From: an uncultured delta proteobacterium
Lineage (GTDB): Bacteria; Desulfobacterota; Binatia; UBA9968
NCBI GenBank assembly: GCA_963755715.1
Contig: CAVWLW010000001.1
Coordinates: forward strand, 1 to 64,000
Direction of reading: 5' to 3'
DNA length: 64,000 nt
This document shows, one piece after another, positions 1 to 64,000 of this stretch. The stretch's first letter is position 1. Each line of letters starts with the position of its first letter. The notes below the pieces were generated by a model that saw only the letters and a program-made list of their open reading frames with translations, ran no database searches and was not told where the DNA came from. Both the position numbers and the translations under genes were made by a program.

Positions 1-838
1 CTGGAAATAGGCCGGCGGACCGTGAAGATCAATGATGAAACAATCGAATTTCTACCGGAGACGGCTCTTCGGCGGTGTTTCCAATCAGCTCGAATTGGAC
101 CAGGCGGTCGCCAACCGCGCGCGTACCGCCTCGACTATTCCCGAGGTAGAGCGCCAGATTGTGGCGCAAGAAAATCTCATCAATTTTCTTCTCGGCCGCA
201 ATCCCGGACCGATTCCTCGCGGCACGGCTTTAACGGATCAATATTATCCCCCAAGCGTACCTGCTGGAATTCCCGCGGCATTGCTCGAGCGCCGGCCCGA
301 TGTCAAGGGCGCCGAGGATTTGCTGCTTGCAAGCAATGCCGATATCGGCGCCGCCAAAGCGCTGTTCTTCCCAAATTTTTCACTGACTTCGGCAGTCGGC
401 GGTACGAGCCATGAGCTATCGAACTTAATCGACAAGCGCGCCGCCCTTTGGTCGGTTGCCGGCGGGGTCCTTCAGCCGGTCTTTCAGGGCTGGCGCATCT
501 TCTACAATTACGAGTCGACTAAAGCTCGCTTCGATCAAGCGCTGGCGCAATACCAGAAGGCGGCACAGAACGGTTTCCGCGAGGTATCCGATGCGCTTGT
601 GAGCGTCGAGAAGCTCAAAGACGTGCGCGCCGAACTGGAGATTAGCGTTCAGTCCCTCGGCAACGCTGCGCGCCTGTCGCGCCTGCGCTATGACACCGGC
701 CTGGCAAATTATCTGGAAATTCTGATCGCGGACCAGCAACTTTTCGATCAGGAGCTGTTGCTTGCACGCGCGCGCGGCTCACAGTTGACCGCTGTAGTGC
801 AGCTTTACCGGGCTCTGGGCGGCGGCTGGCAACCGTAA
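1..838 (+). CDS. Outer-membrane efflux lipoprotein, TolC/NodT/OprM family (5'-truncated by window; 1-nt frameshift near 50)
   Basis: Motifs P..LLERRPDV..AE, ADIGAAKALFFP, RYDTGLANYLE and C-terminal VQLYRALGGGW. Confidence 0.9.
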
Positions 839-979
839 AATTGGTTCAAGTCGCTCAAGCAGTTCAAACCGTTGAGGAACACGCGTTTGATTAAAAGATG
901 AAGACACAAGATGTGGCCGCGCTCGAAAATCTATTCTTCCAGGTGAGAGCCGCGCCATAACAGGAGTGCGGAGGCATAG

Positions 980-1435
980 ATGAAACCGCGCACGATCCAA
1001 GGCATCTTGCTCGGAGTGGTGATCGGCATCGCTGTCGGCATCGGCGCCTACACTTTTGCCTATGCCAAGGGTTGGTCCTATCTGACTGATGATCCGGCGG
1101 CCTGCGCCAACTGCCACGTTATGCAGGAGCAATTCGACGGCTGGCTCAAGTCGTCGCACCGCGCGGTTGCGACCTGCAATAGCTGCCACACTCCGGCAAA
1201 CTTTATCGGCAAGTATGCGACCAAGGCGTCCAACGGCTTCTGGCATTCGTTTTTTTTCACCACCGGCGGCTACGAGGACAATATTCAAATCAAGCCGCAC
1301 AGCCGGGAGATCACCGAGCAAGCCTGCCGCAACTGCCACGGGGAGATTGTCGGCGCCATCGAGCCGGCACATCCGGCGCCGGCCGGCGGGCAACTCGCTT
1401 GCCTGCGCTGCCACAACTCGGTGGGACATCTTTAG
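980..1435 (+). CDS. nrfH: Cytochrome c nitrite reductase small subunit (NapC/NirT tetraheme)
   Basis: N-terminal TM helix, YLTDDPAACANCHVM, four CXXCH motifs, directly upstream of nrfA. Confidence 0.93.
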   Translation: MKPRTIQGILLGVVIGIAVGIGAYTFAYAKGWSYLTDDPAACANCHVMQEQFDGWLKSSHRAVATCNSCHTPANFIGKYATKASNGFWHSFFFTTGGYEDNIQIKPHSREITEQACRNCHGEIVGAIEPAHPAPAGGQLACLRCHNSVGHL

Positions 1436-1590
1436 CAGGCTGCTGAAAAAGACTCATATGCTTCGTTGCGCTCAATCGCCTCGCGTCAACGTACTGCCGA
1501 TGTACGCCTCCGCTCGTCTATTTTTCGCGCGCCTCGCCTCTGAGATCTTTTTGAGCAGCCTGCAATCCGGGTTTTTCAGTAAACCGTTAG
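1432..1590. mobile_element. MITE-like non-autonomous element with IS5-like ends
   Basis: 17/18-bp inverted repeat GCAGGCTGCTGAAAAAGA (1435-1452) / TCTTTTTGAGCAGCCTGC (1546-1563); TTAG at 1432-1435 and 1587-1590; same end type as 20570-20698. Confidence 0.65.
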
Positions 1591-1632
1591 TGATGAAACG
1601 AATCACGGGCAGAATCGTTTGAGGAGGACTCT

Positions 1633-3060
1633 ATGGCTGAGACCATCGATAGCGATGCTTTTTCTCGACGGCGCCGCCGCCGTTTCTTCATCATCGTGGG
1701 CGCGGCCGTGCTCATGACCATCGTTGGTGTCGCCTTACTGATGAATATCTTCGAGCGCAAGCAGGAGGCGCGCAATCCGTTTTATCGCGTGGTCGAGCTG
1801 ACCGACGACACGGATGATCCAGCGATATGGGGCAAGAACTTTCCGCTGCAATATGACGACTACAAGCGGACGGTGGATCAGGTGCGCACGCGCTACGGCG
1901 GCAGCGAAGCGCTGCCGCACACGCCGACGAAAGCCGACCCGCGCTCGGTGGTTTCCCAGTCAAAAATTGAAGAAGACCCGCGTTTGAAGGTGATGTGGGC
2001 CGGTTACGCGTTTGCCAAGGATTTTCGCGAGGAGCGCGGCCACGCTTACATGCTCGACGACCAGACTTTCACCGAGCGCGTGCAGGTGGTCCAGCAACCC
2101 GGCACGTGCATTCAATGCCACGGATCGGTTTATGTGCCCTACAAGAAGGCGGGCAACGGCGATCTCATCGCAGGCTTCGAGAAATTCAATCAAATGCCTT
2201 TCGCCGAAGCGCGCAAACTGGTCTCGCATCCGGTGGCCTGCATCGACTGCCACGATTCGAGCACCATGCAACTGCGGGTCACGCGTCCCGGGTTTATCGA
2301 AGGCATCCGCGCGTTCAAGGCCACCCAAGGCGTGCAGAACTACGACGTCAACAAGCAGGCGACGCGCCAGGAGATGCGCGCCTACGTCTGCGGCCAGTGC
2401 CACGTCGAATATTATTTCAAGGGACCGGAGAAGCGGCTGGTCTATCCGTGGGCCAAAGGGCTCAAGGTCGAAGAGATCCAGGCTTACTACGACGAGGCGC
2501 AGTTCAAAGACTGGACGCACGCCGACACCGGCGCGCCCGTGCTCAAAGCGCAGCACCCGGAGTTTGAGATGTGGAACCAAGGCATCCACGCGCGTTCGGG
2601 CGTGACCTGCGCCGACTGCCACATGCCCTACAAGCGCGAAGGCGCGCTCAAGATCAGCGACCATCACGTGCGCAGCCCGATGCTCAATATCAATCGCGCT
2701 TGCCAAACTTGCCACAAGTGGCCGGAGGAAGAGCTCAAGGCGCGGGTGGAGACGATTCAAGAGCGCACTTTCAAGTTGCGCAATGTGGCGATGGATGCGC
2801 TGATGGACTTGATCAAGGATCTCAAAGCGGCGAAGGGCGCAGGGAAGACCGACGCCGAGCTCGCAACGGCACAAAACTTTCAGCGCAAGGCGCAGTTCTA
2901 TCTGGATTTTGTCGAGGCCGAAAACTCAACCGGCTTTCACGCGCCGCAAGAGGCCGCGCGGATTCTTGGCGAGTCCGTCGATTTTTCCAGGAAAGGTCAG
3001 ATAGCGCTGCGCGACGGCAAACTAAGTTCGTCGGCTTCGGCGGCCGGCAAATCCCCTTAG
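1633..3060 (+). CDS. nrfA: Ammonia-forming pentaheme cytochrome c nitrite reductase
   Basis: [45 protein letters not shown]; five heme motifs, the first being CIQCH. Confidence 0.95.
   Translation: MAETIDSDAFSRRRRRRFFIIVGAAVLMTIVGVALLMNIFERKQEARNPFYRVVELTDDTDDPAIWGKNFPLQYDDYKRTVDQVRTRYGGSEALPHTPTKADPRSVVSQSKIEEDPRLKVMWAGYAFAKDFREERGHAYMLDDQTFTERVQVVQQPGTCIQCHGSVYVPYKKAGNGDLIAGFEKFNQMPFAEARKLVSHPVACIDCHDSSTMQLRVTRPGFIEGIRAFKATQGVQNYDVNKQATRQEMRAYVCGQCHVEYYFKGPEKRLVYPWAKGLKVEEIQAYYDEAQFKDWTHADTGAPVLKAQHPEFEMWNQGIHARSGVTCADCHMPYKREGALKISDHHVRSPMLNINRACQTCHKWPEEELKARVETIQERTFKLRNVAMDALMDLIKDLKAAKGAGKTDAELATAQNFQRKAQFYLDFVEAENSTGFHAPQEAARILGESVDFSRKGQIALRDGKLSSSASAAGKSP
2830..3020 (+). repeat. 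Direct repeat copy 1 (nrfA 3' end)
   Basis: 2858-3020 matches 9509-9671 with 7 mismatches in 163 bp by manual alignment. Confidence 0.92.
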
Positions 3061-3281
3061 GAGTCGACACAATCGAATCCATGAGCTAATGAGAAGTGGA
3101 AGGACGACGCTTTCGCTTTTACCGCCAAAGGGTTTCATGACCGCCATTGAGTTCTTTACTTCGTCACGCTTGGAGGAAGCAGGGCCTGGCTGAGCTCGTA
3201 GCAGCGCAAAGCGTAGCAGGAGGCTCGGAAGAAATGGGGACCCTGCCTTAGCGATCGAAGTTGGGGAATCGTGCGCTCGGC

Positions 3282-3299
3282 ATTGGACCAAGGACCAAT
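3282..3299. promoter_or_regulatory. Palindromic operator copy 1 (ATTGGACCAAGGACCAAT, 1 mismatch)
   Basis: Matches the three other copies; ~154 bp upstream of the 3453 operon; TGATAATC at 3319. Confidence 0.7.
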
Positions 3300-3452
3300 A
3301 GAAAGATTTGCAACACTTTGATAATCAGAACCACAATTTGGTGGGTTGGTTGCTGGTCTCAAGAACTTTATCGTCAAGGCAATACGAAAGCCTGAGATCA
3401 ATTGCTGCAAAAATTCTAGCCCATCGCTTTGGGTATTCGAGGAAGGGCGTAA

Positions 3453-4873
3453 ATGTTAGATGTCATCGTCATTGGCGCCGGACCGGCGGGTGTGGTCGCC
3501 GCGCTCCGCGCCGCAGACCTGGGTGCCAAGACAGCACTCATAACGCGTGACGAGTTTGGCGGCATGGCGGCCAATGACGGACCGGTTCCGGTGCGCACAC
3601 TTGCCCATGCCGCTCGACTAATCCGAGAAGCCCGCCAGCTCGGTCAGTACGGCATCGCTGTCAGCGAGCCGGTGCTGGACTACGCGCGGTTGCTCGCGCG
3701 CGTGCGCGAGGTCGTTGACGATGTGCAAGCGCATTCTGCCTTTCGCGAGCAGATCGATTCCGTGGGAGTAACGGTTTACGACCGAGCCGGCGCCGCGCGG
3801 TTCACTGATCCGCACACGATCGAAACTGAAAGTGGGCTCAAGCTGCAGGCCGAAAAGATCGTCATCTGCACGGGCGGGGTGAGCCGGCGGCTCTCCGTTC
3901 CGGGATTTGAGCTCACCGCCACACATAGCGATGCATGGCGTTGACGGCCGTGCCGCCATCGATGTTAATCATTGGAGCTGGAGCGACAGGAGCGCAGGTC
4001 GCTTCGATATTCAATGCATTCGGTTCACGGGTCCAACTCTTTCAGGCAGGTCCGCGCATTTTGCCGACGGAGGACGAAGACGTTTCGACTGCGGTCGCAG
4101 CAGCCTTCCGTGAGTCGGGGATCGTGGTGCACGAGAATTTTGGTGCGATCGAATCCTTCGAGAAAACGCCGACCGGCGTGCGGATGATTTTCTCGAAAGA
4201 CGGTGTACGCAGCAGCGCTGAGGCGGCTCTCGCAGTGATAGCGGTCGGTTGGACGGCGAATACCGCCGCGCTAAATCTCGCAGCGGTAGGTGTCGAGACA
4301 AATGATAGAGATTTCCTGCGAGTGGATGCTTATCTGCGGACATCGGCAGCACATGTCTTTGCAGCTGGGGACGTCACCGGCCGCCTGATGCTGCTCCCAC
4401 AGGCAATACAGGACGGCTTCGTGGCGGGGACGAATGCAGTGCGAGACGCGGCGATAACATTGCCGAACGACGTAGCTCCGATCGGCAGCTTCACCGACCC
4501 GGAATATGCCCAAGTGGGCCTGACCGAAACGAAGGCGCGTGAAAAACACGATATCGTAACAGCGATTGTCCGCTTTAACTCGACTACGCGCACGATCATC
4601 GACGGGCGGACGGCCGGCTTCTGCAAGCTGATCGTCGAGCGCGCGACCTACAAAATTCTCGGCTGCCACGTCGTCGGCGAGCGGGCGATCGACATCACTC
4701 AGGTGGCGGCGGTTGCCATTGCCGGCGGAATGCGGGTCGATGAGCTGGCACGGGTTCCACTCTCGTTTCCCACCTACGCCGGGATCCTCGGTCGCGCGGC
4801 GGCAAGCGCGACTCGCCAGCTCAATCAGAAGGTGAGCTCGCAAGCGAACGAGGGAGAAGACTTTCAGCCCTAG
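3453..4873 (+). CDS. Pyridine nucleotide-disulfide oxidoreductase family flavoprotein lacking the redox cysteines (frameshift ~3938)
   Basis: GAGPAG FAD motif, IIGAGATG NAD motif, FAAGDV, FTDPEYAQVGLTE dimerisation domain; split over ORFs 3453-3944 and 3935-4873. Confidence 0.85.
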
Positions 4874-4892
4874 TCGGGCGCGCACGATTGTC

Positions 4893-5764
4893 ATGGAATT
4901 TATACAAAAAGCAGCGACTCTCTGCATGCTCGCGTTTGTCCTTTCCAGCATGCTGGCGATGGGTCTGGGTCTCACTGGCGGAGAGATAATCGCTCCGCTC
5001 CGTCGTGCTCGCCTGGTCACGCTGACGTTAGTCGCCAATTTCGTTTTGATGCCGGCTGCTGCTCTGGGCCTTAGCATCCTGCTTCGGCTCGACGAACCAC
5101 TCGGCGTAGGTCTCCTGCTATTGGGCACGGCGGCGGGCGCACCGTTTCTGCCGAAGCTGGCTCAACTGGCAAAGGGGGATCTGGCATTCGCGGTGGGCCG
5201 ATGGTGCTGCTGATGGTCATCACGGTCGGATATCTCCCAGTCGTGCTGCCGCTGTTCCTGCCGGGAGTTTCCGTTAATCCGGCGAAAATTGCGCGTTCAT
5301 TATTTTTGCTCATGCTGCTTCCGCTTGCCGGTGCCCTAGCGGTAAGAGCCTGGTTCCCAAATGTCGCGGGACGGACCAAACCTTTTCTCGATAGGTTTTC
5401 AAATCTGAGCCTTATTCTGCTGGTCGTGTTGATCACGATCGCGAACGTCAGCAACGTAGTGGCAGTGTTCGGCACGCGCGGTATTCTCGCCGGAATACTC
5501 TTCATTGCGACTGGGTTCGTTGTCGGCTGGTTTCTCGGCGGAGCGGACGCCAGCACCCGGCGGGTGCTGGCGTTGGGCACCGCGCAACGTAACATTGCGG
5601 CAGCGTTGGTCGTAGGTAGCCAGAGCTTCACAGATCCCAAAGTGGTCGTAATGGTGGTAGTCGTAGCAATCGTCAGCTTGCTGATTCTCATGCCACTATC
5701 CAGGAAATTGGCGAACTCTGTGTCTGACGACGCGAAACGCTCACCGGTGCTGCAACGCCCGTAA
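4893..5764 (+). CDS. Bile acid:sodium symporter (BASS) family transporter (frameshift ~5198)
   Basis: MLAMGLGLT, ANFVLMP, AAGAPFLPKL, GTAQRNIAAAL; multiple TM helices. Confidence 0.85.
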
Positions 5765-5910
5765 ACAAGAACAGATGGAGTCAATTAGTTAACAACCTGG
5801 AAGGAGACACAAGTGGCAGAAACAAACAAACGGAACGACTGGTCGATAGCATGACAGGGAATTGAGATATATCTGGTTCGCACATATTTACGAAAAGGAG
5901 ACTCATTTTT

Positions 5911-6450
5911 ATGCTGATAAAGCCACAGGCTATGGCGATGCCTAGCGACACCAAAACTTTGCCGCAAGGAAAGTATGGTCCTATCTTCCCAAAGTCCCCT
6001 GCCTGTTACGGGTTCACCATCATCGCGAAGGTAAAGGAGGGTCGCGAGGCAGCGGTGCGAGAATACGGCAAGACCATCGAAAAAGCCGTGGCAGGCCAGC
6101 CTGACTGCCTTGCGCCTCTCAAGCTTCATTATCTGCGTTGGGTGCTGTTCGACATCGGCTCGGGATTGCACTTCATGTATCAGGGAATCTTCGACACGGA
6201 CTTCGACAAATACACTGACGACGCGGTGGCCCTCTTCCTCAGCCTTGGGGTGAACACGGTGTTTGAAAACCTCGAAGGGTTTCCGATGGATTGGAAGACC
6301 AACCCCGACGCGTTTGTAAAATTCGTCAGGGAACACCAGTGCCCGAGCTTCCTTGAGTATAGCGAGTACCCCTTCTTCAGTGCCGACGAGATCAAGAAGG
6401 CGCTACAACTCAAGAGCGCGTTCACGGAGATGCTCGACCAAATGCAATAG
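5911..6450 (+). CDS. Conserved hypothetical protein, Dyp-associated
   Basis: RBS AGGAG, LHYLRWVLFD...FDTDFDKYTDD motif, position within the Dyp operon. Confidence 0.65.
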   Translation: MLIKPQAMAMPSDTKTLPQGKYGPIFPKSPACYGFTIIAKVKEGREAAVREYGKTIEKAVAGQPDCLAPLKLHYLRWVLFDIGSGLHFMYQGIFDTDFDKYTDDAVALFLSLGVNTVFENLEGFPMDWKTNPDAFVKFVREHQCPSFLEYSEYPFFSADEIKKALQLKSAFTEMLDQMQ

Positions 6451-6501
6451 CAGCACCTACGAAGCGCCGGCACGACAGTCGATAAAGAGAGGAATGACAA
6501 A

Positions 6502-6918
6502 ATGAGCACGGAAAATCCGCTGGCGGCAGTACACCAGTACATCGATGGCTTCAACAAAGGAGACGCACAGTTGATGGCGGCGACGTTCGCCGTCCCGGGA
6601 TCGATTCTTGACGGCATGGCGCCGCACGTGTGGCAGGGGCCAACCGCCACTCAGGATTGGTATAGAGACGTGTTGGTGGAAGGGGAGCAGCATGGCGCAT
6701 CCGGCTATCTCGTCACGCTGGGTAAAGCGCTGCATAACAAAATCACCGCCGAGAGCGCATATGTGGTTGTTCCCGCGACCATGACGTTCAAAGTTGACGG
6801 CAAACAGATTACCCAAACCGGCGCGGTCTTCACGGTGGCGCTTCGCAAGTTCATCGATGGATGGCACATCGCGGCTTGGGCCTGGGCTAAGGGCATTGCA
6901 CAGCAGACGAAAGCCTAG
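6502..6918 (+). CDS. NTF2/SnoaL-like protein
   Basis: YIDGFNKGD start, AYVVVPA..F, W.IAAWAW end typical of NTF2-like fold. Confidence 0.75.
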   Translation: MSTENPLAAVHQYIDGFNKGDAQLMAATFAVPGSILDGMAPHVWQGPTATQDWYRDVLVEGEQHGASGYLVTLGKALHNKITAESAYVVVPATMTFKVDGKQITQTGAVFTVALRKFIDGWHIAAWAWAKGIAQQTKA

Positions 6919-6992
6919 ACTTCTCGCGGAATATCGCTGCAGTGAAAATTGAGGACCTATCAGCGCACCAGAACCAGTTCGTGGAGGTTACC

Positions 6993-8307
6993 ATGCTTGA
7001 ACTTGATGACATTCAGAGCGGTGTTTTGCGCCCGCGGCCCACGCCTTACGTCGCCACCTACATCGCCTTCCGGATCGACGACCGCAAGGCCGGGCGTGAG
7101 TTAATGCGGCGCGTTTCTGGCGCGGTGACCTCCGCGGCCAACCCCACGAGCCCGCTGGCCGACACTTGGGTAAGTGTCGCACTCACCTACGAGGGTTTCA
7201 AAGCCCTCGGTGTGCCTCAAGAGTCGCTCGACAGCTTTTCGTGGGAGTTTCGTCAGGGGATGGCGGCGCGAGCCAAAGACCTTCACGACATTGGTGAGAG
7301 CGCACCCGAAAACTGGGAGAAGCCCTTGGGGACTGGGGATGTCCACGTGGTCATCGTCGCGGTGTCGCCGGACGAAGAGCAGCTCGAAGCGGCCCTCGAT
7401 CGGGCAAGAAAAGCCTATCGGTGAGATGACAGGGATCGAAGCTATTTGGCGTCAGAACTGCCACGCACTGCCAACCGAAACAGAGCCGTTTGGGTTCAGG
7501 GACGGCATAAGCCACCCCGCCATAGAGGGAAGCGGCATCGCTGGGAGTAACCCTCAGGAGCAGCCTTTCAAAGCCGGCGAGTTCGTGCTCGGTTATTCGG
7601 ACGAGATGGGCGGCGTTCAGAAAACCGTGCCCGAAGTCCTGGGCCGCAACGGGACGTATGTTGTCTTTCGCAAGCTGCATCAGCGCGTGGCTGCGTTCCG
7701 CCGCTACTTGAAGGAGAACTCCAAGGGGCCCGAAGATGAGGAGTTGACGGCGGCTAAGATGATGGGGCGCTGGCGCAGCGGCGCCCCCCTGGCGCTCTGC
7801 CCGCTTCGCGATGACCGGGAATTGGGCGCAGACCCGTTGCGCAACAACAACTTCCTTTTTCGGGAGGACGACCCGGACGGTTTCAAGACGCCTTGCGGCT
7901 CGCACATACGGCGGACAAACCCACGCGACGCAAAGATAGCGGGCATGGTGAGGATACACAGAATGATACGACGCGGAACCGCTTACGGCCCGCCGCTTCC
8001 CGAGGGCGTCCTCGAAGATGACGGTGCCGACCGGGGGCTGATATTCGCATTCGTTGGGGCACAACTCGGCAGGCAGTTCGAGTTTGTCCAGTCCGAGTGG
8101 GTTAACGACGGGGTCTTCATCGGGGCCGGGAAAGACAAAGACCCGGTCATCGGGTCTAACGGAGACGGTGGTGCGTTCACTCTCCCTCGCAGGCCGCTTC
8201 GGAAACGCTTCCAGGGCATCCCTAACTTCGTCGTCACTCGTGGCGGTGAATACTGCTTCATGCCGAGCTTGACCGCGCTGCGCTGGCTTGCAGACCTTAA
8301 AACCTAA
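6993..8307 (+). CDS. Dyp-type (dye-decolorizing) peroxidase (frameshift ~7422)
   Basis: LDDIQ start, EPFGFRDGISHP (GXXDG), GSHIRRTNPRD, RMIRRG, QFEFVQ, VTRGGEY; RBS GGAGG before ATG 6993. Confidence 0.9.
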
Positions 8308-8438
8308 TGAGCAGGTCATGACCCGAAGGTTCAATACCGGAAGGCTCATCTTGGTCAATACCTTGCGTCACTTCGCCGTAGTCGATGAACAGACAGTGAA
8401 GCAGGTCAAAAAGAAAACCTAAAAAAGGAAACTCAACC

Positions 8439-9459
8439 ATGAGCACCGTCCAACAACCTCCACGCACATACAATCAAAACCATGTGCCCCGCAAATACAC
8501 TCCCGGCAAACGTAGGGTGAGCATCTACTGGACTTGGAGCTATCCGTGGGAGGCCGAGCCGTGATGTGGCGGAGATGGACAATCGCTTCTCGACCATGAC
8601 CGAGGTTCGCCGGGTGGCCTGGCCGGCGTATGAAACCCCGGAGTGGAGTGCAAGAAACTTTCACCAGGGAATTGCCGGCACGCTCGAGCTGTTCCACCGC
8701 TCCGCGCTCAGCTTTCAGCAAATTGTCGGCGAAGTCACCGGCCACCCGGTCGCCGTCTTCCAGCGCATTGATCAGGCTGGTTACCCGCTGCCCATCGACG
8801 AACGGATTCTGGCCGACACGGACACGCTCATGGTGTTCGGCCTCGACCACCTGGGTTCCGAGCAGGTGGCCGCACCGGAAGAAGTCGCGGCCATCCGCGA
8901 GTGGCTCAAGCGCGAAGACACCTGCCTGCTGCTTGCGCCGCACCACGATGTCGGCTTTACCAGCGACTTGAAACAGCGCCAGATGGAATACCTCCACCAT
9001 GGCGACGCGCTCGTGCCGCGCCAGCAGCGCTTCAGCCAATATACCCGCTCACTGATGAAAGCGCTCGATGTGCCGGTGAACAATGTCTGGGGGCTCCGAC
9101 CCGCGGTCGTGAAAGGCACCAAGGACATCGCGCCGCTCACGGCTTTCCGGGACCTCGACAAACTGGGCCTGCTCGAGAACGTCCCGACGTTCAATTTCCA
9201 CCCGCACTTGCCGCACTATGAGCTGACCACCCAGGACACCAAGTCAGTGCATTTGCTGGCGCGCCAGCCCATTGATCCCGACCGCCCGCACCCGTTCACC
9301 GCAGCCGGCAACACGGAGTTCAACTGCCTGCTCTGGATGCCGCCAAAGGAGCAGCGAGCCGGAGACGTCGTGCTCGTGGACTCGACGAACTTTACCACTC
9401 TCTTCGGCGGCACGGAGAGCCTGAGTAATTTCTGGCGGAACATCGGGATGATGAAGTGA
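8439..9459 (+). CDS. Conserved hypothetical protein (frameshift ~8560)
   Basis: ATG 8439 after AAGGAA gives MSTVQQPPRTYNQ...WTWSYPWE, joining ORF 8566-9459; strong coding bias. Confidence 0.7.
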
Positions 9460-9480
9460 GATTCCGGTATGCAGTCAGCC

Positions 9481-9726
9481 GCGAAGGTGGCGGACAAGAC
9501 CGATCGCCAGCTCGCAACGGCACAAAACTTTCAGAGCAAGGCGCAGTTCTATCTGGATTTTGTCGAGGCCGAAAACTCAACCGGCTTCCACGCGCCGCAA
9601 GAGGCCGCGCGGATTCTCGGCGAGTCCATCGATTTCTCCAGGAAAGGTCAGAGCGCGCTGCGCGACGGCAAGGGAGAGTTGCGAGCTCAAACGCCTAAAC
9701 CATGGCCGCTTTTGAACACTCAGTAA
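9481..9726 (+). pseudogene. Orphan duplicate of the nrfA 3' end (direct repeat copy 2)
   Basis: Encodes [41 protein letters not shown], ~96% nt identical to the nrfA tail. Confidence 0.9.
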
Positions 9727-10020
9727 GAAATATCGAACCAGAAATCCGGCATTCCCCGATGGCGGCTAAGGCTTTGCTCCGATAGGTTGCCTCTAGAGTG
9801 CATAACTGCGGCAATTCGGACGCCTCGGGTTTGTCAGTAGAAGACCGCGTAAAGACGGCATCGTGTGCAGCAAAGCGCCGCGAGTCTTCGCAGATTCTCT
9901 GAGGCGAGTTTGACATTGCCGTGCAGATCACGGATGACTGCGATCTGATCTGGCCGGCGCGCTGCGCGTGACGAAGGAACTATCCGCTCTAAAAATCATC
10001 TAACTGTAAAGAGGCTGAAA

Positions 10021-13000
10021 ATGAAAAATGAGGATAAGCCAAAGCCGGACGATAACTGTGAGGCGGCAAACGCGGCGCACCACGGCCGACGCGCCGCGAA
10101 TTTCTAAAAGGTTTAACCACTGGCACGGTGGCCATCGGCGCGCTGAGCCAGTCCGGCTGCGCTCCGGCGATTCCGCCGCTCAAAACCCGCGGCGCGACCA
10201 ATACCACAACAGTCTGTCCCTTTTGCGGTGTCGGTTGCGGCCAGGTCGTCTCGACGCTCGGCGGCAAGGTGATCAACATCGAGGGTGACCCGGGGCATCC
10301 CATTAGCGAAGGCACTTTGTGCAGCAAGGGAGCCGCGGGCATCCAGGTGGTGAATAACTCGCGCCGCCTGCAAAAGGTGCTCTACCGCAAACCGAACGGC
10401 GCTGCTTGGGAAGAAAAGAGCTGGGACTGGGCGCTGGAGCGGATCGCCGCCCGAGTCAAAGAAACCCGCGATAAAACCTTCACGACCAAGGTGAACGAAA
10501 ACACCGTCAACCGCACCGAGGCGATCGCCTGCCTTGGCGGCTCGGCGCTGGACAACGAGGAGGCGTATCTTCTCGTGAAACTCATGAGGTCGCTTGGCCT
10601 GGTGTACGTCGAGCACCAGGCGCGGCTCTGACATAGCTCCACGGTCGCCGGTCTGGCGGCCTCGTTCGGCAGAGGGGCGATGACCAACCACTGGATCGAC
10701 ATGATCAATGCAGATGTCGTCTTGATCATGGGCGGCAATCCGGCGGAGGATCACCCGATCGCGATGAATTGGCTGAGGCGGGTGAAGGAGCGCGGCGCCT
10801 ATATATTGCACGTCGACCCGCGCTTTAATCGCACCAGCTCTATAGCAGACGTGTTCGCCAAACTGCGCTCGGGCACCGACATTGCCTTTGTCGGCGGCAT
10901 GATCCACTACGCCATCGAACAGAACCGCATCCAGCAGGAATACGTGCGCGAGTACACCAATGCCTCCTGGATCGTCGGCGATGGTTACAACTTCGACGAC
11001 GGACTTTTCGCCGGATACGATCCCAAAAGCAGACGCTACGATCGATCCCAGTGGGCCTACGCGCTGGACGCGCAGGGACAGCCGCGGCGCGATCCTACGC
11101 TCAAACATCCCCGCTGCGTATTTCAATTGTTGAAGCGGCACTTCTCGCGCTACGACGCCGACGCGGTGTGCCGGATCACGGGCACGCCGAAAGAAAACTA
11201 TCTGCGGGTTTGCGATCTCTACACCTCGACCTTCGCTCCCGACCGGGCCGGCACCTGGCTGTACGCCATGGGGACGGCCCAGCACAGCCACGGCACGCAG
11301 AACATCCGCTCCTACGCCATCCTGCAATTGCTGCTCGGCAACATCGGGATTGCCGGTGGCGGCGTCAACGCCATGCGCGGCGAATCCAACGTGCAAGGGT
11401 CCACGGACCAGGGACTGAACTACGACGGCTTGCCAGGATACCTGCGGCTTCCCGTCCAGGCTGATGCAGATTTGAAAACCTATCTCTCACGGGTGACCCC
11501 GACGAGCATGGATCCGTCGAGCAGCGCAAACTGGCTGCAGAACACACCAAAATATGTCGTGAGTTTGCTGAAAGCGTGGTGGGGAGAGCGGGCTACCGGC
11601 GAGAATGAATTTGCCTTTAGTTACCTGCCGAAGCTCGGTGCCGGATTTGAGGGACAGGGTTACGCTTTCCTGGCGCTCACCCACGCCATGCTGGCCGGCG
11701 ACATAAAGGGGCTCTTCTGCTTCGGTCAGAACCCCGCCGTCGGCGGCGCCAACGCGCGCTTGATCCGCGCCGGACTGGACAAGCTCGAGTGGATGGTGGT
11801 TGCGGATCTGTTCGAGCACGAGACCGCGGGCTTCTGGAAGCGGCCGGGCACCGATCCGGCGAAGATTCCTACTGAAGTATTCGTTCTACCCGCCGCTTCC
11901 GGTGTCGAGAAAGAAGGCAGTATCGTCAACAGTGGGCGCTGGGCGCAATGGCGCTACCAGGCGATCAAGCCTATCGCCGACTGCCGCCCCGACCTCGATA
12001 TCGTCGACGGCCTCGCCAAGGCCATAAAGCGCGCCTACGAGAAGGACGGAGTATTCCCGGAGCCAATCCGCGATCTCGCGTGGGACTATGGGGATCACGC
12101 GGATCCTCATCGTGTTGCCCGCGAGCTGAACGGACGCTACCTGGTCGACGTGACCGACAAAGACGGCAAAAGCTTTGCTGCAGGCAAGCAGGTGTCGGGC
12201 TTCGCTCAGTTGCGCGACGACGGCACCACGATGTCAGGCAACTGGATTTACTGCGGCGGCTACACCGAAGAGGGCAACCTCGCCGCGCGCCGCGATATGA
12301 CCGATGCGCCGAATGGCATTGGACTTTATCCAAAGTGGTCGTGGGTCTGGCCGATGAACCGGCGCATTCTTTACAACCGCGCCTCGGTCAATCGCAAAGG
12401 CGAGCCCTTCAACCCGCGCAAATGGGTGATCCGTTGGAATGCCGAGAAAAAAACCTGGGAAGGCGATGTGCCTGATGGCGGCATGCCGCCGGGCGAGGTC
12501 AATCCTTTTATCATGCTGGCATCGGGGGTCGGCCAGCTCTATTCGCCCGACCTTGTGGACGGTCCGTTTCCCGAGCATTACGAGCCGGTGGAGAGCCCGG
12601 TGAAAAACCCGTTCTCCAAGATTCAATCGAGTCCCTGCGCGCAGGTCTGGGAGTCCAGCGAATTCGATCGCTACGGCAAACCCGATGTCTTTCCGATTGT
12701 CGCCACGACCTACCGAGTTTCCGAACACTGGCAGACCGGGGCCATGAGCCGCAACATGCCCTGGCTCGTCGGCCTGGTGCCGAACGCCTTCGTAGAAATC
12801 GGCACGGCGCTGGCCAAGCGCGAAGGAATCAAGAACGGCGACCAGGTGATCGTCAGCAGCGCGCGGGGCTCGGTGCAGGTCTACGCGCTGGTCACCGAAC
12901 GTTTCCAGCCTTTCTTCATCGAGGGTCAGACGGTCTATGAGATCGGCCTGCCGTGGCACTGGGGTTACGCGGGCCTCGTACCGGGCGACATCATCAATGA

Positions 13001-13088
13001 TCTCACCGCCAGCGTCGGCGATCCTAACTCGCAGATTCCCGAGAGCAAGGTGTTCCTCTGCAACATCAAGAGAAAGGGCCAAGTATGA
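10021..13088 (+). CDS. fdnG: Selenocysteine-containing Tat-exported formate dehydrogenase alpha subunit (FdnG/FdoG type)
   Basis: TRREFLK Tat motif, CPFCGVGC...LCSKG, HQARL-UGA-HSSTVAGLAASFGRGAMTNHW read-through, MRGESNVQG; probable 1-nt indel near 10060. Confidence 0.93.
10629..10661 (+). other. Sec UGA codon plus bacterial SECIS hairpin
   Basis: TGA 10629-10631; stem GGTCGCC (10643-49), loop GGTCT, stem GGCGGCC (10655-61), starting 11 nt after the UGA as in the fdhF SECIS. Confidence 0.9.
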
Positions 13089-13894
13089 GCACACCAGCGG
13101 TTAAGCCTAAAGCGATGATCCAGGACAACACTCGGTGCATCGGCTGCCGGGCCTGCATGGTCGCTTGCAAATCGTGGAACGACCGGCCGGCGGACAAGAC
13201 GGAATTCTTTGCCGGCGAGGGCTACCAGAACCCGCGCGATCTCGACGCCAACAACTACACGCTGATTACTTTCAACGAGATCGTTAACAGCCCCACTCCC
13301 GATTGGGTATTCGGCCGCCAGCTGTGCATGCACTGCGAGCAGCCCGCCTGCGCCTCGGCGTGCCCGACTACCGCGATGTTCAAAACGGATCTCGGCCCCG
13401 TCGTGTTCGACGAGTCGCGCTGCATCGGCTGTCGCGCGTGCATGCAGGCATGCCCATTCATCATTCCGAAATACGATTACGAGAGCTTCGCGCCGAAGAT
13501 CCACAAATGCACGTTCTGCGCCGACCGTCTGGAGGTTGGACTCGACCCCGCATGCGCGACGGTATGCCCGACCGGCGCGATCAGTTTCGGCGACCGCGAC
13601 GATATGGTTGTCGAAGCGAAGCGGCGCATCGCGGAAGCCCCGGGCACTTATATCCCCGAGATTTACGGCCTCGAAGAAGTCGGCGGCACCAGCGTGCTGC
13701 ACCTGTCATCCGTGCCGTTCGAACAGATCGGCTACATTACCGGCCTGCCGAAAGCGCCGATGCCGGATCTCACGCACCGATGGCTGCGCATGACGGCGCC
13801 GGTGTTTGCTGTGTTGTACGCGGTGTTCGGCGCGCTTAACTGGATCGTGCGCCGGCGCATGCGCCGCCAAGGGCACGAGGGAGAACACACATGA
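13085..13894 (+). CDS. 4x[4Fe-4S] beta subunit, FdnH/HybA family, C-terminal TM
   Basis: CIGCRAC.. twice, CMHC..PAC...CP, KCTFC...PAC...CP. Confidence 0.88.
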   Translation: MSTPAVKPKAMIQDNTRCIGCRACMVACKSWNDRPADKTEFFAGEGYQNPRDLDANNYTLITFNEIVNSPTPDWVFGRQLCMHCEQPACASACPTTAMFKTDLGPVVFDESRCIGCRACMQACPFIIPKYDYESFAPKIHKCTFCADRLEVGLDPACATVCPTGAISFGDRDDMVVEAKRRIAEAPGTYIPEIYGLEEVGGTSVLHLSSVPFEQIGYITGLPKAPMPDLTHRWLRMTAPVFAVLYAVFGALNWIVRRRMRRQGHEGEHT

Positions 13895-15072
13895 ACTGGC
13901 GCATCCGGCTTACCTGGTGGGATAAAACGCTGCTGGCGATTATGGTGGTGGCTGGCATCATTGCCTTCGTGCGATTCGCAACCGGCATCGGCACCGTCGC
14001 CAATATCAACAACGCCTATCCGTGGGGATGGTGGGTCGGCTATGGGATCATGACGATGATCGCCATAGGAGGCGTCGGCTTCACGATCACGGCGTTAGTG
14101 GAAATTTTGGGCGTGCACCGCTACCACTCGTTTTTGCGTCCCGCCGTGCTCATGGCTTTTCTCTGCTACGCGAGCGCGATCACCATGCTCATGGTGGAGC
14201 TTGGCCGTCCGTGGATGGTTTGGATGGTCCTGGTCTCCTGGGCGCCGACCTCGGCGCTCTACGAAGTCGGCTGGTGCGCGTTTTTGTATCTCACGGTGCT
14301 CGCTTTGGAATTCGCGCGGGTTCCGCTCGAGCAGGCTGGCTGGAGTCGCACGTTTCGCATCGTGAGCGCGATTTATATTCCGATCATGCTCCTCGGCGTG
14401 ACGCTGTCGCACCTGCACCAGTCCTCCCTCGGCACTCTGATGACGCTCATTCCCCACAAGGTGAATCTATTGTGGTGGTCGGATCTGTTGCCATTGCTCT
14501 ATCTATTTTCTGCCATGATGGCCGGTCCGGCGATGGCGATCATCGAGCATCTCGCCGCGGCGCGTTGGCTCGGCTTCGCTCCGCGCATGGATCTGCTCGC
14601 CGGCCTCGCCCGAATCGAGGCCTGGCTCGTGGGGCTCTTCCTTGCCTTTCAGATGGGCGATCTTTTTTATCGCGGCGCCGCAGACGCCATGTTCAGCGCT
14701 TCGTGGTTGGCCGTTTCGTTCTGGGTCGAGATTGTTTTCGGCTTGATGCTTCCCTTTGTTCTCCTGATGATGCCGGAAGTACGCGAAACGCGGCGCGGGC
14801 TCGCAACCGCATGTACTTTGGTTCTCGCGGGCATATTACTGCACCGGCTGAACGTGGCCGTGATCGGCTTGAGCGCGCGGCATTGGGAAACTTACTTCCC
14901 TTCATTCGGCGAGGTCGGTATCACACTCGGCATTACAGCGGCGGCCTTGTTCGCGTTCGGCTGGTTGGCGCGCATCCTACCGATCCATGAAGAGTTGCCG
15001 GCGCCGGCGACAAGGCGCCATCCTGAAGCTCAAGCGGCGGGCGTACTGCGGGGCGCCGAAGGGATATCCTGA
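13891..15072 (+). CDS. NrfD/PsrC family membrane anchor (HybB-like)
   Basis: YPWGWW, ELGRPW, SALYEVGWC, LSHLHQSSLG; ~10 TM helices. Confidence 0.88.
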   Translation: MNWRIRLTWWDKTLLAIMVVAGIIAFVRFATGIGTVANINNAYPWGWWVGYGIMTMIAIGGVGFTITALVEILGVHRYHSFLRPAVLMAFLCYASAITMLMVELGRPWMVWMVLVSWAPTSALYEVGWCAFLYLTVLALEFARVPLEQAGWSRTFRIVSAIYIPIMLLGVTLSHLHQSSLGTLMTLIPHKVNLLWWSDLLPLLYLFSAMMAGPAMAIIEHLAAARWLGFAPRMDLLAGLARIEAWLVGLFLAFQMGDLFYRGAADAMFSASWLAVSFWVEIVFGLMLPFVLLMMPEVRETRRGLATACTLVLAGILLHRLNVAVIGLSARHWETYFPSFGEVGITLGITAAALFAFGWLARILPIHEELPAPATRRHPEAQAAGVLRGAEGIS

Positions 15073-15073
15073 T

Positions 15074-15634
15074 ATGAACACAGAACGACCACCGGGAAAC
15101 TACGGTTTTCGCGTTCTGGTGTTACTGGCGGTGCTCGCCAACCTAATCCTCACCATCGCTCTGGTGACTCAGGTGCGAGAGGTTCAGCACCGTGTCGCGA
15201 GCTTGCCGCCGGATCTGGCCAGTAAGCGCGACGTCGCTGCGCTACGGCCACTGCGGGTGCGCGAGATCCTGGTGCGGAATTGTGTGGAGTGTCATAGCAC
15301 GCGGCGTCTGGGAACCACTATCTCCATGGAACCGACGGAAATTCAGCGCACCGTCGAACGAATGCAATACCACCCGGGCGCTGATATCCCACCAGGTGAA
15401 TTGGACCGTATCGCCGCTTCTCTTTTGGTTGCTCGTTGCGCGCGTTGCCATGGTGAGGAAACGCTAAATCTTATGGTGCTAAAGACGCAGACTGAGCGCC
15501 TCGCAACAATCCGCCGCATGGCCGCGCTCCCCGGTTCAGGCGTGCGGCCGGATCAGGCGGTCGCCACCGCGCAAGCGTTCGACAAGCTTCTTGATCAGAC
15601 CGAGATTGGTAGTAGCGCAGGTCGTGGCAAGTAA
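15074..15634 (+). CDS. Membrane-anchored diheme c-type cytochrome
   Basis: N-terminal TM helix, CVECH and CARCH motifs; starts immediately after the HybB-like stop. Confidence 0.72.
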   Translation: MNTERPPGNYGFRVLVLLAVLANLILTIALVTQVREVQHRVASLPPDLASKRDVAALRPLRVREILVRNCVECHSTRRLGTTISMEPTEIQRTVERMQYHPGADIPPGELDRIAASLLVARCARCHGEETLNLMVLKTQTERLATIRRMAALPGSGVRPDQAVATAQAFDKLLDQTEIGSSAGRGK

Positions 15635-15642
15635 ATTGATTC

Positions 15643-15905
15643 ATGAAGCCAGCGAAGTCGTTTGAATCGCTTCTGACGACTGCTGACGAACGGTCCTTAT
15701 GTTGGTTTCGCAATCGATGACCAACCGCGAAATCGCCTCGCCTCTCGGGATTAGTCCCGCCACGGTGAAGCGTCATCTGGAAATATTCTGCGCAAGATAC
15801 GAGCACGTATTCGCATCGAGCCGCGATCTACAGCTTGAGTATGACGCAAATGGCGCGATAAAGGGAAACACGCCACCAACCTTGACGGTGATGTACGGCC
15901 TCTAA
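15643..15905 (+). pseudogene. Stand-alone LuxR/NarL-type HTH regulator, multiply frameshifted
   Basis: VLMLVSQSMTNREIASPLGISPATVKRHLE is the LuxR C-terminal HTH signature. Confidence 0.65.
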
Positions 15906-16024
15906 ATGATCAATGCGACTTTCGTCAATCGTTACTTCGACAACTCGGATGAGTTCAACGTCGGCCCTACTTCAAGATCAGGGCCGTTGCCACCACGAAA
16001 CCACCCGAACAAGCGATCCGACTC

Positions 16025-16046
16025 ATATTGGACCAAGGTCCAATAT
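16025..16046. promoter_or_regulatory. Palindromic operator copy 2 (ATATTGGACC-AA-GGTCCAATAT)
   Basis: Perfect 10-2-10 palindrome ~115 bp upstream of frdC. Confidence 0.8.
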
Positions 16047-16159
16047 TGCCGAATGTCATTTTAGTGATAGGAAGTTTCTCAGACGAAAAGCGTTCGAGAA
16101 GCTGAAAAATAGAATCAATTCGCGCGACCGTAAACGCGCAAACCATAGGAGCGCTGCCA

Positions 16160-16933
16160 ATGAACAACCAAGTCGATGTCATTGCCGGAACCGGTCTGGA
16201 CCTCAAAGCGCGAAAGAGTCACTGGCCGGCGCGCTTGGATTTTGCCCAGAGCGCGAGCGGATTGTTCTTGGGCCTTTTCATGTGGGGCCATATGGCTTTC
16301 GTGTCGACGATCCTGATCAGCAACGATGCCATGTGGTGGGTGACCAAGATGTTCGAGGGACAGTTTATCCTCGGCAAAGCCTATTCCGGCATCGTGGCTG
16401 CAGTCGTCGCCCTGGTTTCGTTTCTGTTCGTGCTCCATGGCTTGCTCGCCATGCGAAAATTTCCTTCGAACTTTCAAGAATACAAAAGTTTCGCCAGCCA
16501 CCGGCAAATGCTGCGCCATGAGGACACCACGCTCTGGTGGGTGCAGGCGTGGACCGGCTTTGCCCTCTTCTTTCTGGCTTCGGTTCATCTCTACCAGATG
16601 CTCATGCATCCCGGCGACATCGGCCCTTACGAATCGGCGGAGCGCGTGTGGAGCGGCCGCTGGTGGCCGCTGTATCTGGTCCTGTTGTTTGCCGTCGAGC
16701 TGCACGGCGGCGTCGGTCTATACCGGTTGGCGGTAAAGTGGGGCTGGTTCGAAGGCGAAGATCCGAATCGGACGCGCGTGATGCTCAAGCGGCTCAAATG
16801 GGCAATCACGATATTTTTCCTGACGCTCGGACTGCTCACCCTGGCGGCATACATGAAGCTCGGCCACGAGCGCCGCGATCGGCTCGGCGAGCGCTATGTG
16901 CCGACGCATCTCAGCGCACCGGGGAAAAATTAA
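16160..16933 (+). CDS. frdC: Fumarate reductase cytochrome b subunit, Wolinella-type diheme
   Basis: [47 protein letters not shown]. Confidence 0.92.
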
Positions 16934-16934
16934 A

Positions 16935-16960
16935 GTAGGGGCGACCGGCGGTCGCCCTAC
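16935..16960 (+). repeat. GTAG-type REP element
   Basis: GTAGGGGCGACCGGCGGTCGCCCTAC palindrome; related copies at 61050-61098. Confidence 0.7.
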
Positions 16961-16994
16961 AGGTTCCGCATCGCTAGCAAAAGAAGGTGGCTTT

Positions 16995-19010
16995 ATGAAA
17001 ATAATTTACACAGACGTTTTGGTCATCGGCGGCGGGCTCGCGGGTTTGCGCATCGGCATCGGCGCCAAACGGCGCGGCCAAGATGTGATCATTCTGTCAT
17101 TGGTGCCGCCTAAGCGCTCTCATTCAGCCGCGGCGCAAGGCGGCATGCAGGCAAGCCTCGCCAACGTCATCAAAGGCGAGGGCGACAACGAAGACGTGCA
17201 CTTCGAAGATACGGTGCGCGGCAGCGACTGGGGCGCCGACCAGCAAGTCGTGCGCATGTTCGTCGATACCGCTCCCAAAGCGGTGCGCGAGTTGGCGGCG
17301 TGGGGCCTACCCTGGAGCCGGATAACCAGAGGCGATCGCGACGTCATCATCAACGGGCAAAAAGTCACCATCACCGAGCGCGACGAAGCCCATGGGCTGA
17401 TCGCTCAGCGGGCCTTCGGCGGCACCAACAAGTGGCGCACCTGTTATGTTTCGGACGGCACCGGGCACGCCATGCTCAATACCATGAGCGATCAGGCGAT
17501 TGCCCAGAAGATACCCGTGCATGAACGAGCCGAGGCGATTGCTTTGATCCACGACGGCAGTCGTTGCTACGGCGCAATCGTGCGCAATCTTGTTACCGGC
17601 GAATTGCTAGCCTACGTCGCCAAGGCCACCGCCATTACCGGTGGCGGCGCGGGGCGGCTCTACCGCGTGACCACCAATGCGGTGATCTCCGAAGGGATTC
17701 CCACTGCCATTGCGCTCGAGACCGGTATCGCTACCCTCGGCAATATGGAGGCGGTGCAGTTTCATCCGACGCCGGCCTTTCCTCCTGGAATTCTGCTCAC
17801 CGAGGGCGCCCGTGGCGACGGCGGGCTGCTCAAAGACGTCGACGGTCATCGCTTCATGCCGGATTACGAGCCGGAGAAAAAAGAGCTTGCCTCGCGCGAC
17901 GTGGTCTCGCGCCGTATGGAAGAGCACATCGCCAAAGGCAAGGGCGTGAAGTCGCGCTTCGGCGAACACCTGTGGCTGGATATCACGCTCCTGGGCGAGC
18001 ACCACATCAAGCACAACCTGCGCGAGGTTTACGAGATCTGCCACTATTTTCTCGGCGTCGATCCGGTGAAGGAGTGGGTGCCGGTGCGGCCGGCGCAGCA
18101 CTACACCATGGGCGGCGTGCGCACCAACCACACCGGTGAAAGTCCGACGCTCAAAGGGTTGTTTTCCGCGGGCGAAGCGGCCTGCTGGGACATGCATGGA
18201 TTCAACCGCCTGGGCGGCAACTCGGTGGCCGAGACGGTGGCGGCCGGCATGATCGTCGGCGAGTTCATCGCTGATTTCTGCGAGCGGTCCGACCCGGGGG
18301 CGAGTATCCCCACCAGTCTGGTTCAGGAAACCTTGCAGCGCGAGCAAGCGAAGATCGATGCCTTGATCGACGGCCGGGGCACGGAGAACGCCGCCGCGAT
18401 CATGGCCGAGATGCAGACGATCATGACTAATAAGGTCGGCATCTTTCGCAGGGGCCCAGTGTTGGAAGAGGCGGTGCACGGGCTGCAGCAGCTTCTGTTG
18501 CGCAGCCGCAACATCGGCCTGCGCTACAAGGCGCGCGGCGCCAATCCGGAGCTGGTGACGGCCTACCGGGTGCAGAAAATGCTCAAGATGGCGCAGTGCG
18601 TCGCCTACGGGGCGCTCCAGCGAACCGAAAGCCGCGGCGCTCACTTCCGCGAGGACTTTCCGCGCCGCAACGACGCCGAATGGCTGAACCGCACCTTGGC
18701 GACATGGAAATCGGAAAGCGACACCCTGCCGTCGCTCGCCTACGAAAAACTCGATGTCATGAAAATGGAGCTACCGCCGGGCTGGCGCGGCTACGGCGCC
18801 AAGGATCACATCGATCATCCCGATACGCCCAGGCGTCTCGCCGAGATCGAAGCGCTCAAGCAGCGCCGCGACGGCGCCGATCGTTTCGCGGTGCAAGAGC
18901 AGCTGATGCCCTACGACCATCTGTTGCCCAAACCTTTGCGCGGCAGGAATGAACGGATCGACGAAAGATTGACCGAGCGTGCCTCGCCTGGAGATCTAAG
19001 AACGCGATGA
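16995..19010 (+). CDS. frdA: Fumarate reductase flavoprotein subunit
   Basis: [16 protein letters not shown] (covalent FAD His), [30 protein letters not shown]. Confidence 0.95.
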
Positions 19011-19086
19011 GGCGCGCCTCTTATCGTCGCCTCGGCGCCGTTGGCGTTCCCGAGCGCTGAGCTGAAAAATAGAAAGGAGCATCGCC

Positions 19087-20484
19087 ATGGCTGAGACTCG
19101 GATCGAAAAAGATACCATGGGCGACATTGCGGTCCCGGCGGACCGCTACTGGGGAGCGCAGACCCAGCGTTCGCTGAAATATTTCCAGGCCGGGGCGGGG
19201 CGGGACACGATGCCGAGAGAGCTTATCAAAGCCCTCGGTATCCTGAAAAAGGCCGCGGCCATGGCCAATGTCGAGCTGAAACTTTTAGATAAGGAAAGAG
19301 GCGACATGATCGCTCAGGTCGCCGACGAAGTTGTCTCGGGAAAGCTGGACGAGCACTTCCCGTTGGTCATTTGGCAGACCGGCTCGGGCACCCAGACCAA
19401 CATGAATGCCAACGAGGTGATCAGCAACCGGGCCATCGAAATTTCCGGCGGCGTAATGGGAAGCAAAAAACCGATTCACCCCAATGACGACGTCAACAAA
19501 GCGCAAAGCTCCAACGACACCTTTCCCACCGCGATGCATATCGCTGCGGTGGAAGTTCTGGGCGCTCTGGTCGAGGCGTTGAAAGATTTGAAGAAGCACC
19601 TGGAGGACAAGGCGAGTGCCTATGGAAAGGTAATCAAGATCGGCCGCACGCACTTGATGGACGCAACGCCGCTCAGCCTCGGACAGGAAATTTCCGGTTG
19701 GGCGCAGATGGTGGACAACGACCTGCAGCGCATCGCAATGACACTTCCTGGTCTTTATGAGCTGGCCATCGGCGGCACGGCGGTGGGCACCGGGCTCAAC
19801 ACACATCCCGATTTCGCGGCCAAGGCCGCGGCGAAGATCGCCGAGTTGACCAAACAGCCGTTCGTCAGCGCGCCGAACAAGTTCGAGGCGCTGGCCGGCC
19901 ACGACGCGCTCGTCTTTGCCCACGGCGCGCTCAAAACGCTGGCCTGCTCTCTGATGAAGATCGCCAACGACGTGCGTTGGCTCGCCTCGGGGCCGCGGGC
20001 GGGCCTGGGCGAAATCAGCATCCCGGAGAACGAGCCGGGAAGTTCTATCATGCCGGGCAAAGTGAATCCGACGCAGAGCGAGGCGCTCACGATGATCTGC
20101 GCGCAGGTGTTGGGCAACGACGTGGCTATCAATATCGGCGGCGCCAGCGGCAACTTCGAGCTTAACGTCTTCAAGCCGCTGATGATCCACAACTTCATTC
20201 ATTCGGCCAAGCTTTTGGCCAAGGGGGTCGAGGGCTTCACGCACCATTGCGTCGCGGGCCTCCAGCCCAACGCCGCCCGCATCGACGAGCTGATGAAGAA
20301 AAGCTTGATGCTGGTCACCGCGCTCAATCCGCACATTGGCTACGACAACGCCGCCAAGATCGCCAAGAAGGCCCATGCCGAAGGCACGACACTCAAGGAA
20401 GCAGCAGTGGCGCTGGGCCTGGTGAAAGCTGAGGATCTCGACAAGTGGATCAAGCCCGAAGAAATGATCAAGCCGGGGATGTGA
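19087..20484 (+). CDS. fumC: Fumarate hydratase class II
   Basis: [45 protein letters not shown]. Confidence 0.95.
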
Positions 20485-20563
20485 AATCCGTAAGAGTGAC
20501 AAGGGTCGAGTGCGAGTGGGGAGTACATCAGCTTTCAAGGTTTCAGTGTTCAGGTTTCAGTAT

Positions 20564-20704
20564 AACCAACAGGCTGTTGAAAAAGGTTCGGAATGCTTCG
20601 AGAACCTCAGCATGAACGGAAAATCGTCAATGATATCAAAACTCCCCGTTCGTCCTGAGCTCAGTCGAAGGACTCCTAGCAAGTTTTTCAACAGCCTGAA
20701 CCAA
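20564..20704. mobile_element. MITE with perfect 15-bp TIRs and 6-bp target-site duplication
   Basis: CAGGCTGTTGAAAAA (20570-84) / TTTTTCAACAGCCTG (20684-98), flanked by AACCAA on both sides. Confidence 0.8.
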
Positions 20705-20773
20705 AACCTGACACCTGACACCCGATCTCTCTACCTGAGGAAAAGCGGTTTTTTGCAATGAAGGAGACTGACA

Positions 20774-21514
20774 ATGAAAAATGAACCCGTGAAACGACAG
20801 CTAAAGATCAGCGTTCTGCGCTTCAACCCGCAGGATCCGCAGAGCGAACCGCACATGCAGACTTATGAGATCGAGGAAGCGGAGGGCATGACGCTGTTCA
20901 TCGCTCTCATGGAGATTCGCGAGAAGCAGGACCCGTCGCTGGAGTTCGACTTCGTGTGCCGCGCCGGTATCTGCGGCAGCTGCGGCATGATGGTCAACGG
21001 CAGCCCGACGCTCGCCTGCCGTACGTTGACGAAGGACCAGGGCACCGAGATCTCGCTGGCGCCACTGCCGGTCTTCGAGCTGATCGCGGACTTGTCGGTG
21101 GATACCGGCAAATGGATGCGCGGCATGAGCGAGCGTTTGGAGACCTGGCTGCACATGAAGGAGCAGGAGCCGGATCTGCGCCTGCTGGAAGAAAGAATGG
21201 AGCCGGAGCTGGCGGAAAAAATCTACGAGCTCGACCGCTGCATCGAGTGCGGCTGCTGCGTCGCGGGCTGCGGCACGGCGCGCATGCGCGAGAATTTTGT
21301 CGGCGCGGTGGGACTCAATAAGATCGCCCGGTTCCGGATCGATCCGCGCGACCGGCGCACCGATGATGACTACTACGAATTGATCGGGGACGACGACGGC
21401 GTTTTCGGCTGCATGTCCCTTATCGCGTGCCACGACGTGTGCCCAAAGAACTTGCCGCTGGCGACGCAGATCGCGTTTCTCAGACGTAAAATGGTCTCCA
21501 TGGGATGGAAATGA
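20774..21514 (+). CDS. frdB: Fumarate reductase iron-sulfur subunit
   Basis: [27 protein letters not shown]. Confidence 0.95.
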
Positions 21515-21576
21515 TCGAGGATAGAGTGTCGGGTGTCGAGTGTCCGGACCCCTCGACACCCTCGACCCTCAATCCC
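21515..21576. repeat. Inverted heptamer array (GTGTCGA)n...(TCGACAC)n
   Basis: gagtgtcgggtgtcgagtgtcc/ggacccctcgacaccctcgaccc; same family at 36423, 39411 and 40027. Confidence 0.7.
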
Positions 21577-21619
21577 TGCTTTCGAGCAGGTTAACTCTAC
21601 CTGATGAAAGGTCGCGAAC

Positions 21620-23090
21620 ATGAATATTACCTGGAAACATTTTGCGCCGATCGTGGTCGGGATCGTTATCGCTCTTATCCCCGCGCCGACAGGGCTGCCG
21701 CAGCATGCATGGTATTACTTCGCCATTTTCGCCGCGGTGATTGTCGGTTTGATGCTCGAGCCCTTGCCGGGCGGCGCCATCGGATTGATCGGCGTGACCC
21801 TCGTGGCGAGGCTTTCCGAATACGTTTTCTACTCGCCGGAGCAACTCGCAAAGCCGGGTTTTAATCCAGACAGTGCCTCCTTGAGCTGGGCGCTTTCGGG
21901 CTTCTCCAATGCCACCGTGTGGCTTATTTTCGGCGCGTTCATGTTTGCCCTCGGTTACGAAAAAACCGGTCTCGGACGGCGCATCGCGCTGATGCTGGTA
22001 AAATCGATGGGGCGAAAGACGCTGACCCTCGGCTATGCGGTTGCCATTGCCGATACGATTCTTGCGCCGTTTACTCCGTCGAGCACCGCGCGCAGCGGCG
22101 GTACGATCTATCCGGTGATTAAAAATTTGCCGCTCCTTTATGATTCGAAACCCGACGACCCTTCCATGCGCCGGATCGGCTCCTACCTCATGTGGGTGGC
22201 GATCGCGCCGATCTGCGTAACCAGCACGATTTTTCTCACCGCGTCTTGCTCCCAACCTTCTGGCTGTGGAGCTGGTCAAGAAAACGGCAAAGATCGAACT
22301 CGAATGGTTCGACTGGTTTATGGCTGCGCGCGCCGGCGGGCATCTTGCTGCTCGGTTTTTGTCCTTTGCTTGCCTATTGGCTCTATCCGCCCGAAGTCAA
22401 GGAAGGTGCGGAGGTCTCGGAGATGGGCGGGAAAGGAACTCGTCAAAATGGGCGGCATTACCGGGAAAGAGATTATCCTTGGGGTGCTGGTAGTCCTCGC
22501 CCTGGTGATGTGGATCTTTCGAGGGGACGAAGTGAACGCTACCACAGCGGCGCTGATCATAATTTGCCTGATGCTCGTGACGAACATCGTCACCTGGGAT
22601 GACATCACGAAAAACTTCGCCGCCTGGAACACTCTGGCTTGGTTCGCGACCCTGGTTGCGCTTGCCGACGGGCTCGCTCGTGTCGGTTTCGTGAAGTGGT
22701 TTGCCGACGACTGTGGCGACCCACATGAGCGGCTTTACGCCGCTGAAGGCAATCCTGGTACTGCTCTGATCAATTTTTTCTGCTCACTACCTGTTCGCCA
22801 GCGTTACCGCGCATGTTACGGCGCATGATTCCGGTGCTGCTTGCGGTCGGCTCGACGATCCCTGGCATCAACATGCAGCACTCTATCGATGCTTCTGTGC
22901 CTCCAGTTGGGAATCATGGGCATCATCACGCCCTACGCGCAGCGGTCCAAGCCCGGTCTACTATGGCAGCGGTTACCTACCGTCGGCTGACTACTGGCGA
23001 CTGGGCGCGATTTTTGGATTGATCTTTTTTGTCGTATTTATGTTGACTTCGGTGCCTTGGGTGCTCGATACGGTGGCTAAGTATTTAATC
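21620..23090 (+). CDS. DASS family (CitT/TtdT-like) di/tricarboxylate anion permease, several frameshifts
   Basis: WALSGFSN..VWLIF.AF, KTGLGRRIAL, PFTPS.TARSGG, AWNTL.WFATLV. Confidence 0.85.
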
Positions 23091-23130
23091 GCAGCAACCG
23101 CGGGGCGTGCCCCTGCAGGGAGAGAAGACA

Positions 23131-24543
<1,413 letters not shown>

Positions 24544-24822
24544 GCCCGAAGCTGCAAACGTTCACGCGGAGATAAGCCAATGACAAGCCCCAGCCCGTGG
24601 GCGTCCTTCCAGCGATCTCGAGGGACACGCGCTATGGCGGCGCCTAAGCGGGGGAACTGCGTGGCACCTCGTCATGGATTCGATCGCGGTGTTCCCTTCG
24701 GTCAACGCCTCCTCCTGACTTAGGGCTCGCTGAAGACGGCGATCAGCTTCGACCTGTCCGGCACCGTCAAGATCGGTAATTACTTGCTCAACCAATCGTT
24801 CATGATACCTGGAGGTGCCAGA

Positions 24823-26073
24823 ATGACTGCCGCAATAGCCAAACGCATCGGCCTGCTCGGCGGGCCGGTGCTGGCCCGCCGCTTCATGTATATGTTAGCA
24901 GTGGTCGCCGTCGCGGTCATGGGAACGGCGCACGCCGCGGGGCCGCTCCGAGCCGAGCCGGAATCCCTCGAACGCGCGGCGCCCGAGCTGATCGAGCGAC
25001 TTCGAGCCGACCCTTACAATTATTTCCGATTCGTCAACCGAACCTGGATCGCGCGGGTCTGCGACGATTTGGGCAGTGATCTGCGCGACCTGCCAGTTGT
25101 GCGGTTGCACGGCGACGCGCACGTCGAGCAGTTCGCGATAGCGCAGGATGCATGGGGGCTCGATGACTTCGACGACTCCGCTCGAGGCCCGGCCGCTGTC
25201 GATATCGTACGGTTCCTGGGCTCCATCGAGCTGGTGGCACGCCAGCGTTCCTGGGAAAAGGATCGTGACAGGCTGTTCGATCGATTCGTCGAAGGTTATA
25301 AACGGGGTCTCACCGAGCCCAATTATTTGCCTCCTCCGCCCGACGTCGTGCGCCAGCTACGCAGCCAGGCGCCACCGACACGCGCGGCGTTTCTTGCGTC
25401 GGGCGAGACCAGAATGAAGCCGCTGGCCGATGTGACAATGAAGGCTGTCGTTGCGGCGATCGATGCCTTTGCCCGCGTCGTGCTGCGCGAGCGGCCCGAC
25501 CTCGCGCCCGGGTACTTTCGCGTGGTGCGCGCTGGCTGGCTTCAGAGCGGCGTTGGCAGCGCCGTGAGTCCGAAAATCTTGGTCCGCGTCCAGGGACCGT
25601 CCGACGATCCAACCGACGATGAGCTCCTCGAGTTAAAAAAGATCGAAGATCTTCAGGACCTGCGCTGCCTCAAGACGCCGACGGTTCAACCAACGCTCCG
25701 CATCATCGACGGAAGCAAACAGCTCGGTCGGCTGAAGTACAGCATACTGGCGGCTGGACCCGAGCTCGTCGTCTCTGAGGTGATGGCCCGCGGGCAGCGG
25801 TTGCAGGATTGGTGGATCCGCAATCTGGATCTGTCCTACCGACAGGTTCGTTTGACCGACCTCCGCTCTGTCGCGGACCTCGCCGCCATTGCCTACGATG
25901 CCGGCGTGCAACTCGGCGCGGGTCGCCTTCAAAACCAGACGGTGCTGCTGAGCAGCGACGATCGGCAACGAATACTCGCCGCGACGGGCGGGCTCGAGAA
26001 ACGGTACCGCCGGGAGGCCACAACCCTGGTCGATGATTTGCTCCGCGGATGGCGGGAGCTCGGAGCACGATGA
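24823..26073 (+). CDS. DUF2252-family kinase-like protein with predicted signal peptide
   Basis: HGDAHVEQF and DDFDD motifs, GVGS; RBS GGAGG at 24811. Confidence 0.65.
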   Translation: MTAAIAKRIGLLGGPVLARRFMYMLAVVAVAVMGTAHAAGPLRAEPESLERAAPELIERLRADPYNYFRFVNRTWIARVCDDLGSDLRDLPVVRLHGDAHVEQFAIAQDAWGLDDFDDSARGPAAVDIVRFLGSIELVARQRSWEKDRDRLFDRFVEGYKRGLTEPNYLPPPPDVVRQLRSQAPPTRAAFLASGETRMKPLADVTMKAVVAAIDAFARVVLRERPDLAPGYFRVVRAGWLQSGVGSAVSPKILVRVQGPSDDPTDDELLELKKIEDLQDLRCLKTPTVQPTLRIIDGSKQLGRLKYSILAAGPELVVSEVMARGQRLQDWWIRNLDLSYRQVRLTDLRSVADLAAIAYDAGVQLGAGRLQNQTVLLSSDDRQRILAATGGLEKRYRREATTLVDDLLRGWRELGAR

Positions 26074-26213
26074 GTCCGTCCGCGTGGATCGCAATTGCGC
26101 GGCAGCATTCCGCGTGCACGCCGGGTCCGCTAAAGATCGCTATCGTTAATCAAAAATAACGGGCGCTGATCTAACTTGATCGACGCAATTCACAACAAGG
26201 TGTGGTGATGACA

Positions 26214-27293
26214 ATGAACTGGCTGCTCATCTTCATTCCCATCACCGTCGCGCTCGAGCACGTTTCGGCCGCAGGCCTACACTTGGATTTTTTTTGCCGC
26301 GTGTGTGGCCATTATCCCCATCGCCTCGCTCATTGTAGAGGCGACGGAGCATATCGCGGTCACGGACGGGCGATGCCATCGGCGGACTGCTGAACGCGAC
26401 CTTCGGCAACGCCCCTGAATTGATTATTTCGGTCGTCGCGCTGAAAGCCGGGCTTGTTCGACATGGTGCGGGCTTCGCTCATCGGCGCGATTCTCGCGAA
26501 TCTTCTGCTCGCTCAGGGAGTCGCTTTTTTCCTCGGCGGACTGCGTTACCACAATCAGGAATACAACGCCGGCGCCACGCGGCTCTACAGCACGATGATG
26601 CTCATCGCCGTCATCAGTCTGGTGGTGCCGAGCGCATTCAGCCGCTTTTTCTCGTCAGAGGCGACCATGCGCCAGGAGCAATTTCTAAACTTGGGCATGG
26701 CGTTCGTCCTCTTGATCGCCTATGGGCTGTATCTCCTGTTCATGCTGAAGACTCACCCCGAAATTTTTTCCGCCGCGGGCGGTCAGGAAGAGGACCATCA
26801 TGAGGGCGAGCAATGGGGACTACCAAGGGCGGTCGGCAGCCTGCTCGTCGCCTCGGTCTTGGCGGCGTGGATGAGTGAGATCCTGGTCGGCGCGGCTGAG
26901 GGAACGGGTAAGGCACTGGGCATGTCGCAGACCTTCATCGGCATCGTATTTCTGGCTATCGTCGGCGGCGCCGCCGAGAGCGGATCGGCGATCGCCATGG
27001 CGCGAAAAAATAAGCTGGATCTGACCGTGGGCATCGCGCTCGGCAGTTGTATCCAGATCGCGCTCTTTGTCGCCCCGGCTCTGGTGCTTGATGAGTTATG
27101 CGCTGGCGCCGCAGCCGCTTGAGCTTTCCTTCGGCAGGGCGGAGCTTGGCTCGATGTTCCTCGCCGTTTTGATCGGCGCGATGGTTTCGGGGGACGGGCG
27201 ATCGAACTGGTATCAAGGGCGTGCAACTCATCACGGTGTACGTCAATCATGGCGTTCTTATTTTATTTCATGCCGGAGGCGGCGCCACGATGA
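26214..27293 (+). CDS. Ca2+/H+ antiporter (CaCA/Cax family), several frameshifts
   Basis: [47 protein letters not shown]. Confidence 0.85.
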
Positions 27294-27979
27294 ACGTTAC
27301 CGCCGTTATCGGAACGGGCGGCCTGCGCAAACTGAGGCGCCCTTACTTGCGCCAACGTTACACCATTCTTTTCTACACGCTTCTGTTGACGATGGTGGCT
27401 GCTCCCGTTTTCGACGCCTTGGAATTTCCCGGAGTTCTAATCGAATCGTTACTCGCCGCTAACCTGCTCGCCGCGGTGCTGCCGGTCAGCGACAGGAGAG
27501 GCCGAAGCGTGCTGCTCGCCCTGATGTTTTTGGTGTGGCTGGCTAGATCGGCGATCGCCTGGCTCGAGCACCCGGCGCTCTCGGCAATGACGCTGGGAAT
27601 TTGGACGGTGATCGGGCTACTGGCGGCAGCCCTCGCGTTGCGCTTCGCCATGCGCGCAGCTTCCGTCGACGCGGAGCATCTCTATGCGGCGCTCAGCGCC
27701 TATCTGCTCGCCGGAATTTTCTTCGGTCTGTTCTATTGGGTCCTCGAACAGAGCTGGCCTGGGACCTTCGCTTTCCCCGGTAAGTTCTCGCGTGTGAGCG
27801 CGCTGTACTTCAGTTTTGTTACGCTGGCGACGCTCGGCTACGGCGATATCGTGCCGCGCACAGACATCGCGCGCGGCCTTGCGATCGTAGAAGGAGTCGG
27901 AGGTCAGCTCTTCTTGGCGGTGCTGGTTGCCCGTCTCGTGAGCTTGTACGGGCGGGGCGAGCCGGGAGCAAGATCGTAG
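27290..27979 (+). CDS. Potassium channel family (two-TM pore) protein
   Basis: LYFSFVTLATLGYGDIVP selectivity filter. Confidence 0.85.
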   Translation: MNVTAVIGTGGLRKLRRPYLRQRYTILFYTLLLTMVAAPVFDALEFPGVLIESLLAANLLAAVLPVSDRRGRSVLLALMFLVWLARSAIAWLEHPALSAMTLGIWTVIGLLAAALALRFAMRAASVDAEHLYAALSAYLLAGIFFGLFYWVLEQSWPGTFAFPGKFSRVSALYFSFVTLATLGYGDIVPRTDIARGLAIVEGVGGQLFLAVLVARLVSLYGRGEPGARS

Positions 27980-28149
27980 GACGTGAAATGCAAATGTCTG
28001 GCAAGAATAATTTTCTCCGGTCGGCTCTGCTCTTCATCGCTTGAAATTCGAGACAATTCGGACAAAGCAAAAATCGGAGGCACAAATCCACATGCGAATT
28101 TTCGCTGAAGGACATGCGGTTACGAAACAAAAGCGTAGCAAGGAAAGCG

Positions 28150-29569
28150 ATGAGTGACATGAACACGATATCCGAACCTGTGAAGGAAGGCATTGCGCCA
28201 AACACTCCTTCTTCCGACGCGCTGGTATTTTTTGGCGCTACCGGAGATCTCGCCCATAAGAAGATATTTCCTGCCCTGCAAGCGCTGGCCAAACGCGGCA
28301 ATCTCGACATCCCCGTTATCGGCGTCGCCAAAGCCGGCTGGACGCTCGACCAACTCAAGTTACGCGCGCGGGACAGCGTCGAACAATACGGCGGTTTGGA
28401 CCCGGACGCTTTTAGCCGCTTGAGCCGCCGTATGGACTACATTGACGGCGACTATTCCGATCCGGCGACTTTTCAGGAGTTGCGGCGGAAACTGGGCAAC
28501 GCGAAGCAGCCGACGCACTATCTCGCCATCCCGCCCAGCTTGTTCGAGACCGTCATTCATCGGCTCGGCGAGTCGGGTTGCGCCGCGGGCGCGCGCATCG
28601 TAATCGAGAAACCTTTCGGACAGGATCTTGCCACAGCGAAGACACTGAACGGGGTGGTGCACGGCGTCTTCAGGGAAGAAAACGTTTTTCGCATCGACCA
28701 CTACCTGGGCAAAAACGCGGTTCAAAATCTGCTCTTTTTCCGCTTTGCCAATTCTTTTCTCGAGCCGCTGTGGAATCGGCAGTTCGTCGAAAGCGTGCAG
28801 ATCACGATGGCGGAAAACTTCGGTGTCGAGGGTCGCGGCAATTTTTACGACCGCACGGGCGCGCTGCCGCGACGTCGTGCAGAACCATCTGCTGCAAGTT
28901 CTGACCAATATTGCGATGGAGCCTCCGCCCGGCCTGGATGTCGAGATGTTGCGGGACGAAAAAGCCAAGGTGTTGAGAGGAATTCGCCCGCTCCGGCCGC
29001 AGGATGTGGTGCGTGGTCAGTTTCGCGGTTATCGCGACGAGCCAGGCGTCAAGGCCGACTCTCAGACGGAAACCTTCGTGGCGTTGCGACTTGAGATCAA
29101 CTCGTGGCGCTGGAAGGGTGTGCCGTTCTACATCCGCGCGGGCAAGAGTCTTCCCGTAACGGCCACAGAAGTGATCGTCAAGCTGCGCCAGCCCCCGGCG
29201 GTTTTTTCGAACGTTCCCCTTCCGGCCAACTATTTTCGCTTTCGCGTGACACCCGATTTGATGATCGCGGTGGGCGCTTTGGTGAAGGAAGTGGGCGAGC
29301 AGTTTGAAGGGCAACCGGTTGAACTCGTGATCTGCCAGCAATCCGATCCCGCCGAGATGGGGGCCTACGAGGAACTGCTCTACGACGCGATGCGCGGAAT
29401 TTCCGCCCGCTTTGCGCGTCAGGACTATGTCGAAGAGGCATGGCGGATCGTGGATCCAATTTTGGATGATGCGGCTCCTGTTTACGAGTATGAGCCGGGC
29501 ACATGGGGGCCGCCACAGGCGAACGCGCTGATTGCGCCCGACGGTGGGTGGTTCGATCCGACACTATAA
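28150..29569 (+). CDS. zwf: Glucose-6-phosphate 1-dehydrogenase (frameshift ~28866)
   Basis: [45 protein letters not shown]. Confidence 0.93.
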
Positions 29570-29624
29570 GGCGTCGAATCTTCAACTTATTAATCCTCGC
29601 ACCCCGGCGCAGGCGCGGGCTCCA

Positions 29625-29642
29625 ATTGGACCAAGGTCCAAT
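29625..29642. promoter_or_regulatory. Palindromic operator copy 3
   Basis: ATTGGACCAAGGTCCAAT ~99 bp upstream of sixA. Confidence 0.8.
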
Positions 29643-29740
29643 ATACGTGCTTCCCGCCATTTGCTTATATAAGAGTCATAGCGACGGATTGTGAAGAAAT
29701 CGACACGTTAAGAGTCCAGGCCGTAAACTGAGATCCGGTT

Positions 29741-30248
29741 ATGAATCTATACTTTATGCGTCATGGCATCGCGGTGGACCGCGCTGATAGCGGCGCCGGC
29801 TCCGGCGATCGGGAGCGGCAGCTGACCCCGAAGGGGATTAAAAGAATGAACAAGGCAGCCAAAGGTCTGGCCACTTTGTCGCTCTACTTTCGAGCGAATC
29901 CTCACCAGCCCTCTGGAGCGCGCGCGCCAGACTGCAAAGATCGTGGCGCAGATCCCTCACTTGGAAGACCGCGTAGAAGAAATCGAGCAGCTCTCACCCG
30001 AACAATCGGCCCAAGATCTATTGTCCGGCTTGGTTGCCTACTCGGGCAAAAAGGAAATTCTCCTGGTGGGTCATGAGCCGCAATTGAGCAGCACGATCTC
30101 CGTTCTATTGTCAGGGACGTCGGGAGCGGTAATTCGCCTTAAAAAGGGTGGGCTATGCTGCCTGCAAGTGGATGGATTGCCGCCGCGAGAAAGCGCGGTT
30201 TTGCACTGGGCGTTGACACCCAAGCAACTGCGCCTGATGGCGCATTGA
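29741..30248 (+). CDS. sixA: Phosphohistidine phosphatase SixA (frameshift ~29888)
   Basis: YFMRHG, R.LT.KG, LLVGHEP, LKKGG. Confidence 0.87.
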
Positions 30249-30293
30249 ATCGATCGCAAACTCGGGATCGGCGAAGTTTGAAAAGAAAAAATA

Positions 30294-31304
30294 GTGGAAG
30301 AGGAGAAAGAACAAGAACTCGGATCGGCAGGGGTTGGCAATGCGGACCCTGCCATCCCTTTTGTGCAGACGCTTCCTTCCCTAACCATTCGTCGCGCGCT
30401 TGCGCGTTTACTGCGCAAACGAGTCAAGAAGTTTGTCGCGTTGGCGCCGGAAATACGTGCCGACGCGAATCCGAAAACCGTCCATGATGTGCGCGTTTGG
30501 AGCCGACGCTTGCAGCAAGCCCTCGGCGCGTTTTTCCCCAAGCCGCGTTCTGGGAAAGTGCGGCGCTTGCGCCGGACACCTCGACGGATTCGGCGCGCGC
30601 TCGGCGAATGGCGCAACTGCGATGTCCTGCTCGAAATCGTCGCGCGGCAACAACGCCGCACGCGTAGTGAGGACAAGCGACGGGCTTGGGAGTTTGTTCG
30701 CGATTACCTATTGCAGAGGCGTACTAAGGAGGTTGCCCGCGCGGGGAAAAGACTGCTGCGCCAGGACCTGGAAAGTTACGCTGCCTTGGCGCGTCGACTG
30801 CTCGGTCAATCACCCGACGAGAGCCCCGAGATCCTGATGCGACGACTCGTCGATAGCGTGCAGAAAGCGTGGGGCAAGTGGCAATCCGCCCTGACCCGCG
30901 CGCAGGAAACTCACGCGGTTAAAGATCTGCACGCGTTTCGTGTCGCGACCAAAGATCTACGCTACCGGACGGAGCTTCTTTACGCCGTCGGTCACAGGGA
31001 AATTAAGGCCCAGCTCAAATGGCTGGCAGAATTGCAGGACGCCATCGGCGTCTGGCACGACCGTCAAGTACTTTATCAAGCCGTTGCCAAAGCCGTCGCG
31101 CGTGCCGAAGTCTTGCTGAACGAGCTGTCAACCGTGCGCATACTTTTGGCGCAATTGGAAAAGGATCGTAGCTTGCAGGCTAAAGATGTCGAGAAGATAT
31201 TTCGCCTGGCGATGGAGCATGCGGGGAATTATCAGATGGAAAGTTCGAGCGAAACCCATGCGACCCCGACGCCATCCGCCGTCACTGAATTGCTAAGCGA
31301 CTAA
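30294..31304 (+). CDS. CHAD domain (polyphosphate-binding) protein
   Basis: VHDVRVWSRRL, LG..RNCDV, LHAFRVATKDLRY, LQDAIGVWHD. Confidence 0.88.
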   Translation: MEEEKEQELGSAGVGNADPAIPFVQTLPSLTIRRALARLLRKRVKKFVALAPEIRADANPKTVHDVRVWSRRLQQALGAFFPKPRSGKVRRLRRTPRRIRRALGEWRNCDVLLEIVARQQRRTRSEDKRRAWEFVRDYLLQRRTKEVARAGKRLLRQDLESYAALARRLLGQSPDESPEILMRRLVDSVQKAWGKWQSALTRAQETHAVKDLHAFRVATKDLRYRTELLYAVGHREIKAQLKWLAELQDAIGVWHDRQVLYQAVAKAVARAEVLLNELSTVRILLAQLEKDRSLQAKDVEKIFRLAMEHAGNYQMESSSETHATPTPSAVTELLSD

Positions 31305-31333
31305 ACGTGAATGATTGACCAGGAGGTAACTCT

Positions 31334-32245
31334 GTGAACAACAAAGATATGAAAAATTTGATCAAGAAGGCGCGCAAGTTCGCCAAGCCTTTCCGCGTGA
31401 CCGACGATAAATTTCGCCTGAAGGACATCGATCCCGGCGACACCCTCGACTTTACATCCGAGGACAAGCCGCGCGCCAAGGAAGCGCTCGCCATGGGCGT
31501 CGATGTGTTGGCCGAGCTTCAGGACATGCTTTACGCCCAGGACAATTGGGCGGTGCTGCTGATCTTCCAAGCGATGGACGCCGCCGGAAAAGACGGCGCG
31601 ATCAAGCATGTCATGTCCGGCGTCAACCCGCAGGGCTGCCAGGTTTTCTCGTTCAAGTCGCCCACCAGCGAAGACCTCGACCACGATTACCTTTGGCGAT
31701 GCATAAAGTGTCTGCCCGAGCGCGGCCGCATCGGCATTTTCAATCGCAGCTATTACGAAGAGACCCTGGTCGTGCGGGTGCATCGGGAATTTTTAGAGAA
31801 GCAGAAGCTGCCGCCCGACCTGATCACGAAAGATATCTGGAAGGAACGTTTTCAGGATATCCGCAGCTTCGAGCGCTACCTGACGCGCAACGGCGTCGCC
31901 ATCCGCAAGTTCTTTCTCCATGTCTCCAACAAAGAGCAAAAGAAGCGGTTCCTCGAGCGCATCGAGGAGCCCGAAAAAAACTGGAAGTTTTCCGCCAACG
32001 ACGCCAAGGAGCGCCAACATTGGGACGATTATATGGAAGCTTACGAAGACATGATCCGGAGCACCGCGACAAAAGCGGCGCCGTGGTACATCGTGCCGGC
32101 GGACAACAAATGGTTTACCCGCGTCGTTGTCGCCGCCGCCGTCATCGAAGCGCTCGACTCACTCAATCTCAAATATCCGAAAGTGAGTGAAAGCAAGTTG
32201 AAAGAGCTGGCAGGGGCAAAGCGGGCGTTACAGGCTGGGAAGTGA
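31334..32245 (+). CDS. ppk2: Polyphosphate kinase 2 family
   Basis: QAMDAAGKDG, HDYLWR, IFNRSYYE, KNWKFS. Confidence 0.92.
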   Translation: MNNKDMKNLIKKARKFAKPFRVTDDKFRLKDIDPGDTLDFTSEDKPRAKEALAMGVDVLAELQDMLYAQDNWAVLLIFQAMDAAGKDGAIKHVMSGVNPQGCQVFSFKSPTSEDLDHDYLWRCIKCLPERGRIGIFNRSYYEETLVVRVHREFLEKQKLPPDLITKDIWKERFQDIRSFERYLTRNGVAIRKFFLHVSNKEQKKRFLERIEEPEKNWKFSANDAKERQHWDDYMEAYEDMIRSTATKAAPWYIVPADNKWFTRVVVAAAVIEALDSLNLKYPKVSESKLKELAGAKRALQAGK

Positions 32246-32419
32246 GGCAAACACGTCAATTCCAAATTCGAAATCCGAAACATGAAACAAATGCAGATTT
32301 TCAAAGAGCAGAAAATTCTAAATTTTGGAGAATAGGATGGCAGCGGAATTTAAAATAGAAAGCATGTGGCAGGCATTCGTGCCGACCGCGCAATGGCTGC
32401 CTGAATATAAACTCGGAGC

Positions 32420-34100
32420 ATGAATCAACATCCGACAGACGCAAAGGCAAGTCAGTCCGGCGCCACCGCACTGCGCTTCGACGTGATCGCCGGCCTGACA
32501 GCCGCGGCGGTTGTTCTTCCGAAGGCCATGGCCTACGCGACGGTTGCCGGCTTGCCGATTGCGGTCGGTCTCTATACCGCGTTCATCCCGATGGTGATTT
32601 ACGCGCTGCTCGGCTCGTCGCGGGTGCTGAGCGTCAGCTCCACTACCACACTGGGGATCCTGGCCGGCACGCAGCTCGGTCTGGCGGTGCCGGACGGCGA
32701 CCCGGCGAAGCTCGTCACGGCGACGGCCACCCTCACCGCGTTGGTCGGCGCGATGCTGCTCCTGGCGCGGCTGATGCGCCTGGGATTTGTCGCCAACTTC
32801 ATTTCCACGTCGGTCCTGACAGGCTTCAAAGCGGGGATCGGTGTCGTGATCGTGCTGGACCAGATGCCGAAGCTCCTGGGAATCCACATCGCGAAGCAAG
32901 GCTTTTTCCACGACCTTCTCAGCGTTGCGCAGCACGTCCCCGAGACCTCGCTATTGACGCTTGCGGTCGCTGCCGCGACGTTCGCTGGTGCTGATCGGCA
33001 TGGAGCGGCTATGGCCGCATTCTCCGGCGCCGCTGGTCGCCGTTGGCGGCGGCATCGCCGCGGCGTGGTTCTTCGGCCTGCAGGCGCTGGGAGTCTCGAC
33101 AGTCGGCCTGATCCCGCAGGGATTCCCGGCGCTCACGCTGCCGGATCTTGCGCTGGTCGAGCAGTTGGTGCCGGGGGCTCTCGGGATGGCGCTGATGAGT
33201 TTCACCGAATCGATCGCGGTGGGTCGCGCCTTTGCCCGCCCTGACGATCCACCCATCGATGCCAACCGCGAACTGGTCGCCACCGGGGCGGCCAATCTCG
33301 GCGGCGCGCTGTTCGGTGCGATGCCGGGCGGCGGCGGCGCCTCGCAAACCGCGGTCGTGCGCGCCGCGGGAGGCCGGTCGCAAAAGGCTTCGCTGGTGAC
33401 GGCGAGCGCCGCGGCGGCGACCATGCTGCTGCTGGCACCCTTGCTGGGTTTATTGCCAAACGCCACGCTGGCAGCGGTCGTCATTGTCTACTCGGTCGGG
33501 CTGATCCAGCCGGTGGAATTCCTTACCATTCGCAAAGTGCGCAGGATGGAGTTTCGCTGGGCGATCATCGCGGTGCTCGGCGTGCTGATCTTCGGCACGC
33601 TGAAGGGCATCGTGGTGGCGATCATCGTATCGCTGATTGGCCTGTCCAGCCAGGCCGCCTACCCGCGCGTGTCCGTCATCGGCCGCAAGCGCGGTGCCGA
33701 CGTGCTGCGACCGCTGTCGCCCGAGCACCCGGACGACGAGACCTTCGAGGGCCTGCTGATCGTGCGGCCGGAGGGACGGCTCTTCTTCGTCAACGCGCAG
33801 TATGTGGCGGACCAGATCGGCGCACTGGTCACGCAGCACAAGCCGCGCGTGCTGGCGTTGGACATGAGCCGGGTATTCGATATCGAATACTCGGCACTGC
33901 AAATGCTGATAGAGCGCGATAAGCGCGCGACCGAACGCGGCGCCGTTGTCTGGCTGGTGGGACTGAATCCCGGCGCGCTCGAGGTCGTGCGCAACGCCGG
34001 GCTGGACCGGCAACTCGGCCGCGAGCGCATGCTGTTCAACGCGCGCGAGGCGATCGAACGCTACCAGGCGCTGCAGGCGAAGGCGGGCGGCGCGTCCTGA
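32420..34100 (+). CDS. SulP family anion transporter with STAS domain (frameshift ~32985)
   Basis: DVIAGLT, P.AMAYA..AGLP..VGLY, DANRELVATGAAN, C-terminal STAS domain. Confidence 0.9.
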
Positions 34101-34227
34101 GTAGAAGCGTTCCGGCGCGCGCACATGGCCGCACGCTGGCGAGGTTGAGCGAAGATTTGCAGAGCGGGGCGCTTGCGCCGGGCTGAACGAGCATGTCGTT
34201 AAAAGAAATAAACAGGAGGAAACTTTA

Positions 34228-35664
34228 ATGGCGACGGATACAAACACGACGAAAACGGTCGGTCTTCTCGTAGAGGCTTCCAAGTTGGACACGGTTTATC
34301 GGGACCTCTATCTCAAGCGAGCGCGCCAATTGCTAAGCGCTATCTTGGATGAATCGGCCTATCGGGCCATGGGGTCAGCAGAAAACGAGATCGAAGATCT
34401 GATGCGACGCAGCCGATCGGCGGTGCTGCAGCGAGACTGGGGCCAAGTGGCCGAGCTGTCAGCGAAGGCCGATGGGCTGCGCCAACGGAAAGCGGCCATG
34501 GGCAAGCTGACCGATATCGGAAAAGAGTTATACGAGGGGGACACGGTTGTGTTTGATCCTTTTTCCCCTGGAAAGCACTTGGGGCAACAGTCGGAAGCAA
34601 AGCAACCGGCCTTACGCACAGAGTTGGTGAATACCCTTGCGTCGCTCGGTAAACTAGACCCCAGCCTCAGCGCGTTTTGCGAGAAGCGGCGCGGCTATTT
34701 TTCCGGGTTGGAAATGGCAAGCCCGGGAGCTTCGCAAAAAAAAGGCGCTCAACGGAACCGAGCGCAAGTCGAGCAACTCGCGCTCGAAGCCGCGGAGCGC
34801 GGCGATAATGCAGCGTTGCAAAAGCTCGCTAAAGAATTGCAGCAGTGGAAGATGGAAAGTGCTACGACGACGGCGGGATCCGTCGACGCGTCGGCTGTTA
34901 TAAGCCGCTACCAGTGCCCGGTTAACTTGGACGTCCCGTTCCTCCCGGCTGTGATCGAACGCGCTCGGGATCTTGGTCTGGTCGAAGCCCGCACCGCGCC
35001 TTTGGCCGAATTAGCTAAGGTCCGTGAGGTTATCTACGCGCATGTCGCCCAGCCGGTCCCATCCAACCCGGACATGGAAAAAGAGGGCGTGCTGCGCGCC
35101 CGGGCGCAGGCTGAGCTGGACCTGCCGACGGAATTCGACACCGAAGAACCGCGAACTCTCGCGAGCCAGTTCATCCAACAGATCTTTGTTAATTCCGCCG
35201 GAGCGCGCTACCTTCCTCCGCTCGCTACGGAGACGGCTCTGATTGAGGACTTCGCCGAGAACGAATCCGCCGAGGCGCCGTCAAAGCTACTTCAGGCGTT
35301 AGGGCTCGCTAAGCACAGTGGCCTAGCGCGCACAGAGATCGAGGCGGCGCTCGCGCGTTTCGGGCCGCAGATTTTAGAGGAGCGGCTGGGTCTGGACCCC
35401 ATCGAGTTTCGGCTTGTCTGCATTCCCCATGATTTGTACACGCGTTTCGGCCGTGACCGGGGCTTCGGACAATGGCACCACTGGACTCATTTCGACGGCT
35501 ATCAGGTCATGGGCGGCAACCGGTTGCGCGCGCTCGTCGGCGGGGACGGGCGGTTTGGCGGACTAGCCGATCTCGTCAGCATCAGCCCAAGCGACGCGCG
35601 CGAGAGTGTTTACGCGCGATTCGCGGTGGTGCGGCGCGCGCGCATGGCTGCACGATGGCGATGA
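34228..35664 (+). CDS. Hypothetical protein (478 aa)
   Basis: Long intact ORF, RBS AGGAGG; family not recognised. Confidence 0.7.
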   Translation: MATDTNTTKTVGLLVEASKLDTVYRDLYLKRARQLLSAILDESAYRAMGSAENEIEDLMRRSRSAVLQRDWGQVAELSAKADGLRQRKAAMGKLTDIGKELYEGDTVVFDPFSPGKHLGQQSEAKQPALRTELVNTLASLGKLDPSLSAFCEKRRGYFSGLEMASPGASQKKGAQRNRAQVEQLALEAAERGDNAALQKLAKELQQWKMESATTTAGSVDASAVISRYQCPVNLDVPFLPAVIERARDLGLVEARTAPLAELAKVREVIYAHVAQPVPSNPDMEKEGVLRARAQAELDLPTEFDTEEPRTLASQFIQQIFVNSAGARYLPPLATETALIEDFAENESAEAPSKLLQALGLAKHSGLARTEIEAALARFGPQILEERLGLDPIEFRLVCIPHDLYTRFGRDRGFGQWHHWTHFDGYQVMGGNRLRALVGGDGRFGGLADLVSISPSDARESVYARFAVVRRARMAARWR

Positions 35665-35968
35665 TGGAGCTCATTGCTCAATCCTGGCAGCAGTCGAAGG
35701 ACAAAGTTCGCCGAGTGCGAAATGACAACAATCCGGCAGATCAAAGCCAGAGAATGACGGTCTGAATCAAGGTGGCAATGAGTCTGTAGGCCGCGTTGCT
35801 CGCTTTCATCACGCCCTTCGCCGTTCCGGCGGTCTGAGCGCAAGTGAACAGCAAGCTGCCGCAACAAAAGGAGGGAGCGCCATGTGAAAATGAAATTGGA
35901 CTGTGAATGGGTGCTTTAGGTTGGTTGGGTTTTAGAATAAACGTCAGAAAAAATAAGGAGGAATTTAT

Positions 35969-36412
35969 ATGTCAAAGGTTCTAACAGTTTCCCGGCTCGC
36001 TCTATTCTTTATGGTCATCGCGCTAGCAAGCAACGCCGTCGCCGCGGAAAAGGCGACGCCTTCGGGGAAGCTAACGATGGAGAGTAAGTCGATTGCTGCC
36101 GGCATTGGAATCACCTGGGGCGACGGAAAACTGAATTTCAAAGGGAAGGAATACCCGTTCTCCATCGACGGTTTGACGCTGGTAGATTTCGGCATCAGCA
36201 AAGCGAGCGCAACTGGGGACGTATACAATTTGACCGACAGCGCGAAGTTGGCGGGAACCTACGTGGCGGCTGAAGCCGGGATTACCCTGGCCGGAGGCGT
36301 GGGCGGTATGGTGCTAAGGAATCAGGATGGGGTGATTATTCACATTCGTTCGACTTCTACGGGCGCCAAGCTCCAACTCGGCCCCAGTGGACTGACGATC
36401 AAGATGAAGTAA
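35969..36412 (+). CDS. Exported hypothetical protein (DUF1134/EipA-like)
   Basis: Signal peptide, GIGITWGDGKL and G.VYNL motifs; RBS AGGAGG. Confidence 0.6.
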   Translation: MSKVLTVSRLALFFMVIALASNAVAAEKATPSGKLTMESKSIAAGIGITWGDGKLNFKGKEYPFSIDGLTLVDFGISKASATGDVYNLTDSAKLAGTYVAAEAGITLAGGVGGMVLRNQDGVIIHIRSTSTGAKLQLGPSGLTIKMK

Positions 36413-36422
36413 AAAGAAGTGA

Positions 36423-36500
36423 TGAGTGTCGAGGGAAAATGCGGTGTCGAGCGGCGGTTGATGAGTGGTCTTCCCCTCGACACCCGGCCCTCGACACTCA
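36423..36500. repeat. Inverted heptamer array hairpin
   Basis: Perfect 13-bp IR TGAGTGTCGAGGG / CCCTCGACACTCA plus an inner GGTGTCGAG/CTCGACACC pair. Confidence 0.75.
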
Positions 36501-36743
36501 CGGATTTTTCCTACAGGAGACAACGGAGAGAACGGAGATGAAGTTAAAAAGAAACTCCGTTTTCTCTGTTAGCTCCTGGTAGACCCAAAAACTGACCTCT
36601 TCGATCAGGCGTTGGTAGACCTGCGCTAGAGCATGAATCGAGATATTCAAGCGCGCATGTGGCTGAATGCGCAAGAGGTTGTGGTCCTACAACGTTTCTT
36701 TGCAGTCTCTCTTCGATAAGGCCGACCACGGGAGAACAGCATA

Positions 36744-37115
36744 ATGAAAGCAAAAGTTTTCATAGTCATAGCGATAGCCCGTTTTGCAATAGCCGTCGTA
36801 GCAGTGCCGATTATCGTCACGGGCTGTGCCGTCTATGAGCCCGTCCCTGCTTACGCGCCTCCTGCTAACAGCTTTGAGCGGTCGTGGACCGCTGCCGTAG
36901 GAGCGGCGCAAGATGTTGGTATTCGCATCGCGTCTGAAGATCGGGCGCGGGGAGTTATCACCGGCGCCAACGATAGCCGCGATGTAACGATCACTGTCGT
37001 GACCCAGGCGGACGGAAGAGTTCGCGTGGAGATCTCAGCGCGCGGGCCTCAAGGTGGGGATGCGAATTTGGCCAACGATATCTCGCGCGCTTACGACCGG
37101 CGCATGGGACGATGA
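36744..37115 (+). CDS. Small lipoprotein, paralog of 41194-41577
   Basis: Lipobox VTGC; shared C-terminus ISRAYDRRMGR. Confidence 0.75.
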   Translation: MKAKVFIVIAIARFAIAVVAVPIIVTGCAVYEPVPAYAPPANSFERSWTAAVGAAQDVGIRIASEDRARGVITGANDSRDVTITVVTQADGRVRVEISARGPQGGDANLANDISRAYDRRMGR

Positions 37116-37262
37116 GCGAGGGTTAGCACGCGGAATTCGGAAACGAGCACATGCTCCGTTTCATCCGGCCCCGCCATAAGGCCGGCGTGTCATTTCAAAG
37201 GATCGGGTTCGGTAGTTTCTTTTTGGTATGGATGAAACCTATAAAGTAGAAATACAATTTTT

Positions 37263-37538
37263 ATGACGAAACTTTTTGACACGCTTCGGCAGTTCCCGCT
37301 GGCGTTTGGGATCTTGTTTTGGCTCAGTAGCGCAGCGGCTGCGCACTCCGGAATCACCGATGGCTATGGATGCCATCGCGGTCCGGACAAAGTCAGCTAT
37401 CACTGTCACCAGGGGCAGTTCGCTGGCCGGACGTTTAAATCGAAAGAGGAGTTTCTGCGCCAGTTGCGCGGCGGTAAATCCGAACAATTGTCGCCGAAAA
37501 ACAACCCGCCTCTGGTGGAGAAGAAAAGTGAGAAGTAG
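37263..37538 (+). CDS. Small exported YHYH-like protein
   Basis: Signal peptide then HSG.TD..GCH...YHCH. Confidence 0.6.
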   Translation: MTKLFDTLRQFPLAFGILFWLSSAAAAHSGITDGYGCHRGPDKVSYHCHQGQFAGRTFKSKEEFLRQLRGGKSEQLSPKNNPPLVEKKSEK

Positions 37539-37616
37539 ATTTTAGCTCACGGGCTTGCGCAGAAACCTTATCCAGAGTTGCGAACCACAAACGCTAATAG
37601 CGAAAAATCCGCCGTT

Positions 37617-37800
37617 GACCAAGACGATCCGCACTGGCGCGATTTGATCCTCTTCCATGAATACTTCCACGGTGATAACGGCGCCGGGCTCGGCGCCAGC
37701 CACCAGACGGGGTGGACGGGCCTGGTCGCGCGCCTGCTCGACTTGTTCGGGCGTGTCGACACCAAAGACCTGGAGCTGGAAATCGAGCAAGTTGCTCCTA
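37617..37800 (+). pseudogene. C-terminal relic of an MGH1-like (GH63) glucosidase
   Basis: [35 protein letters not shown] with no upstream body. Confidence 0.8.
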
Positions 37801-38000
37801 GGCCTGGCTCATCAGGGAGCAGGTGGGCGGAGAAAAGACGGCCGGGAAGTGAAGAAGCGGGCGCAATGCGCGATCCATTAAATCCTGTTCGTATTGCCGA
37901 TCGACATTCGTGCTTATTATACTCGTCTCCGCAATTTCATGTCCGGCGAAGCCTGGAAGCACAAGGTAATTAAATAGCCACTATAAAGGAAGTTGCCGAT

Positions 38001-38396
38001 GTGAATATGAATTGCTCCAATAAAATGACGCTCGGTGTTCTCTTGCTGAGCCTTCTTACACTTTATGGCTGTGAGGACCTGGTTATACGCGACACGTCGA
38101 GCCTGTTCATCCCCAGGTTTCAACGGTCCGAGATCCTTGGCTTTGTGGCGGGATTTGGAACGACCTTTGCCGCCGTGCCAGACTTAGTCGCAATGCTCAA
38201 GCGGCGGTCAAGCGCGGGGATGAACCCGAGGATGGCGGGCATCATCGGTGTCTTTCAAATAGCCTGGGTCTACTACGGCTTGTTGATTGCTTCACGGCCG
38301 GTGATCCTATGGAACCTTATGGGGATAGTCATCAATTTCGTGAGCGTCGGCGCGTACCTATATTTCCGCAAAGCCAAGCAGTACGCAGTGAAGTGA
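38001..38396 (+). CDS. SemiSWEET/PQ-loop family small transporter
   Basis: GFVAGFGTTFAAVP, W.YYGLLI...PVILWN. Confidence 0.75.
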   Translation: MNMNCSNKMTLGVLLLSLLTLYGCEDLVIRDTSSLFIPRFQRSEILGFVAGFGTTFAAVPDLVAMLKRRSSAGMNPRMAGIIGVFQIAWVYYGLLIASRPVILWNLMGIVINFVSVGAYLYFRKAKQYAVK

Positions 38397-38947
38397 TCGC
38401 GCCGACCGGCCGAGCGATGGAAGTTATTCTCAGATCGCGCAAGACATCAAGAACGTGGCAGGGAAGGAGGACATTGATACTGAACTGATGCAGCTGGTTC
38501 TGGCCATCTTGAACTCGGCCGATAATCTCAAGACCAACGGCCATCTCAAGTGGAAGAGCTCCATCATTCAAACTGTTGTGTCTACCGCGGTTATGAGCCG
38601 ACCAATCAAGTTATCCAGACTTTCAATTTTCTCGACAGCCGGGGATACAAAATAACCCGGAAGTAAAGGCGCGTACGGTGCTCCGCTTCGTTCTCTCTGC
38701 AGCATCGAGGTGGCCCGGTCATGACCGTCAGATGATCTTGGCGAAATCGGAGTGTTAAATTCCCTATTCCAAAATTCCATTCTCTAATAAATGTTGTGGT
38801 TTAGCATGATCAAGCTGTTGTAGCTTTTGGGGATCCTTTGATTGGGGCTTTGCTGCGCAAGGTCTCCGTGGTGAATCCTCCTTCAGGGAAATTCAGAACA
38901 AACGAAATGCGGATCTTGAATTTCTCCTTTAGAACGTGCGTACTCCT

Positions 38948-38965
38948 ATTGGACCAAGGTCCAAT
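38948..38965. promoter_or_regulatory. Palindromic operator copy 4
   Basis: ATTGGACCAAGGTCCAAT ~111 bp upstream of the DUF1622 gene; TGGTACAT at 38986. Confidence 0.8.
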
Positions 38966-39075
38966 GGTGCGGCTTCCGTTTTTAATGGTACATCTCCAGA
39001 AAATTCAAATAGAAGGAACTTCTAATACGCGTATTTTAGACTCGGTTTGCTCCAGTTAACGAAAGCAGCTAAGCG

Positions 39076-39465
39076 ATGCGCATTTTAATTGAGCTTGCAG
39101 CTCAGGCGATCGAAATGTTTGCGGTTGCGATCATTGTGATTGCCATCGTGCATGGAACGATACGCTATCTCATTCGCATCAACCAACAGGTGAGTGACGC
39201 CTATCAGCAACTTAAGGCTCAGCTTGGCAAGGCGCTGCTTTTAGGGCTCGAATTTCTTGTGGCGGCGGACATCATCAGGACTGTGGCGCTCGAACCGAAC
39301 ATGCAGAACGTAATGATTTTAGGCTTGCTCGTGATCATTCGAACATTTCTCAGTTGGTCATTAGTCGTGGAAATCGAAGGGCACTGGCCGTGGCGAAAGG
39401 CCGAGGCAAAGAGTGTCGAGGGTCGGGCGTCGAGGGATGCGGGTGAAAATCGAGGGACGAGTTAA
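39076..39465 (+). CDS. DUF1622 family membrane protein
   Basis: LGKALLLGLEFLVAADIIRTV...IIRTFLSWSL..EI. Confidence 0.88.
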   Translation: MRILIELAAQAIEMFAVAIIVIAIVHGTIRYLIRINQQVSDAYQQLKAQLGKALLLGLEFLVAADIIRTVALEPNMQNVMILGLLVIIRTFLSWSLVVEIEGHWPWRKAEAKSVEGRASRDAGENRGTS

Positions 39466-39625
39466 CAGGAGCAAACACAGGCAATGGAGCATTTTGTTTT
39501 TGATCACTCTGTTTTCTCTGTCGTCTGCTGTGCAAAATGACAGTCGTTCTTCGAGGTCGAATTTCGCGATTCCGATTTCTGATTTTGCTTGAGCAGTTGG
39601 CTTCAAGGAAGGAGTAAGCCTTGAG

Positions 39626-40015
39626 ATGACAAATGAAGTAACGAAGCTCGATACCTCGACAAGACTTGCTTACGCGCGCACGTTCCTTGCCCACGAACGG
39701 ACTTTGATGGCGTGGGTTAGAACGTCGTCGTCGCTGATCACCTTCGGCTTTTCGATCTACAAATTTTTCCAACTAGAGCGGGGCGCGGGGAACGAGTTTC
39801 CGACGACTCAGGTCGTTGGACCGCGCCAGTTTTCGATGATTTTGATCATCATCGGAGTCGTGTCGCTCGTGCTGGCGACGATCCAGCACCGGCATCAACT
39901 GAAGATCCTCAAGATCGAATACGAAAATATCCCGATGTCGACGGCAGGGATAGTTGCCGGAGTGGTTTCCGTTCTCGGTCTCGGGGCCATCCTCGCGGTT
40001 ATCTTCCGTTTGTAA
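39626..40015 (+). CDS. DUF202 (YidH-like) membrane protein
   Basis: LA.ERT.MAWVRTS.SLI.FGF. Confidence 0.88.
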   Translation: MTNEVTKLDTSTRLAYARTFLAHERTLMAWVRTSSSLITFGFSIYKFFQLERGAGNEFPTTQVVGPRQFSMILIIIGVVSLVLATIQHRHQLKILKIEYENIPMSTAGIVAGVVSVLGLGAILAVIFRL

Positions 40016-40026
40016 GCGTCACGGGG

Positions 40027-40210
40027 GAGAGTGTCGAGGGACGAATGTCGAGTGAAAAACAAGGGACATGAATCAAAAAGATGAATGGTCGCCATTCTCT
40101 TCCCTAGACGCCCGACACTCGGTAGTTCCTCATAGGAGCGTCGAGGCATGAGAGCAAGATGTTTTCCAATCACTCGACCGCGGCACCTCGACACTCGTCC
40201 CCACGACCCT
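40027..40210. repeat. Two adjacent inverted heptamer arrays (GTCGA/TCGAC family)
   Basis: gagtgtcgagggacgaatgtcgagtg ... cccgacactc and cactcgaccg...ctcgacactcg. Confidence 0.6.
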
Positions 40211-40227
40211 TGCGGCGCAATTGTCCG

Positions 40228-40725
40228 ATGCAAAACAAGGCTAACAGCGGCAGTGCGCCCATGCGGCTACGGCTGATCGAATGCGGATCGTTGGTCGTTT
40301 TGTTGTTATGGGCGTTTGCCATTTTCGCATTTAGCGCGGAGAAGCCTGCCGCCGCAGCTTTACCGGCGCCAGCGCAAAAAAGCGCGGCGGCGCCGGTGCC
40401 CATTGAGACGACCGATGTGATCCCGCGCAGTGTGCGGGCCTTGGACCAGTTGCGGGAAATTCGCGAAAAGCTCGATGCCGACAACAGCGTCAGCGTAGTC
40501 GAGGCCGGACTTCCCGCATTCACGCAGCAATTGGATGAATGGTGGAAGGTGGAAGCAGCGACGATCAAGCAATTGCGTTCCGTGCAACGGATCAACGATG
40601 TCTTATGGCAATGGCGCTTGTACGAAGACCAGGTCGCTGCCTGGAACGGCTTGCTGGCGACCAGCTCCAAGGAGTGGAGCGCGGAGGAGAGCGTCTCTGG
40701 TGTCAAAAGATGTAGGACAAATTAG
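40228..40725 (+). pseudogene. Truncated exported/membrane protein, possibly the N-terminus of a large MscS-type channel
   Basis: Signal/TM segment plus helical periplasmic segment; coding-like sequence stops abruptly at ~40697. Confidence 0.45.
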
Positions 40726-41193
40726 AGGCGGGGAGGGTCATCTTGTTGAGAAGTGAAAATTTAGTGGCGCAGGTGCTTGAGTTGTCGCGTTAGAGTGCTC
40801 TCAACCTGACCCATAGCTCGATAGCCGGTCGCGCAAGTTTGATCCCCCGTCTTTCCGCAGTTCGGCAATTGTCCCTCGAATCGAAGTAAAATTGCTATTT
40901 GTTTACGGATGTGTCTCAGTGGTCTGTGTATACCAGCTCAAGATCTTGTCGGATCGGCTAAGGAACCGGCAGCTCGCAGAACTTGCACTCCTCAACCGGA
41001 ACCTTGGCGCTCGGCACGCGCGGAATCCATATGGTGTTTCTCGCCAGGAAATGCGAACTGGCTCGCCAATTGCCGGCCAGCTTGAAACCTTTTCAAATGA
41101 TCGAGAAAAGCGCAAAGTCGTACATGAAGAGGTTTCGCGCCGCAGGCTGTGAATTTCGAATTTTAATCGGCGATTGACTGTAAGGTATCACAA

Positions 41194-41577
41194 GTGAATA
41201 TTGCATCGAACCAGGCGACTCGCTGGCGGAGCCGTGATAGGATCCGGGCGGCGATACTTTTCGCAGTAGCGCTTTGGCAGGTCTCGGGCTGCGCTAGCGA
41301 GCCGGTTCCGCCCTACACACCGCCACCGAATACTTTCGATCGCGCTTGGAGCGCGGCGATCGGGGCGGCGCGGGACGAGGGTGTGCAGATTCTTTCTGAA
41401 GACCGCGCGAGTGGAACGATCATTGGCAGCAGAGGCGAGCAGGAAGTCACCATCAACATTCGCAGCCAGGCGGACGGCAGTGTTCGCATGGAATTTAGCG
41501 CGCGCGGCCCAAAGGGCGCAGACCCCGGGTTAGCCGGTCGAATCTCTCGTGCCTACGACAGGAGGATGGGGCGATAG
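41194..41577 (+). CDS. Small lipoprotein, paralog of 36744-37115
   Basis: Lipobox VSGC; aligns along its length with the paralog. Confidence 0.75.
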   Translation: MNIASNQATRWRSRDRIRAAILFAVALWQVSGCASEPVPPYTPPPNTFDRAWSAAIGAARDEGVQILSEDRASGTIIGSRGEQEVTINIRSQADGSVRMEFSARGPKGADPGLAGRISRAYDRRMGR

Positions 41578-41619
41578 AAAGGAGATATCCGCCAGTCGAG
41601 TAATTGGCGAGGATCAATC

Positions 41620-43185
41620 ATGGCTAAACGACTAAAAATTTGTCTCATCAATCCCAGGTTTGAACCTTCGTACTGGGGTTTCGATTATGCGTTACCGCTC
41701 TATCCGGGGCGCGTCAAATGCACGATGGTTACCGGCTCGTTGCCTCATCTCGCCAGTCTCACGCCCGACCACGAGGTTTACATCCTCGACGAAAATGTCG
41801 AAGCCATCGATTTTGCCTTTCTTCAGACCTTCGATGTCGTCGGCGTTACCGGCATGAATGTACAAAAATATCGCATGCGGGAGATTCTGCTTGAGCTGCG
41901 TGCACGAAAGATTTTTATCGCGGTGGGCGGCGCCTACGCCTCCGTCGATGAAAAGTTTTTCGATGGGCTGTGTGATGTGCTATTTTCCGGCGAAGCCGAT
42001 GAAACCTGGCCCCAGTTCGTCGAGCAATTTGCCGCGGGCAAGCCCTATGAGAACTTATACAAGCAAGCGCAGCCGACCGACATGTCCACCCTACCGACAC
42101 CAAGATTCGATCTGCTCAAGGTTAAACGCTACGCGACGGGGTCGATCCAGTTTTCGCGCGGCTGTCCGTTTCAATGCGAGTTCTGCGACATCATCGTGAC
42201 CTTTGGCCGCCGGCCGCGGATGAAAAGGCCGGAACAGGTGATCGAGGAACTCGATCAGTTGCGAAAATTAGGATTTTTTGGCGCATTCATCGTCGACGAT
42301 AATTTCATCGGCAACAAAAAGGCGGCCAAAGCATTGCTGCGGGCGATTGTTGCCTGGCAAAAGCAACACGGCTATCCGTTGCGGCTGAACACCGAAGCCA
42401 GCATTAATCTGGCCGATGACCCTGAACTGCTCAACTTGCTCTACGAGGCCAATTTTCGCGCTGTCTTTATCGGTATTGAGACGCCACGAGTGGCGTCCCT
42501 TAAAGAAACCAAGAAATTTCAGAACGTAGCCGGGGATAGCCTCGACGCCAAGCTGGCCCGAATCCAAAATGCCGGTCTGGATATAAGCGCCGGATTCATC
42601 GTCGGTTTCGATAACGACGACGAGTTGATCTTCGAAGATCAGTATCGCTTCATTCAGGGTAACGGAATTGTCTTGGCGATGGTTGGCATGCTTACGGCGA
42701 TACCGAAAACTCCGCTTTTTGAACGCTTGGAAAAAGACGGACGCCTGCGGCTACACGATTTTAATTGCAATTTCGTTCCGAAGAATATGACACCAGAGCG
42801 ACTCAAAAGCGGCTACTGGGAACTTCTACGGCGGCTCTACGCGCCGGAGGCCTTTCTCGAGCGCTACTTCAAAATCTATGAATATCCTGAATTCCGGCAG
42901 CGGCGGGCGGCGATTGTCGCTACAGCCAAAGAGCACAAGGTCCTCAGGACCTTAGTTTACGGGTTGATCTTGACTTGGAACCTTTTCCGGACGTTGGTGA
43001 AGTATAAAAGTTTGAAAACGGTAGGCACAGTGTACTGGCGCTATTTTTGGGAACACCGGCGACGTTACCAAAAAGGGATTACCGGCTATACGCAATTTGT
43101 CAATCGCTGCGTGGCACACTGGCATTTTTGGAAATTTACCGAAGAGGGGACCAACGGCAGGTTGCGTATGTTCAACTCGGGTTAA
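41620..43185 (+). CDS. B12-binding domain radical SAM protein (DUF4070 type)
   Basis: SRGCPFQCEFCDI (CX3CX2C), DENVE, GG.YAS, VDDNFIGN, GFIVGFD.D. Confidence 0.9.
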   Translation: MAKRLKICLINPRFEPSYWGFDYALPLYPGRVKCTMVTGSLPHLASLTPDHEVYILDENVEAIDFAFLQTFDVVGVTGMNVQKYRMREILLELRARKIFIAVGGAYASVDEKFFDGLCDVLFSGEADETWPQFVEQFAAGKPYENLYKQAQPTDMSTLPTPRFDLLKVKRYATGSIQFSRGCPFQCEFCDIIVTFGRRPRMKRPEQVIEELDQLRKLGFFGAFIVDDNFIGNKKAAKALLRAIVAWQKQHGYPLRLNTEASINLADDPELLNLLYEANFRAVFIGIETPRVASLKETKKFQNVAGDSLDAKLARIQNAGLDISAGFIVGFDNDDELIFEDQYRFIQGNGIVLAMVGMLTAIPKTPLFERLEKDGRLRLHDFNCNFVPKNMTPERLKSGYWELLRRLYAPEAFLERYFKIYEYPEFRQRRAAIVATAKEHKVLRTLVYGLILTWNLFRTLVKYKSLKTVGTVYWRYFWEHRRRYQKGITGYTQFVNRCVAHWHFWKFTEEGTNGRLRMFNSG

Positions 43186-43358
43186 TCACGTTTCCCTTGG
43201 GGTGCGTCGATACGCCTGCACAGTTGGCAGAGAACGGATCGGCGCGAGCGACGAGCGCGCCCACGGTTCAGCGCAGACTATCCTCTGCAGTTACTACCCA
43301 CGGATGTTCCAGATGTGTTGCTAAAATTTTCGACCTGTTTGATGGGAGAAGGACGGCC

Positions 43359-43988
43359 ATGGTGAGAAACAAGATCGGTAAGTTATTCGGCGCATTGGTG
43401 TGTTTTGGTCTTGCCGCGTGCGGACAGACTGGGATTCGAGAGGCGGTTATCACTCCGGAAAAGAATTTGCCCCGGCCGGCGCGAATCCTCGTCTATGACT
43501 TTGCTGTAAGTGAGCGCGAGGTAACGGAATATCAGGGCATCATGCGCCAGCAACCGACCATAAAGGATCCCGCGGAGCGGGAGCGGCAGATTGCGATTGA
43601 TGTCCAGAATGCGCTGGCCGGCCAAGTCGTGGACGGCTTGCGCGCATTGGGATTCGTGGCGGAACGGGCAAGCCGCGGCACGCCGGCCACTGGCAACGAG
43701 TTGTTGATCGACGGGCAATTTTTCAGGGTCGATGAAGGAAATCCCGTGCGCCGTTTGGTCGGCACCGGGACGTCGACCGTGGAGGCTCAAGCGCAGGCCT
43801 ATCAGGGTAGCGACAAGAAAAAACTGCTCGATTTCGTAACCTATTCCGACGGCGGCATGCACAATTCAGACGTAGCGCAGATGGCCGCCGCGAGCGGCGA
43901 TCAGGTTGTGCGCTATCTATCCGAGTTCTTCGCCCAACAGGGCTGGATCCGTGCGGATCAGGTGCGCAAGGCGCGGATCGCGTACTGA
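43359..43988 (+). CDS. DUF4410-like lipoprotein
   Basis: Lipobox LAAC, ILVYDF, VDEGN..RR motifs. Confidence 0.65.
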   Translation: MVRNKIGKLFGALVCFGLAACGQTGIREAVITPEKNLPRPARILVYDFAVSEREVTEYQGIMRQQPTIKDPAERERQIAIDVQNALAGQVVDGLRALGFVAERASRGTPATGNELLIDGQFFRVDEGNPVRRLVGTGTSTVEAQAQAYQGSDKKKLLDFVTYSDGGMHNSDVAQMAAASGDQVVRYLSEFFAQQGWIRADQVRKARIAY

Positions 43989-44115
43989 TCGCCATGCAAA
44001 GCGAATTTTTGGGCCGCGTTCTGAATCGCTAGGCGCTCAAGAATGTATCTTTAAGCTTCTCTGCAGGTGTTTTTTAAATTCATTTGCTTTTCTCCAAATA
44101 ACTAAAGACGCGATC

Positions 44116-45114
44116 GTGAAAATCGCAACTCGCATTCTCATCGGAGTTGTCGTTACGGCAATGACGATTTGGGGCATGGCAATGCTTTATTTCTCGCCGC
44201 TGCTAGCGGAACAGTGGCGCGCGCTCGCTGCCGGTGCTTACGCGGCGCTGACGCTTCTCGCTTTTCTATTTCTACCGCGGCGCGGACGCACGCTGCTCGT
44301 TTCGCTGTGCGCGTTTGCGTTGCTGGTATTTTTATTTTTCCGGATTCCCGCTTCGAACGAGCGCGACTGGCAGCCGGATGTGTCGGTTACGCCTTATGCG
44401 ACCATCAAGGGAGAATCGATCACGATTCACAACGTGAGAAATTTCGCTTATCGGACGGAAACCGATTTCACGCCGCGCTGGGAGACTCGGACGTACGATC
44501 TCAGCAAGCTCGATTCGGTCGATCTCATTGCGGTGTACTGGGCCGGCAAGGCGATCGCCCATATCATGGTGAGCTTCGGCTTTGCCGGAAAAGATTACCT
44601 CGCCGTATCGATCGAGACGCGCAAAGAGAAGGGCGAGAGCTATTCGACACTAGCGGGTTTTTTCAGGCAGTATGAACTCTACTACGTCGTTGCCGACGAG
44701 CGCGACGTCGTTGGCGTCAGAACCACCTATCGCCAACCGCAGGAGGACGTTTATATCTACCGGGTCAAAGGGCCGTTAAAAAATGCGCGGCGGGTGTTTC
44801 TCGATTATCTCGAGGGCATGAACGAACTGCACGAGCATCCCAGTTACTACAATACGCTGACGACCAACTGCACGACCAGCGTGCTGTTTCACACACGCAT
44901 GAACCCGGAGTCGCCGCCCATGTCGTGGAAAATTTTATTGAGCGGCTATGTGCCGGATTATCTGTATGAGCTCGGCCGCCTCGATACTTCGCATCCTTTC
45001 GTCGAGCTCGAACGGCTTTCGCGAGTGAACGAACGCGCTCATGCCGCCGGCGCAGACGCCGCATTTTCGCGGCGCATTCGAGAGGGCTTGCCTAACCCAG
45101 GTGCCATGCCATGA
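44116..45114 (+). CDS. DUF4105 (Lnb N-terminal-like) membrane protein
   Basis: SNERDWQPDV, HNVRNF.Y, AHIMVSFGF, YNTLTTNCTT. Confidence 0.85.
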   Translation: MKIATRILIGVVVTAMTIWGMAMLYFSPLLAEQWRALAAGAYAALTLLAFLFLPRRGRTLLVSLCAFALLVFLFFRIPASNERDWQPDVSVTPYATIKGESITIHNVRNFAYRTETDFTPRWETRTYDLSKLDSVDLIAVYWAGKAIAHIMVSFGFAGKDYLAVSIETRKEKGESYSTLAGFFRQYELYYVVADERDVVGVRTTYRQPQEDVYIYRVKGPLKNARRVFLDYLEGMNELHEHPSYYNTLTTNCTTSVLFHTRMNPESPPMSWKILLSGYVPDYLYELGRLDTSHPFVELERLSRVNERAHAAGADAAFSRRIREGLPNPGAMP

Positions 45115-46988
45115 AATTATTTGGACTGCATAAAAGTTTGACCCGCCAACTGAGGGAGTTTATTCCGGTTGCTGCTTTACTCTGTCTCGCAGCGGGGTGC
45201 GCGACGCCGATCGGCGTAAGCTATGTGGATCGCCGTGTGGCGTATGAATCGCTCACCACGAATGTGCTTTCCACCGAAAGAATGAGTTCCTTCTCCGCGC
45301 GAGAGCTGGTCAATTTTAACCTATACCAGGAATTCGAGGACAATCCGCAAAAGGCGCTTGCCGATCTGCATTCGGCTTTGGCGCCAACAGGCGACGAGGA
45401 GCGCCTGTTCGCCTTGGCCGAGCTTTCTTTTCTTCACGCCGAGAACAGCGGTGAGAGATCCTATTACCTAGCGTCCGCGGTGTACGCTTACGCGTTTTTA
45501 TATCCGGGAAAGCAAGGCACGCCGCCACGGGGAATCGACCCGCGACTGCGTTGGGCGGTGGATCTCTACAACCAGTCGCTCACCCAAGCCGCCAAGTCAG
45601 ACGAAGCCGCCTACGCCATACCGATGGGCGGCAAGTTCAAGCTGCCCTTCGGCGAGCTTACCGTTTCATTCAATGAGCGCGATCTCATATGGGGCGACTT
45701 TCGCATGAAGGATTTTGTTCCCGCAGCCGACATCGAGGTGCGCGGTTTGCGCAATCGCTACCGAACTCCGGGCATCGGTGCGGCGCTCGCCGCGTCGATC
45801 GAGCCGCTCGAGGCGAGCCCAAACAGTCCATGCGTATTCCACCCCGGCTGAAAATTCCGGTCACGGCGTTTTTGCGACTGGAAAATCCACGCGCAGCATT
45901 GGCTTCGGGAAAGCTTGAGCGGCAACCTGGAATTCTACACTCCGGACTCCGCCAGATCGCTCAAGATCGAAGGCGTCGAAGTTCCGATCGAATACGAAAC
46001 AACTTCGGCCCTCGCCCTGACTCTGGAAGGGGCGCCGGTTTGGGATTCCGAGATCGCCGGTTTTCGCTCCGGCGACTTCGCCATCGGCGGCGCGAATTTG
46101 CGCGAAGGACTGTTCATGCTCCACCCGCACAAGACCGGCCGTATCCCGGTCGTGCTCGTGCACGGCACAGCCTCGAGCCCGGCGCGCTGGGCCGAGCTCA
46201 TCAACGAATTGGAGAACGACCCGCAGTTTTGGGAAAATTACGAGATCTGGCTGTTCATGTACAACACCGGCAATCCCGTCGCTTATTCGGCGATGCTCCT
46301 GCGCGACGCTTTGATTAAAGTTGTGAAAGAGTTGGATCCCGACGATAAAGACACGGGGCTCAAGCGGATGGTGGTCGCGGGGCACAGCCAGGGCGGATTG
46401 CTGACCAAGATGACGGTGATCGACAGCGGCATGCACCTCTGGCCTTTCAGTGTGCCGCCGGAAGAGTTGGATCTTGACGTTGAAACACGCGACCTTCTTA
46501 CCCACGCACTGATGATCAAGCCTCTGCCGTTCGTGCGCCGGGTCATTTTTATTGCAACGCCGCATCGCGGCAGTTACCAGGCTCTGGGCATTCTGGGAAG
46601 CTTCGCCTCTTGGATGGTTAACTTGCCGGGCCGTTTTACAAAAATGAGTGTCGACTTCTTGACCCTGCAACGGAAGGGAATTTTTCTCGGTCCAGCGAGT
46701 AGCCGCCTCCCGACCAGCATCGATAACATGAACCCGAACAATCGCTTCATCGTGGGTTTATCCGCGATCCCCATCGCGGATGGAGTCGTCGCCAACTCCA
46801 TCGTTGGCGTTGAAGGCGGTGGCCCGCCGGCAGAGGGCGGAGACGGCGTCGTCAAGTATTCGAGCGCGCACATCGAAGGGGTCGAATCGGAGAAGATCGT
46901 AAATTCGCCACACTCGATGCAGGGTAATCCAGAAACGATCCAGGAAGTGAAGCGCATCCTGCTCAAGCACGCAAACAGTCTGCCTTGA
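45111..46988 (+). CDS. Alpha/beta-hydrolase lipoprotein (frameshifts ~45810-45915)
   Basis: Lipobox AAGC, VLVHGTASSP, GHSQGG nucleophile elbow, IATPHRGS, GDGVV. Confidence 0.85.
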
Positions 46989-47178
46989 TTAACGACGAGA
47001 ATGAGTCCGCGAGCGTCGAAACGATGAACTGTTAACTCGATCAAACTGGTAGGGACACCCGGAGACAATCGAAGAAGTGCGGCGTATCTTGCGCGAGCAT
47101 ATCGACGCGCGGTAAGTCCGCGTATCTCGACCTCAAACATCCAATCAGGCGTGTACGCTCGCCGCTCTTATGGGTATC

Positions 47179-47964
47179 CTACACAGGCAAAGTCGCCCTG
47201 CATTCAGGATATCCCGAACAGCCCCAGAACTGCGACCCGGCCTTGCTTCCCTTGCGCGCGGTACGTAACACCATCACTTTGCCGCAGGCCGAGCAGGAGG
47301 GCGCAGCCGGAGTCTTTGCTTTATCCGACCGATCGGTCTGATCAGTCGGATCGGTCCGATGAGAGTTTGCTTGCCGCCGGTTCTCCAACCGCGCAGCCGC
47401 AAGCCGCTCGCTGTAACCGCCGCCTTCAACGAACTGCCGCTCCAGCCCCTGGATCTGCCGGTCGAGCAGATAGTTCGCCTGGTGGATCAAGCAGATCAGC
47501 GCGTTAGCAATCACCGCCGGGTCGTGGTGGTCAAGCCACTCCGAGTAGAGTTTTTTTTGATCCGTCCGATCGGTCTGATCCGGCCGCTCAGTCCGATCTC
47601 TCTTCACCCCCGCCTCTCGCACCCGCCGCGCCTCGGGGTCGTCTTTTTCCCACTGCTTCAGACCACGCTGGCGCAGAAAGTCCTCGTAGTCGAGCAGCAG
47701 CTCATCGAGGCTGGCGCGCGCGACGTTCACCAACCGCAGCTCCGTCTGACTCGAAGTCGCCGAAGCCCTGCTACCCTCCGCGATGTTCTGCCGTCCGCTG
47801 CGCGCCGCCTGCACCATTTGGTCGTGCGTCCGCGACCGTTTGTCAACGAACCGATCGCAGAACACCACGGTGCCGTCGTAGATAATCTCCGTCACCTGAA
47901 ACGAGCGCAGCCGCCGGTAACCGCCATGCGGACGCAGCGTGGAATTATCGCTGCTCATTAGCAT
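47179..47964 (-). CDS. Four-helix-bundle (23S IVP-like) protein with suffix domain and topoisomerase-type C4 zinc finger
   Basis: RTHDQMVQAARSGRQNIAEGS, ARASL.ELLLDYEDFL, C..CG..MVLR...FWGCS.YP.C. Confidence 0.88.
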   Translation of the reverse strand: MLMSSDNSTLRPHGGYRRLRSFQVTEIIYDGTVVFCDRFVDKRSRTHDQMVQAARSGRQNIAEGSRASATSSQTELRLVNVARASLDELLLDYEDFLRQRGLKQWEKDDPEARRVREAGVKRDRTERPDQTDRTDQKKLYSEWLDHHDPAVIANALICLIHQANYLLDRQIQGLERQFVEGGGYSERLAAARLENRRQANSHRTDPTDQTDRSDKAKTPAAPSCSACGKVMVLRTARKGSKAGSQFWGCSGYPECRATLPV

Positions 47965-48109
47965 CCGCCTTTATGCGCACGCGCGGAACAGGAGACTTGA
48001 AAATTGAGAGAGTATGAGTTTGGCTCACAATGAACTCGACAATTGCTCGCGGATTCTACGCGATTAGAAGACGGCTTGCCAAGGCGCCGATAGAATGGCG
48101 CTCTACAGC

Positions 48110-48471
48110 TCAGGGCAGCTTAGCAAATTTCAGCAGCTCTGGATTAATGCGGTCCCACGGCTGCGCGCTGGACGTGTAGACATCCTCTGCGGGTTTGGGA
48201 TGCTGGGATCGTCGAGGCTTCCGGCATAGATTTCGATGACGGTCGGGTTGGCGCTGGATTTTGCGAATAAACGTGCGCCGCAGTTTGGGCAAAAACCGCG
48301 ACTGGCGACGCTGCCACTATCCGCAGCACTTTCGTAATATTTCGGCTAGTAGGCACCGTCGCTTGCGCGCTGGCAATCGCGGCAATGGCAATTGCCACAA
48401 AACGACGGCTCTCCGGAAAATTCATACCGCACGGCGCCGCATTGGCAGCCGCCCGTCAATGAATCGCTCAT
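48110..48471 (-). pseudogene. GFA (CENP-V) family protein with internal deletion/stop and frameshift
   Basis: [10 protein letters not shown]...CHCRDCQR, in-frame TAG at 48346-48, then RGFCPNCG. Confidence 0.75.
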
Positions 48472-48821
48472 AACTTTTTCCTCCGCGTCAAATTGCGAAT
48501 TTTCTTCTGGCAGGAAATAGCTTGCGCGGTCCACTCGCCGAGCCGCTCGGCATCTTCGAGAATTTCCAGCGGCACTTGGTAATAGCTCTTGAGAGTCTGT
48601 CTGGCGTTGGGCCGGAACGGTTTCATCTTGCGCTTGCGGTATTCGCCGACGGTCGAATCATCGATTTTGAAGTACACGCGATCTTTGTGAATGATGCCGA
48701 AAAAAGTTTCATCTTGATAAAGGCCATAGCCGCCGAACATCCGCCGCGCCTCGACGTCATCTAAGCCTCGCAGCTGGTCGAGCACAAAATCTTTGAACGA
48801 CTCGTCTTTCTGATTCATCAC
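48468..48821 (-). CDS. TfoX/Sxy N-terminal domain protein
   Basis: [24 protein letters not shown]. Confidence 0.88.
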
Positions 48822-48878
48822 GCGGCAAATTATGGCTTGCGGCTTCGGAACGGTTTGAACGTTTTGAACACGTTTAGT

Positions 48879-49739
48879 TTATCCGATCGCCAACCCGACG
48901 ACGCCCAACACCATCGCGCACGCCCCGGCCAAACGCCGGCGCACGTCGCCTTCGCCGAGCAGGCGCGTGCCCATGATCGTGCCGATCAGAATACTGATCT
49001 CGCGCGCCGGCGCGACGTAGCTCACCGGCGTGAAGCGCATCGCCGTGAGCACCAGAATATACGCCAGCGGGATCAAGACGGCACAGGCGATCGCCTCGTA
49101 TTTGTGCTCATGCCATTCCGTCACCGCTTGGTCTGAATATTTCAGAGCGAAGGGCGTAAGAAAAATCGCCCGGCCGACGTTGGCGCCCCAATCTAAAACC
49201 AGCGGCGTGATCGCGAAATGGCTCACCGCCCGTTTATCCCACAGCGTGTAAGCAGCGATGAACATGCCGGTGATGAGCGCATAGACGAGCGCATCGCGCG
49301 CTTCGCTCCGGCGCAATCGGGTGAGGTTGGTCGTCAAGACAACGGCGCCGCCAATGATCAGCAGGGCGCCGGCGAGCGCCAAAATGGACGGCCGCTCGCC
49401 GAGAAAAACAATCGCTGCGAGGCTCGACAGCAGCGGCCCGGTGCCACGCGCCAGCGGATAGACTAACGATAGATCACCGACTCGATAGCCCTGGTTTAGC
49501 AGCACGAAGTAGGCCGTGTGCAGCGCGGCGCTCCCGGCCATGATGCCGATCGTGACAAAGCTAATCTGTATCTGCCAAACTTCGATGATCGTGATCGTTG
49601 CTGGGGCATAGAGCAACGCCGATAGAATAGCGACCAACCAAGTAAAGGTGGCGTGCCCGCCGGCGTGCTTGTTGAGAAAATTCCAGGTGGCGTGGATGAC
49701 GGCCGCGGCCAGGATCAACGCCAATGCCGAAATGGTCAT
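48879..49739 (-). CDS. EamA/DMT family transporter
   Basis: HATWN, GDLSLVYPLARGTGP, YTLWDK, VAPAREISIL. Confidence 0.88.
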   Translation of the reverse strand: MTISALALILAAAVIHATWNFLNKHAGGHATFTWLVAILSALLYAPATITIIEVWQIQISFVTIGIMAGSAALHTAYFVLLNQGYRVGDLSLVYPLARGTGPLLSSLAAIVFLGERPSILALAGALLIIGGAVVLTTNLTRLRRSEARDALVYALITGMFIAAYTLWDKRAVSHFAITPLVLDWGANVGRAIFLTPFALKYSDQAVTEWHEHKYEAIACAVLIPLAYILVLTAMRFTPVSYVAPAREISILIGTIMGTRLLGEGDVRRRLAGACAMVLGVVGLAIG

Positions 49740-49764
49740 GGAAAAAAAATCGCCGCGCCGCGCT

Positions 49765-50238
49765 CTAATCGCCCATCGGAGTAATTGTGTCGCCGATCCG
49801 AATGACACCGCCGGTGATGATCTCGGCACGCAGGCCGCCGCGATGGATCAAGCCGCGCAGCGCGCCCTTGCGACTGAGTTTTTCCAAGTGCGCGCAGGGA
49901 TCGCAGAGGCGCGTACCGCGAAGCGTCACTGCGCCGACGGTAAACTGCCGCTCGATGAGATGATTCAAGGCCACGCCGCGGGTGACGAGATTGCGCCGCG
50001 CTTGAGCCGCAGCGATTTCGACGCCGTAGTCGCGCTTGAGCGCTTCGATCGCCTCGCTTTCGATCAACGTCACCTCCCGGCCCGAGCCGGCGTTATTGGA
50101 ATACGTTCCAATTCTGGCGAAGTAGCGATCTCCTTCGAGACCGCGGCCGGCGACGGCTTGTACCTGATTTAGGGTTTGCATCACCGCCGCGCCCGCTGGC
50201 GCGATGTGCAATGAAACCACGGAGCCTACAGCGTTCAT
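49765..50238 (-). CDS. MOSC domain protein
   Basis: GLEGDRY, RRNLVTRG, LCDPC, GGLRAEI..GG.IRIGD. Confidence 0.88.
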   Translation of the reverse strand: MNAVGSVVSLHIAPAGAAVMQTLNQVQAVAGRGLEGDRYFARIGTYSNNAGSGREVTLIESEAIEALKRDYGVEIAAAQARRNLVTRGVALNHLIERQFTVGAVTLRGTRLCDPCAHLEKLSRKGALRGLIHRGGLRAEIITGGVIRIGDTITPMGD

Positions 50239-50252
50239 GTTCTTTGAGTGAA

Positions 50253-51111
50253 TTATTTCTTGCTCGCGACCAACGCCGTGATTTCCGGCGTCTGCATGCC
50301 GTCTTTGAGCAAGTCGCACGTGCCTTTTTGTAAAATCTCCTGCGCTAAACGCTTCGCGCCGGTGATCGCGGCTTTCATAAAACCCGAGCCGTAGCTCACC
50401 CGCGCCACGCCTAAATCTTGCAGCTCTTTAATGCTCGGCGATTGCGGTCCGGCGAGAATACTGACCGGCGCTTTCACTTCCTTCGCCACGGTGCCCAATC
50501 GTTTCAGCGGCATGGAGACTGAGATAAAAAATGCAATCGCCGCCAGCCTCGGCGTAGGCATTGCCGCGCCGAATCGCTTCGTCGAGCGCCTTCTTCGGAT
50601 CGTCGGGCATAACGTGAAACGCATCGACCCGCGCGTTGAGAAAAAACTCGCTGCCGAGTTCGCGCTTTGCATCCATGACAGTTTTTATTTTGCGCAGTTG
50701 CTGCGACAGCTCGACCAATCCGCCTTTGCCTTTGGCGGCGCCGTCCTCGAGATTCATGCCGGCCACACCGCGCGCCACCAGCGCGCGCACCGTGTCGCCG
50801 ACGCCGGCTTCATCGCCGTAGCCCCTCTCGCCATCGGCGTTGAATGGCACTGTCACGGCGGCGGCGAAACTGCCACTGACCTCGATAAACATTTCCCGGC
50901 TCATCACCTCGCCGTCGGGATAACCCAACGCGACGGCGATGCCGCCGCTGGTTCCTTGGATCGCTTTGAATCCCATCTGTTCGAACAAGAGCGCGCTCAA
51001 AACATCGTAGGCGCCGGGCATGACAAGTATCTCCGGCGCGCGCACAAGCTCGCGGAGCTTGCGGCTTTTGGCGTTGGCGGTAGTGATCATCGCATTTGGT
51101 ATCGGCTCCAT
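50253..51111 (-). CDS. Isocitrate lyase/PEP mutase family protein (frameshift ~50515)
   Basis: PGAYD..SA, GYPDGE, D.E.GYG, NLEDG, NARVD, AYAEAGGDCIF. Confidence 0.87.
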
Positions 51112-51229
51112 CGTGACCTCCAGATATTTTTACAATAGTCGATCGTATCGTACGGCCTAACGGCGGATGGACGCAAGCGCCGGCGCGGGATGGACGCCGA
51201 TGCGATGCGCCGGGAAAAAATGAATGGCG

Positions 51230-52588
51230 CTATAGTGCGCGCGCGCCGCCGTGCCACTTATCCATGTGCGCGCGTTCGCTTTCGGAGAGCGCCTCGGCCC
51301 GGTAGAAGCGCTCGTAGAACTCGCTGTCGAGATGGCAGGCTTGAAAGCCGAGCACCGTGCGAAAAGGCGGCATGTACGCGGGAAATCGACCGTAGCGAGC
51401 ATGAATGTATTCGCAGTAAGCAATGGTCGCGTCGACCGCAGCGGAACTGATTTCCGGTAACAGCCTCGGCGATCGCCGCCGGATCGCGCCAGGCGCTGTG
51501 CGCCGCGCCGCCGCGGAACAGGCCTTGCGCGCCAAACTTCGCTTCCACGACGGCGCGCACGGCGTCTTTCATGCTCGGGTAGTACGGCGGACAGTAGGGC
51601 TGGAGCAAAATGTCGCCATCCCGCTCCAAGCCCAAAGCATAACGAATAGCCTGATTGCGACCGAGCAGACGCATCACCTCCCGGGTGAAAATATTCGCGC
51701 CGAGATATTTGCTCGCTGGCATCGCGCCCATGCGAAAACCCAAGGCTTCAAACCAGCTGAACTCATGCTCGGCAAAGTTGGGAAAACCGCCGAGCCCCAT
51801 GGCTTGGCAGATCAAGCCCAAATTTTGCAACATCATGCCTTGCTCTGCGGTGACCAGCTCCGAAACCATCAACTCCAAGCGCTGCACCGTGAGCACGCGG
51901 CCGTCAGAAGGATCGTCATGCAAATGGCCGCCTTTGCTGCGCGCGAAACGGCCGAGGCCGGCGGCGCGGAAGCCGGCGCGCTCATCGACGACAAAAGCGC
52001 CGCTATGTTCGTTAAAAATCTCGAGCAACCCGTTGATGTACATGAAGGTCAATTCATTGATCGGCAAGAAATAGCTCGTCCCGGAGCGTAGAGCGACCAG
52101 CGGTTGACATTGACATTAAACATCGGCGCCACCGGCGGCGCTGCCCGTCCGTCCTTGATTTTCACTCGCAGGCGCTGATAGAGCGCGGTGAAATCTTTTT
52201 TGTTCGCCTGTTCGACCAATCTCGCGATTTCCTGCGCTGGAAAATCTTGCGGCCGCTTGATCAAGTAAGTACCGTCGTCGTTGATGACAACTAACGAAAC
52301 CGTTTGGATCGCGTCGCCGCTGGCGATGGTCCGGCCGAGGGAGCGCGCTACGATCGCGCCGCCCTGGCCTTCGGCAAAGGGTAAATCGAGCAGAGCAAAT
52401 CCCGTAATGCCGCCGGCAGCAAACGTCAAACAGGCCTCTTCTTCTTCGCTTAGCGGAAACGGCGCATGCCGGCTTTGGTACGCCAGCGGTCCGGCCGGCA
52501 TCTTCATGCCCAAGCCAAAGCGCCGCGAGCGACGCTTCGTCAGCGCATCGAGCAGCGAATAATCGCCGAGCGTGTTTGTTGTCGACAT
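51230..52588 (-). CDS. Hypothetical protein, possibly nitroreductase-like fold (two frameshifts)
   Basis: RRSRRF, PLSEEEE..L, EQG...QNL.L..QAMGLGG resemble FMN-dependent nitroreductase motifs. Confidence 0.6.
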
Positions 52589-52664
52589 AGAAGCGCCTCC
52601 CATGCCCGCTTCTTATCACAGGAAGAAGCCGCGTAAGAGGCGCAAAATCCGGCCTTGAAATAGC

Positions 52665-53139
52665 CTAAGACTTTTCGACGATATCGCTCTTGAGGCTGGC
52701 AAACAGAGTAAGGATCTCGTTTCTCTCTTTATCGGGCACTTTAAATTTGTCCATTGTCGCCGTCAGGTGCTTCACGGTGATTTGCCAGTCCGACTCGGTA
52801 ATTCCCAGGCCCGCATGAACGGTCTTCATGCTTCTGCCGAAATAGTAGCAGGGTCCACCGCTCGCTTCGCAAAGCTGGTCGACCACGTGCTGGCGCAACT
52901 TACGCAGCGAATCCGCGCTGACACCGACAAAAAAACGGCTCATCTGTTTATCCGCGGCCAGCCGGCCAAGAAAATCATCCGTGACCGCCGCGATCGCATC
53001 GTAACCACCGAGGCGCTTGTACAACGACGGCGCGGCGCTGGATGATTGGGCTTGCGCCGGGCGACTCGGGACTGAACGTTCCGCACAACGTGACTGCCAA
53101 AATCACCAAGCCGACTTTTAAAGCTAATTTGCCTCTCAT
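52665..53139 (-). CDS. Group I truncated hemoglobin with N-terminal signal peptide (frameshift ~53050-53075)
   Basis: LYKRLGG, GGP..Y.GRSMKTVHAGLGIT; MRGKLALKVGLVILAV leader. Confidence 0.85.
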
Positions 53140-53172
53140 GTTTTTTCCTCCGATCGATAGTTATTCCCAGCC

Positions 53173-54773
53173 TCACAACCGAATGAAACCGCCGCTCACG
53201 AGCGCTTGGCAGGTGAGTCCGACGCCAAAGAGCACGATGAACACGGACGAAGTCAAAGGCAGCCAGCGGGTCACGATTCGCCCTTCGCCGTGAAACCGCG
53301 CCATGAATTGGCGCGCATAAACCATCAAAACACCGATGGCGATCAGCACGGCCGCCAAGCCCATGCTAAAGGCAACGATCAGCAGCAAGCCGAAGCCGAT
53401 CCGCTGCATCGATACCGCGCTCAAGAGCACGACCAGAGCCGCGGGGCACGGCACGATGCCGCCGCTGATGCCGAGGGTCATGAGCTCGCGCAATGATACT
53501 TGGCCCTCGTGATGATCGTGCTGGTGCCCATGGCCGTGATGGTGCGCGTGATGATGTGGGTGGCCCAGCCCATGATGCGAATGACCGTGATGAACATGAC
53601 CCGAGAGCGCGTCTTTCCCAGATAACGCCGCACCAAAAGAATCACGCCGAGCACCAAGATCATGACCCCGGATACCAATCCCAACCAGGGATAAAGCTGC
53701 TCCGGCACGATGTACTGCGAAGCATAGAGAGTGACCGCGCCGAGCAGATACACGCCCGCGGTGTGCGCCGCGGTGACGATCAAGCCGAGCAGCAACGCAT
53801 GCTTGAACGTGCCGCGCGAGCCGACGAGATACGCCGCGACCAAAGTCTTGCCATGTCCGGGCTCAAGGGCGTGAAACGCGCCGAGGCCGACGGCAACGCC
53901 AAGCGCCAGCAGAACGATTCCCAAGCCGAGCTGCTTGGTTGCCATAATATCCGTGAACGAATTGCGCGGCGTCGTTTGCCTGTTGGCTGCGAGTTGGACG
54001 GAAGAATCGTCGCTTGACCTTGCAGAATTCAAGTTTGTGTCTACCCTGTAGGTTTGCTCCGGCGGTAGAATTTCGTTCGACGGCTCTAACGTCTGACGAG
54101 TTGTTTTGGCGACCGAGATCGGACTGCGCACGGGAAGAACCGCTGGCGGAACGGTGCCGACGGTAAAATTGATGCGCGCTTCCAACTGCTGCGGCGGGCT
54201 GTTTAGGAGATCGGTCGGGTAATCGCTTAATTGTCGGCTGCGATCCGTGCCGGGAACCGAACTATTAATCAACTTCAAGCCGGCATCTGCTACCGCGATA
54301 ATTTCTTTCCAGCCGGCTCGTCCGGGAAAATTGCCATCGCGATAATCCAATGACCGTTCTTCGCCCATCGATGCTTCTTCGAGCTTTGCTCTAAAAAGCA
54401 TGCCGATTTTCATCGTCGGCAAACCACCCGCGCCCGGCGGAAAAATGATCTCCCTCGAATCAAGTTGAAGCCATAGTGGCTTGCCGCCGACCTGCAGCGA
54501 CAAACCATCGCGCAGAATCTCCGCCTTGCGTGTGAGATAGGCTTGTAAGTTGACGTCGTCGAGATCGACGGTGATCCTGTTTTCTTGCATTTCCTGGAAA
54601 GTCGGAATTTCGGCCATATCGATGATGTATCTGAGCTCGACCGCGTCTTTGCCGATACGAATCGCCGAATAATGGCTGATGCTGAAATTTCCCAGAGGAT
54701 GAGCCGTCGCTCGGTCGGCGCCGAAAATCGTCAAAACGGCGAACCAGATAACGGCGATCCGGCGCATGTCCAT
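53173..54773 (-). CDS. Ni/Co transporter (RcnA/HoxN family) fused to an exported N-terminal domain, His-rich loop (frameshift ~53610)
   Basis: AHPLGNFS, HALEPGHGKT, HHGHSHH..HHHAHHHGHGHQHDHH, GISGGIVPCPAAL. Confidence 0.87.
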
Positions 54774-54777
54774 CGCT

Positions 54778-56088
54778 TTATCCTCCTTGGCCTTGCCTCT
54801 CGACGCCGGCTCGGTCAGTGCTGTGCTCCGAGCGCTCGAGGATTTCTGCGGCAGTTGCGCTAAAGACGGGATGAAAATTGCGATTGGTGCTGAGCGCGAG
54901 AGAAAGAAATTCGGTAGCTTTCGCCTTCGCGTCCAAAGACGAGTAAATCATGCCCGCGTGGAAAAACAGCTTGGCGTCTTTCGTGCCTAACTTGAGCGCT
55001 TCTTCGATAGCGGCGCGCGCTTCGTCGAGTCTGCCGTTCTTGTAAAGATTCCAGGCCAAAAGATCGTAGGCATAAATATCGCGGCGGTAATCCAACTCGC
55101 GCTGCGCCAGCTCCAGCCCGACATTTAATTTCAGGTCGTGATCGGCGTAAAAGTAAGCGAGCTCCCGGTTGTAAAGAACCTTGTTGATCTCGTTCAGCCG
55201 GCCGATGTATTCGACCAGCGCATACTGTTGACGCGCTTGCTCGTCTCGCCCCGTCTTCGCGTAGATGTCGCCCAGCGCCGCGGCATAGTCGGGCATCGGC
55301 AGTATGGCGATGGCCTTTTGATAGAAATCGATCGCTTCATCGTAGCTCTTTTGCGCGGTGCGTAACTGCGCCATGCCGGCTAGAGCCCGATAGTAATTCG
55401 GATACGTTTGCAGCGATTGTCGATAACAACTCTCCGCCTTCAGTAAGTCACCGATGGCGAAATGCTCCATGCCGAGCTGCCACTCCGCCCAGGCGATGCC
55501 CTCGCTCGGCTGTTTTGCTGCTTTCCCAAGGGCGACAGCACGTTCTAAATCCGCAATCGCGCCCGCGCTATCGCCGCGCGTGCTCTTCAGCCCTGCCAAC
55601 CGGCTATACGAGTAGAGACTTTGTTCCAGCTGCACCATGTGATCGTACGCCGCCTCGGCTTCGGCGTACCGACCGACTTCGAGCAGCGCGTCGCCGAGAA
55701 TGCCGTAGGCGTCGCCGTCCTCGGAATTGATCTCCAAGGCTCGGCGTGCCTGAACCGCGGCGGGCGCAAATTCGTGGCGCGAATAAAAAACATAAGCGAG
55801 ATGGCGTAAAGCGCCGGCGTTTTGCGGCGCGATCGCCAAAGCCTTTTGCAATGCTTCCTCGGCGCGGTTGAAATAGCTCGGGTCGCCGGATTCTCTGGCT
55901 TTACGGATCAAAGCGTCGCCGAGCCCGAGTAAGACAGTCGTATTGCGCGGATTGCGCTTGAGCATTTGCTGGTAGTAGCCGATCTGATAATCGGTGCGAG
56001 CTTGCTGCGCCAGTGAAAGCTCCACCGCGACGCTGAAAATACTTAACGCGGTGAGAATCGTCACGATCATGCTTTGTTGGAATTTCAT
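54778..56088 (-). CDS. Exported tetratricopeptide repeat protein
   Basis: Signal peptide, multiple TPR-like helices, AW.LY..G motif. Confidence 0.85.
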   Translation of the reverse strand: MKFQQSMIVTILTALSIFSVAVELSLAQQARTDYQIGYYQQMLKRNPRNTTVLLGLGDALIRKARESGDPSYFNRAEEALQKALAIAPQNAGALRHLAYVFYSRHEFAPAAVQARRALEINSEDGDAYGILGDALLEVGRYAEAEAAYDHMVQLEQSLYSYSRLAGLKSTRGDSAGAIADLERAVALGKAAKQPSEGIAWAEWQLGMEHFAIGDLLKAESCYRQSLQTYPNYYRALAGMAQLRTAQKSYDEAIDFYQKAIAILPMPDYAAALGDIYAKTGRDEQARQQYALVEYIGRLNEINKVLYNRELAYFYADHDLKLNVGLELAQRELDYRRDIYAYDLLAWNLYKNGRLDEARAAIEEALKLGTKDAKLFFHAGMIYSSLDAKAKATEFLSLALSTNRNFHPVFSATAAEILERSEHSTDRAGVERQGQGG

Positions 56089-56110
56089 GTCCGGTCTCCT
56101 TCGCACGCAG

Positions 56111-56144
56111 TCGCCGGAGGAGGACGCTCATCCTCCTCCGGCGA
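56111..56144. terminator. Strong intra-operon hairpin (14-bp perfect stem)
   Basis: TCGCCGGAGGAGGA-6 nt-TCCTCCTCCGGCGA between DUF4331 and TPR; no U-tract, so it may be an mRNA stabiliser. Confidence 0.5.
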
Positions 56145-56152
56145 ACAGCCGG

Positions 56153-57695
56153 TCAATTACAGGGATTGGCGCCCGCTTCACCGCAGTCGATGTGCCGGCG
56201 ATTCCGGCCGTCGTATGGCGTTGGCAAATAGGGAAACACTTTGTAGATTCCGTTGGGCGTCAGATTCGATCCTTGCGCGCCCTGGAGAAAATTGACCCCG
56301 TCACCGACGCGCGCGGCGATATAGTTCGCGCCGCCCACGACTCGAATTGCGATGTCGGTTACGTCGTCGTTGGGACGGCGGCCGTTCGGAAAACCCGCCG
56401 CATCGCCCGCGAGTCCACCGAGCCGCTTTTGATTTTCCGGCTGAGTCGGCGCGACTTTCAAGTTCACGCGCAACAGCTCGGAACAGGGATTGCCGCAGTC
56501 ATTGCCGTTCAGAGCTTGACCCGGATATTTGAGCAGCAGGCCCATGAGATCGGTACGCGGCGTCTGGCGTGACCGGAACGTTGAAGATGAGCGCCAGCGC
56601 CTGGGCGATCGATGGATTTTTGTAGAATTCTTGAAACCGCGCTTCGTCCTCGGGCTCTTGTGAATTCCAAAAGTCCTTCGACGGCGTATCGATGATCAAT
56701 TCGTTAACCAACGGATTGGCCAAGCGCGAGACTTGCGTCCACGGGCCCGCGAGCACTGACGTTCCATCGCCCGCTAGGTGTTTGGTTTTTTGCCTGGCGG
56801 TCGACGCATACATGCCAATCAATGGAGTGTTCGTTTGCTCGGCCGGTTTGCCGTCCCGCGTAATTCTTGCGATCGGCACCTCGATGACGATGCTGTTCAC
56901 GTTGGTACCGCTGAACCGGTTAACACCGAATGGATTCACCGAGTCATTGGCGTCTTCTGCCTCCGTCAGCAGCGGCAGAAAGCGACGCAGATTTACCGTG
57001 TCGAACACCGCGCCGAGATCGATGTAAAAAGTTTCCGCCCGCTGACCGGCGAAAACCTTGATGCCGGTCGATGCATCGGCGTAAATCCCCTGGGCGGCGA
57101 GATCCTCATAATTCGGCATCGTCGCCGGTCCGGCGTTGGACGGCACAGCGATCAGCCTTTGGCCCTTGAACAGCTCGGTCCGCTTGTGGCCTCTGACTTC
57201 GGTGACCGTATAGGTCTGACGACGGCTGAGGCCTTCCGATCCCGCGCCGTCGAGCTTGATGATCCCTTGGACCTCGGGAACCGGAATATGAGGATTACCG
57301 ACATAGGGCAGCGGAAAAAGCAGTGAGCCTAGGATGGGGCGGGTTTCGGTCTTGAATCTGAACTCGTAGACGATATCTTCCGCCTTGCCGTCTTGGTTGT
57401 TGTCGATATTGAAGCTGTAGAGCACTTCGTCATCGAAGTTAAAATAGTTCGGCCCGTCGGCGGGATCCTGGCCGGGGATGACGTTCATAACGAACACCGC
57501 TTTGCTCGGATCTTGCCAACTGCGAAACGCGTAAGTGTCGGTGTTATCTGCCGCCGGATCGAGCGCGATCAGCGGCGCTTCTCGATGGCTGGCCGCGCGC
57601 GCGAGCGGCGCTGTCGTCGCCGTGATCATAAGCGCAGCCAGAGACACTGCCGTAAACTGATAAAAGACATGGCTCGACAAATTTTTCATGGTCAT
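56153..57695 (-). CDS. DUF4331 family exported protein (frameshift ~56565)
   Basis: ASHREAP, DNTD.YAF, FAGQR...F.IDL, QVSRL.NPLVNE, GFPNGRR..DDV.DI. Confidence 0.9.
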
Positions 57696-57791
57696 TTTCC
57701 TTTCTTGATTTTGATGGGAACGTCGCTTTCAGCTCAAACCCAACCAGGTCATTGTTGCTCTGGCCGGGTTTTTGAGTTTGCAATTATTCGG

Positions 57792-58442
57792 TTATCGGTT
57801 CGCAAAACGCTCGGGAAATTGTTTCACGATGGCGGCGGCCAGAGGGTCGGCGATCATTCCCATGTGGCCGGCTGCGCTGCGAATCGCCATGAAAGTTTTG
57901 TTCATATCGCCCGTCGCCTGCGCGTCGATGACATCTTTCAACGTCAGGACATGATCTTTCACCAGATTGGCGACCACGTCCTTGGGCAAATTAGGATTTG
58001 CCGAGGCGAGGAAGGCGCCGAAGTCTTGTGTATATTGGACGAGATCGGTGACGGCTTTATTTTTCTTGGCGTCGTCCTTGGTTGCGACGCCGACGGTATA
58101 ATCGACAACGAAGCCGATATGCTTGCGCCATAAGGGAAGAAAGGCCTGCTCGGCGCCAGCGCCATAAACCGCGCCGATAGCTTTGGCAATATCGATGGAG
58201 TTGGCGTCGAGGGCACCGGCGGCGGCTTTGAATTCGCCGTCGCGGCCGGCCAGCGCGGCGCCCGTAGCCGCGGCCGCCAGGAAAACATGCTCGCGAAACA
58301 ATGAATTGAGACCCGTTCTTAAATCCGAGCTCATCGCGCCATGGTGGCTCATCTCGGCCGCGACTGCGCTCGCCGTGTGGCCGGCGCCGAGTAACGCGAC
58401 CATCACGGCCGCGCCGACAAAGTTTTTGCATGCGATCTTCAT
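57792..58442 (-). CDS. Exported helical protein with spaced His residues (putative metal-binding)
   Basis: Signal peptide; EH, LW..HI, DHV and AGHM motifs. Confidence 0.65.
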   Translation of the reverse strand: MKIACKNFVGAAVMVALLGAGHTASAVAAEMSHHGAMSSDLRTGLNSLFREHVFLAAAATGAALAGRDGEFKAAAGALDANSIDIAKAIGAVYGAGAEQAFLPLWRKHIGFVVDYTVGVATKDDAKKNKAVTDLVQYTQDFGAFLASANPNLPKDVVANLVKDHVLTLKDVIDAQATGDMNKTFMAIRSAAGHMGMIADPLAAAIVKQFPERFANR

Positions 58443-58496
58443 TTTCAGTTCTCTCCTTTTTTGTTTGTATTGCGTAGGTCAGAATTGCCGACAATT

Positions 58497-58907
58497 TTAT
58501 TGGACGTGGATTTGTCCGCGCATGGATGGGTGGCGGTCGCAGAAATACTCGTAAACACCCGGACGATCGAAGGTGTAACTGGCTGTGGCACCCTTGGCGG
58601 GAAAATTGAGACTTACATTTTCCAGTCTTTCCGGTGTGCCCAAAGTGACGGTGTGCCGGATGTCGTCCTGATTTACCCACGTCACCGTCGTGCCGGCTTT
58701 GATCTCCAATTGGCCCGGCTGATATTGGAAGAGTTGAATCGTTACCGCGGCTGGCGGCTGGGAACGTGGGCCCACGCTTTCGCCGCTCGCCACAACAGCG
58801 CTCTGTTTCTGAGGAATGTCGTCACAGTCCTCATGTGCATGCAGCGGCGAACTCCCGGCCAAGACGCTCGCGGTCAAGACTGCTGCGCTCCGCCAATGCC
58901 CTTTCAT
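58497..58907 (-). CDS. Cupredoxin (plastocyanin/amicyanin-like blue copper protein)
   Basis: G.TVTW.N.D...HTV and YFCDRHPSMRG type-1 Cu ligands. Confidence 0.88.
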   Translation of the reverse strand: MKGHWRSAAVLTASVLAGSSPLHAHEDCDDIPQKQSAVVASGESVGPRSQPPAAVTIQLFQYQPGQLEIKAGTTVTWVNQDDIRHTVTLGTPERLENVSLNFPAKGATASYTFDRPGVYEYFCDRHPSMRGQIHVQ

Positions 58908-58966
58908 CGCGTCTCCTCCTTGTCTGTCGTTGTCAGCTAAACCGACTTTGGCTTTCTGTGTCGGTC

Positions 58967-58992
58967 TACGAACGAGCAGCAAGCTTTGGATT
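58967..58992 (-). promoter_or_regulatory. ECF sigma-type promoter AATCCAAA-N14-CGTA facing the cupredoxin/DUF4331 operon
   Basis: Same elements and spacing as the divergent copy at 59041. Confidence 0.72.
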
Positions 58993-59040
58993 GCTCAAAT
59001 CTTCGATTTCTTTTGCCGCAAAAAATTCTTTGCAGCGCTA

Positions 59041-59066
59041 AATCCAAACCGGTGGGTTCGAACGTA
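59041..59066 (+). promoter_or_regulatory. ECF sigma-type promoter AATCCAAA-N14-CGTA facing the anti-sigma/sigma operon
   Basis: Autoregulatory position; matches the minus-strand copy. Confidence 0.72.
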
Positions 59067-59141
59067 AAGAGTATTAGGTGTTGTTTGCGCCGCGAAATTG
59101 ACTCGGGCTAGAATGGCTCGGTTCAATCGAGCAGGTGACTT

Positions 59142-59700
59142 ATGGATCACGAAAATTGGTTGGAATTGGCAGATGTCTACGCTGCGGAGGCCTTGGACGG
59201 GGAAGACCTGAGCGAGTTCAACGCGCACCTGGCCGCGGGCTGCCCGCTCTGCCAAGCGCGTATTCGCGAGACTCACGAAGCCCTGGCTGGTATTTCAGTT
59301 TCCTTGGAACCCATCTCTCCCGCTCCTGCGCTCAAAGAAAAAATCTTAGAACGAATCGATGCAGAACAGCCGGGCCTGGTGTTCATTCGCGCCAATGAAG
59401 GTTCGTGGATCGAGGCCGAGCCGGGCATCTTCGCAAAGATCTTGAACATGGACGCCGAGCGCGGGCGTGATCACCGCGCTGGTGCGTCTGGCGCCGGGCT
59501 CGCGCTACGCCGCTCATCGGCACCTTGGTACTGAAGAAGTTTTGGTCTTAGAGGGAAGTTGCTATTGCGGCGGCCGCCTGCTGCGCAAAGGCGACTATCA
59601 TCGCGCCGAGGTCGGCAGCGTTCATGTCGATATGCGCAGCGACGAAGGTTCGCTGATGTTGATTAGCGCGCCACTGCAAAGCGACATGCTTCCCACGTGA
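59142..59700 (+). CDS. Zinc-finger anti-sigma domain plus ChrR-like cupin (frameshift ~59468)
   Basis: HLAAGCPLC; LVRLAPG..Y..H.H.G.EE..VLEG. Confidence 0.8.
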
Positions 59701-59746
59701 TTCCAGGGATGGAGTAAACGTTGATGCTGCTCAAGACGACAGATCG

Positions 59747-60313
59747 GTGATGCCTGTGGAGCCGTTGGTCGATCCTGTGAGTTTAATCCAGCGAATCGCG
59801 GCGCAAAATCGCGACGCCTTCAGCCAGTTCTACGATCGCTACTCTCCGATAGTTTATTCCCTGGCGCTGCGCATGCTGAGAGCGCAATCCGATGCCGAAG
59901 ATTTGCTCCAAGAAATTTTTCTTCAAGTGTGGCGCCAAGCCACGGTCTATAGCGCCGAGCGCGGCAGCCCGGAAGCCTGGCTGATCAACATCGCGCGCAG
60001 CCGCGCCATCGATAAGCTCCGTTCCATACGTAGAAGAGAAAGGAGTTTTGTCTTGACCGACGATCCGGCCGCGGCGGAGTCGCCGGATAACGTAGAGACC
60101 TCAGCCGGAGAATCGGAATCTAAGTTGGTCATGAATAGCGCTTTGGCGAATTTGCCGGAAGCCCAGCGGCGCGTGCTCGAGCTCGCTTACTTTGATGGCT
60201 TGAGCCAAAGCGAGATCGCCGCGCGCCTCGCGGAACCGCTCGGCACCGTGAAAACGCGAATGCGCTCGGGTATTCAGCGCCTGAGAGGAATGCTTGGAAC
60301 ACAGGCCGCATGA
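59747..60313 (+). CDS. ECF RNA polymerase sigma factor (SigK-like)
   Basis: AEDLLQE.FLQVW, IARSRAIDKLR, LAYFDGLSQSEIA...PLGTVKTR. Confidence 0.92.
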   Translation: MMPVEPLVDPVSLIQRIAAQNRDAFSQFYDRYSPIVYSLALRMLRAQSDAEDLLQEIFLQVWRQATVYSAERGSPEAWLINIARSRAIDKLRSIRRRERSFVLTDDPAAAESPDNVETSAGESESKLVMNSALANLPEAQRRVLELAYFDGLSQSEIAARLAEPLGTVKTRMRSGIQRLRGMLGTQAA

Positions 60314-61041
60314 TGTCTACGGAGCACGCACATTGGCTGGAGCGCGGCGACATCTATGCTCTCGGTGCGCTGGACGGTGAGGAGCTGAAAGACTTCCAAG
60401 CGCATCTCGCGATGGACTGCGCGATGTGCGCTGCGTACCTCCGTGAAACCCGCGAGACTTTGAATCTGCTGCACCGCTCCCTTCGTCCGATCACGCCGCG
60501 ACCCGAGCTCAAAGCGCGACTTCTTGAGAAGGTCCGCAGTGAAAAAGTTGTTCCCATCGCGGCACTGCAGCCAAAAGCGTCGCAGTGCTGGCAGCGAATC
60601 ACGGGAATGATCGCCGCTGGAATTATTGCTGTCGTTCTGGTCGGCGCGTTTTACCAATATCGCAATCGCGCGGTGATCAATACCGCGGTCGTCAATTTAT
60701 TGCGCGATCCGTCGACCCGCGATCTGCCGCTCTACGGTGCCGGGGCCAATGCCGCAAGCCAAGGGCGATTTCTCTGGAACGATTCCGGCGAGGGTCATAT
60801 CTTCGTCGCCAATTTACCGTCGGCGCCGCGAGGAAAAACCTACGCGGTGTGGACGATTGCGCGCAACTCCGCCCCGCGCTACGTCGGCGCACTCAACACC
60901 GACGCGAACGGACAAGGCGGTGTGCACATCAAATCAACTGCCAGCGCAGCGCCCATTGAAACCTTTGCCGTCACATTGGAAAACGCAGGCACGACCACCG
61001 CTCCTGCCGGGCCGATGGTGCTGGTATCAAAACAATCCTAA
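60310..61041 (+). CDS. Anti-sigma factor, RskA family
   Basis: YALGALD, HLAMDCAMC, single TM helix, Y.VW and FAVTLE..G...P.GP. Confidence 0.88.
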   Translation: MMSTEHAHWLERGDIYALGALDGEELKDFQAHLAMDCAMCAAYLRETRETLNLLHRSLRPITPRPELKARLLEKVRSEKVVPIAALQPKASQCWQRITGMIAAGIIAVVLVGAFYQYRNRAVINTAVVNLLRDPSTRDLPLYGAGANAASQGRFLWNDSGEGHIFVANLPSAPRGKTYAVWTIARNSAPRYVGALNTDANGQGGVHIKSTASAAPIETFAVTLENAGTTTAPAGPMVLVSKQS

Positions 61042-61049
61042 GAACCCAA

Positions 61050-61098
61050 GGGCGACCGCCGGTCACCCCTACACGGGCGCAGCATGCTGCGCCCCTAC
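61050..61098 (-). repeat. Tandem GTAG-type REP elements
   Basis: Reverse strand reads GTAGGGGCGCAGCATGCTGCGCCC and GTAGGGGTGACCGGCGGTCGCCC. Confidence 0.7.
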
Positions 61099-61572
61099 AT
61101 TTTTTGTGTTCTTTGCGTTCTTTGTGGCCATTTTCTTGTCTTTTTCAGAATCATTTTCCGGTGTGGAATGCCGGCTTCGTCGAAAACCGCACCGACGCAG
61201 CGAAATCCCAGCTTCTCATAGAACTCGATCACCGGCACTTGCGCGTGCAAATAGATTGATCGCGCGCCCAGCTTCTTTGCCGTCGCAATCGCCCGCCGGA
61301 GCAATTTTTTCCCCACGCCTTTACCACGATAACTTTTGAGCACCGCCATGCGGCCGATTTTGGCGCTACCGTGATGCGACACGACTCTCGCGGTCCCAAC
61401 GGCTTTTCCCTCGGAAGTTGCCAGAAAATGAATCGCGCGGTCATCGTCGCGATCGAGCTCGATTGCAGCGGGCACGCGCTTGTTCGCGCACAAATACACG
61501 CATGCGGATCGCGAAGGCTTGTGCCTTTGCTTCGTCCGAAGAAATCTGTTTTATCTGAATGACTGTTTTCAC
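61095..61572 (-). CDS. GNAT acetyltransferase, ElaA/YjcF-like (frameshift ~61480-61500)
   Basis: KIGRMAVL..YRG.G.G, LHAQ...FYEKLGF, EAGIPH. Confidence 0.85.
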
Positions 61573-61631
61573 GGCTACTCTCTACATAATTTTCTTTGCG
61601 CCAACGACTGAAGCATAAAGGATTGACACTA

Positions 61632-62676
61632 ATGAGCGAGAAAACCAACGGTAAGTCGCCACACTTGACCTTTGGCGTCCGGGTTCCCAACTCCGGGCCG
61701 CTGGCGACGGTCGAATCAATGGTCGAAGTCGCTCAGGAAGCGGAGTCTCTCGGTTTCGATTCGGTTTGGGTTCACGATCATCTTACTTGGTCGGACGAAA
61801 TCCATCGCACGCACATTTCATCGGGAGCCGACCATTCGCACCAGAGCAACGAGAGTCCGGACTTTTACGAAGCGATGACTTCACTGCTCGTATCTCGCCG
61901 GACTGGTTCATTCGGTGCGCCTCGGCATCGCTTGCGTTGTGGTCCCCTGTCGCAATCCGCTGCTCGCCGCCAAGCAGATCGCCACCCTCGACGTGCTCTG
62001 CAAAGGCCGACTGGATATCGGCGTCGGCATCGGCTCGCCGTCGACGATCAAGTCGCGTGAATATGAAGTGCTCGGCGTCAATCGCAAACAGCGCGGCAAA
62101 ATCGCCGACGATCACCTGCGCGCGATGAAACGGATTTGGACCACACATCCGTCCAGCTACGAAGGATCGTTTGTGAGTTTTAAAGACGCCGAGATTTGTC
62201 CAAAGCCATTGCAGAAGCCTCATCCGCCACTGTGGGTCGGCGGCTGGACCGAGGCCGCCATGAAACGAGCCGCCGCGCTTGGCGACGGCTGGCTGCCGGC
62301 GTGGCTGCTGCCGGAAGACATTGGCAAGCGCTTTCGCGAGCTCAAGGAAATGGCCGAGCGCCACGGCCGCGATCCGGAAAAAATCCATCTCGGCATCGAA
62401 GTCTACGGCTGCATCGACGAGGATCCGGCCAAAGCGCGGCGCGAGGGCTTCGGCACCCTGGCGATCGGCCAAAGCACCTTCGAGAGATTCATGAGTGTCG
62501 AACAGTTGGCGGAAGTGAGTTTGATCGGCTCACCGGAAGAAATCCGCCGCCGGGTCAAAGCCTACAGCGACGCCGGCGTGTCGCACTTCGAGATCAAGTT
62601 CATCTACCCCAGCCTCGAGCGTCATTCACAAATGCTGCAGCTCTTCGCCCGCGAAGTCTTGGCGGCTTTCAGCTAA
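61632..62676 (+). CDS. LLM-class flavin/F420-dependent oxidoreductase (frameshift ~61885)
   Basis: AESLGFDSVWVHDH, RNPLLAAKQIATLD.L..GRL, PKP.QKPHPPLWVGG. Confidence 0.88.
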
Positions 62677-62847
62677 TTTGGTGTCTCTGAAGTTGGCTGA
62701 ACATTCCGCGTCGTGCCGCCCTGTCGTTCCTCCCTTTAGCAAAGGGAGGTTAGGAGGGATTTTTCAAAGTGGGAACACCGGCCAATGTCGGCGTCAGGAT
62801 TCTTAGACGAACTTGACGAGTGCCTCGCCAAAATCACGCAGCGCCGC

Positions 62848-63558
62848 TTATTTGAACTCGCTCAAGAGCCGGCCATAGCCGGGAATGGGATCGCGCATAT
62901 CCATCAGCCGTAGCGCTTCCCACACCCACGCTTGGGTGTTGGTCACCACCGGCTTGCCGTGATCTTTTTCAATACGCTCGATGACCGAGACCGTGCGCCA
63001 CTTGTTGCACGGCAGGTAGATGCCATCCACGTCGGGATGTTCACGCAGCAGCGCGGCCGCCAGCTCATACCCGGTTTCTGGCGCCAACTCCCAAATCACA
63101 TCGGCGTTTGGACAGCCGAGACCGCGAAACGCAACAACGTCGATGCCGTAGTGCGCGAGAAATTTCACCAAGCGCTCATCCTGATCTTCGGGAAACGGCG
63201 ATGCCATCACGATGCGTTTAAGACCAAGGGCCCGGCAGCCGCGCACGACTGCCGTCAGAACTGTGGAAGCCGGCGTCGGCGTGAGGGTCTTGACCAGATC
63301 AAGAATTTCTAAGTCCGATCCGGGCCCTTTGTACGAAAGAAACAACTCTCCTGTGATCATCAGAAAGTCCAACGGCGAGCGCACCAGATCGCGCACAAGA
63401 TCCGCGAACGCCAGCTCGGCCCGATGAAATTCATCGTCCGTATATTTCCCGACTTTCAAAGTCCGTCCTTCGATGCGAATCCCCGCAGGAAAAACCTTGT
63501 ACACATCTTCCAACGTATCCTCGCTCAGATTGGGCGAAATGAGTCCGATTAATTTCAT
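62848..63558 (-). CDS. Maleate isomerase/arylmalonate decarboxylase (Asp/Glu racemase superfamily)
   Basis: ALG..RI...SPF, DGIYLPCN, IE...GKPVVTNTQA..W..LR. Confidence 0.8.
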   Translation of the reverse strand: MKLIGLISPNLSEDTLEDVYKVFPAGIRIEGRTLKVGKYTDDEFHRAELAFADLVRDLVRSPLDFLMITGELFLSYKGPGSDLEILDLVKTLTPTPASTVLTAVVRGCRALGLKRIVMASPFPEDQDERLVKFLAHYGIDVVAFRGLGCPNADVIWELAPETGYELAAALLREHPDVDGIYLPCNKWRTVSVIERIEKDHGKPVVTNTQAWVWEALRLMDMRDPIPGYGRLLSEFK

Positions 63559-63635
63559 CCTATTTCTCTCCCTTTTATTTGTTTGACCTCTGCGGCTAGT
63601 CTCGACTAGCTTTAGGCGAATCCAGGAACCGGTCA

Positions 63636-64000
63636 ATGGGCACAACGTTAGGCGCTCGCGTCACGATGGTCTTCTCGTTCGTTGTGGCGGCTATTTTTTT
63701 TCCCGTCCGAGCATCAAGCCAAGAGCGGCTCAAAGTGATCTACAGCCAATTCACCATGACAAACTCGGCGACCTGGTTCGCCCGCGAGGCCGGTCTCTTC
63801 GAGCGCCATGGCCTGATGGCCGATTTAGTTTATGTCGATTCTACCCCGGCCGTGCAAGCGCTCACTGCTGGAGCGGCGCCGGTCGCCACGATGTCCGGCG
63901 GCCTGGCCGTCGGTCCCTATTTGAACGGCTTGGACTTGGTGATGCTCGCCGGCTGGTGCAATTTAAATTCATACCAGCTCATCACGCGTCCCGAGATTCG
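63636..64000 (+). CDS. ABC transporter substrate-binding protein, NMT1/THI5-like (3'-truncated by window)
   Basis: Translated manually: signal peptide then W.AREAGLFERHGL..DLV, VQAL.AG. Confidence 0.7.
   Translation, partial: MGTTLGARVTMVFSFVVAAIFFPVRASSQERLKVIYSQFTMTNSATWFAREAGLFERHGLMADLVYVDSTPAVQALTAGAAPVATMSGGLAVGPYLNGLDLVMLAGWCNLNSYQLITRPEI

Follow-up and report, generated by a model that had tools for sequence, protein, structure and literature searches.

The 64-kb stretch of DNA analysed here (the window) contains three exact matches to the 18-mer ATTGGACCAAGGTCCAAT, at 16027-16044, 29625-29642 and 38948-38965, and a fourth copy at 3282-3299 that differs at a single position, its right half reading GGACC rather than GGTCC. 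All four copies are intergenic and flanked by genes of the + strand, and since their AA centres also lie on the + strand they share one orientation. The distances from the end of the dyad to the start codon are 154 nt (start at 3453), 116 nt (16160), 99 nt (29741) and 111 nt (39076). Scanning of the window thus confirmed the earlier note on this DNA, which had reported four intergenic dyads, three exact and one with one mismatch, located 99–154 nt 5' of + strand operons. The operators, the candidate -10 elements and the genes that follow them are listed below.

3282..3299, + strand: operator copy 1, ATTGGACCAAGGACCAAT, one mismatch, in the promoter-proximal half
3322..3327, + strand: candidate -10 TAATCA, motif positions 41-46, TG-N1 before it
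3453..8307, + strand: operon 1, oxidoreductase, SBF-type transporter, two ORFs, DyP-type peroxidase
3453-4873, + strand: class I pyridine-nucleotide-disulphide oxidoreductase, first gene of operon 1, split by a frameshift
4893-5764, + strand: SBF-type transporter, operon 1, split
5911-6450 and 6502-6918, + strand: two ORFs without family, operon 1
6942-8307, + strand: DyP-type peroxidase, operon 1, split
16027..16044, + strand: operator copy 2, exact
16068..16073, + strand: candidate -10 TAGGAA, motif positions 42-47, TG-N1 before TA
16160..22828, + strand: operon 2, fumarate reductase genes, class II fumarase, DASS-family transporter
16160, + strand: fumarate reductase cytochrome b, operon 2
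16896, + strand: fumarate reductase flavoprotein, operon 2
19087, + strand: class II fumarase, operon 2
20774, + strand: fumarate reductase Fe-S subunit, operon 2
21620, + strand: DASS-family dicarboxylate transporter, operon 2
23107-24543, + strand: aspartate ammonia-lyase, after operon 2 on the same strand
29625..29642, + strand: operator copy 3, exact
29665..29670, + strand: candidate -10 TTATAT, motif positions 41-46, with TATATA at 42-47 and TGC before it
29741..32245, + strand: operon 3, SixA-like, CHAD and PPK2 genes
29741-30248, + strand: SixA-like phosphohistidine phosphatase, operon 3, frameshift-split, weak match
30294, + strand: CHAD-domain protein, operon 3
31334, + strand: PPK2 family polyphosphate kinase, operon 3
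38948..38965, + strand: operator copy 4, exact
38989..38994, + strand: candidate -10 TACATC, motif positions 42-47, TG-N1 before TA
39076..43185, + strand: operon 4, extent judged from strand and spacing alone
39076, + strand: DUF1622 membrane protein, operon 4
39626, + strand: DUF202 membrane protein, operon 4
40159, 40892 and 41194, + strand: three small ORFs, operon 4
41620, + strand: B12-binding radical SAM/DUF4070 protein, operon 4

The 'Dyp cassette' that had been placed behind the first site does contain a DyP gene, but it opens with the split oxidoreductase gene, the DyP gene coming 3.5 kb later. No gene for a protein combining receiver and GerE domains (REC+GerE) is present in the 64-kb window, and no Crp/FixK gene was found behind any of its sites.

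The four-copy dyad is neither a product of chance nor a MITE. The number of 18-mer matches in the window was not equalled in any of 100 dinucleotide-preserving shuffles (mean of 0.02 matches), and when the window was scanned for weaker copies, allowing as many as 3 mismatches to the 16-mer TTGGACCWWGGTCCAA, the same four sites and no others were retrieved (shuffle mean 0.52; four or more matches in 0/100 shuffles). Alignment of the four copies with ±150 nt of their surroundings revealed no common flank beyond the dyad, apart from a CTC located approximately 3 nt before the dyad and a T-rich/TA segment after it. The dyad itself measures 18 bp, or ∼22 bp if one counts the flanking positions -2/-1 (C/T) and 19/20 (A/G). 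Two observations that could have spoken against a regulatory element had been named beforehand, namely membership in a larger repeat or MITE and random placement with respect to gene starts; the flanks are unrelated, and all four copies are promoter-proximal in one orientation. These observations support a transcription-factor operator rather than a repeat.

Each of the four dyads is followed by TG-N1-2-TA, as had been claimed, with the TA at motif positions 41-42 (copy at 3282) or 42-43 (copies at 16027, 29625 and 38948); its spacing from the dyad centre had been given as 31.5–32.5 bp and is 32–33 bp on recounting. The hexamers at the -35 position (TAGAAA, TATTGC, TATACG and TGGTGC) are all poor, the first of them occupying motif positions 18-23 of copy 1, and a scan for consensus sigma-70 promoters called none at the four window sites.

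In a scan of species genomes the exact 18-mer was found at no fewer than 121 loci in about ten phyla. The loci listed belong to other genomes, the window's own genome being absent from them. Of the 122 distinct sites listed, 113 have AA/TT at their centre, against an expectation of 50% (binomial p = 5e-24), which allows the sites to be oriented. In this orientation TAnnnT begins within ±1 nt of position 41, that is 22 nt past the dyad, in 62/113 sites listed, compared with 12/113 for the mirrored position (Fisher p = 8e-13). Base counts over 112 oriented sites listed are 58 T at position 41, 77 A at position 42 and 71 T at position 46. The skew recurs in separate groups of the sites listed: Beta (17/33 vs 2 mirrored), Delta-like (18/27 vs 2 mirrored), Acidobacteriota (5/9 vs 2 mirrored), Bacillota (3/3) and Rokubacteria (3/3). 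By this strict test it is weak in Binatia (2/8 sites listed) and in Alphaproteobacteria (3/11 vs 3 mirrored). The sites are therefore conserved across phyla and keep a fixed, directional spacing to the -10 element.

If transcription starts 7 nt past the -10, the dyad is centred at -43.5 and extends from about -52 to -35. A class II activator site is centred at approximately -41 to -44, in fixed phase with the -10 and next to a weak or absent -35 hexamer; the sequence displays the former, and the window sites the latter. The class II position proposed in the earlier note is thus supported, as the fixed distance to the -10 extends to 62/113 sites listed from other genomes. The genes behind the sites elsewhere are heterogeneous, a mixture of redox and envelope genes that includes standalone receivers, BON, Gly-zipper, MIP, PLD, NhaA, SOD and superoxide reductase. 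There is overlap with the window nevertheless: homologues of window genes 35969, 36744/41194, 41620 and 31334 adjoin sites in other genomes, and those of 41194 and 41620, both in operon 4, lie 3' of the same operator there.

Of 120 distinct loci listed, 16 have a REC+GerE gene adjoining the site, counted at a GerE domain score of at least 66 bits, in keeping with the NarL/FixJ (GerE helix-turn-helix) family to which the regulator had been assigned beforehand. The linked regulators form one orthologous group spread over at least six phyla among the loci listed; 14 of the 16 genes end just upstream of the site in the same direction; of the other two, one adjoins a site whose centre is ambiguous and the other is divergently oriented. 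Most often a PAS kinase gene comes first, then the regulator gene, the site and a single-domain receiver gene, a standalone receiver being encoded 3' of the site at regulator-linked loci. HisKA and HATPase domains were found in 11/11 tested ORFs upstream of the regulator, and PAS_3 in 7/11. The sites are thus genomically linked to a kinase-regulator-receiver module. The remaining 104 of the 120 listed loci have no regulator nearby, as expected for members of a regulon; yet this also means that the linkage concerns a minority of loci. On a Caballeronia insecticola replicon encoding a 62%-identical regulator homologue no site with up to 3 mismatches was found within ±6 kb, and near the homologue of Paraburkholderia phenoliruptrix the only site, at a distance of 1.6 kb, carries 2 mismatches.

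Compared with solved structures, the linked regulator is closest to StyR (197 bits), followed by FixJ (150) and, distantly, DevR (56). Its GerE domain alone scores 60 bits with FixJ, 50 with EL222 and about 26–28 with DevR. The recognition helix, SEKTVKVHRARVMEKM, aligns with SEKTVKMHRGLVMEKL of EL222, SEKTVK-HR--VMEK being common to both. The 12-bp EL222 consensus is RGNCYWWRGNCY (available text of PMC10521638), and GGACCAAGGTCC of the dyad agrees with it at 12/12 positions, so that the dyad core is compatible with the binding specificity determined by experiment for a homologous helix-turn-helix.

Taken together, the sequence evidence supports a putative operator in a class II position for a protein of the NarL/FixJ family, and we consider it probable that the dyad is the predicted binding site of a response regulator of the FixJ/StyR branch that activates the four operons. 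The linked regulator would bind the dyad as a dimer by means of its EL222-type recognition helix and would activate rather than repress, and the window's own genome presumably carries it. The regulator would be phosphorylated by a histidine kinase that has a PAS domain and a FixL-like core; it would then occupy the dyad of 18–22 bp, from about -52 to -35 and centred near -43.5 against the poor -35 hexamer, and recruit RNA polymerase to the -10 located 22 nt past the dyad, a class II activation resembling that by LuxR. In the window, this might co-activate the oxidoreductase/DyP genes, frdCAB-fumC with the dicarboxylate transporter, sixA-CHAD-ppk2 and the genes from DUF1622/DUF202 to the radical-SAM protein. 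Elsewhere, in many genomes, this promoter would drive the gene for the single-domain receiver that immediately follows the regulator gene; the receiver is probably a feedback phosphate sink or an inhibitor of the kinase. The input is possibly redox or oxygen-related stress. The hypoxia or NO signal suggested previously is unsupported, because the kinase-proximal PAS resembles one of the non-haem type and the targets elsewhere are mixed redox and envelope genes.

It is unlikely that a different GerE-type protein acts here, either an EL222-like one-component protein (PAS/LOV-HTH) or a NarL-family regulator resembling DevR. The window lacks a regulator gene, EL222 is a one-component protein of matching specificity, and the DevR/OsdR boxes have the same GGAC-N4-GTCC register in the accessible part of PMC5069765, as had been noted earlier for the core of the dyad. 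However, at the loci listed only REC+GerE proteins, of a single orthologous group, are repeatedly linked to the site, and the DevR scores are low over the whole protein as well as over the GerE domain. Slightly less probable still is that the same protein family binds the same operator as a repressor blocking the -35, the four operons being de-repressed on its release. The dyad does reach the -35 position, where a bound protein could also repress, and EL222 can repress from a site within the core promoter (PMC5001607, as far as its text was available). Against this, the dyad is not situated between -35 and -10 but 5' of the -35, where StyR and LuxR-type proteins act as activators, and a repressor needs neither a -10 spaced to within ±1 nt nor a poor -35; both are typical of activator-dependent promoters.

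Class II CRP sites have a similar 5-6-5 spacing and are likewise centred near -42, and the dyad can be read as TTGGA-N6-TCCAA, a target of a CRP/FNR-type or other dimeric factor outside the GerE family. At one locus, L065, whose site has a TA centre, a Crp-family gene adjoins the site. We regard this reading as very improbable: that neighbour occurs in 1/120 listed loci, at an atypical centre, the invariance of the inner CC..GG is left unexplained by the 5-N6-5 reading, and regulator linkage together with the EL222 consensus accounts for all 12 core positions. A non-regulatory repeat (MITE/REP-like or a recombination site) or chance, to which the high identity of the copies might point, is refuted by the shuffles, the unrelated flanks of an element of just 18–22 bp, the location of all copies 5' of genes in one orientation and the -10 phased across phyla, and its probability is negligible.

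No published description of the motif was found, which is consistent with its earlier designation as undescribed; figure logos and non-CC papers were beyond the reach of the searches. Among known systems, the dormancy regulons of DosR/DevR in Mycobacterium and OsdR in Streptomyces are similar in that a GerE-family regulator recognizes a palindrome of 16–18 bp whose arms, GG(G)AC/GTC(C)C, keep the register of the dyad (the OsdR sites listed in the available text of PMC5069765 include AGGGACCTTCGGCCCC) and the targets overlap in kind (CoA-disulphide reductase, DksA-type zinc finger). Nevertheless, the outer arms of the dyad are ATT..AAT rather than G-rich, and the dyad-linked kinases carry PAS_3, HisKA and HATPase domains, not GAF. 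Genes for USP, alpha-crystallin and nitroreductase are absent behind the window's sites, and the USP, small heat-shock and nitroreductase Pfam families were not found among the 84 window ORFs scanned. A DosR/DevR system was rejected on the bit scores, the kinase domains and the lack of USP in the window.

With regard to the oxygen-sensing FixL-FixJ(-FixT) system, the kinase core matches FixL best (172 bits; 259 bits with the NCBIfam FixL model), FixJ is the top NCBIfam model of the regulator, and the single-domain receiver of the module is one that we take to resemble FixT of Caulobacter. A FixT homologue of R. palustris is mentioned in the literature available. However, the dyad-linked regulators score 229 and 199 bits with the FixJ model, below its equivalog cut-off of 255, and the kinase-proximal PAS aligns to FixL residues 26-134, the non-haem PAS-A rather than the haem-binding PAS-B, and in a LOV kinase to the second PAS domain; the kinase N-termini extend beyond the 2-kb flanks analysed. 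The alphaproteobacterial FixJ motifs described in the available sources (GTACGTAG and an 18-bp imperfect palindrome before fixK) differ from the dyad, and no fixK target lies behind the window sites.

StyS/StyR (and TodS/TodT) are regulators of aromatic degradation; no solved structure matches the linked regulator better than that of StyR, and StyR-P activates from a high-affinity site ∼40 bp 5' of the start point (available text of PMC2442086). StyR, unlike the regulator considered here, serves one catabolic promoter, jointly with IHF, and its recognition helix, AEVTVKVHRHNIMQKL, is different; no styrene or toluene genes were found in this analysis. LuxR and the lux box share a GerE-domain dimer on an 18–20 bp inverted repeat over the sigma-70 -35 from which RNA polymerase is recruited, but LuxR is driven by a ligand, not by phosphorylation, and has another recognition sequence. 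EL222, a LOV-HTH protein of Erythrobacter litoralis, has a nearly identical recognition helix and a consensus that the dyad core matches; it activates the luxI promoter from a site that overlaps the -35, and it represses if the site falls between -35 and -10 (PMC5001607, available text). It is, however, a light-driven one-component protein whose consensus was derived in vitro and by ChIP in a single alphaproteobacterium, whereas the dyad-linked helix-turn-helix belongs to a protein with a phospho-receiver that a PAS kinase would control, and the dyad is longer (18–22 bp), has ATT/AAT arms and an AA centre, and heads a putative multi-operon regulon in many phyla.

The palindromic 18-mer ATTGGACCAAGGTCCAAT occurs in the window in three exact copies, at 16027, 29625 and 38948, and in a fourth at 3282 that differs from it by a single mismatch. 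All four copies sit in gaps separating + strand genes, and in each of them the non-palindromic AA centre is on the + strand.

Copies of the dyad in the window and the genes behind them
3282, + strand: site 1 (right half GGACC instead of GGTCC), 154 nt before the start codon at 3453; class I pyridine-nucleotide-disulphide oxidoreductase, SBF-type transporter, two ORFs without a family, DyP peroxidase
16027, + strand: site 2, 116 nt before the start codon at 16160; fumarate reductase cytochrome b, flavoprotein, class II fumarase, Fe-S subunit, DASS transporter, aspartate ammonia-lyase
29625, + strand: site 3, 99 nt before the start codon at 29741; SixA-like gene (weak match), CHAD protein, PPK2 polyphosphate kinase
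38948, + strand: site 4, 111 nt before the start codon at 39076; DUF1622 and DUF202 membrane proteins, small ORFs, B12-binding radical-SAM/DUF4070 protein

The pattern search and the gene positions bear out the earlier note, which had described an intergenic four-copy dyad 99–154 nt before + strand operons. A chance origin of the copies is ruled out: none of 100 dinucleotide-preserving shuffles equalled the observed dyad count (shuffle mean 0.02), and a looser 16-mer with up to three mismatches matched only sites 1–4, there being no weaker copies in the window at that threshold. The two additional half-sites, at 94 and 15400, fall within ORFs and seem to be chance occurrences, and three GGWCC-WW-GGWCC-like matches at 11398, 39811 and 40436 have the wrong arrangement. 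A MITE or larger repeat, which the earlier note had set against its operator, is also ruled out, because in an alignment of ±150 nt around the four copies the likeness stops at the dyad, save for an upstream CTC at ∼3 nt and a downstream T-rich/TA stretch; the flanks are otherwise unrelated. The CTC, 3–5 nt 5' of the dyad (3277–3279, one base further upstream at site 1; 16022–16024; 29620–29622; 38943–38945), is common to the four sites and is not seen in the cross-phylum set of oriented sites described below; it may be lineage-specific or due to chance. As for RNA elements, no Rfam family matched in the window.

At least eight genes of the window are split by frameshifts, three of them being first or key genes of operator-controlled operons.

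Frameshift-split genes of the window
3453–4873: pyridine-nucleotide-disulphide oxidoreductase (PNDR)
4893–5764: SBF transporter
6942–8307: DyP
28114–29569: G6PD
29741–30248: SixA-like
32420–34100: SulP
53173–54773: NicO-like
56153–57695: DUF4331

So large a number of affected genes is more suggestive of indel errors in a long-read assembly than of decay. Two in-frame TGA codons were also observed. The first (10629–10631, context ..HQARL*HSSTVAG.., both parts in one frame) interrupts a molybdopterin oxidoreductase gene (10128–13088), which is followed by 4Fe-4S (13085), NrfD (13891) and cytochrome c (14987) genes; it looks like a candidate selenocysteine codon of a formate-dehydrogenase-like catalytic subunit. 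The second (9457–9459) joins an ORF without a Pfam match (8566–9459) to a fragment (9469–9726) matching the C-terminal part of cytochrome c552 (NrfA), and may be explained by an error in sequencing, by a pseudogene or by recoding; NrfA is encoded in full at 1633–3060. Predicted genes from 32 to 46988 are nearly all on the + strand, among them both NrfA-type genes, those of the Mo-oxidoreductase complex and the operons headed by the four operators; from 47179 on, most genes are on the − strand. The 64-kb window contains no gene for a response regulator or a GerE-domain protein. Its only sigma/regulator genes, an ECF sigma factor (59747) and an RskA-type anti-sigma factor (60310; together 59747–61041), are unlikely partners of a dyad. 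They adjoin genes for a truncated globin (52665), NicO-like, TPR and DUF4331 proteins and a cupredoxin (58497), in a cluster (52665–61041) that is unrelated to the dyad.

One genome per species was scanned for exact 18-mers with ATTGGACCWWGGTCCAAT as the query. This yielded at least 121 loci in other genomes (handles L001–L121), 80 with up to 2 kb of flanking sequence and 41 with 300 bp. According to the record titles, the matches listed include Burkholderiales (Paraburkholderia, Caballeronia, Roseateles, Ramlibacter and others), Alpha- and Gammaproteobacteria, Desulfobacterota/Syntrophobacteria-like 'delta' MAGs, Binatia, Acidobacteriota, Rokubacteria, Verrucomicrobiota, Planctomycetota and Bacillota, together with one Actinomycetes MAG and one archaeal MAG (AT centre); the window's own genome is absent among them. 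By chance, half of the W-W centres are expected to be AA/TT, and 113 of the 122 distinct sites among the matches listed have such a centre (p = 5e-24); the nine AT/TA sites (9/122) therefore bound the chance share of the matches. Sites are clustered elsewhere too, with three within 6 kb on one Paraburkholderia haematera contig (L096, L100, L101) and two within 1.6 kb at L074, and the four sites in 36 kb of the window are in keeping with this. At L105, two exact copies separated by 165 bp face opposite ways, an arrangement suited to divergent promoters. The nearest DNA to the window among the matches listed consists of short blastn matches (73–81%) to L022, L030, L042, L066 and L080, which belong to a 'Deltaproteobacteria' MAG, two Binatia MAGs, a Desulfobacteraceae MAG and one unclassified MAG.

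Several window genes have homologues adjoining sites in these genomes: the EipA-like gene at 35969 (L012, L042, L043, L063), PPK2 (L032) and the radical-SAM gene at 41620 (L080). The paralogous ORFs 36744–37115 and 41194–41577 (123 and 127 residues) belong to no Pfam or NCBIfam family, and their homologues, 50–76% identical, adjoin the same operator in four MAGs (L012, L022, L042, L071).

To define the promoter side, 112 distinct AA/TT sites among the matches listed were aligned with AA on the top strand and numbered from the first dyad base. The oriented flanks were informative at two places only, the dyad edges and a −10 hexamer. At the edges, C and T prevail at positions −2 and −1 (55/112 and 56/112), and A (55) or T (40) at position 19 and G (62) at position 20, so that the dyad extends to ∼22 bp. 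The −10 hexamer, TAnnnT, is formed by T at position 41 (58/112), A at 42 (77/112) and T at 46 (71/112). Of 111 sites listed, 42 have its first base exactly at position 41, 13 at position 42 and five at position 40, with 0–4 sites at each of the other offsets. Within ±1 nt, it is present on the AA-downstream side of 62/113 sites listed vs 12/113 on the mirror side (Fisher p = 8e-13). Divided by group, the downstream skew among these sites is 17/33 vs 2 in Beta, 18/27 vs 2 in Delta-like, 5/9 vs 2 in Acidobacteriota and 3/3 in both Bacillota and Rokubacteria; it is weak in Binatia (2/8) and absent in Alphaproteobacteria (3/11 vs 3). The AA centre therefore predicts promoter direction, as it does at all four window sites. 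A directional centre is surprising in a symmetric dimer site.

With a 17-nt spacer, a −35 hexamer would fall at motif positions 18–23 and the dyad would cover approximately −52 to −35, its centre being near −43.5. Together with the fixed spacing to the −10 hexamer, this predicted position agrees with the class II activator placement suggested by the earlier note. At the window sites the TA, at positions 41–42 or 42–43, fits the cross-phylum −10 element and is preceded by TG-N1-2 in all four, as had been noted. As a general feature, the extended −10 TG is rejected, since the cross-phylum set shows no enrichment for it (33/112 sites listed have G at position 39). The hexamers at the −35 position in the window are poor (TAGAAA, TATTGC, TATACG, TGGTGC), and scans of the four intergenic regions revealed neither a sigma-70 consensus promoter at the sites nor clear terminators before them.

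A candidate regulator is encoded beside the dyad in other genomes. The REC+GerE protein adjacent to the L054 site was compared with all ORFs of the listed loci, and at a GerE-domain score of at least 66 bits, 16 of the 120 distinct loci listed encode a member of one orthologous group beside the site; L049 encodes a more distant REC+GerE protein. In 14/16 loci the regulator gene ends just 5' of the site and is co-directional with the AA-defined promoter; L004 has a TA centre and the same gene order, and at L054 the regulator is divergent. ORFs located 5' of the regulator matched HisKA+HATPase in 11/11 cases scanned and PAS_3 in 7/11, the remaining kinase ORFs being cut by the flank or carrying TPR, and a single-domain receiver is often found directly behind the site. 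These neighbours define the recurrent order PAS kinase, regulator, operator/promoter, receiver, which occurs in the listed loci of Bacillota, Acidobacteriota, Rokubacteria, Verrucomicrobiota and Burkholderiales, among others. Two annotated replicons with regulator homologues (∼60% identity) were uninformative: in Caballeronia insecticola the homologue region has no site, and in Paraburkholderia phenoliruptrix a 2-mismatch site lies 1.6 kb from the homologue.

Among solved structures, the linked regulator scored highest with StyR (197 bits), followed by FixJ (150), NarL (74) and DevR (56); against the NCBIfam FixJ model it reached 229 and 199 bits, under the cut-off of 255. The predicted factor would thus belong to the NarL/FixJ family, as had been proposed. 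For the kinase core, FixL is the nearest match (172 bits, to the FixL portion of a chimera). Within the 2-kb flanks a haem-PAS sensor is not supported: the PAS domain adjoining the kinase core aligns to FixL residues 26–134 (PAS-A) rather than to the haem domain, and also to a LOV kinase at its second PAS. The 13 receivers aligned share a conserved acidic pocket, phospho-acceptor Asp and Lys-Pro. Caulobacter FixT is a receiver with a Cys cluster; a receiver of this kind is ruled out here, as no Cys is conserved in the alignment.

To assess the content of the regulon elsewhere, 86 ORFs downstream of the listed sites and 67 on the opposite side were scanned against Pfam; ORFs were chosen naively, by taking the longest one that began within 450 nt, and individual assignments may be wrong. 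Behind the sites are standalone receivers, pyridine-nucleotide-disulphide oxidoreductases with a rhodanese domain, superoxide reductase followed by 2-oxoacid:ferredoxin oxidoreductase (three Bacillota MAGs), Fe/Mn superoxide dismutase and, at one site with an AT centre, cytochrome bd. Transport is represented by NhaA, MIP channels, Asp-Al_Ex and AI-2E transporters. Envelope-type and other families include BON, Gly-zipper, OmpA, Omp85, PqiA, DUF3300, DUF3313, DUF4136 and ecotin, and there are also Orn/Lys/Arg decarboxylase, phospholipase D, HlyD-type proteins, B12 radical-SAM/DUF4070 proteins and further kinases. The mix has a redox/respiratory and an envelope/osmotic flavour, and hypoxia is not singled out.

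Taken together, the dyad is a real, strongly conserved predicted operator of a FixJ/NarL-family activator at four window promoters. We give even chances to a broader reading, in which the window exemplifies an ancient cross-phylum regulon that has so far gone undescribed. Its three-gene module would consist of a PAS kinase whose core is FixL-like, a FixJ/StyR-like regulator whose helix is of the EL222 type, and a single-domain receiver. Through an almost invariant 18–22 bp operator, whose AA centre predicts promoter direction, the module would control a varying set of genes for redox, respiratory, polyphosphate and envelope functions in Proteobacteria, Desulfobacterota-like lineages, Binatia, Acidobacteriota, Rokubacteria, Verrucomicrobiota, Planctomycetota and Bacillota. 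In the source organism, a single switch would link fumarate respiration with polyphosphate metabolism and with a peroxidase/oxidoreductase operon. As a rule, two-component regulons are confined to a lineage and have operators that drift, whereas in our exact-match scan an 18-base operator is the same, letter for letter, from Bacillota to Burkholderiales, with a phased −10 and a recognisable cognate module; this opens a way into a signalling system that is common among bacteria of soil and sediment and is as yet uncharacterised. The dyad is so information-rich that a plain pattern search is enough to predict regulon members in any genome.

The canonical alphaproteobacterial FixJ motif is ruled out as the identity of the dyad, since the motifs differ in sequence in the accessible text of PMC4999443 and PMC13327599. 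The DosR/DevR geometry proposed in the earlier note stands in part. The DevR/OsdR consensus is a 16-nt palindrome, and the sites listed in the available part of PMC5069765, such as AGGGACCTTCGGCCCC, share the inner register with the dyad but differ in the outer arms; the linked regulator, the kinases and the target set, however, do not match the DosR system, and neither the DosR label nor the low-oxygen signal is established. No motif like the dyad appears in the accessible portion of a hypoxia-sensing review (PMC12071387), and a preprint on haem PAS-HTH proteins describes, in its available part, a different, G-rich motif (10.64898/2026.03.15.711900). Searching text for the motif, whole, halved or in spaced form, returned unrelated primers or nothing, figure logos, supplements and curated motif databases being outside their reach.

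In the recognition helix, the closest likeness is to EL222, the LOV-HTH protein of Erythrobacter litoralis, an optogenetic tool in wide use. As a whole, the linked GerE domain is nearer to FixJ (60 bits) and StyR (59) than to EL222 (50); for the recognition helix itself, conserved across the regulator group as SEKTVKVHRARVMEKM and close variants, EL222 (SEKTVKMHRGLVMEKL) is the closest among the solved structures compared, which include Sinorhizobium meliloti FixJ (SPRTVEVHRANVMAKM) and StyR (AEVTVKVHRHNIMQKL). The dyad core GGACCAAGGTCC meets every position of the 12-bp EL222 consensus RGNCYWWRGNCY, as given in the accessible text of PMC10521638. EL222 is described as an activator from a site overlapping the luxI −35 and as a repressor from a site between −35 and −10 (PMC5001607, available part), and StyR-P as activating from a high-affinity site ∼40 bp upstream of the start (PMC2442086, available part). 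By analogy with EL222 at luxI and with StyR-P, the regulator bound to the dyad would bring about class II-type activation. The dyad may supply natural targets, and natural response-regulator relatives, for the EL222 DNA-binding domain, and it is this link, with the unusual cross-phylum conservation, that constitutes the main interest of the operator.

Follow-up and report, generated by a model that had tools for sequence, protein, structure and literature searches.

The DNA analysed here (the window) is a 64,000-nt stretch from an uncultured soil bacterium of the Binatia, and the genes named in the initial annotation were all found within positions 52665-61041. They had been described as a single minus-strand run, and six of them indeed lie on the minus strand: an amicyanin-like type-1 cupredoxin (58497..58907; Pfam Copper-bind 47.4 bits, Cupredoxin_1 34.6 bits), a 216-aa helical protein of an unnamed family, hereafter p216 (57792..58442; no Pfam or NCBIfam match), DUF4331 (56153..57695; PF14224, 288.6 and 72.2 bits), a TPR protein (54778..56106; many Pfam TPR families), a fusion of an N-terminal-His domain with a NicO permease (53173..54773; NicO 26.3 and 35.1 bits) and a truncated haemoglobin (52665..53139; Bac_globin PF01152, 61.2 bits). 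However, the ECF sigma factor of the ECF18/19 (SigK-like) clade (59747..60313; Sigma70_r2 and r4, PRK12519, PRK09646) and an RskA-like anti-sigma factor (60310..61041; RskA_C 58.2 bits) are encoded on the plus strand, and a third plus-strand gene, coding for a ChrR-like anti-sigma factor with ZAS and cupin domains (59142..59700; NCBIfam NF052375 at 44 bits, RskA_N), had been overlooked. The six minus-strand products were rightly taken as exported, each showing, when judged by eye, n- and h-regions and a cleavage motif of small residues.

Though the gene identities held, the broken reading frames of DUF4331, the permease and the globin had been passed over silently. A 1-nt frameshift is present in each of these three, half of the minus-strand six, and in the ChrR-like gene: an extra base at about 56565 in DUF4331, a deletion near 53615 in the permease, and extra bases near 53061 in the globin and near 59468 in the ChrR-like gene. 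In near-identical metagenome contigs the frames were intact, and all four indels were missing from X1, X4 and X8, contigs of three independent soil studies, indicating that they are assembly errors or strain-private changes; X15 also had the base lacking in the permease and, like X1 and X8, was without the extra base of the ChrR-like gene. Beyond the globin, on the same strand, lies a conserved gene of about 450 aa (51258..52603) whose family is unknown, as a Pfam search gave no match. It is frameshifted near 52050-52067, and both halves matched one ORF in five relatives (L091, L100, L105, L111 and L124). A weak stem (52645-52629) separates it from the globin; in relatives a gene of this type comes after the globin or the permease, and the envelope operon, which comprises six or seven genes, may end with it. 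The plus-strand operon ends with a terminator-like hairpin (61075..61094) with an 8-bp stem, in which seven pairs are G-C, and a run of T behind it.

The proposed ECF control was supported by the intergenic region 58983-59141, in which the ECF18/19-type motif ATCC-N17-CGTA occurs twice, in divergent orientation. One copy is directed at the cupredoxin-to-globin operon (58964..58994, minus strand; ATCC at 58991-58988, 17-nt spacer, CGTA at 58970-58967) and lies inside a longer cupredoxin ORF starting at 58982, so that the cupredoxin likely starts at ATG 58907. The other (59039..59069, plus strand; ATCC at 59042-59045, 17-nt spacer, CGTA at 59063-59066) precedes the operon of the ChrR-like, sigma and RskA-like genes, which implies autoregulation. 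Of 46 related regions upstream of DUF4331 or sigma operons, 16 had the motif, the mean of a shuffle control over all 49 regions tested being 0.44. It was found upstream of the sigma operon at 8 of 24 related loci and upstream of the cupredoxin gene at 47 of 49; at none of these 49 did the following 500 nt of that strand contain it. A riboswitch search found none.

The top-scoring NCBIfam models for the sigma factor were SigK-type (PRK12519, 179 bits; SigK PRK09646, 166.6 bits), both scores being below the cut-offs. The protein has no cysteine, so the disulfide switch of SigK is inapplicable. Its RskA-like anti-sigma factor, a single-pass membrane protein that passed the NF052375 cut-off of 100 with 110.7 bits, is encoded by a gene that shares 4 nt with the sigma gene. 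The ChrR-like protein is a cytoplasmic anti-sigma factor with a ZAS N-domain; its C-terminal part matched the ChrR-type cupin neighbours of 11 DUF4331 loci, one of which (L076) was recognised by Pfam Cupin_7. In our survey of 80 DUF4331 loci from 80 species, an ECF sigma factor was encoded within 10 kb of DUF4331 in 26, and in 20 of these 26 an RskA- or ChrR-type anti-sigma gene stood beside it; both types together were found in none of the 80. 'DUF4331' and 'PF14224' were absent from the main texts in our literature search, in agreement with the earlier statement that no function had been assigned. The sole mention was in a supplement, where DUF4331 was given as gene context, at +2 of ECF18s13 and also for ECF214s1 (supplement of PMC7826278).

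Intact DUF4331 has about 511 aa, of which about 480 would remain after removal of the signal peptide. Its PF14224 matches cover profile positions 2-308 and 313-421, and an intact relative (P0001) is 98% identical. The SHREAP start noted initially was corroborated: the predicted mature N-terminus here is A-S-H-R-E-A-P, and the strict motif H-[RK]-[EDQ]-[AGS]-P was present in 104 of 151 cluster representatives. All 97 of these that bear a leader fit the -1/-3 rule with the cut two residues before His, giving the predicted mature start [A/S]-S-H, and the 7 leaderless ones begin with M-S-S-H, in which His becomes third once Met is removed. Judged from these termini, the X-Ser-His start is probably an ATCUN-type Cu/Ni site. 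The reported C-terminal Cys pair was conserved in the alignment of close relatives (A1) only, while no invariant Cys occurred in the diverse alignment (A2). In the latter, 19 polar residues were invariant and many others nearly so; the invariant ones include many Asp, Asn and Arg and, with the large size of the protein, would be in keeping with an enzyme or with a binding protein stabilised by Ca. An AlphaFold2 model (pLDDT 88) compared with the PDB gave no clear fold match and no functional clue. Its core is a beta-sandwich weakly like carbohydrate-binding and Ig-type domains (best match Sas6, Z 7.6).

Our results revealed that DUF4331, the TPR protein and the permease with its N-terminal-His outer domain recur together across phyla (module A); cultivable carriers include Methylomonas, Variovorax and Kribbella. 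The neighbourhood statistics suggested earlier gave a divided answer. A TPR gene starting no more than 2.5 kb downstream of DUF4331 on the same strand, as it does directly downstream here, was found at 46 of 71 loci (44 of 65 where the flank was at least 4 kb), and a permease with an N-terminal-His domain followed at 32 of 65, though these counts came from our own crude ORF calling and home-made profiles, by which diverged TPR genes are missed. By the neighbourhood counts as a whole, those of the promoter motif and of the cupredoxin loci included, the gene arrangement is far beyond chance; a third to half of the DUF4331 loci had no permease in the flank examined. Among the 32 permeases, 18 were NicO and 14 HupE_UreJ_2, two unrelated Ni/Co-type families which both carry the N-terminal-His domain and occupy one position. 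In addition, TonB-dependent receptors were encoded at 9 of 47 DUF4331 loci, and PEP-CTERM proteins upstream of DUF4331 in 6 acidobacterial loci. However, cupredoxin, p216 and globin were not co-conserved: p216 was found at 0 of the 80 DUF4331 loci, a cupredoxin at 1 (25% identity) and C-terminal globin fragments only at 2-3.

The permease fusion begins with a signal peptide, and the periplasmic beta-sandwich domain behind it has His as its mature N-terminal residue (H-P-L-G-N-F-S). A low-complexity linker connects this domain to a permease of the NicO/RcnA type, which has the transmembrane core motif H-x-x-x-P-G-H-G-K and a cytoplasmic His-rich loop. His stands right after the signal peptide in 17 of 17 fusion sequences. 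For the outer domain, no PDB sequence was hit in a profile search, but its model best matched Cu-bound Ang-1 (9GCE; VIA Z 8.9, rmsd 4.3 Å over 142 of 168 residues, 13-15% sequence identity), the sole chain at Z of at least 8 among 48,161, and Foldseek gave the same match a probability of 1.00. Two proteins of zinc systems came next, ZrgA (Z 7.1) and PA4063 (Z 6.3). The published anglerase fusions, Ang-1 or Ang-2 domains joined to HupE/UreJ-2, bind Cu and Ni and were proposed as feeders of importers (PMC12537917). The genome (93.6% complete) encodes NicO in this operon only, and HupE_UreJ, HupE_UreJ_2 and CbiM were not found in it. It does encode a [NiFe]-hydrogenase and thus needs nickel, for which the permease is the lone NicO/HupE/CbiM-type candidate.

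The cupredoxin and p216 form another conserved set, with the globin as a facultative member of the operon (module B). All four ligands of the cupredoxin (His, Cys, His and Met) are present, and its predicted mature N-terminus, H-E-D-C-D-D, belongs to a start (H-[ED]-[ED]-C-D-D) gained in this clade alone. Both cupredoxin and globin remained below NCBIfam equivalog cut-offs or without a name (amicyanin model, 50.6 bits against 110). In the exported p216 the mature N-terminus is rich in His and Met, and the motifs E-H, W-R-x-H, D-Y-T and H-M are conserved. Its homologues numbered 1760, some of them tandem duplications about 370 aa long, and the p216 profile had no match in the PDB. The two genes were paired at 50 of 52 loci (21/21 close and 29/31 distant). 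DUF4331 followed the pair in 9 of 9 close loci, but stood beside it in 0 of 24 more distant ones. In the globin, which has the proximal His and a Leu at B10, the extra base puts the signal peptide out of frame with the domain; the leader was kept in the four relatives read (intact in L091, L111 and L124, frame split in L105), and the close relative L100 has no globin gene. It follows that DUF4331 does not generally have cupredoxin and globin as partners, contrary to the initial annotation, in which they were its dedicated electron or gas partners.

Taken together, the locus is a sigma-controlled mosaic, in which two independently conserved modules stand behind one ECF18/19-type promoter. We consider it about an even chance that it serves sigma-controlled periplasmic capture and import of Ni, Co or Cu, with a copper/redox add-on. 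One SigK-like sigma factor would govern one regulatory unit of two operons from back-to-back promoters, the first encoding the cytoplasmic ChrR-like anti-sigma factor, the sigma factor and the RskA-like membrane anti-sigma factor, and the second being the envelope operon. Module A most likely captures a trace metal (Ni/Co or Cu) in the periplasm and imports it. The free X-Ser-His N-terminus of DUF4331 would bind Cu(II) or Ni(II) and the TPR protein would keep the partners together; the metal would be handed to the N-terminal-His site on the permease beta-sandwich domain, and from there reach the His-rich loop on the cytoplasmic side by way of the NicO-type channel. A hand-off in this direction, from protein to permease, is more likely by analogy with the published anglerase model (PMC12537917). 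Module B, probably a periplasmic copper/redox set, is widely targeted by sigma factors of the same type and would have been inserted between the promoter and module A in this Binatia clade.

Three observations support the link to metals drawn in the initial annotation: the permease is of the NicO type, its N-terminal-His domain is anglerase-like, and the predicted mature DUF4331 begins with X-S-H. The same features could serve metal resistance, in which an RcnA-like permease would export Ni/Co (or Cu), DUF4331, the TPR protein and the His domain would take up or buffer the exported metal in the periplasm, and the sigma factor would turn on these genes under metal or oxidative envelope stress. 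Export by this permease is possible, because its transmembrane part scored best against an RcnA efflux model (PRK10019), the best named match of both halves (74 and 53 bits), and the His-rich loop is RcnA-like in sequence. Uptake systems are usually governed by metal-sensing repressors rather than by stress-type ECF sigma factors, and resistance would fit control by a sigma factor of the latter kind with anti-sigma factors of the ChrR and RskA types; RpoP of C. metallidurans, an ECF18 member, has been cited for Ni/Co resistance (supplement of PMC7826278). However, the PRK10019 scores are far under the cut-off of 195, importers of the TonB-dependent type occur at some DUF4331 loci, and this permease is the genome's only candidate of its type for hydrogenase supply. 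Moreover, HupE_UreJ_2 fusions, treated as importers in the anglerase paper (PMC12537917), take the same place in 14 of 65 loci. We therefore regard resistance as unlikely.

Module A might also have no role in metals, DUF4331 being a structural, adhesive or substrate-binding protein whose N-terminal peptide is recognised by the TPR protein, with the His residues and the permease coincidental. Short peptides are typical ligands of TPR domains, and conservation extends over the whole S-H-R-E-A-P, beyond the first three residues; the beta-sandwich likeness and the acidobacterial PEP-CTERM neighbours also agree. However, this is rather improbable given the two unrelated Ni/Co-type permease families with the same N-terminal-His domain, the leaderless proteins that retain His as third residue, and the Cu-bound protein as best structural match of the outer domain. 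The initial proposal of an integrated redox machine, with DUF4331 as a metalloenzyme loaded by the transporter and TPR protein and with cupredoxin and globin as electron and gas (O2/NO) partners, is very doubtful. The single promoter for all genes in this clade, the nine of nine close loci, the numerous invariant polar residues of the large DUF4331 and the clade-only cupredoxin start, which suggests adaptation to the module, are in its favour. However, the partners are absent or nearly so from other DUF4331 loci and DUF4331 is absent from the distant cupredoxin-p216 pairs, L100 does without the globin, and nothing tested points to catalysis; neither a catalytic motif nor an enzyme-like fold was found in DUF4331. 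On the preferred reading, capture and import, a single stress-type sigma factor drives an operon that combines two sets of exported proteins, each conserved apart from the other and so far unstudied, and this gives a testable lead on what the widespread sigma family responds to.

In comparison with known systems, the regulatory part is similar to SigK-RskA (ECF19) and ECF18, as an RskA-like anti-sigma gene is at +1 here too and the promoter is similar to the TGCATCTT / CGTA motif published for ECF18 (supplement of PMC7826278). It is different in the extra ChrR-type anti-sigma gene before the sigma gene and in its targets, DUF4331 and cupredoxin-p216 instead of the mycobacterial mpt70/mpt83 of SigK, the signal of which was stated to be unknown (PMC7509140). 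The product of 59142-59700 shares ZAS and a ChrR-type cupin with the RpoE-ChrR (ECF11) switch for singlet oxygen and peroxide, whose published promoter, GTGATC / CGTA, also resembles the motif here, and ECF19s19 is a published subgroup with ChrR-like partners (supplement of PMC7826278). However, the anti-sigma gene here is upstream of the sigma gene, and the sigma factor groups with SigK-type models. The cupredoxin has the C-x2-H-x2-M spacing of amicyanin, but is paired with p216, unlike amicyanin-type proteins. The globin shares the fold signature and proximal His with TrHbN, but is exported and has Leu at B10. ATCUN sites are amino-terminal Cu(II)/Ni(II)-binding NH2-Xaa-Xaa-His sequences, as in serum albumin, and the predicted mature DUF4331 likewise has His third ([A/S]-S-H or S-S-H). 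A plain site does not require the residues after His; in DUF4331, whose cleavage site is a prediction, R-E-A-P is as conserved as His, so the N-terminus may dock into the fold or the TPR partner. RcnA and RcnB form the nickel-cobalt efflux system of E. coli; the permease resembles RcnA in its core motif, its His-rich loop and its best named NCBIfam match, but is fused to a periplasmic N-terminal-His domain and has DUF4331 and the TPR gene, not rcnB, as neighbours. The build (leader-His, beta-sandwich, flexible linker, permease) is the same as that of the anglerase fusions, and a true HupE_UreJ_2 fusion of this anglerase-like kind follows DUF4331-TPR at 14 related loci, though the permease here is of the NicO/RcnA type with a His-rich loop instead of HupE/UreJ-2 (PMC12537917).

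Six genes lay on the minus strand of the window between 52665 and 58982, spaced 4 to about 100 nt apart in our ORF reading: an amicyanin-like cupredoxin, p216 (an exported helical protein of 216 aa), a DUF4331 protein, a TPR protein, a NicO/RcnA-type permease that has a His-rich loop and bears a periplasmic domain at its N-terminus, and a truncated globin. Diverging from the cupredoxin, the plus strand carried a ChrR-like ZAS+cupin anti-sigma gene (59142-59700), an ECF sigma gene (59747-60313) and a RskA-like membrane anti-sigma gene (60310-61041; RskA_C 58.2 bits, cut-off 29.4), and a strong terminator-like hairpin (61075-61094) closed this second operon. The initial annotation had described a metallo-redox system built around DUF4331 here; the genes it named were real, but the frameshifts were not reported, the second anti-sigma was missed and the sigma pair was put on the wrong strand. 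The gene at 51258-52603 (minus strand) encodes a conserved protein, about 450 aa in length and without a Pfam family, that was also found 3' of the globin or permease in the related loci L091, L100, L105, L111 and L124; this gene possibly ends the operon. An Rfam scan of 51000-61500 returned no riboswitch and one row at chance level only, and a sigma-70 promoter scan was uninformative (3 sites, 4.2 expected). Short contigs of the RNA run X15 matched parts of the operon at 90-100% identity, for which DNA carry-over is possible, and none of them spanned a gene junction by 31 nt.

Single-base indels broke the DUF4331, permease, globin and ChrR-like genes in the window assembly. For X1, X4 and X8, three soil DNA runs each from a separate study, contigs were compared with the window across 52600-61100, and none of the four indels was present in the independent contigs: one base was omitted at 53061/53062 and at 56565 (X1, X4, X8 at both sites) and at 59468/59470 (X1, X8 and X15), and one was added at 53614/53616 (X1, X4, X8 and X15). 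Furthermore, each of the same genes was a single open frame in metagenome contigs sharing 96-99% identity with the window, and an intact DUF4331 relative was 511 aa long at 98% identity. The population thus carries an intact system, and from these alignments the breaks in the window are taken as assembly errors or private to the strain. Programmed recoding was rejected, as a single locus contained four frameshifts, none of them at a slippery site, and none recurred in the independent contigs. Two adjoining genes outside the locus were also split, a luciferase-like (F420-type) oxidoreductase (61596-62676, plus strand) and the 450-aa gene at 51258-52603; six breaks per about 12 kb suggest an indel-prone assembly. 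Relative to the window, the independent contigs also had four extra bases (AGCC) at 57747, in the spacer between p216 and DUF4331, and an in-frame 3-nt deletion at 58380, in the p216 leader.

In our best reading, the locus is a unit of a SigK-type regulon in which a probable metal capture-and-import module has been welded to a copper/redox cassette. The capture-and-import part was delineated from 80 DUF4331 loci of 80 species, for which crude ORF calls were clustered, searched with profiles and named by Pfam. Of the 71 loci whose flank reached 1.5 kb or more, 46 had a TPR gene that began no further than 2.5 kb downstream on the same strand; for a flank of 4 kb or more the count was 44 of 65. 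A permease with an N-terminal periplasmic domain came next in 32 of these 65, of the NicO type in 18 and the HupE_UreJ_2 type in 14. Both partner genes were kept across Acidobacteriota, Proteobacteria, Actinomycetota, Chloroflexota and others, and TonB-dependent receptors were present in 9 of 47 loci. In the acidobacterial loci L011, L013, L015, L022, L031 and L079, a PEP-CTERM-tailed protein of about 240 aa lay directly 5' of DUF4331; a second permease, of the NiCoT type (H-x4-D-H), occurred beside the NicO fusion in two others (L041:8868-9818 and L042:15894-16655).

The cupredoxin and globin had a different distribution. In the 80 DUF4331 loci, p216 was not found at all and a cupredoxin turned up once (25% identity); of the globin there were only C-terminal fragments, in L005, L049 and perhaps L025. 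Conversely, we fetched 80 metagenome loci around p216 relatives, close (77-99% identity) and distant (63-77%). A cupredoxin lay directly 5' of p216 in 21/21 close and 29/31 distant loci, whereas DUF4331 followed p216 in 9/9 close and 0/24 distant loci, the flanks of the latter being otherwise diverse. An ECF-type motif preceded the cupredoxin in 47 of 49 loci (30 distinct instances) and occurred in 0 of 49 in the following 500 nt of that strand; it persisted though most distant loci had no sigma gene nearby. Since both the pairing and the motif occur without DUF4331, cupredoxin-p216 is an independent, widespread target of this type of sigma, joined to the DUF4331 module only in the window's clade. 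The earlier proposal that cupredoxin and globin serve DUF4331 as partners in one redox machine thus finds no support in the co-conservation of these genes. The metagenomes contained 1760 p216 homologues, tandem-duplicated forms included. Of 300 further genomes from the phylum, 3 had a match, at 21-27% identity; neither cupredoxin nor motif was found near these three, so the pairing is limited to the closer p216 family.

The cupredoxin matched Pfam Copper-bind (47.4 bits, cut-off 21.2) and its translation displayed the His-Cys-His-Met ligands, so that profile and ligands together point to a type-1 (blue) copper protein of amicyanin-like character; the amicyanin equivalog reached 50.6 bits, below its cut-off of 110, and we therefore did not file it as amicyanin proper. 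Only the DUF4331-linked cupredoxin clade (window 58830-58907, minus strand; L089-L112) had the predicted mature N-terminus H-[ED]-[ED]-C-D-D, which was not found in cupredoxins of the DUF4331-free loci and may form an extra metal site. The p216 protein matched neither Pfam nor NCBIfam, and its profile found nothing useful among PDB sequences. A lone automatic ESM Atlas label made it a glycosyltransferase; we distrusted this label, which had no Pfam support and stood among otherwise unnamed clusters. The globin covered positions 2-119 of the 121 of PF01152 (61.2 bits, cut-off 21), with the proximal His in the stretch M-K-T-V-H-A-G. It is a facultative member: with a conserved signal peptide it was present in L091, L105, L111 and L124, it was missing from L100, and in L124 it accompanied cupredoxin-p216 with DUF4331 absent. 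Export and cupredoxin terms do not occur in the SbHbN paper (PMC11904497). In two Competibacteraceae loci (L049:12458-14182 and L025:13346-14185), about 55 aa resembling the C-terminal third of the globin lay between the HupE/UreJ-2 permease and the sigma gene, fused in frame to the permease in L049; to judge from its sequence, this stretch looks like a decayed globin gene.

Two-part words were searched for in 49 upstream regions, with 500 shuffles as control. The word ATCC-N16-18-CGTA occurred in 18 of the 49; the shuffles averaged 0.44 and never exceeded 3. Two copies in the window faced away from each other, 45 nt apart, one upstream of the cupredoxin gene (58964-58994, minus strand) and one upstream of the ChrR-like gene (59039-59069, plus strand). 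The former makes the ATG at 58907 the likely cupredoxin start. No copy stood directly 5' of the window's DUF4331, and in L005, a Binatia locus without cupredoxin and p216, the motif was 85 nt 5' of DUF4331 itself. ECF control, as already suspected, is thus supported by a predicted promoter before both operons and by its recurrence in related regions. An ECF sigma like that of the window lay within 10 kb in 26 of the 80 DUF4331 loci, adjoined in 20 of the 26 by an anti-sigma of RskA type (10) or ChrR type (11). In the window the sigma gene stood between both kinds (59142-61041, plus strand), with the cytoplasmic ChrR-like one upstream of it and the RskA-like membrane type downstream, a combination seen in none of the 80 related loci. 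Genome-wide, a relaxed motif gave 26 matches in 14.8 Mb (both strands), about what we estimated for chance, and for this reason no further regulon members could be named.

The DUF4331 family is very large, with 5009 matching clusters (50% identity, E<=0.001), and has no assigned function, solved relative or clear known fold. The window protein matched PF14224 in two frames, at 288.6 bits (profile 2-308) and 72.2 bits (313-421; cut-off 27). A distant, shorter DUF4331-like frame was found on another contig (G000:C58:1051-2055, plus strand; 79 bits with our own profile, 44 bits with Pfam). Our literature search did not find 'DUF4331' or 'PF14224' in the main text of papers; the only mention that turned up, as gene context of ECF18s13 and ECF214s1, stands in supplementary material to Casas-Pastor et al. 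(2021; PMC7826278). The AlphaFold2 model was confident (pLDDT 88, pTM 0.88) and combined a helical subdomain with a beta-sandwich core. Foldseek gave no PDB match at E<=0.001 (top TM-scores about 0.1), and in an exhaustive VIA alignment the best row was Sas6 at Z 7.6, with generic Ig and CBM rows beneath, so that no known fold or family could be named. Neither phmmer against PDB sequences nor an ESM Atlas search with PF14224 members removed returned a usable match.

Near the start, 104 of 151 DUF4331 cluster representatives had the strict motif H-[RK]-[EDQ]-[AGS]-P; the other 47 were mostly N-terminally truncated fragments or near variants, e.g., S-S-H-A-E-A-P. In all 97 strict-motif proteins with a leader, signal-peptidase cleavage two residues ahead of the His would satisfy the -1/-3 rule, and the remaining seven were leaderless and began with M-S-S-H, the His being third in 7/7. 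By either route, therefore, His is residue 3 of the predicted mature protein, an X-X-His start which, if cleavage is as predicted, is laid out like an ATCUN Cu(II)/Ni(II) site. The leaderless members beginning M-S-S-H-R-E-A-P were P0158, P0192, P0195, P0198, P0241, P0244 and P0252; by their sequences some members are probably cytoplasmic, yet they retain the third His.

In the permease, Pfam NicO scored 35.1 bits on the C-terminal half (cut-off 27.7) and 26.3 bits, just below, on the N-terminal half, because the frameshift splits the gene; scored together in the genome profile search, the halves exceeded the cut-off. NCBIfam PRK10019 gave 74 and 53 bits, under its cut-off of 195. H25 directly follows an A-T-A cleavage motif (cleavage predicted by eye), and a His came right after the predicted signal peptide in 17/17 aligned NicO-type outer domains. 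The model of the outer domain (pLDDT 81.8) was compared by VIA with 48,161 chains; the best was 9GCE, the Cu-bound Ang-1 domain (Z 8.9, rmsd 4.3 Å, 142 residues aligned), which was the only chain with Z>=8, although this Z is only moderately over background. Foldseek paired the same two at E 3.3e-4 (prob 1.00). The runners-up in structure were the zinc-system proteins ZrgA and PA4063. A sequence profile of the domain found nothing useful among PDB sequences and no link to 9GCE.

The link to metal that had been supposed for this locus is supported by the permease families, the modelled anglerase-like outer domain and the predicted X-S-H N-terminus. Which metal, and in which direction, can be read in several ways. 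For nickel or cobalt import speak the families to which the permeases belong, the HupE/UreJ-2 types that take the NicO place in related loci and the TonB-dependent receptors; moreover, in the window's genome (93.6% complete) NicO was found only in the DUF4331 operon, HupE_UreJ, HupE_UreJ_2 and CbiM were not found, and a [NiFe]-hydrogenase was present. Copper is favoured by the preference of Ang-1 for Cu (PMC12537917), and by the blue copper protein and the His/Met-rich p216 in the same predicted operon. For export rather than import speak the RcnA-like core of the permease and a stress-type sigma in control.

A broader reading, to which as a joint whole we give a probability of roughly one in four, is that the SigK/ECF18-19 sigma family governs a pan-bacterial envelope copper/nickel economy through two modules. 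DUF4331, in this reading a new fold, would be a periplasmic ATCUN-type metal shuttle that, aided by the TPR protein, would pass Cu(II)/Ni(II) to N-terminal-His 'anglerase' domains on interchangeable permeases. Cupredoxin-p216, sometimes with an exported haemoglobin, would set or sense the redox state of the metal, and the soil Binatia operon would join both modules under two anti-sigmas, one reading the periplasm and the other the cytoplasm. If DUF4331 is such a shuttle, it would be a missing extracytoplasmic step in bacterial nickel and copper supply, including hydrogenase supply in the window's organism. Furthermore, the common promoter links DUF4331 and cupredoxin-p216 to SigK-type sigmas, and SigK/RskA sensing, long an open question, thereby becomes testable. 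The mosaic also indicates that separate members of a regulon can fuse into one operon, and cautions that genes sharing an operon need not all serve one machine.

Compared with known systems, the sigma is SigK-like in having an RskA_C anti-sigma at +1. Its best models were PRK12519 (179 bits) and SigK PRK09646 (166.6 bits), both under their subfamily cut-offs, and its placing in ECF18/19 rests on these SigK-type models. The window motif resembles the published ECF18 consensus, TGCATCTT / CGTA, and the same supplement cites RpoP of C. metallidurans, an ECF18 member, for nickel and cobalt resistance (PMC7826278). The signal of the SigK/ECF18-19 family is stated to be unknown (PMC7509140). The Cys pair in sigma-4 that forms the SigK redox switch, in some subgroups only, is missing from the window sigma, which has no Cys among its 188 aa, and the disulfide switch is thus inapplicable. 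Fusions of an N-terminal-His domain to HupE/UreJ-2 were published in 2025 as anglerases that bind Cu and Ni and were proposed to fish metal for the permease (PMC12537917). The HupE_UreJ_2 fusions of related DUF4331 loci, with His first after the signal peptide, have this very architecture. The window permease would be anglerase-like in its conserved first-residue His and its modelled Ig-like beta-sandwich resembling 9GCE, but unlike the anglerases its membrane part is NicO (PF03824)/PRK10019-like and not HupE/UreJ-2.
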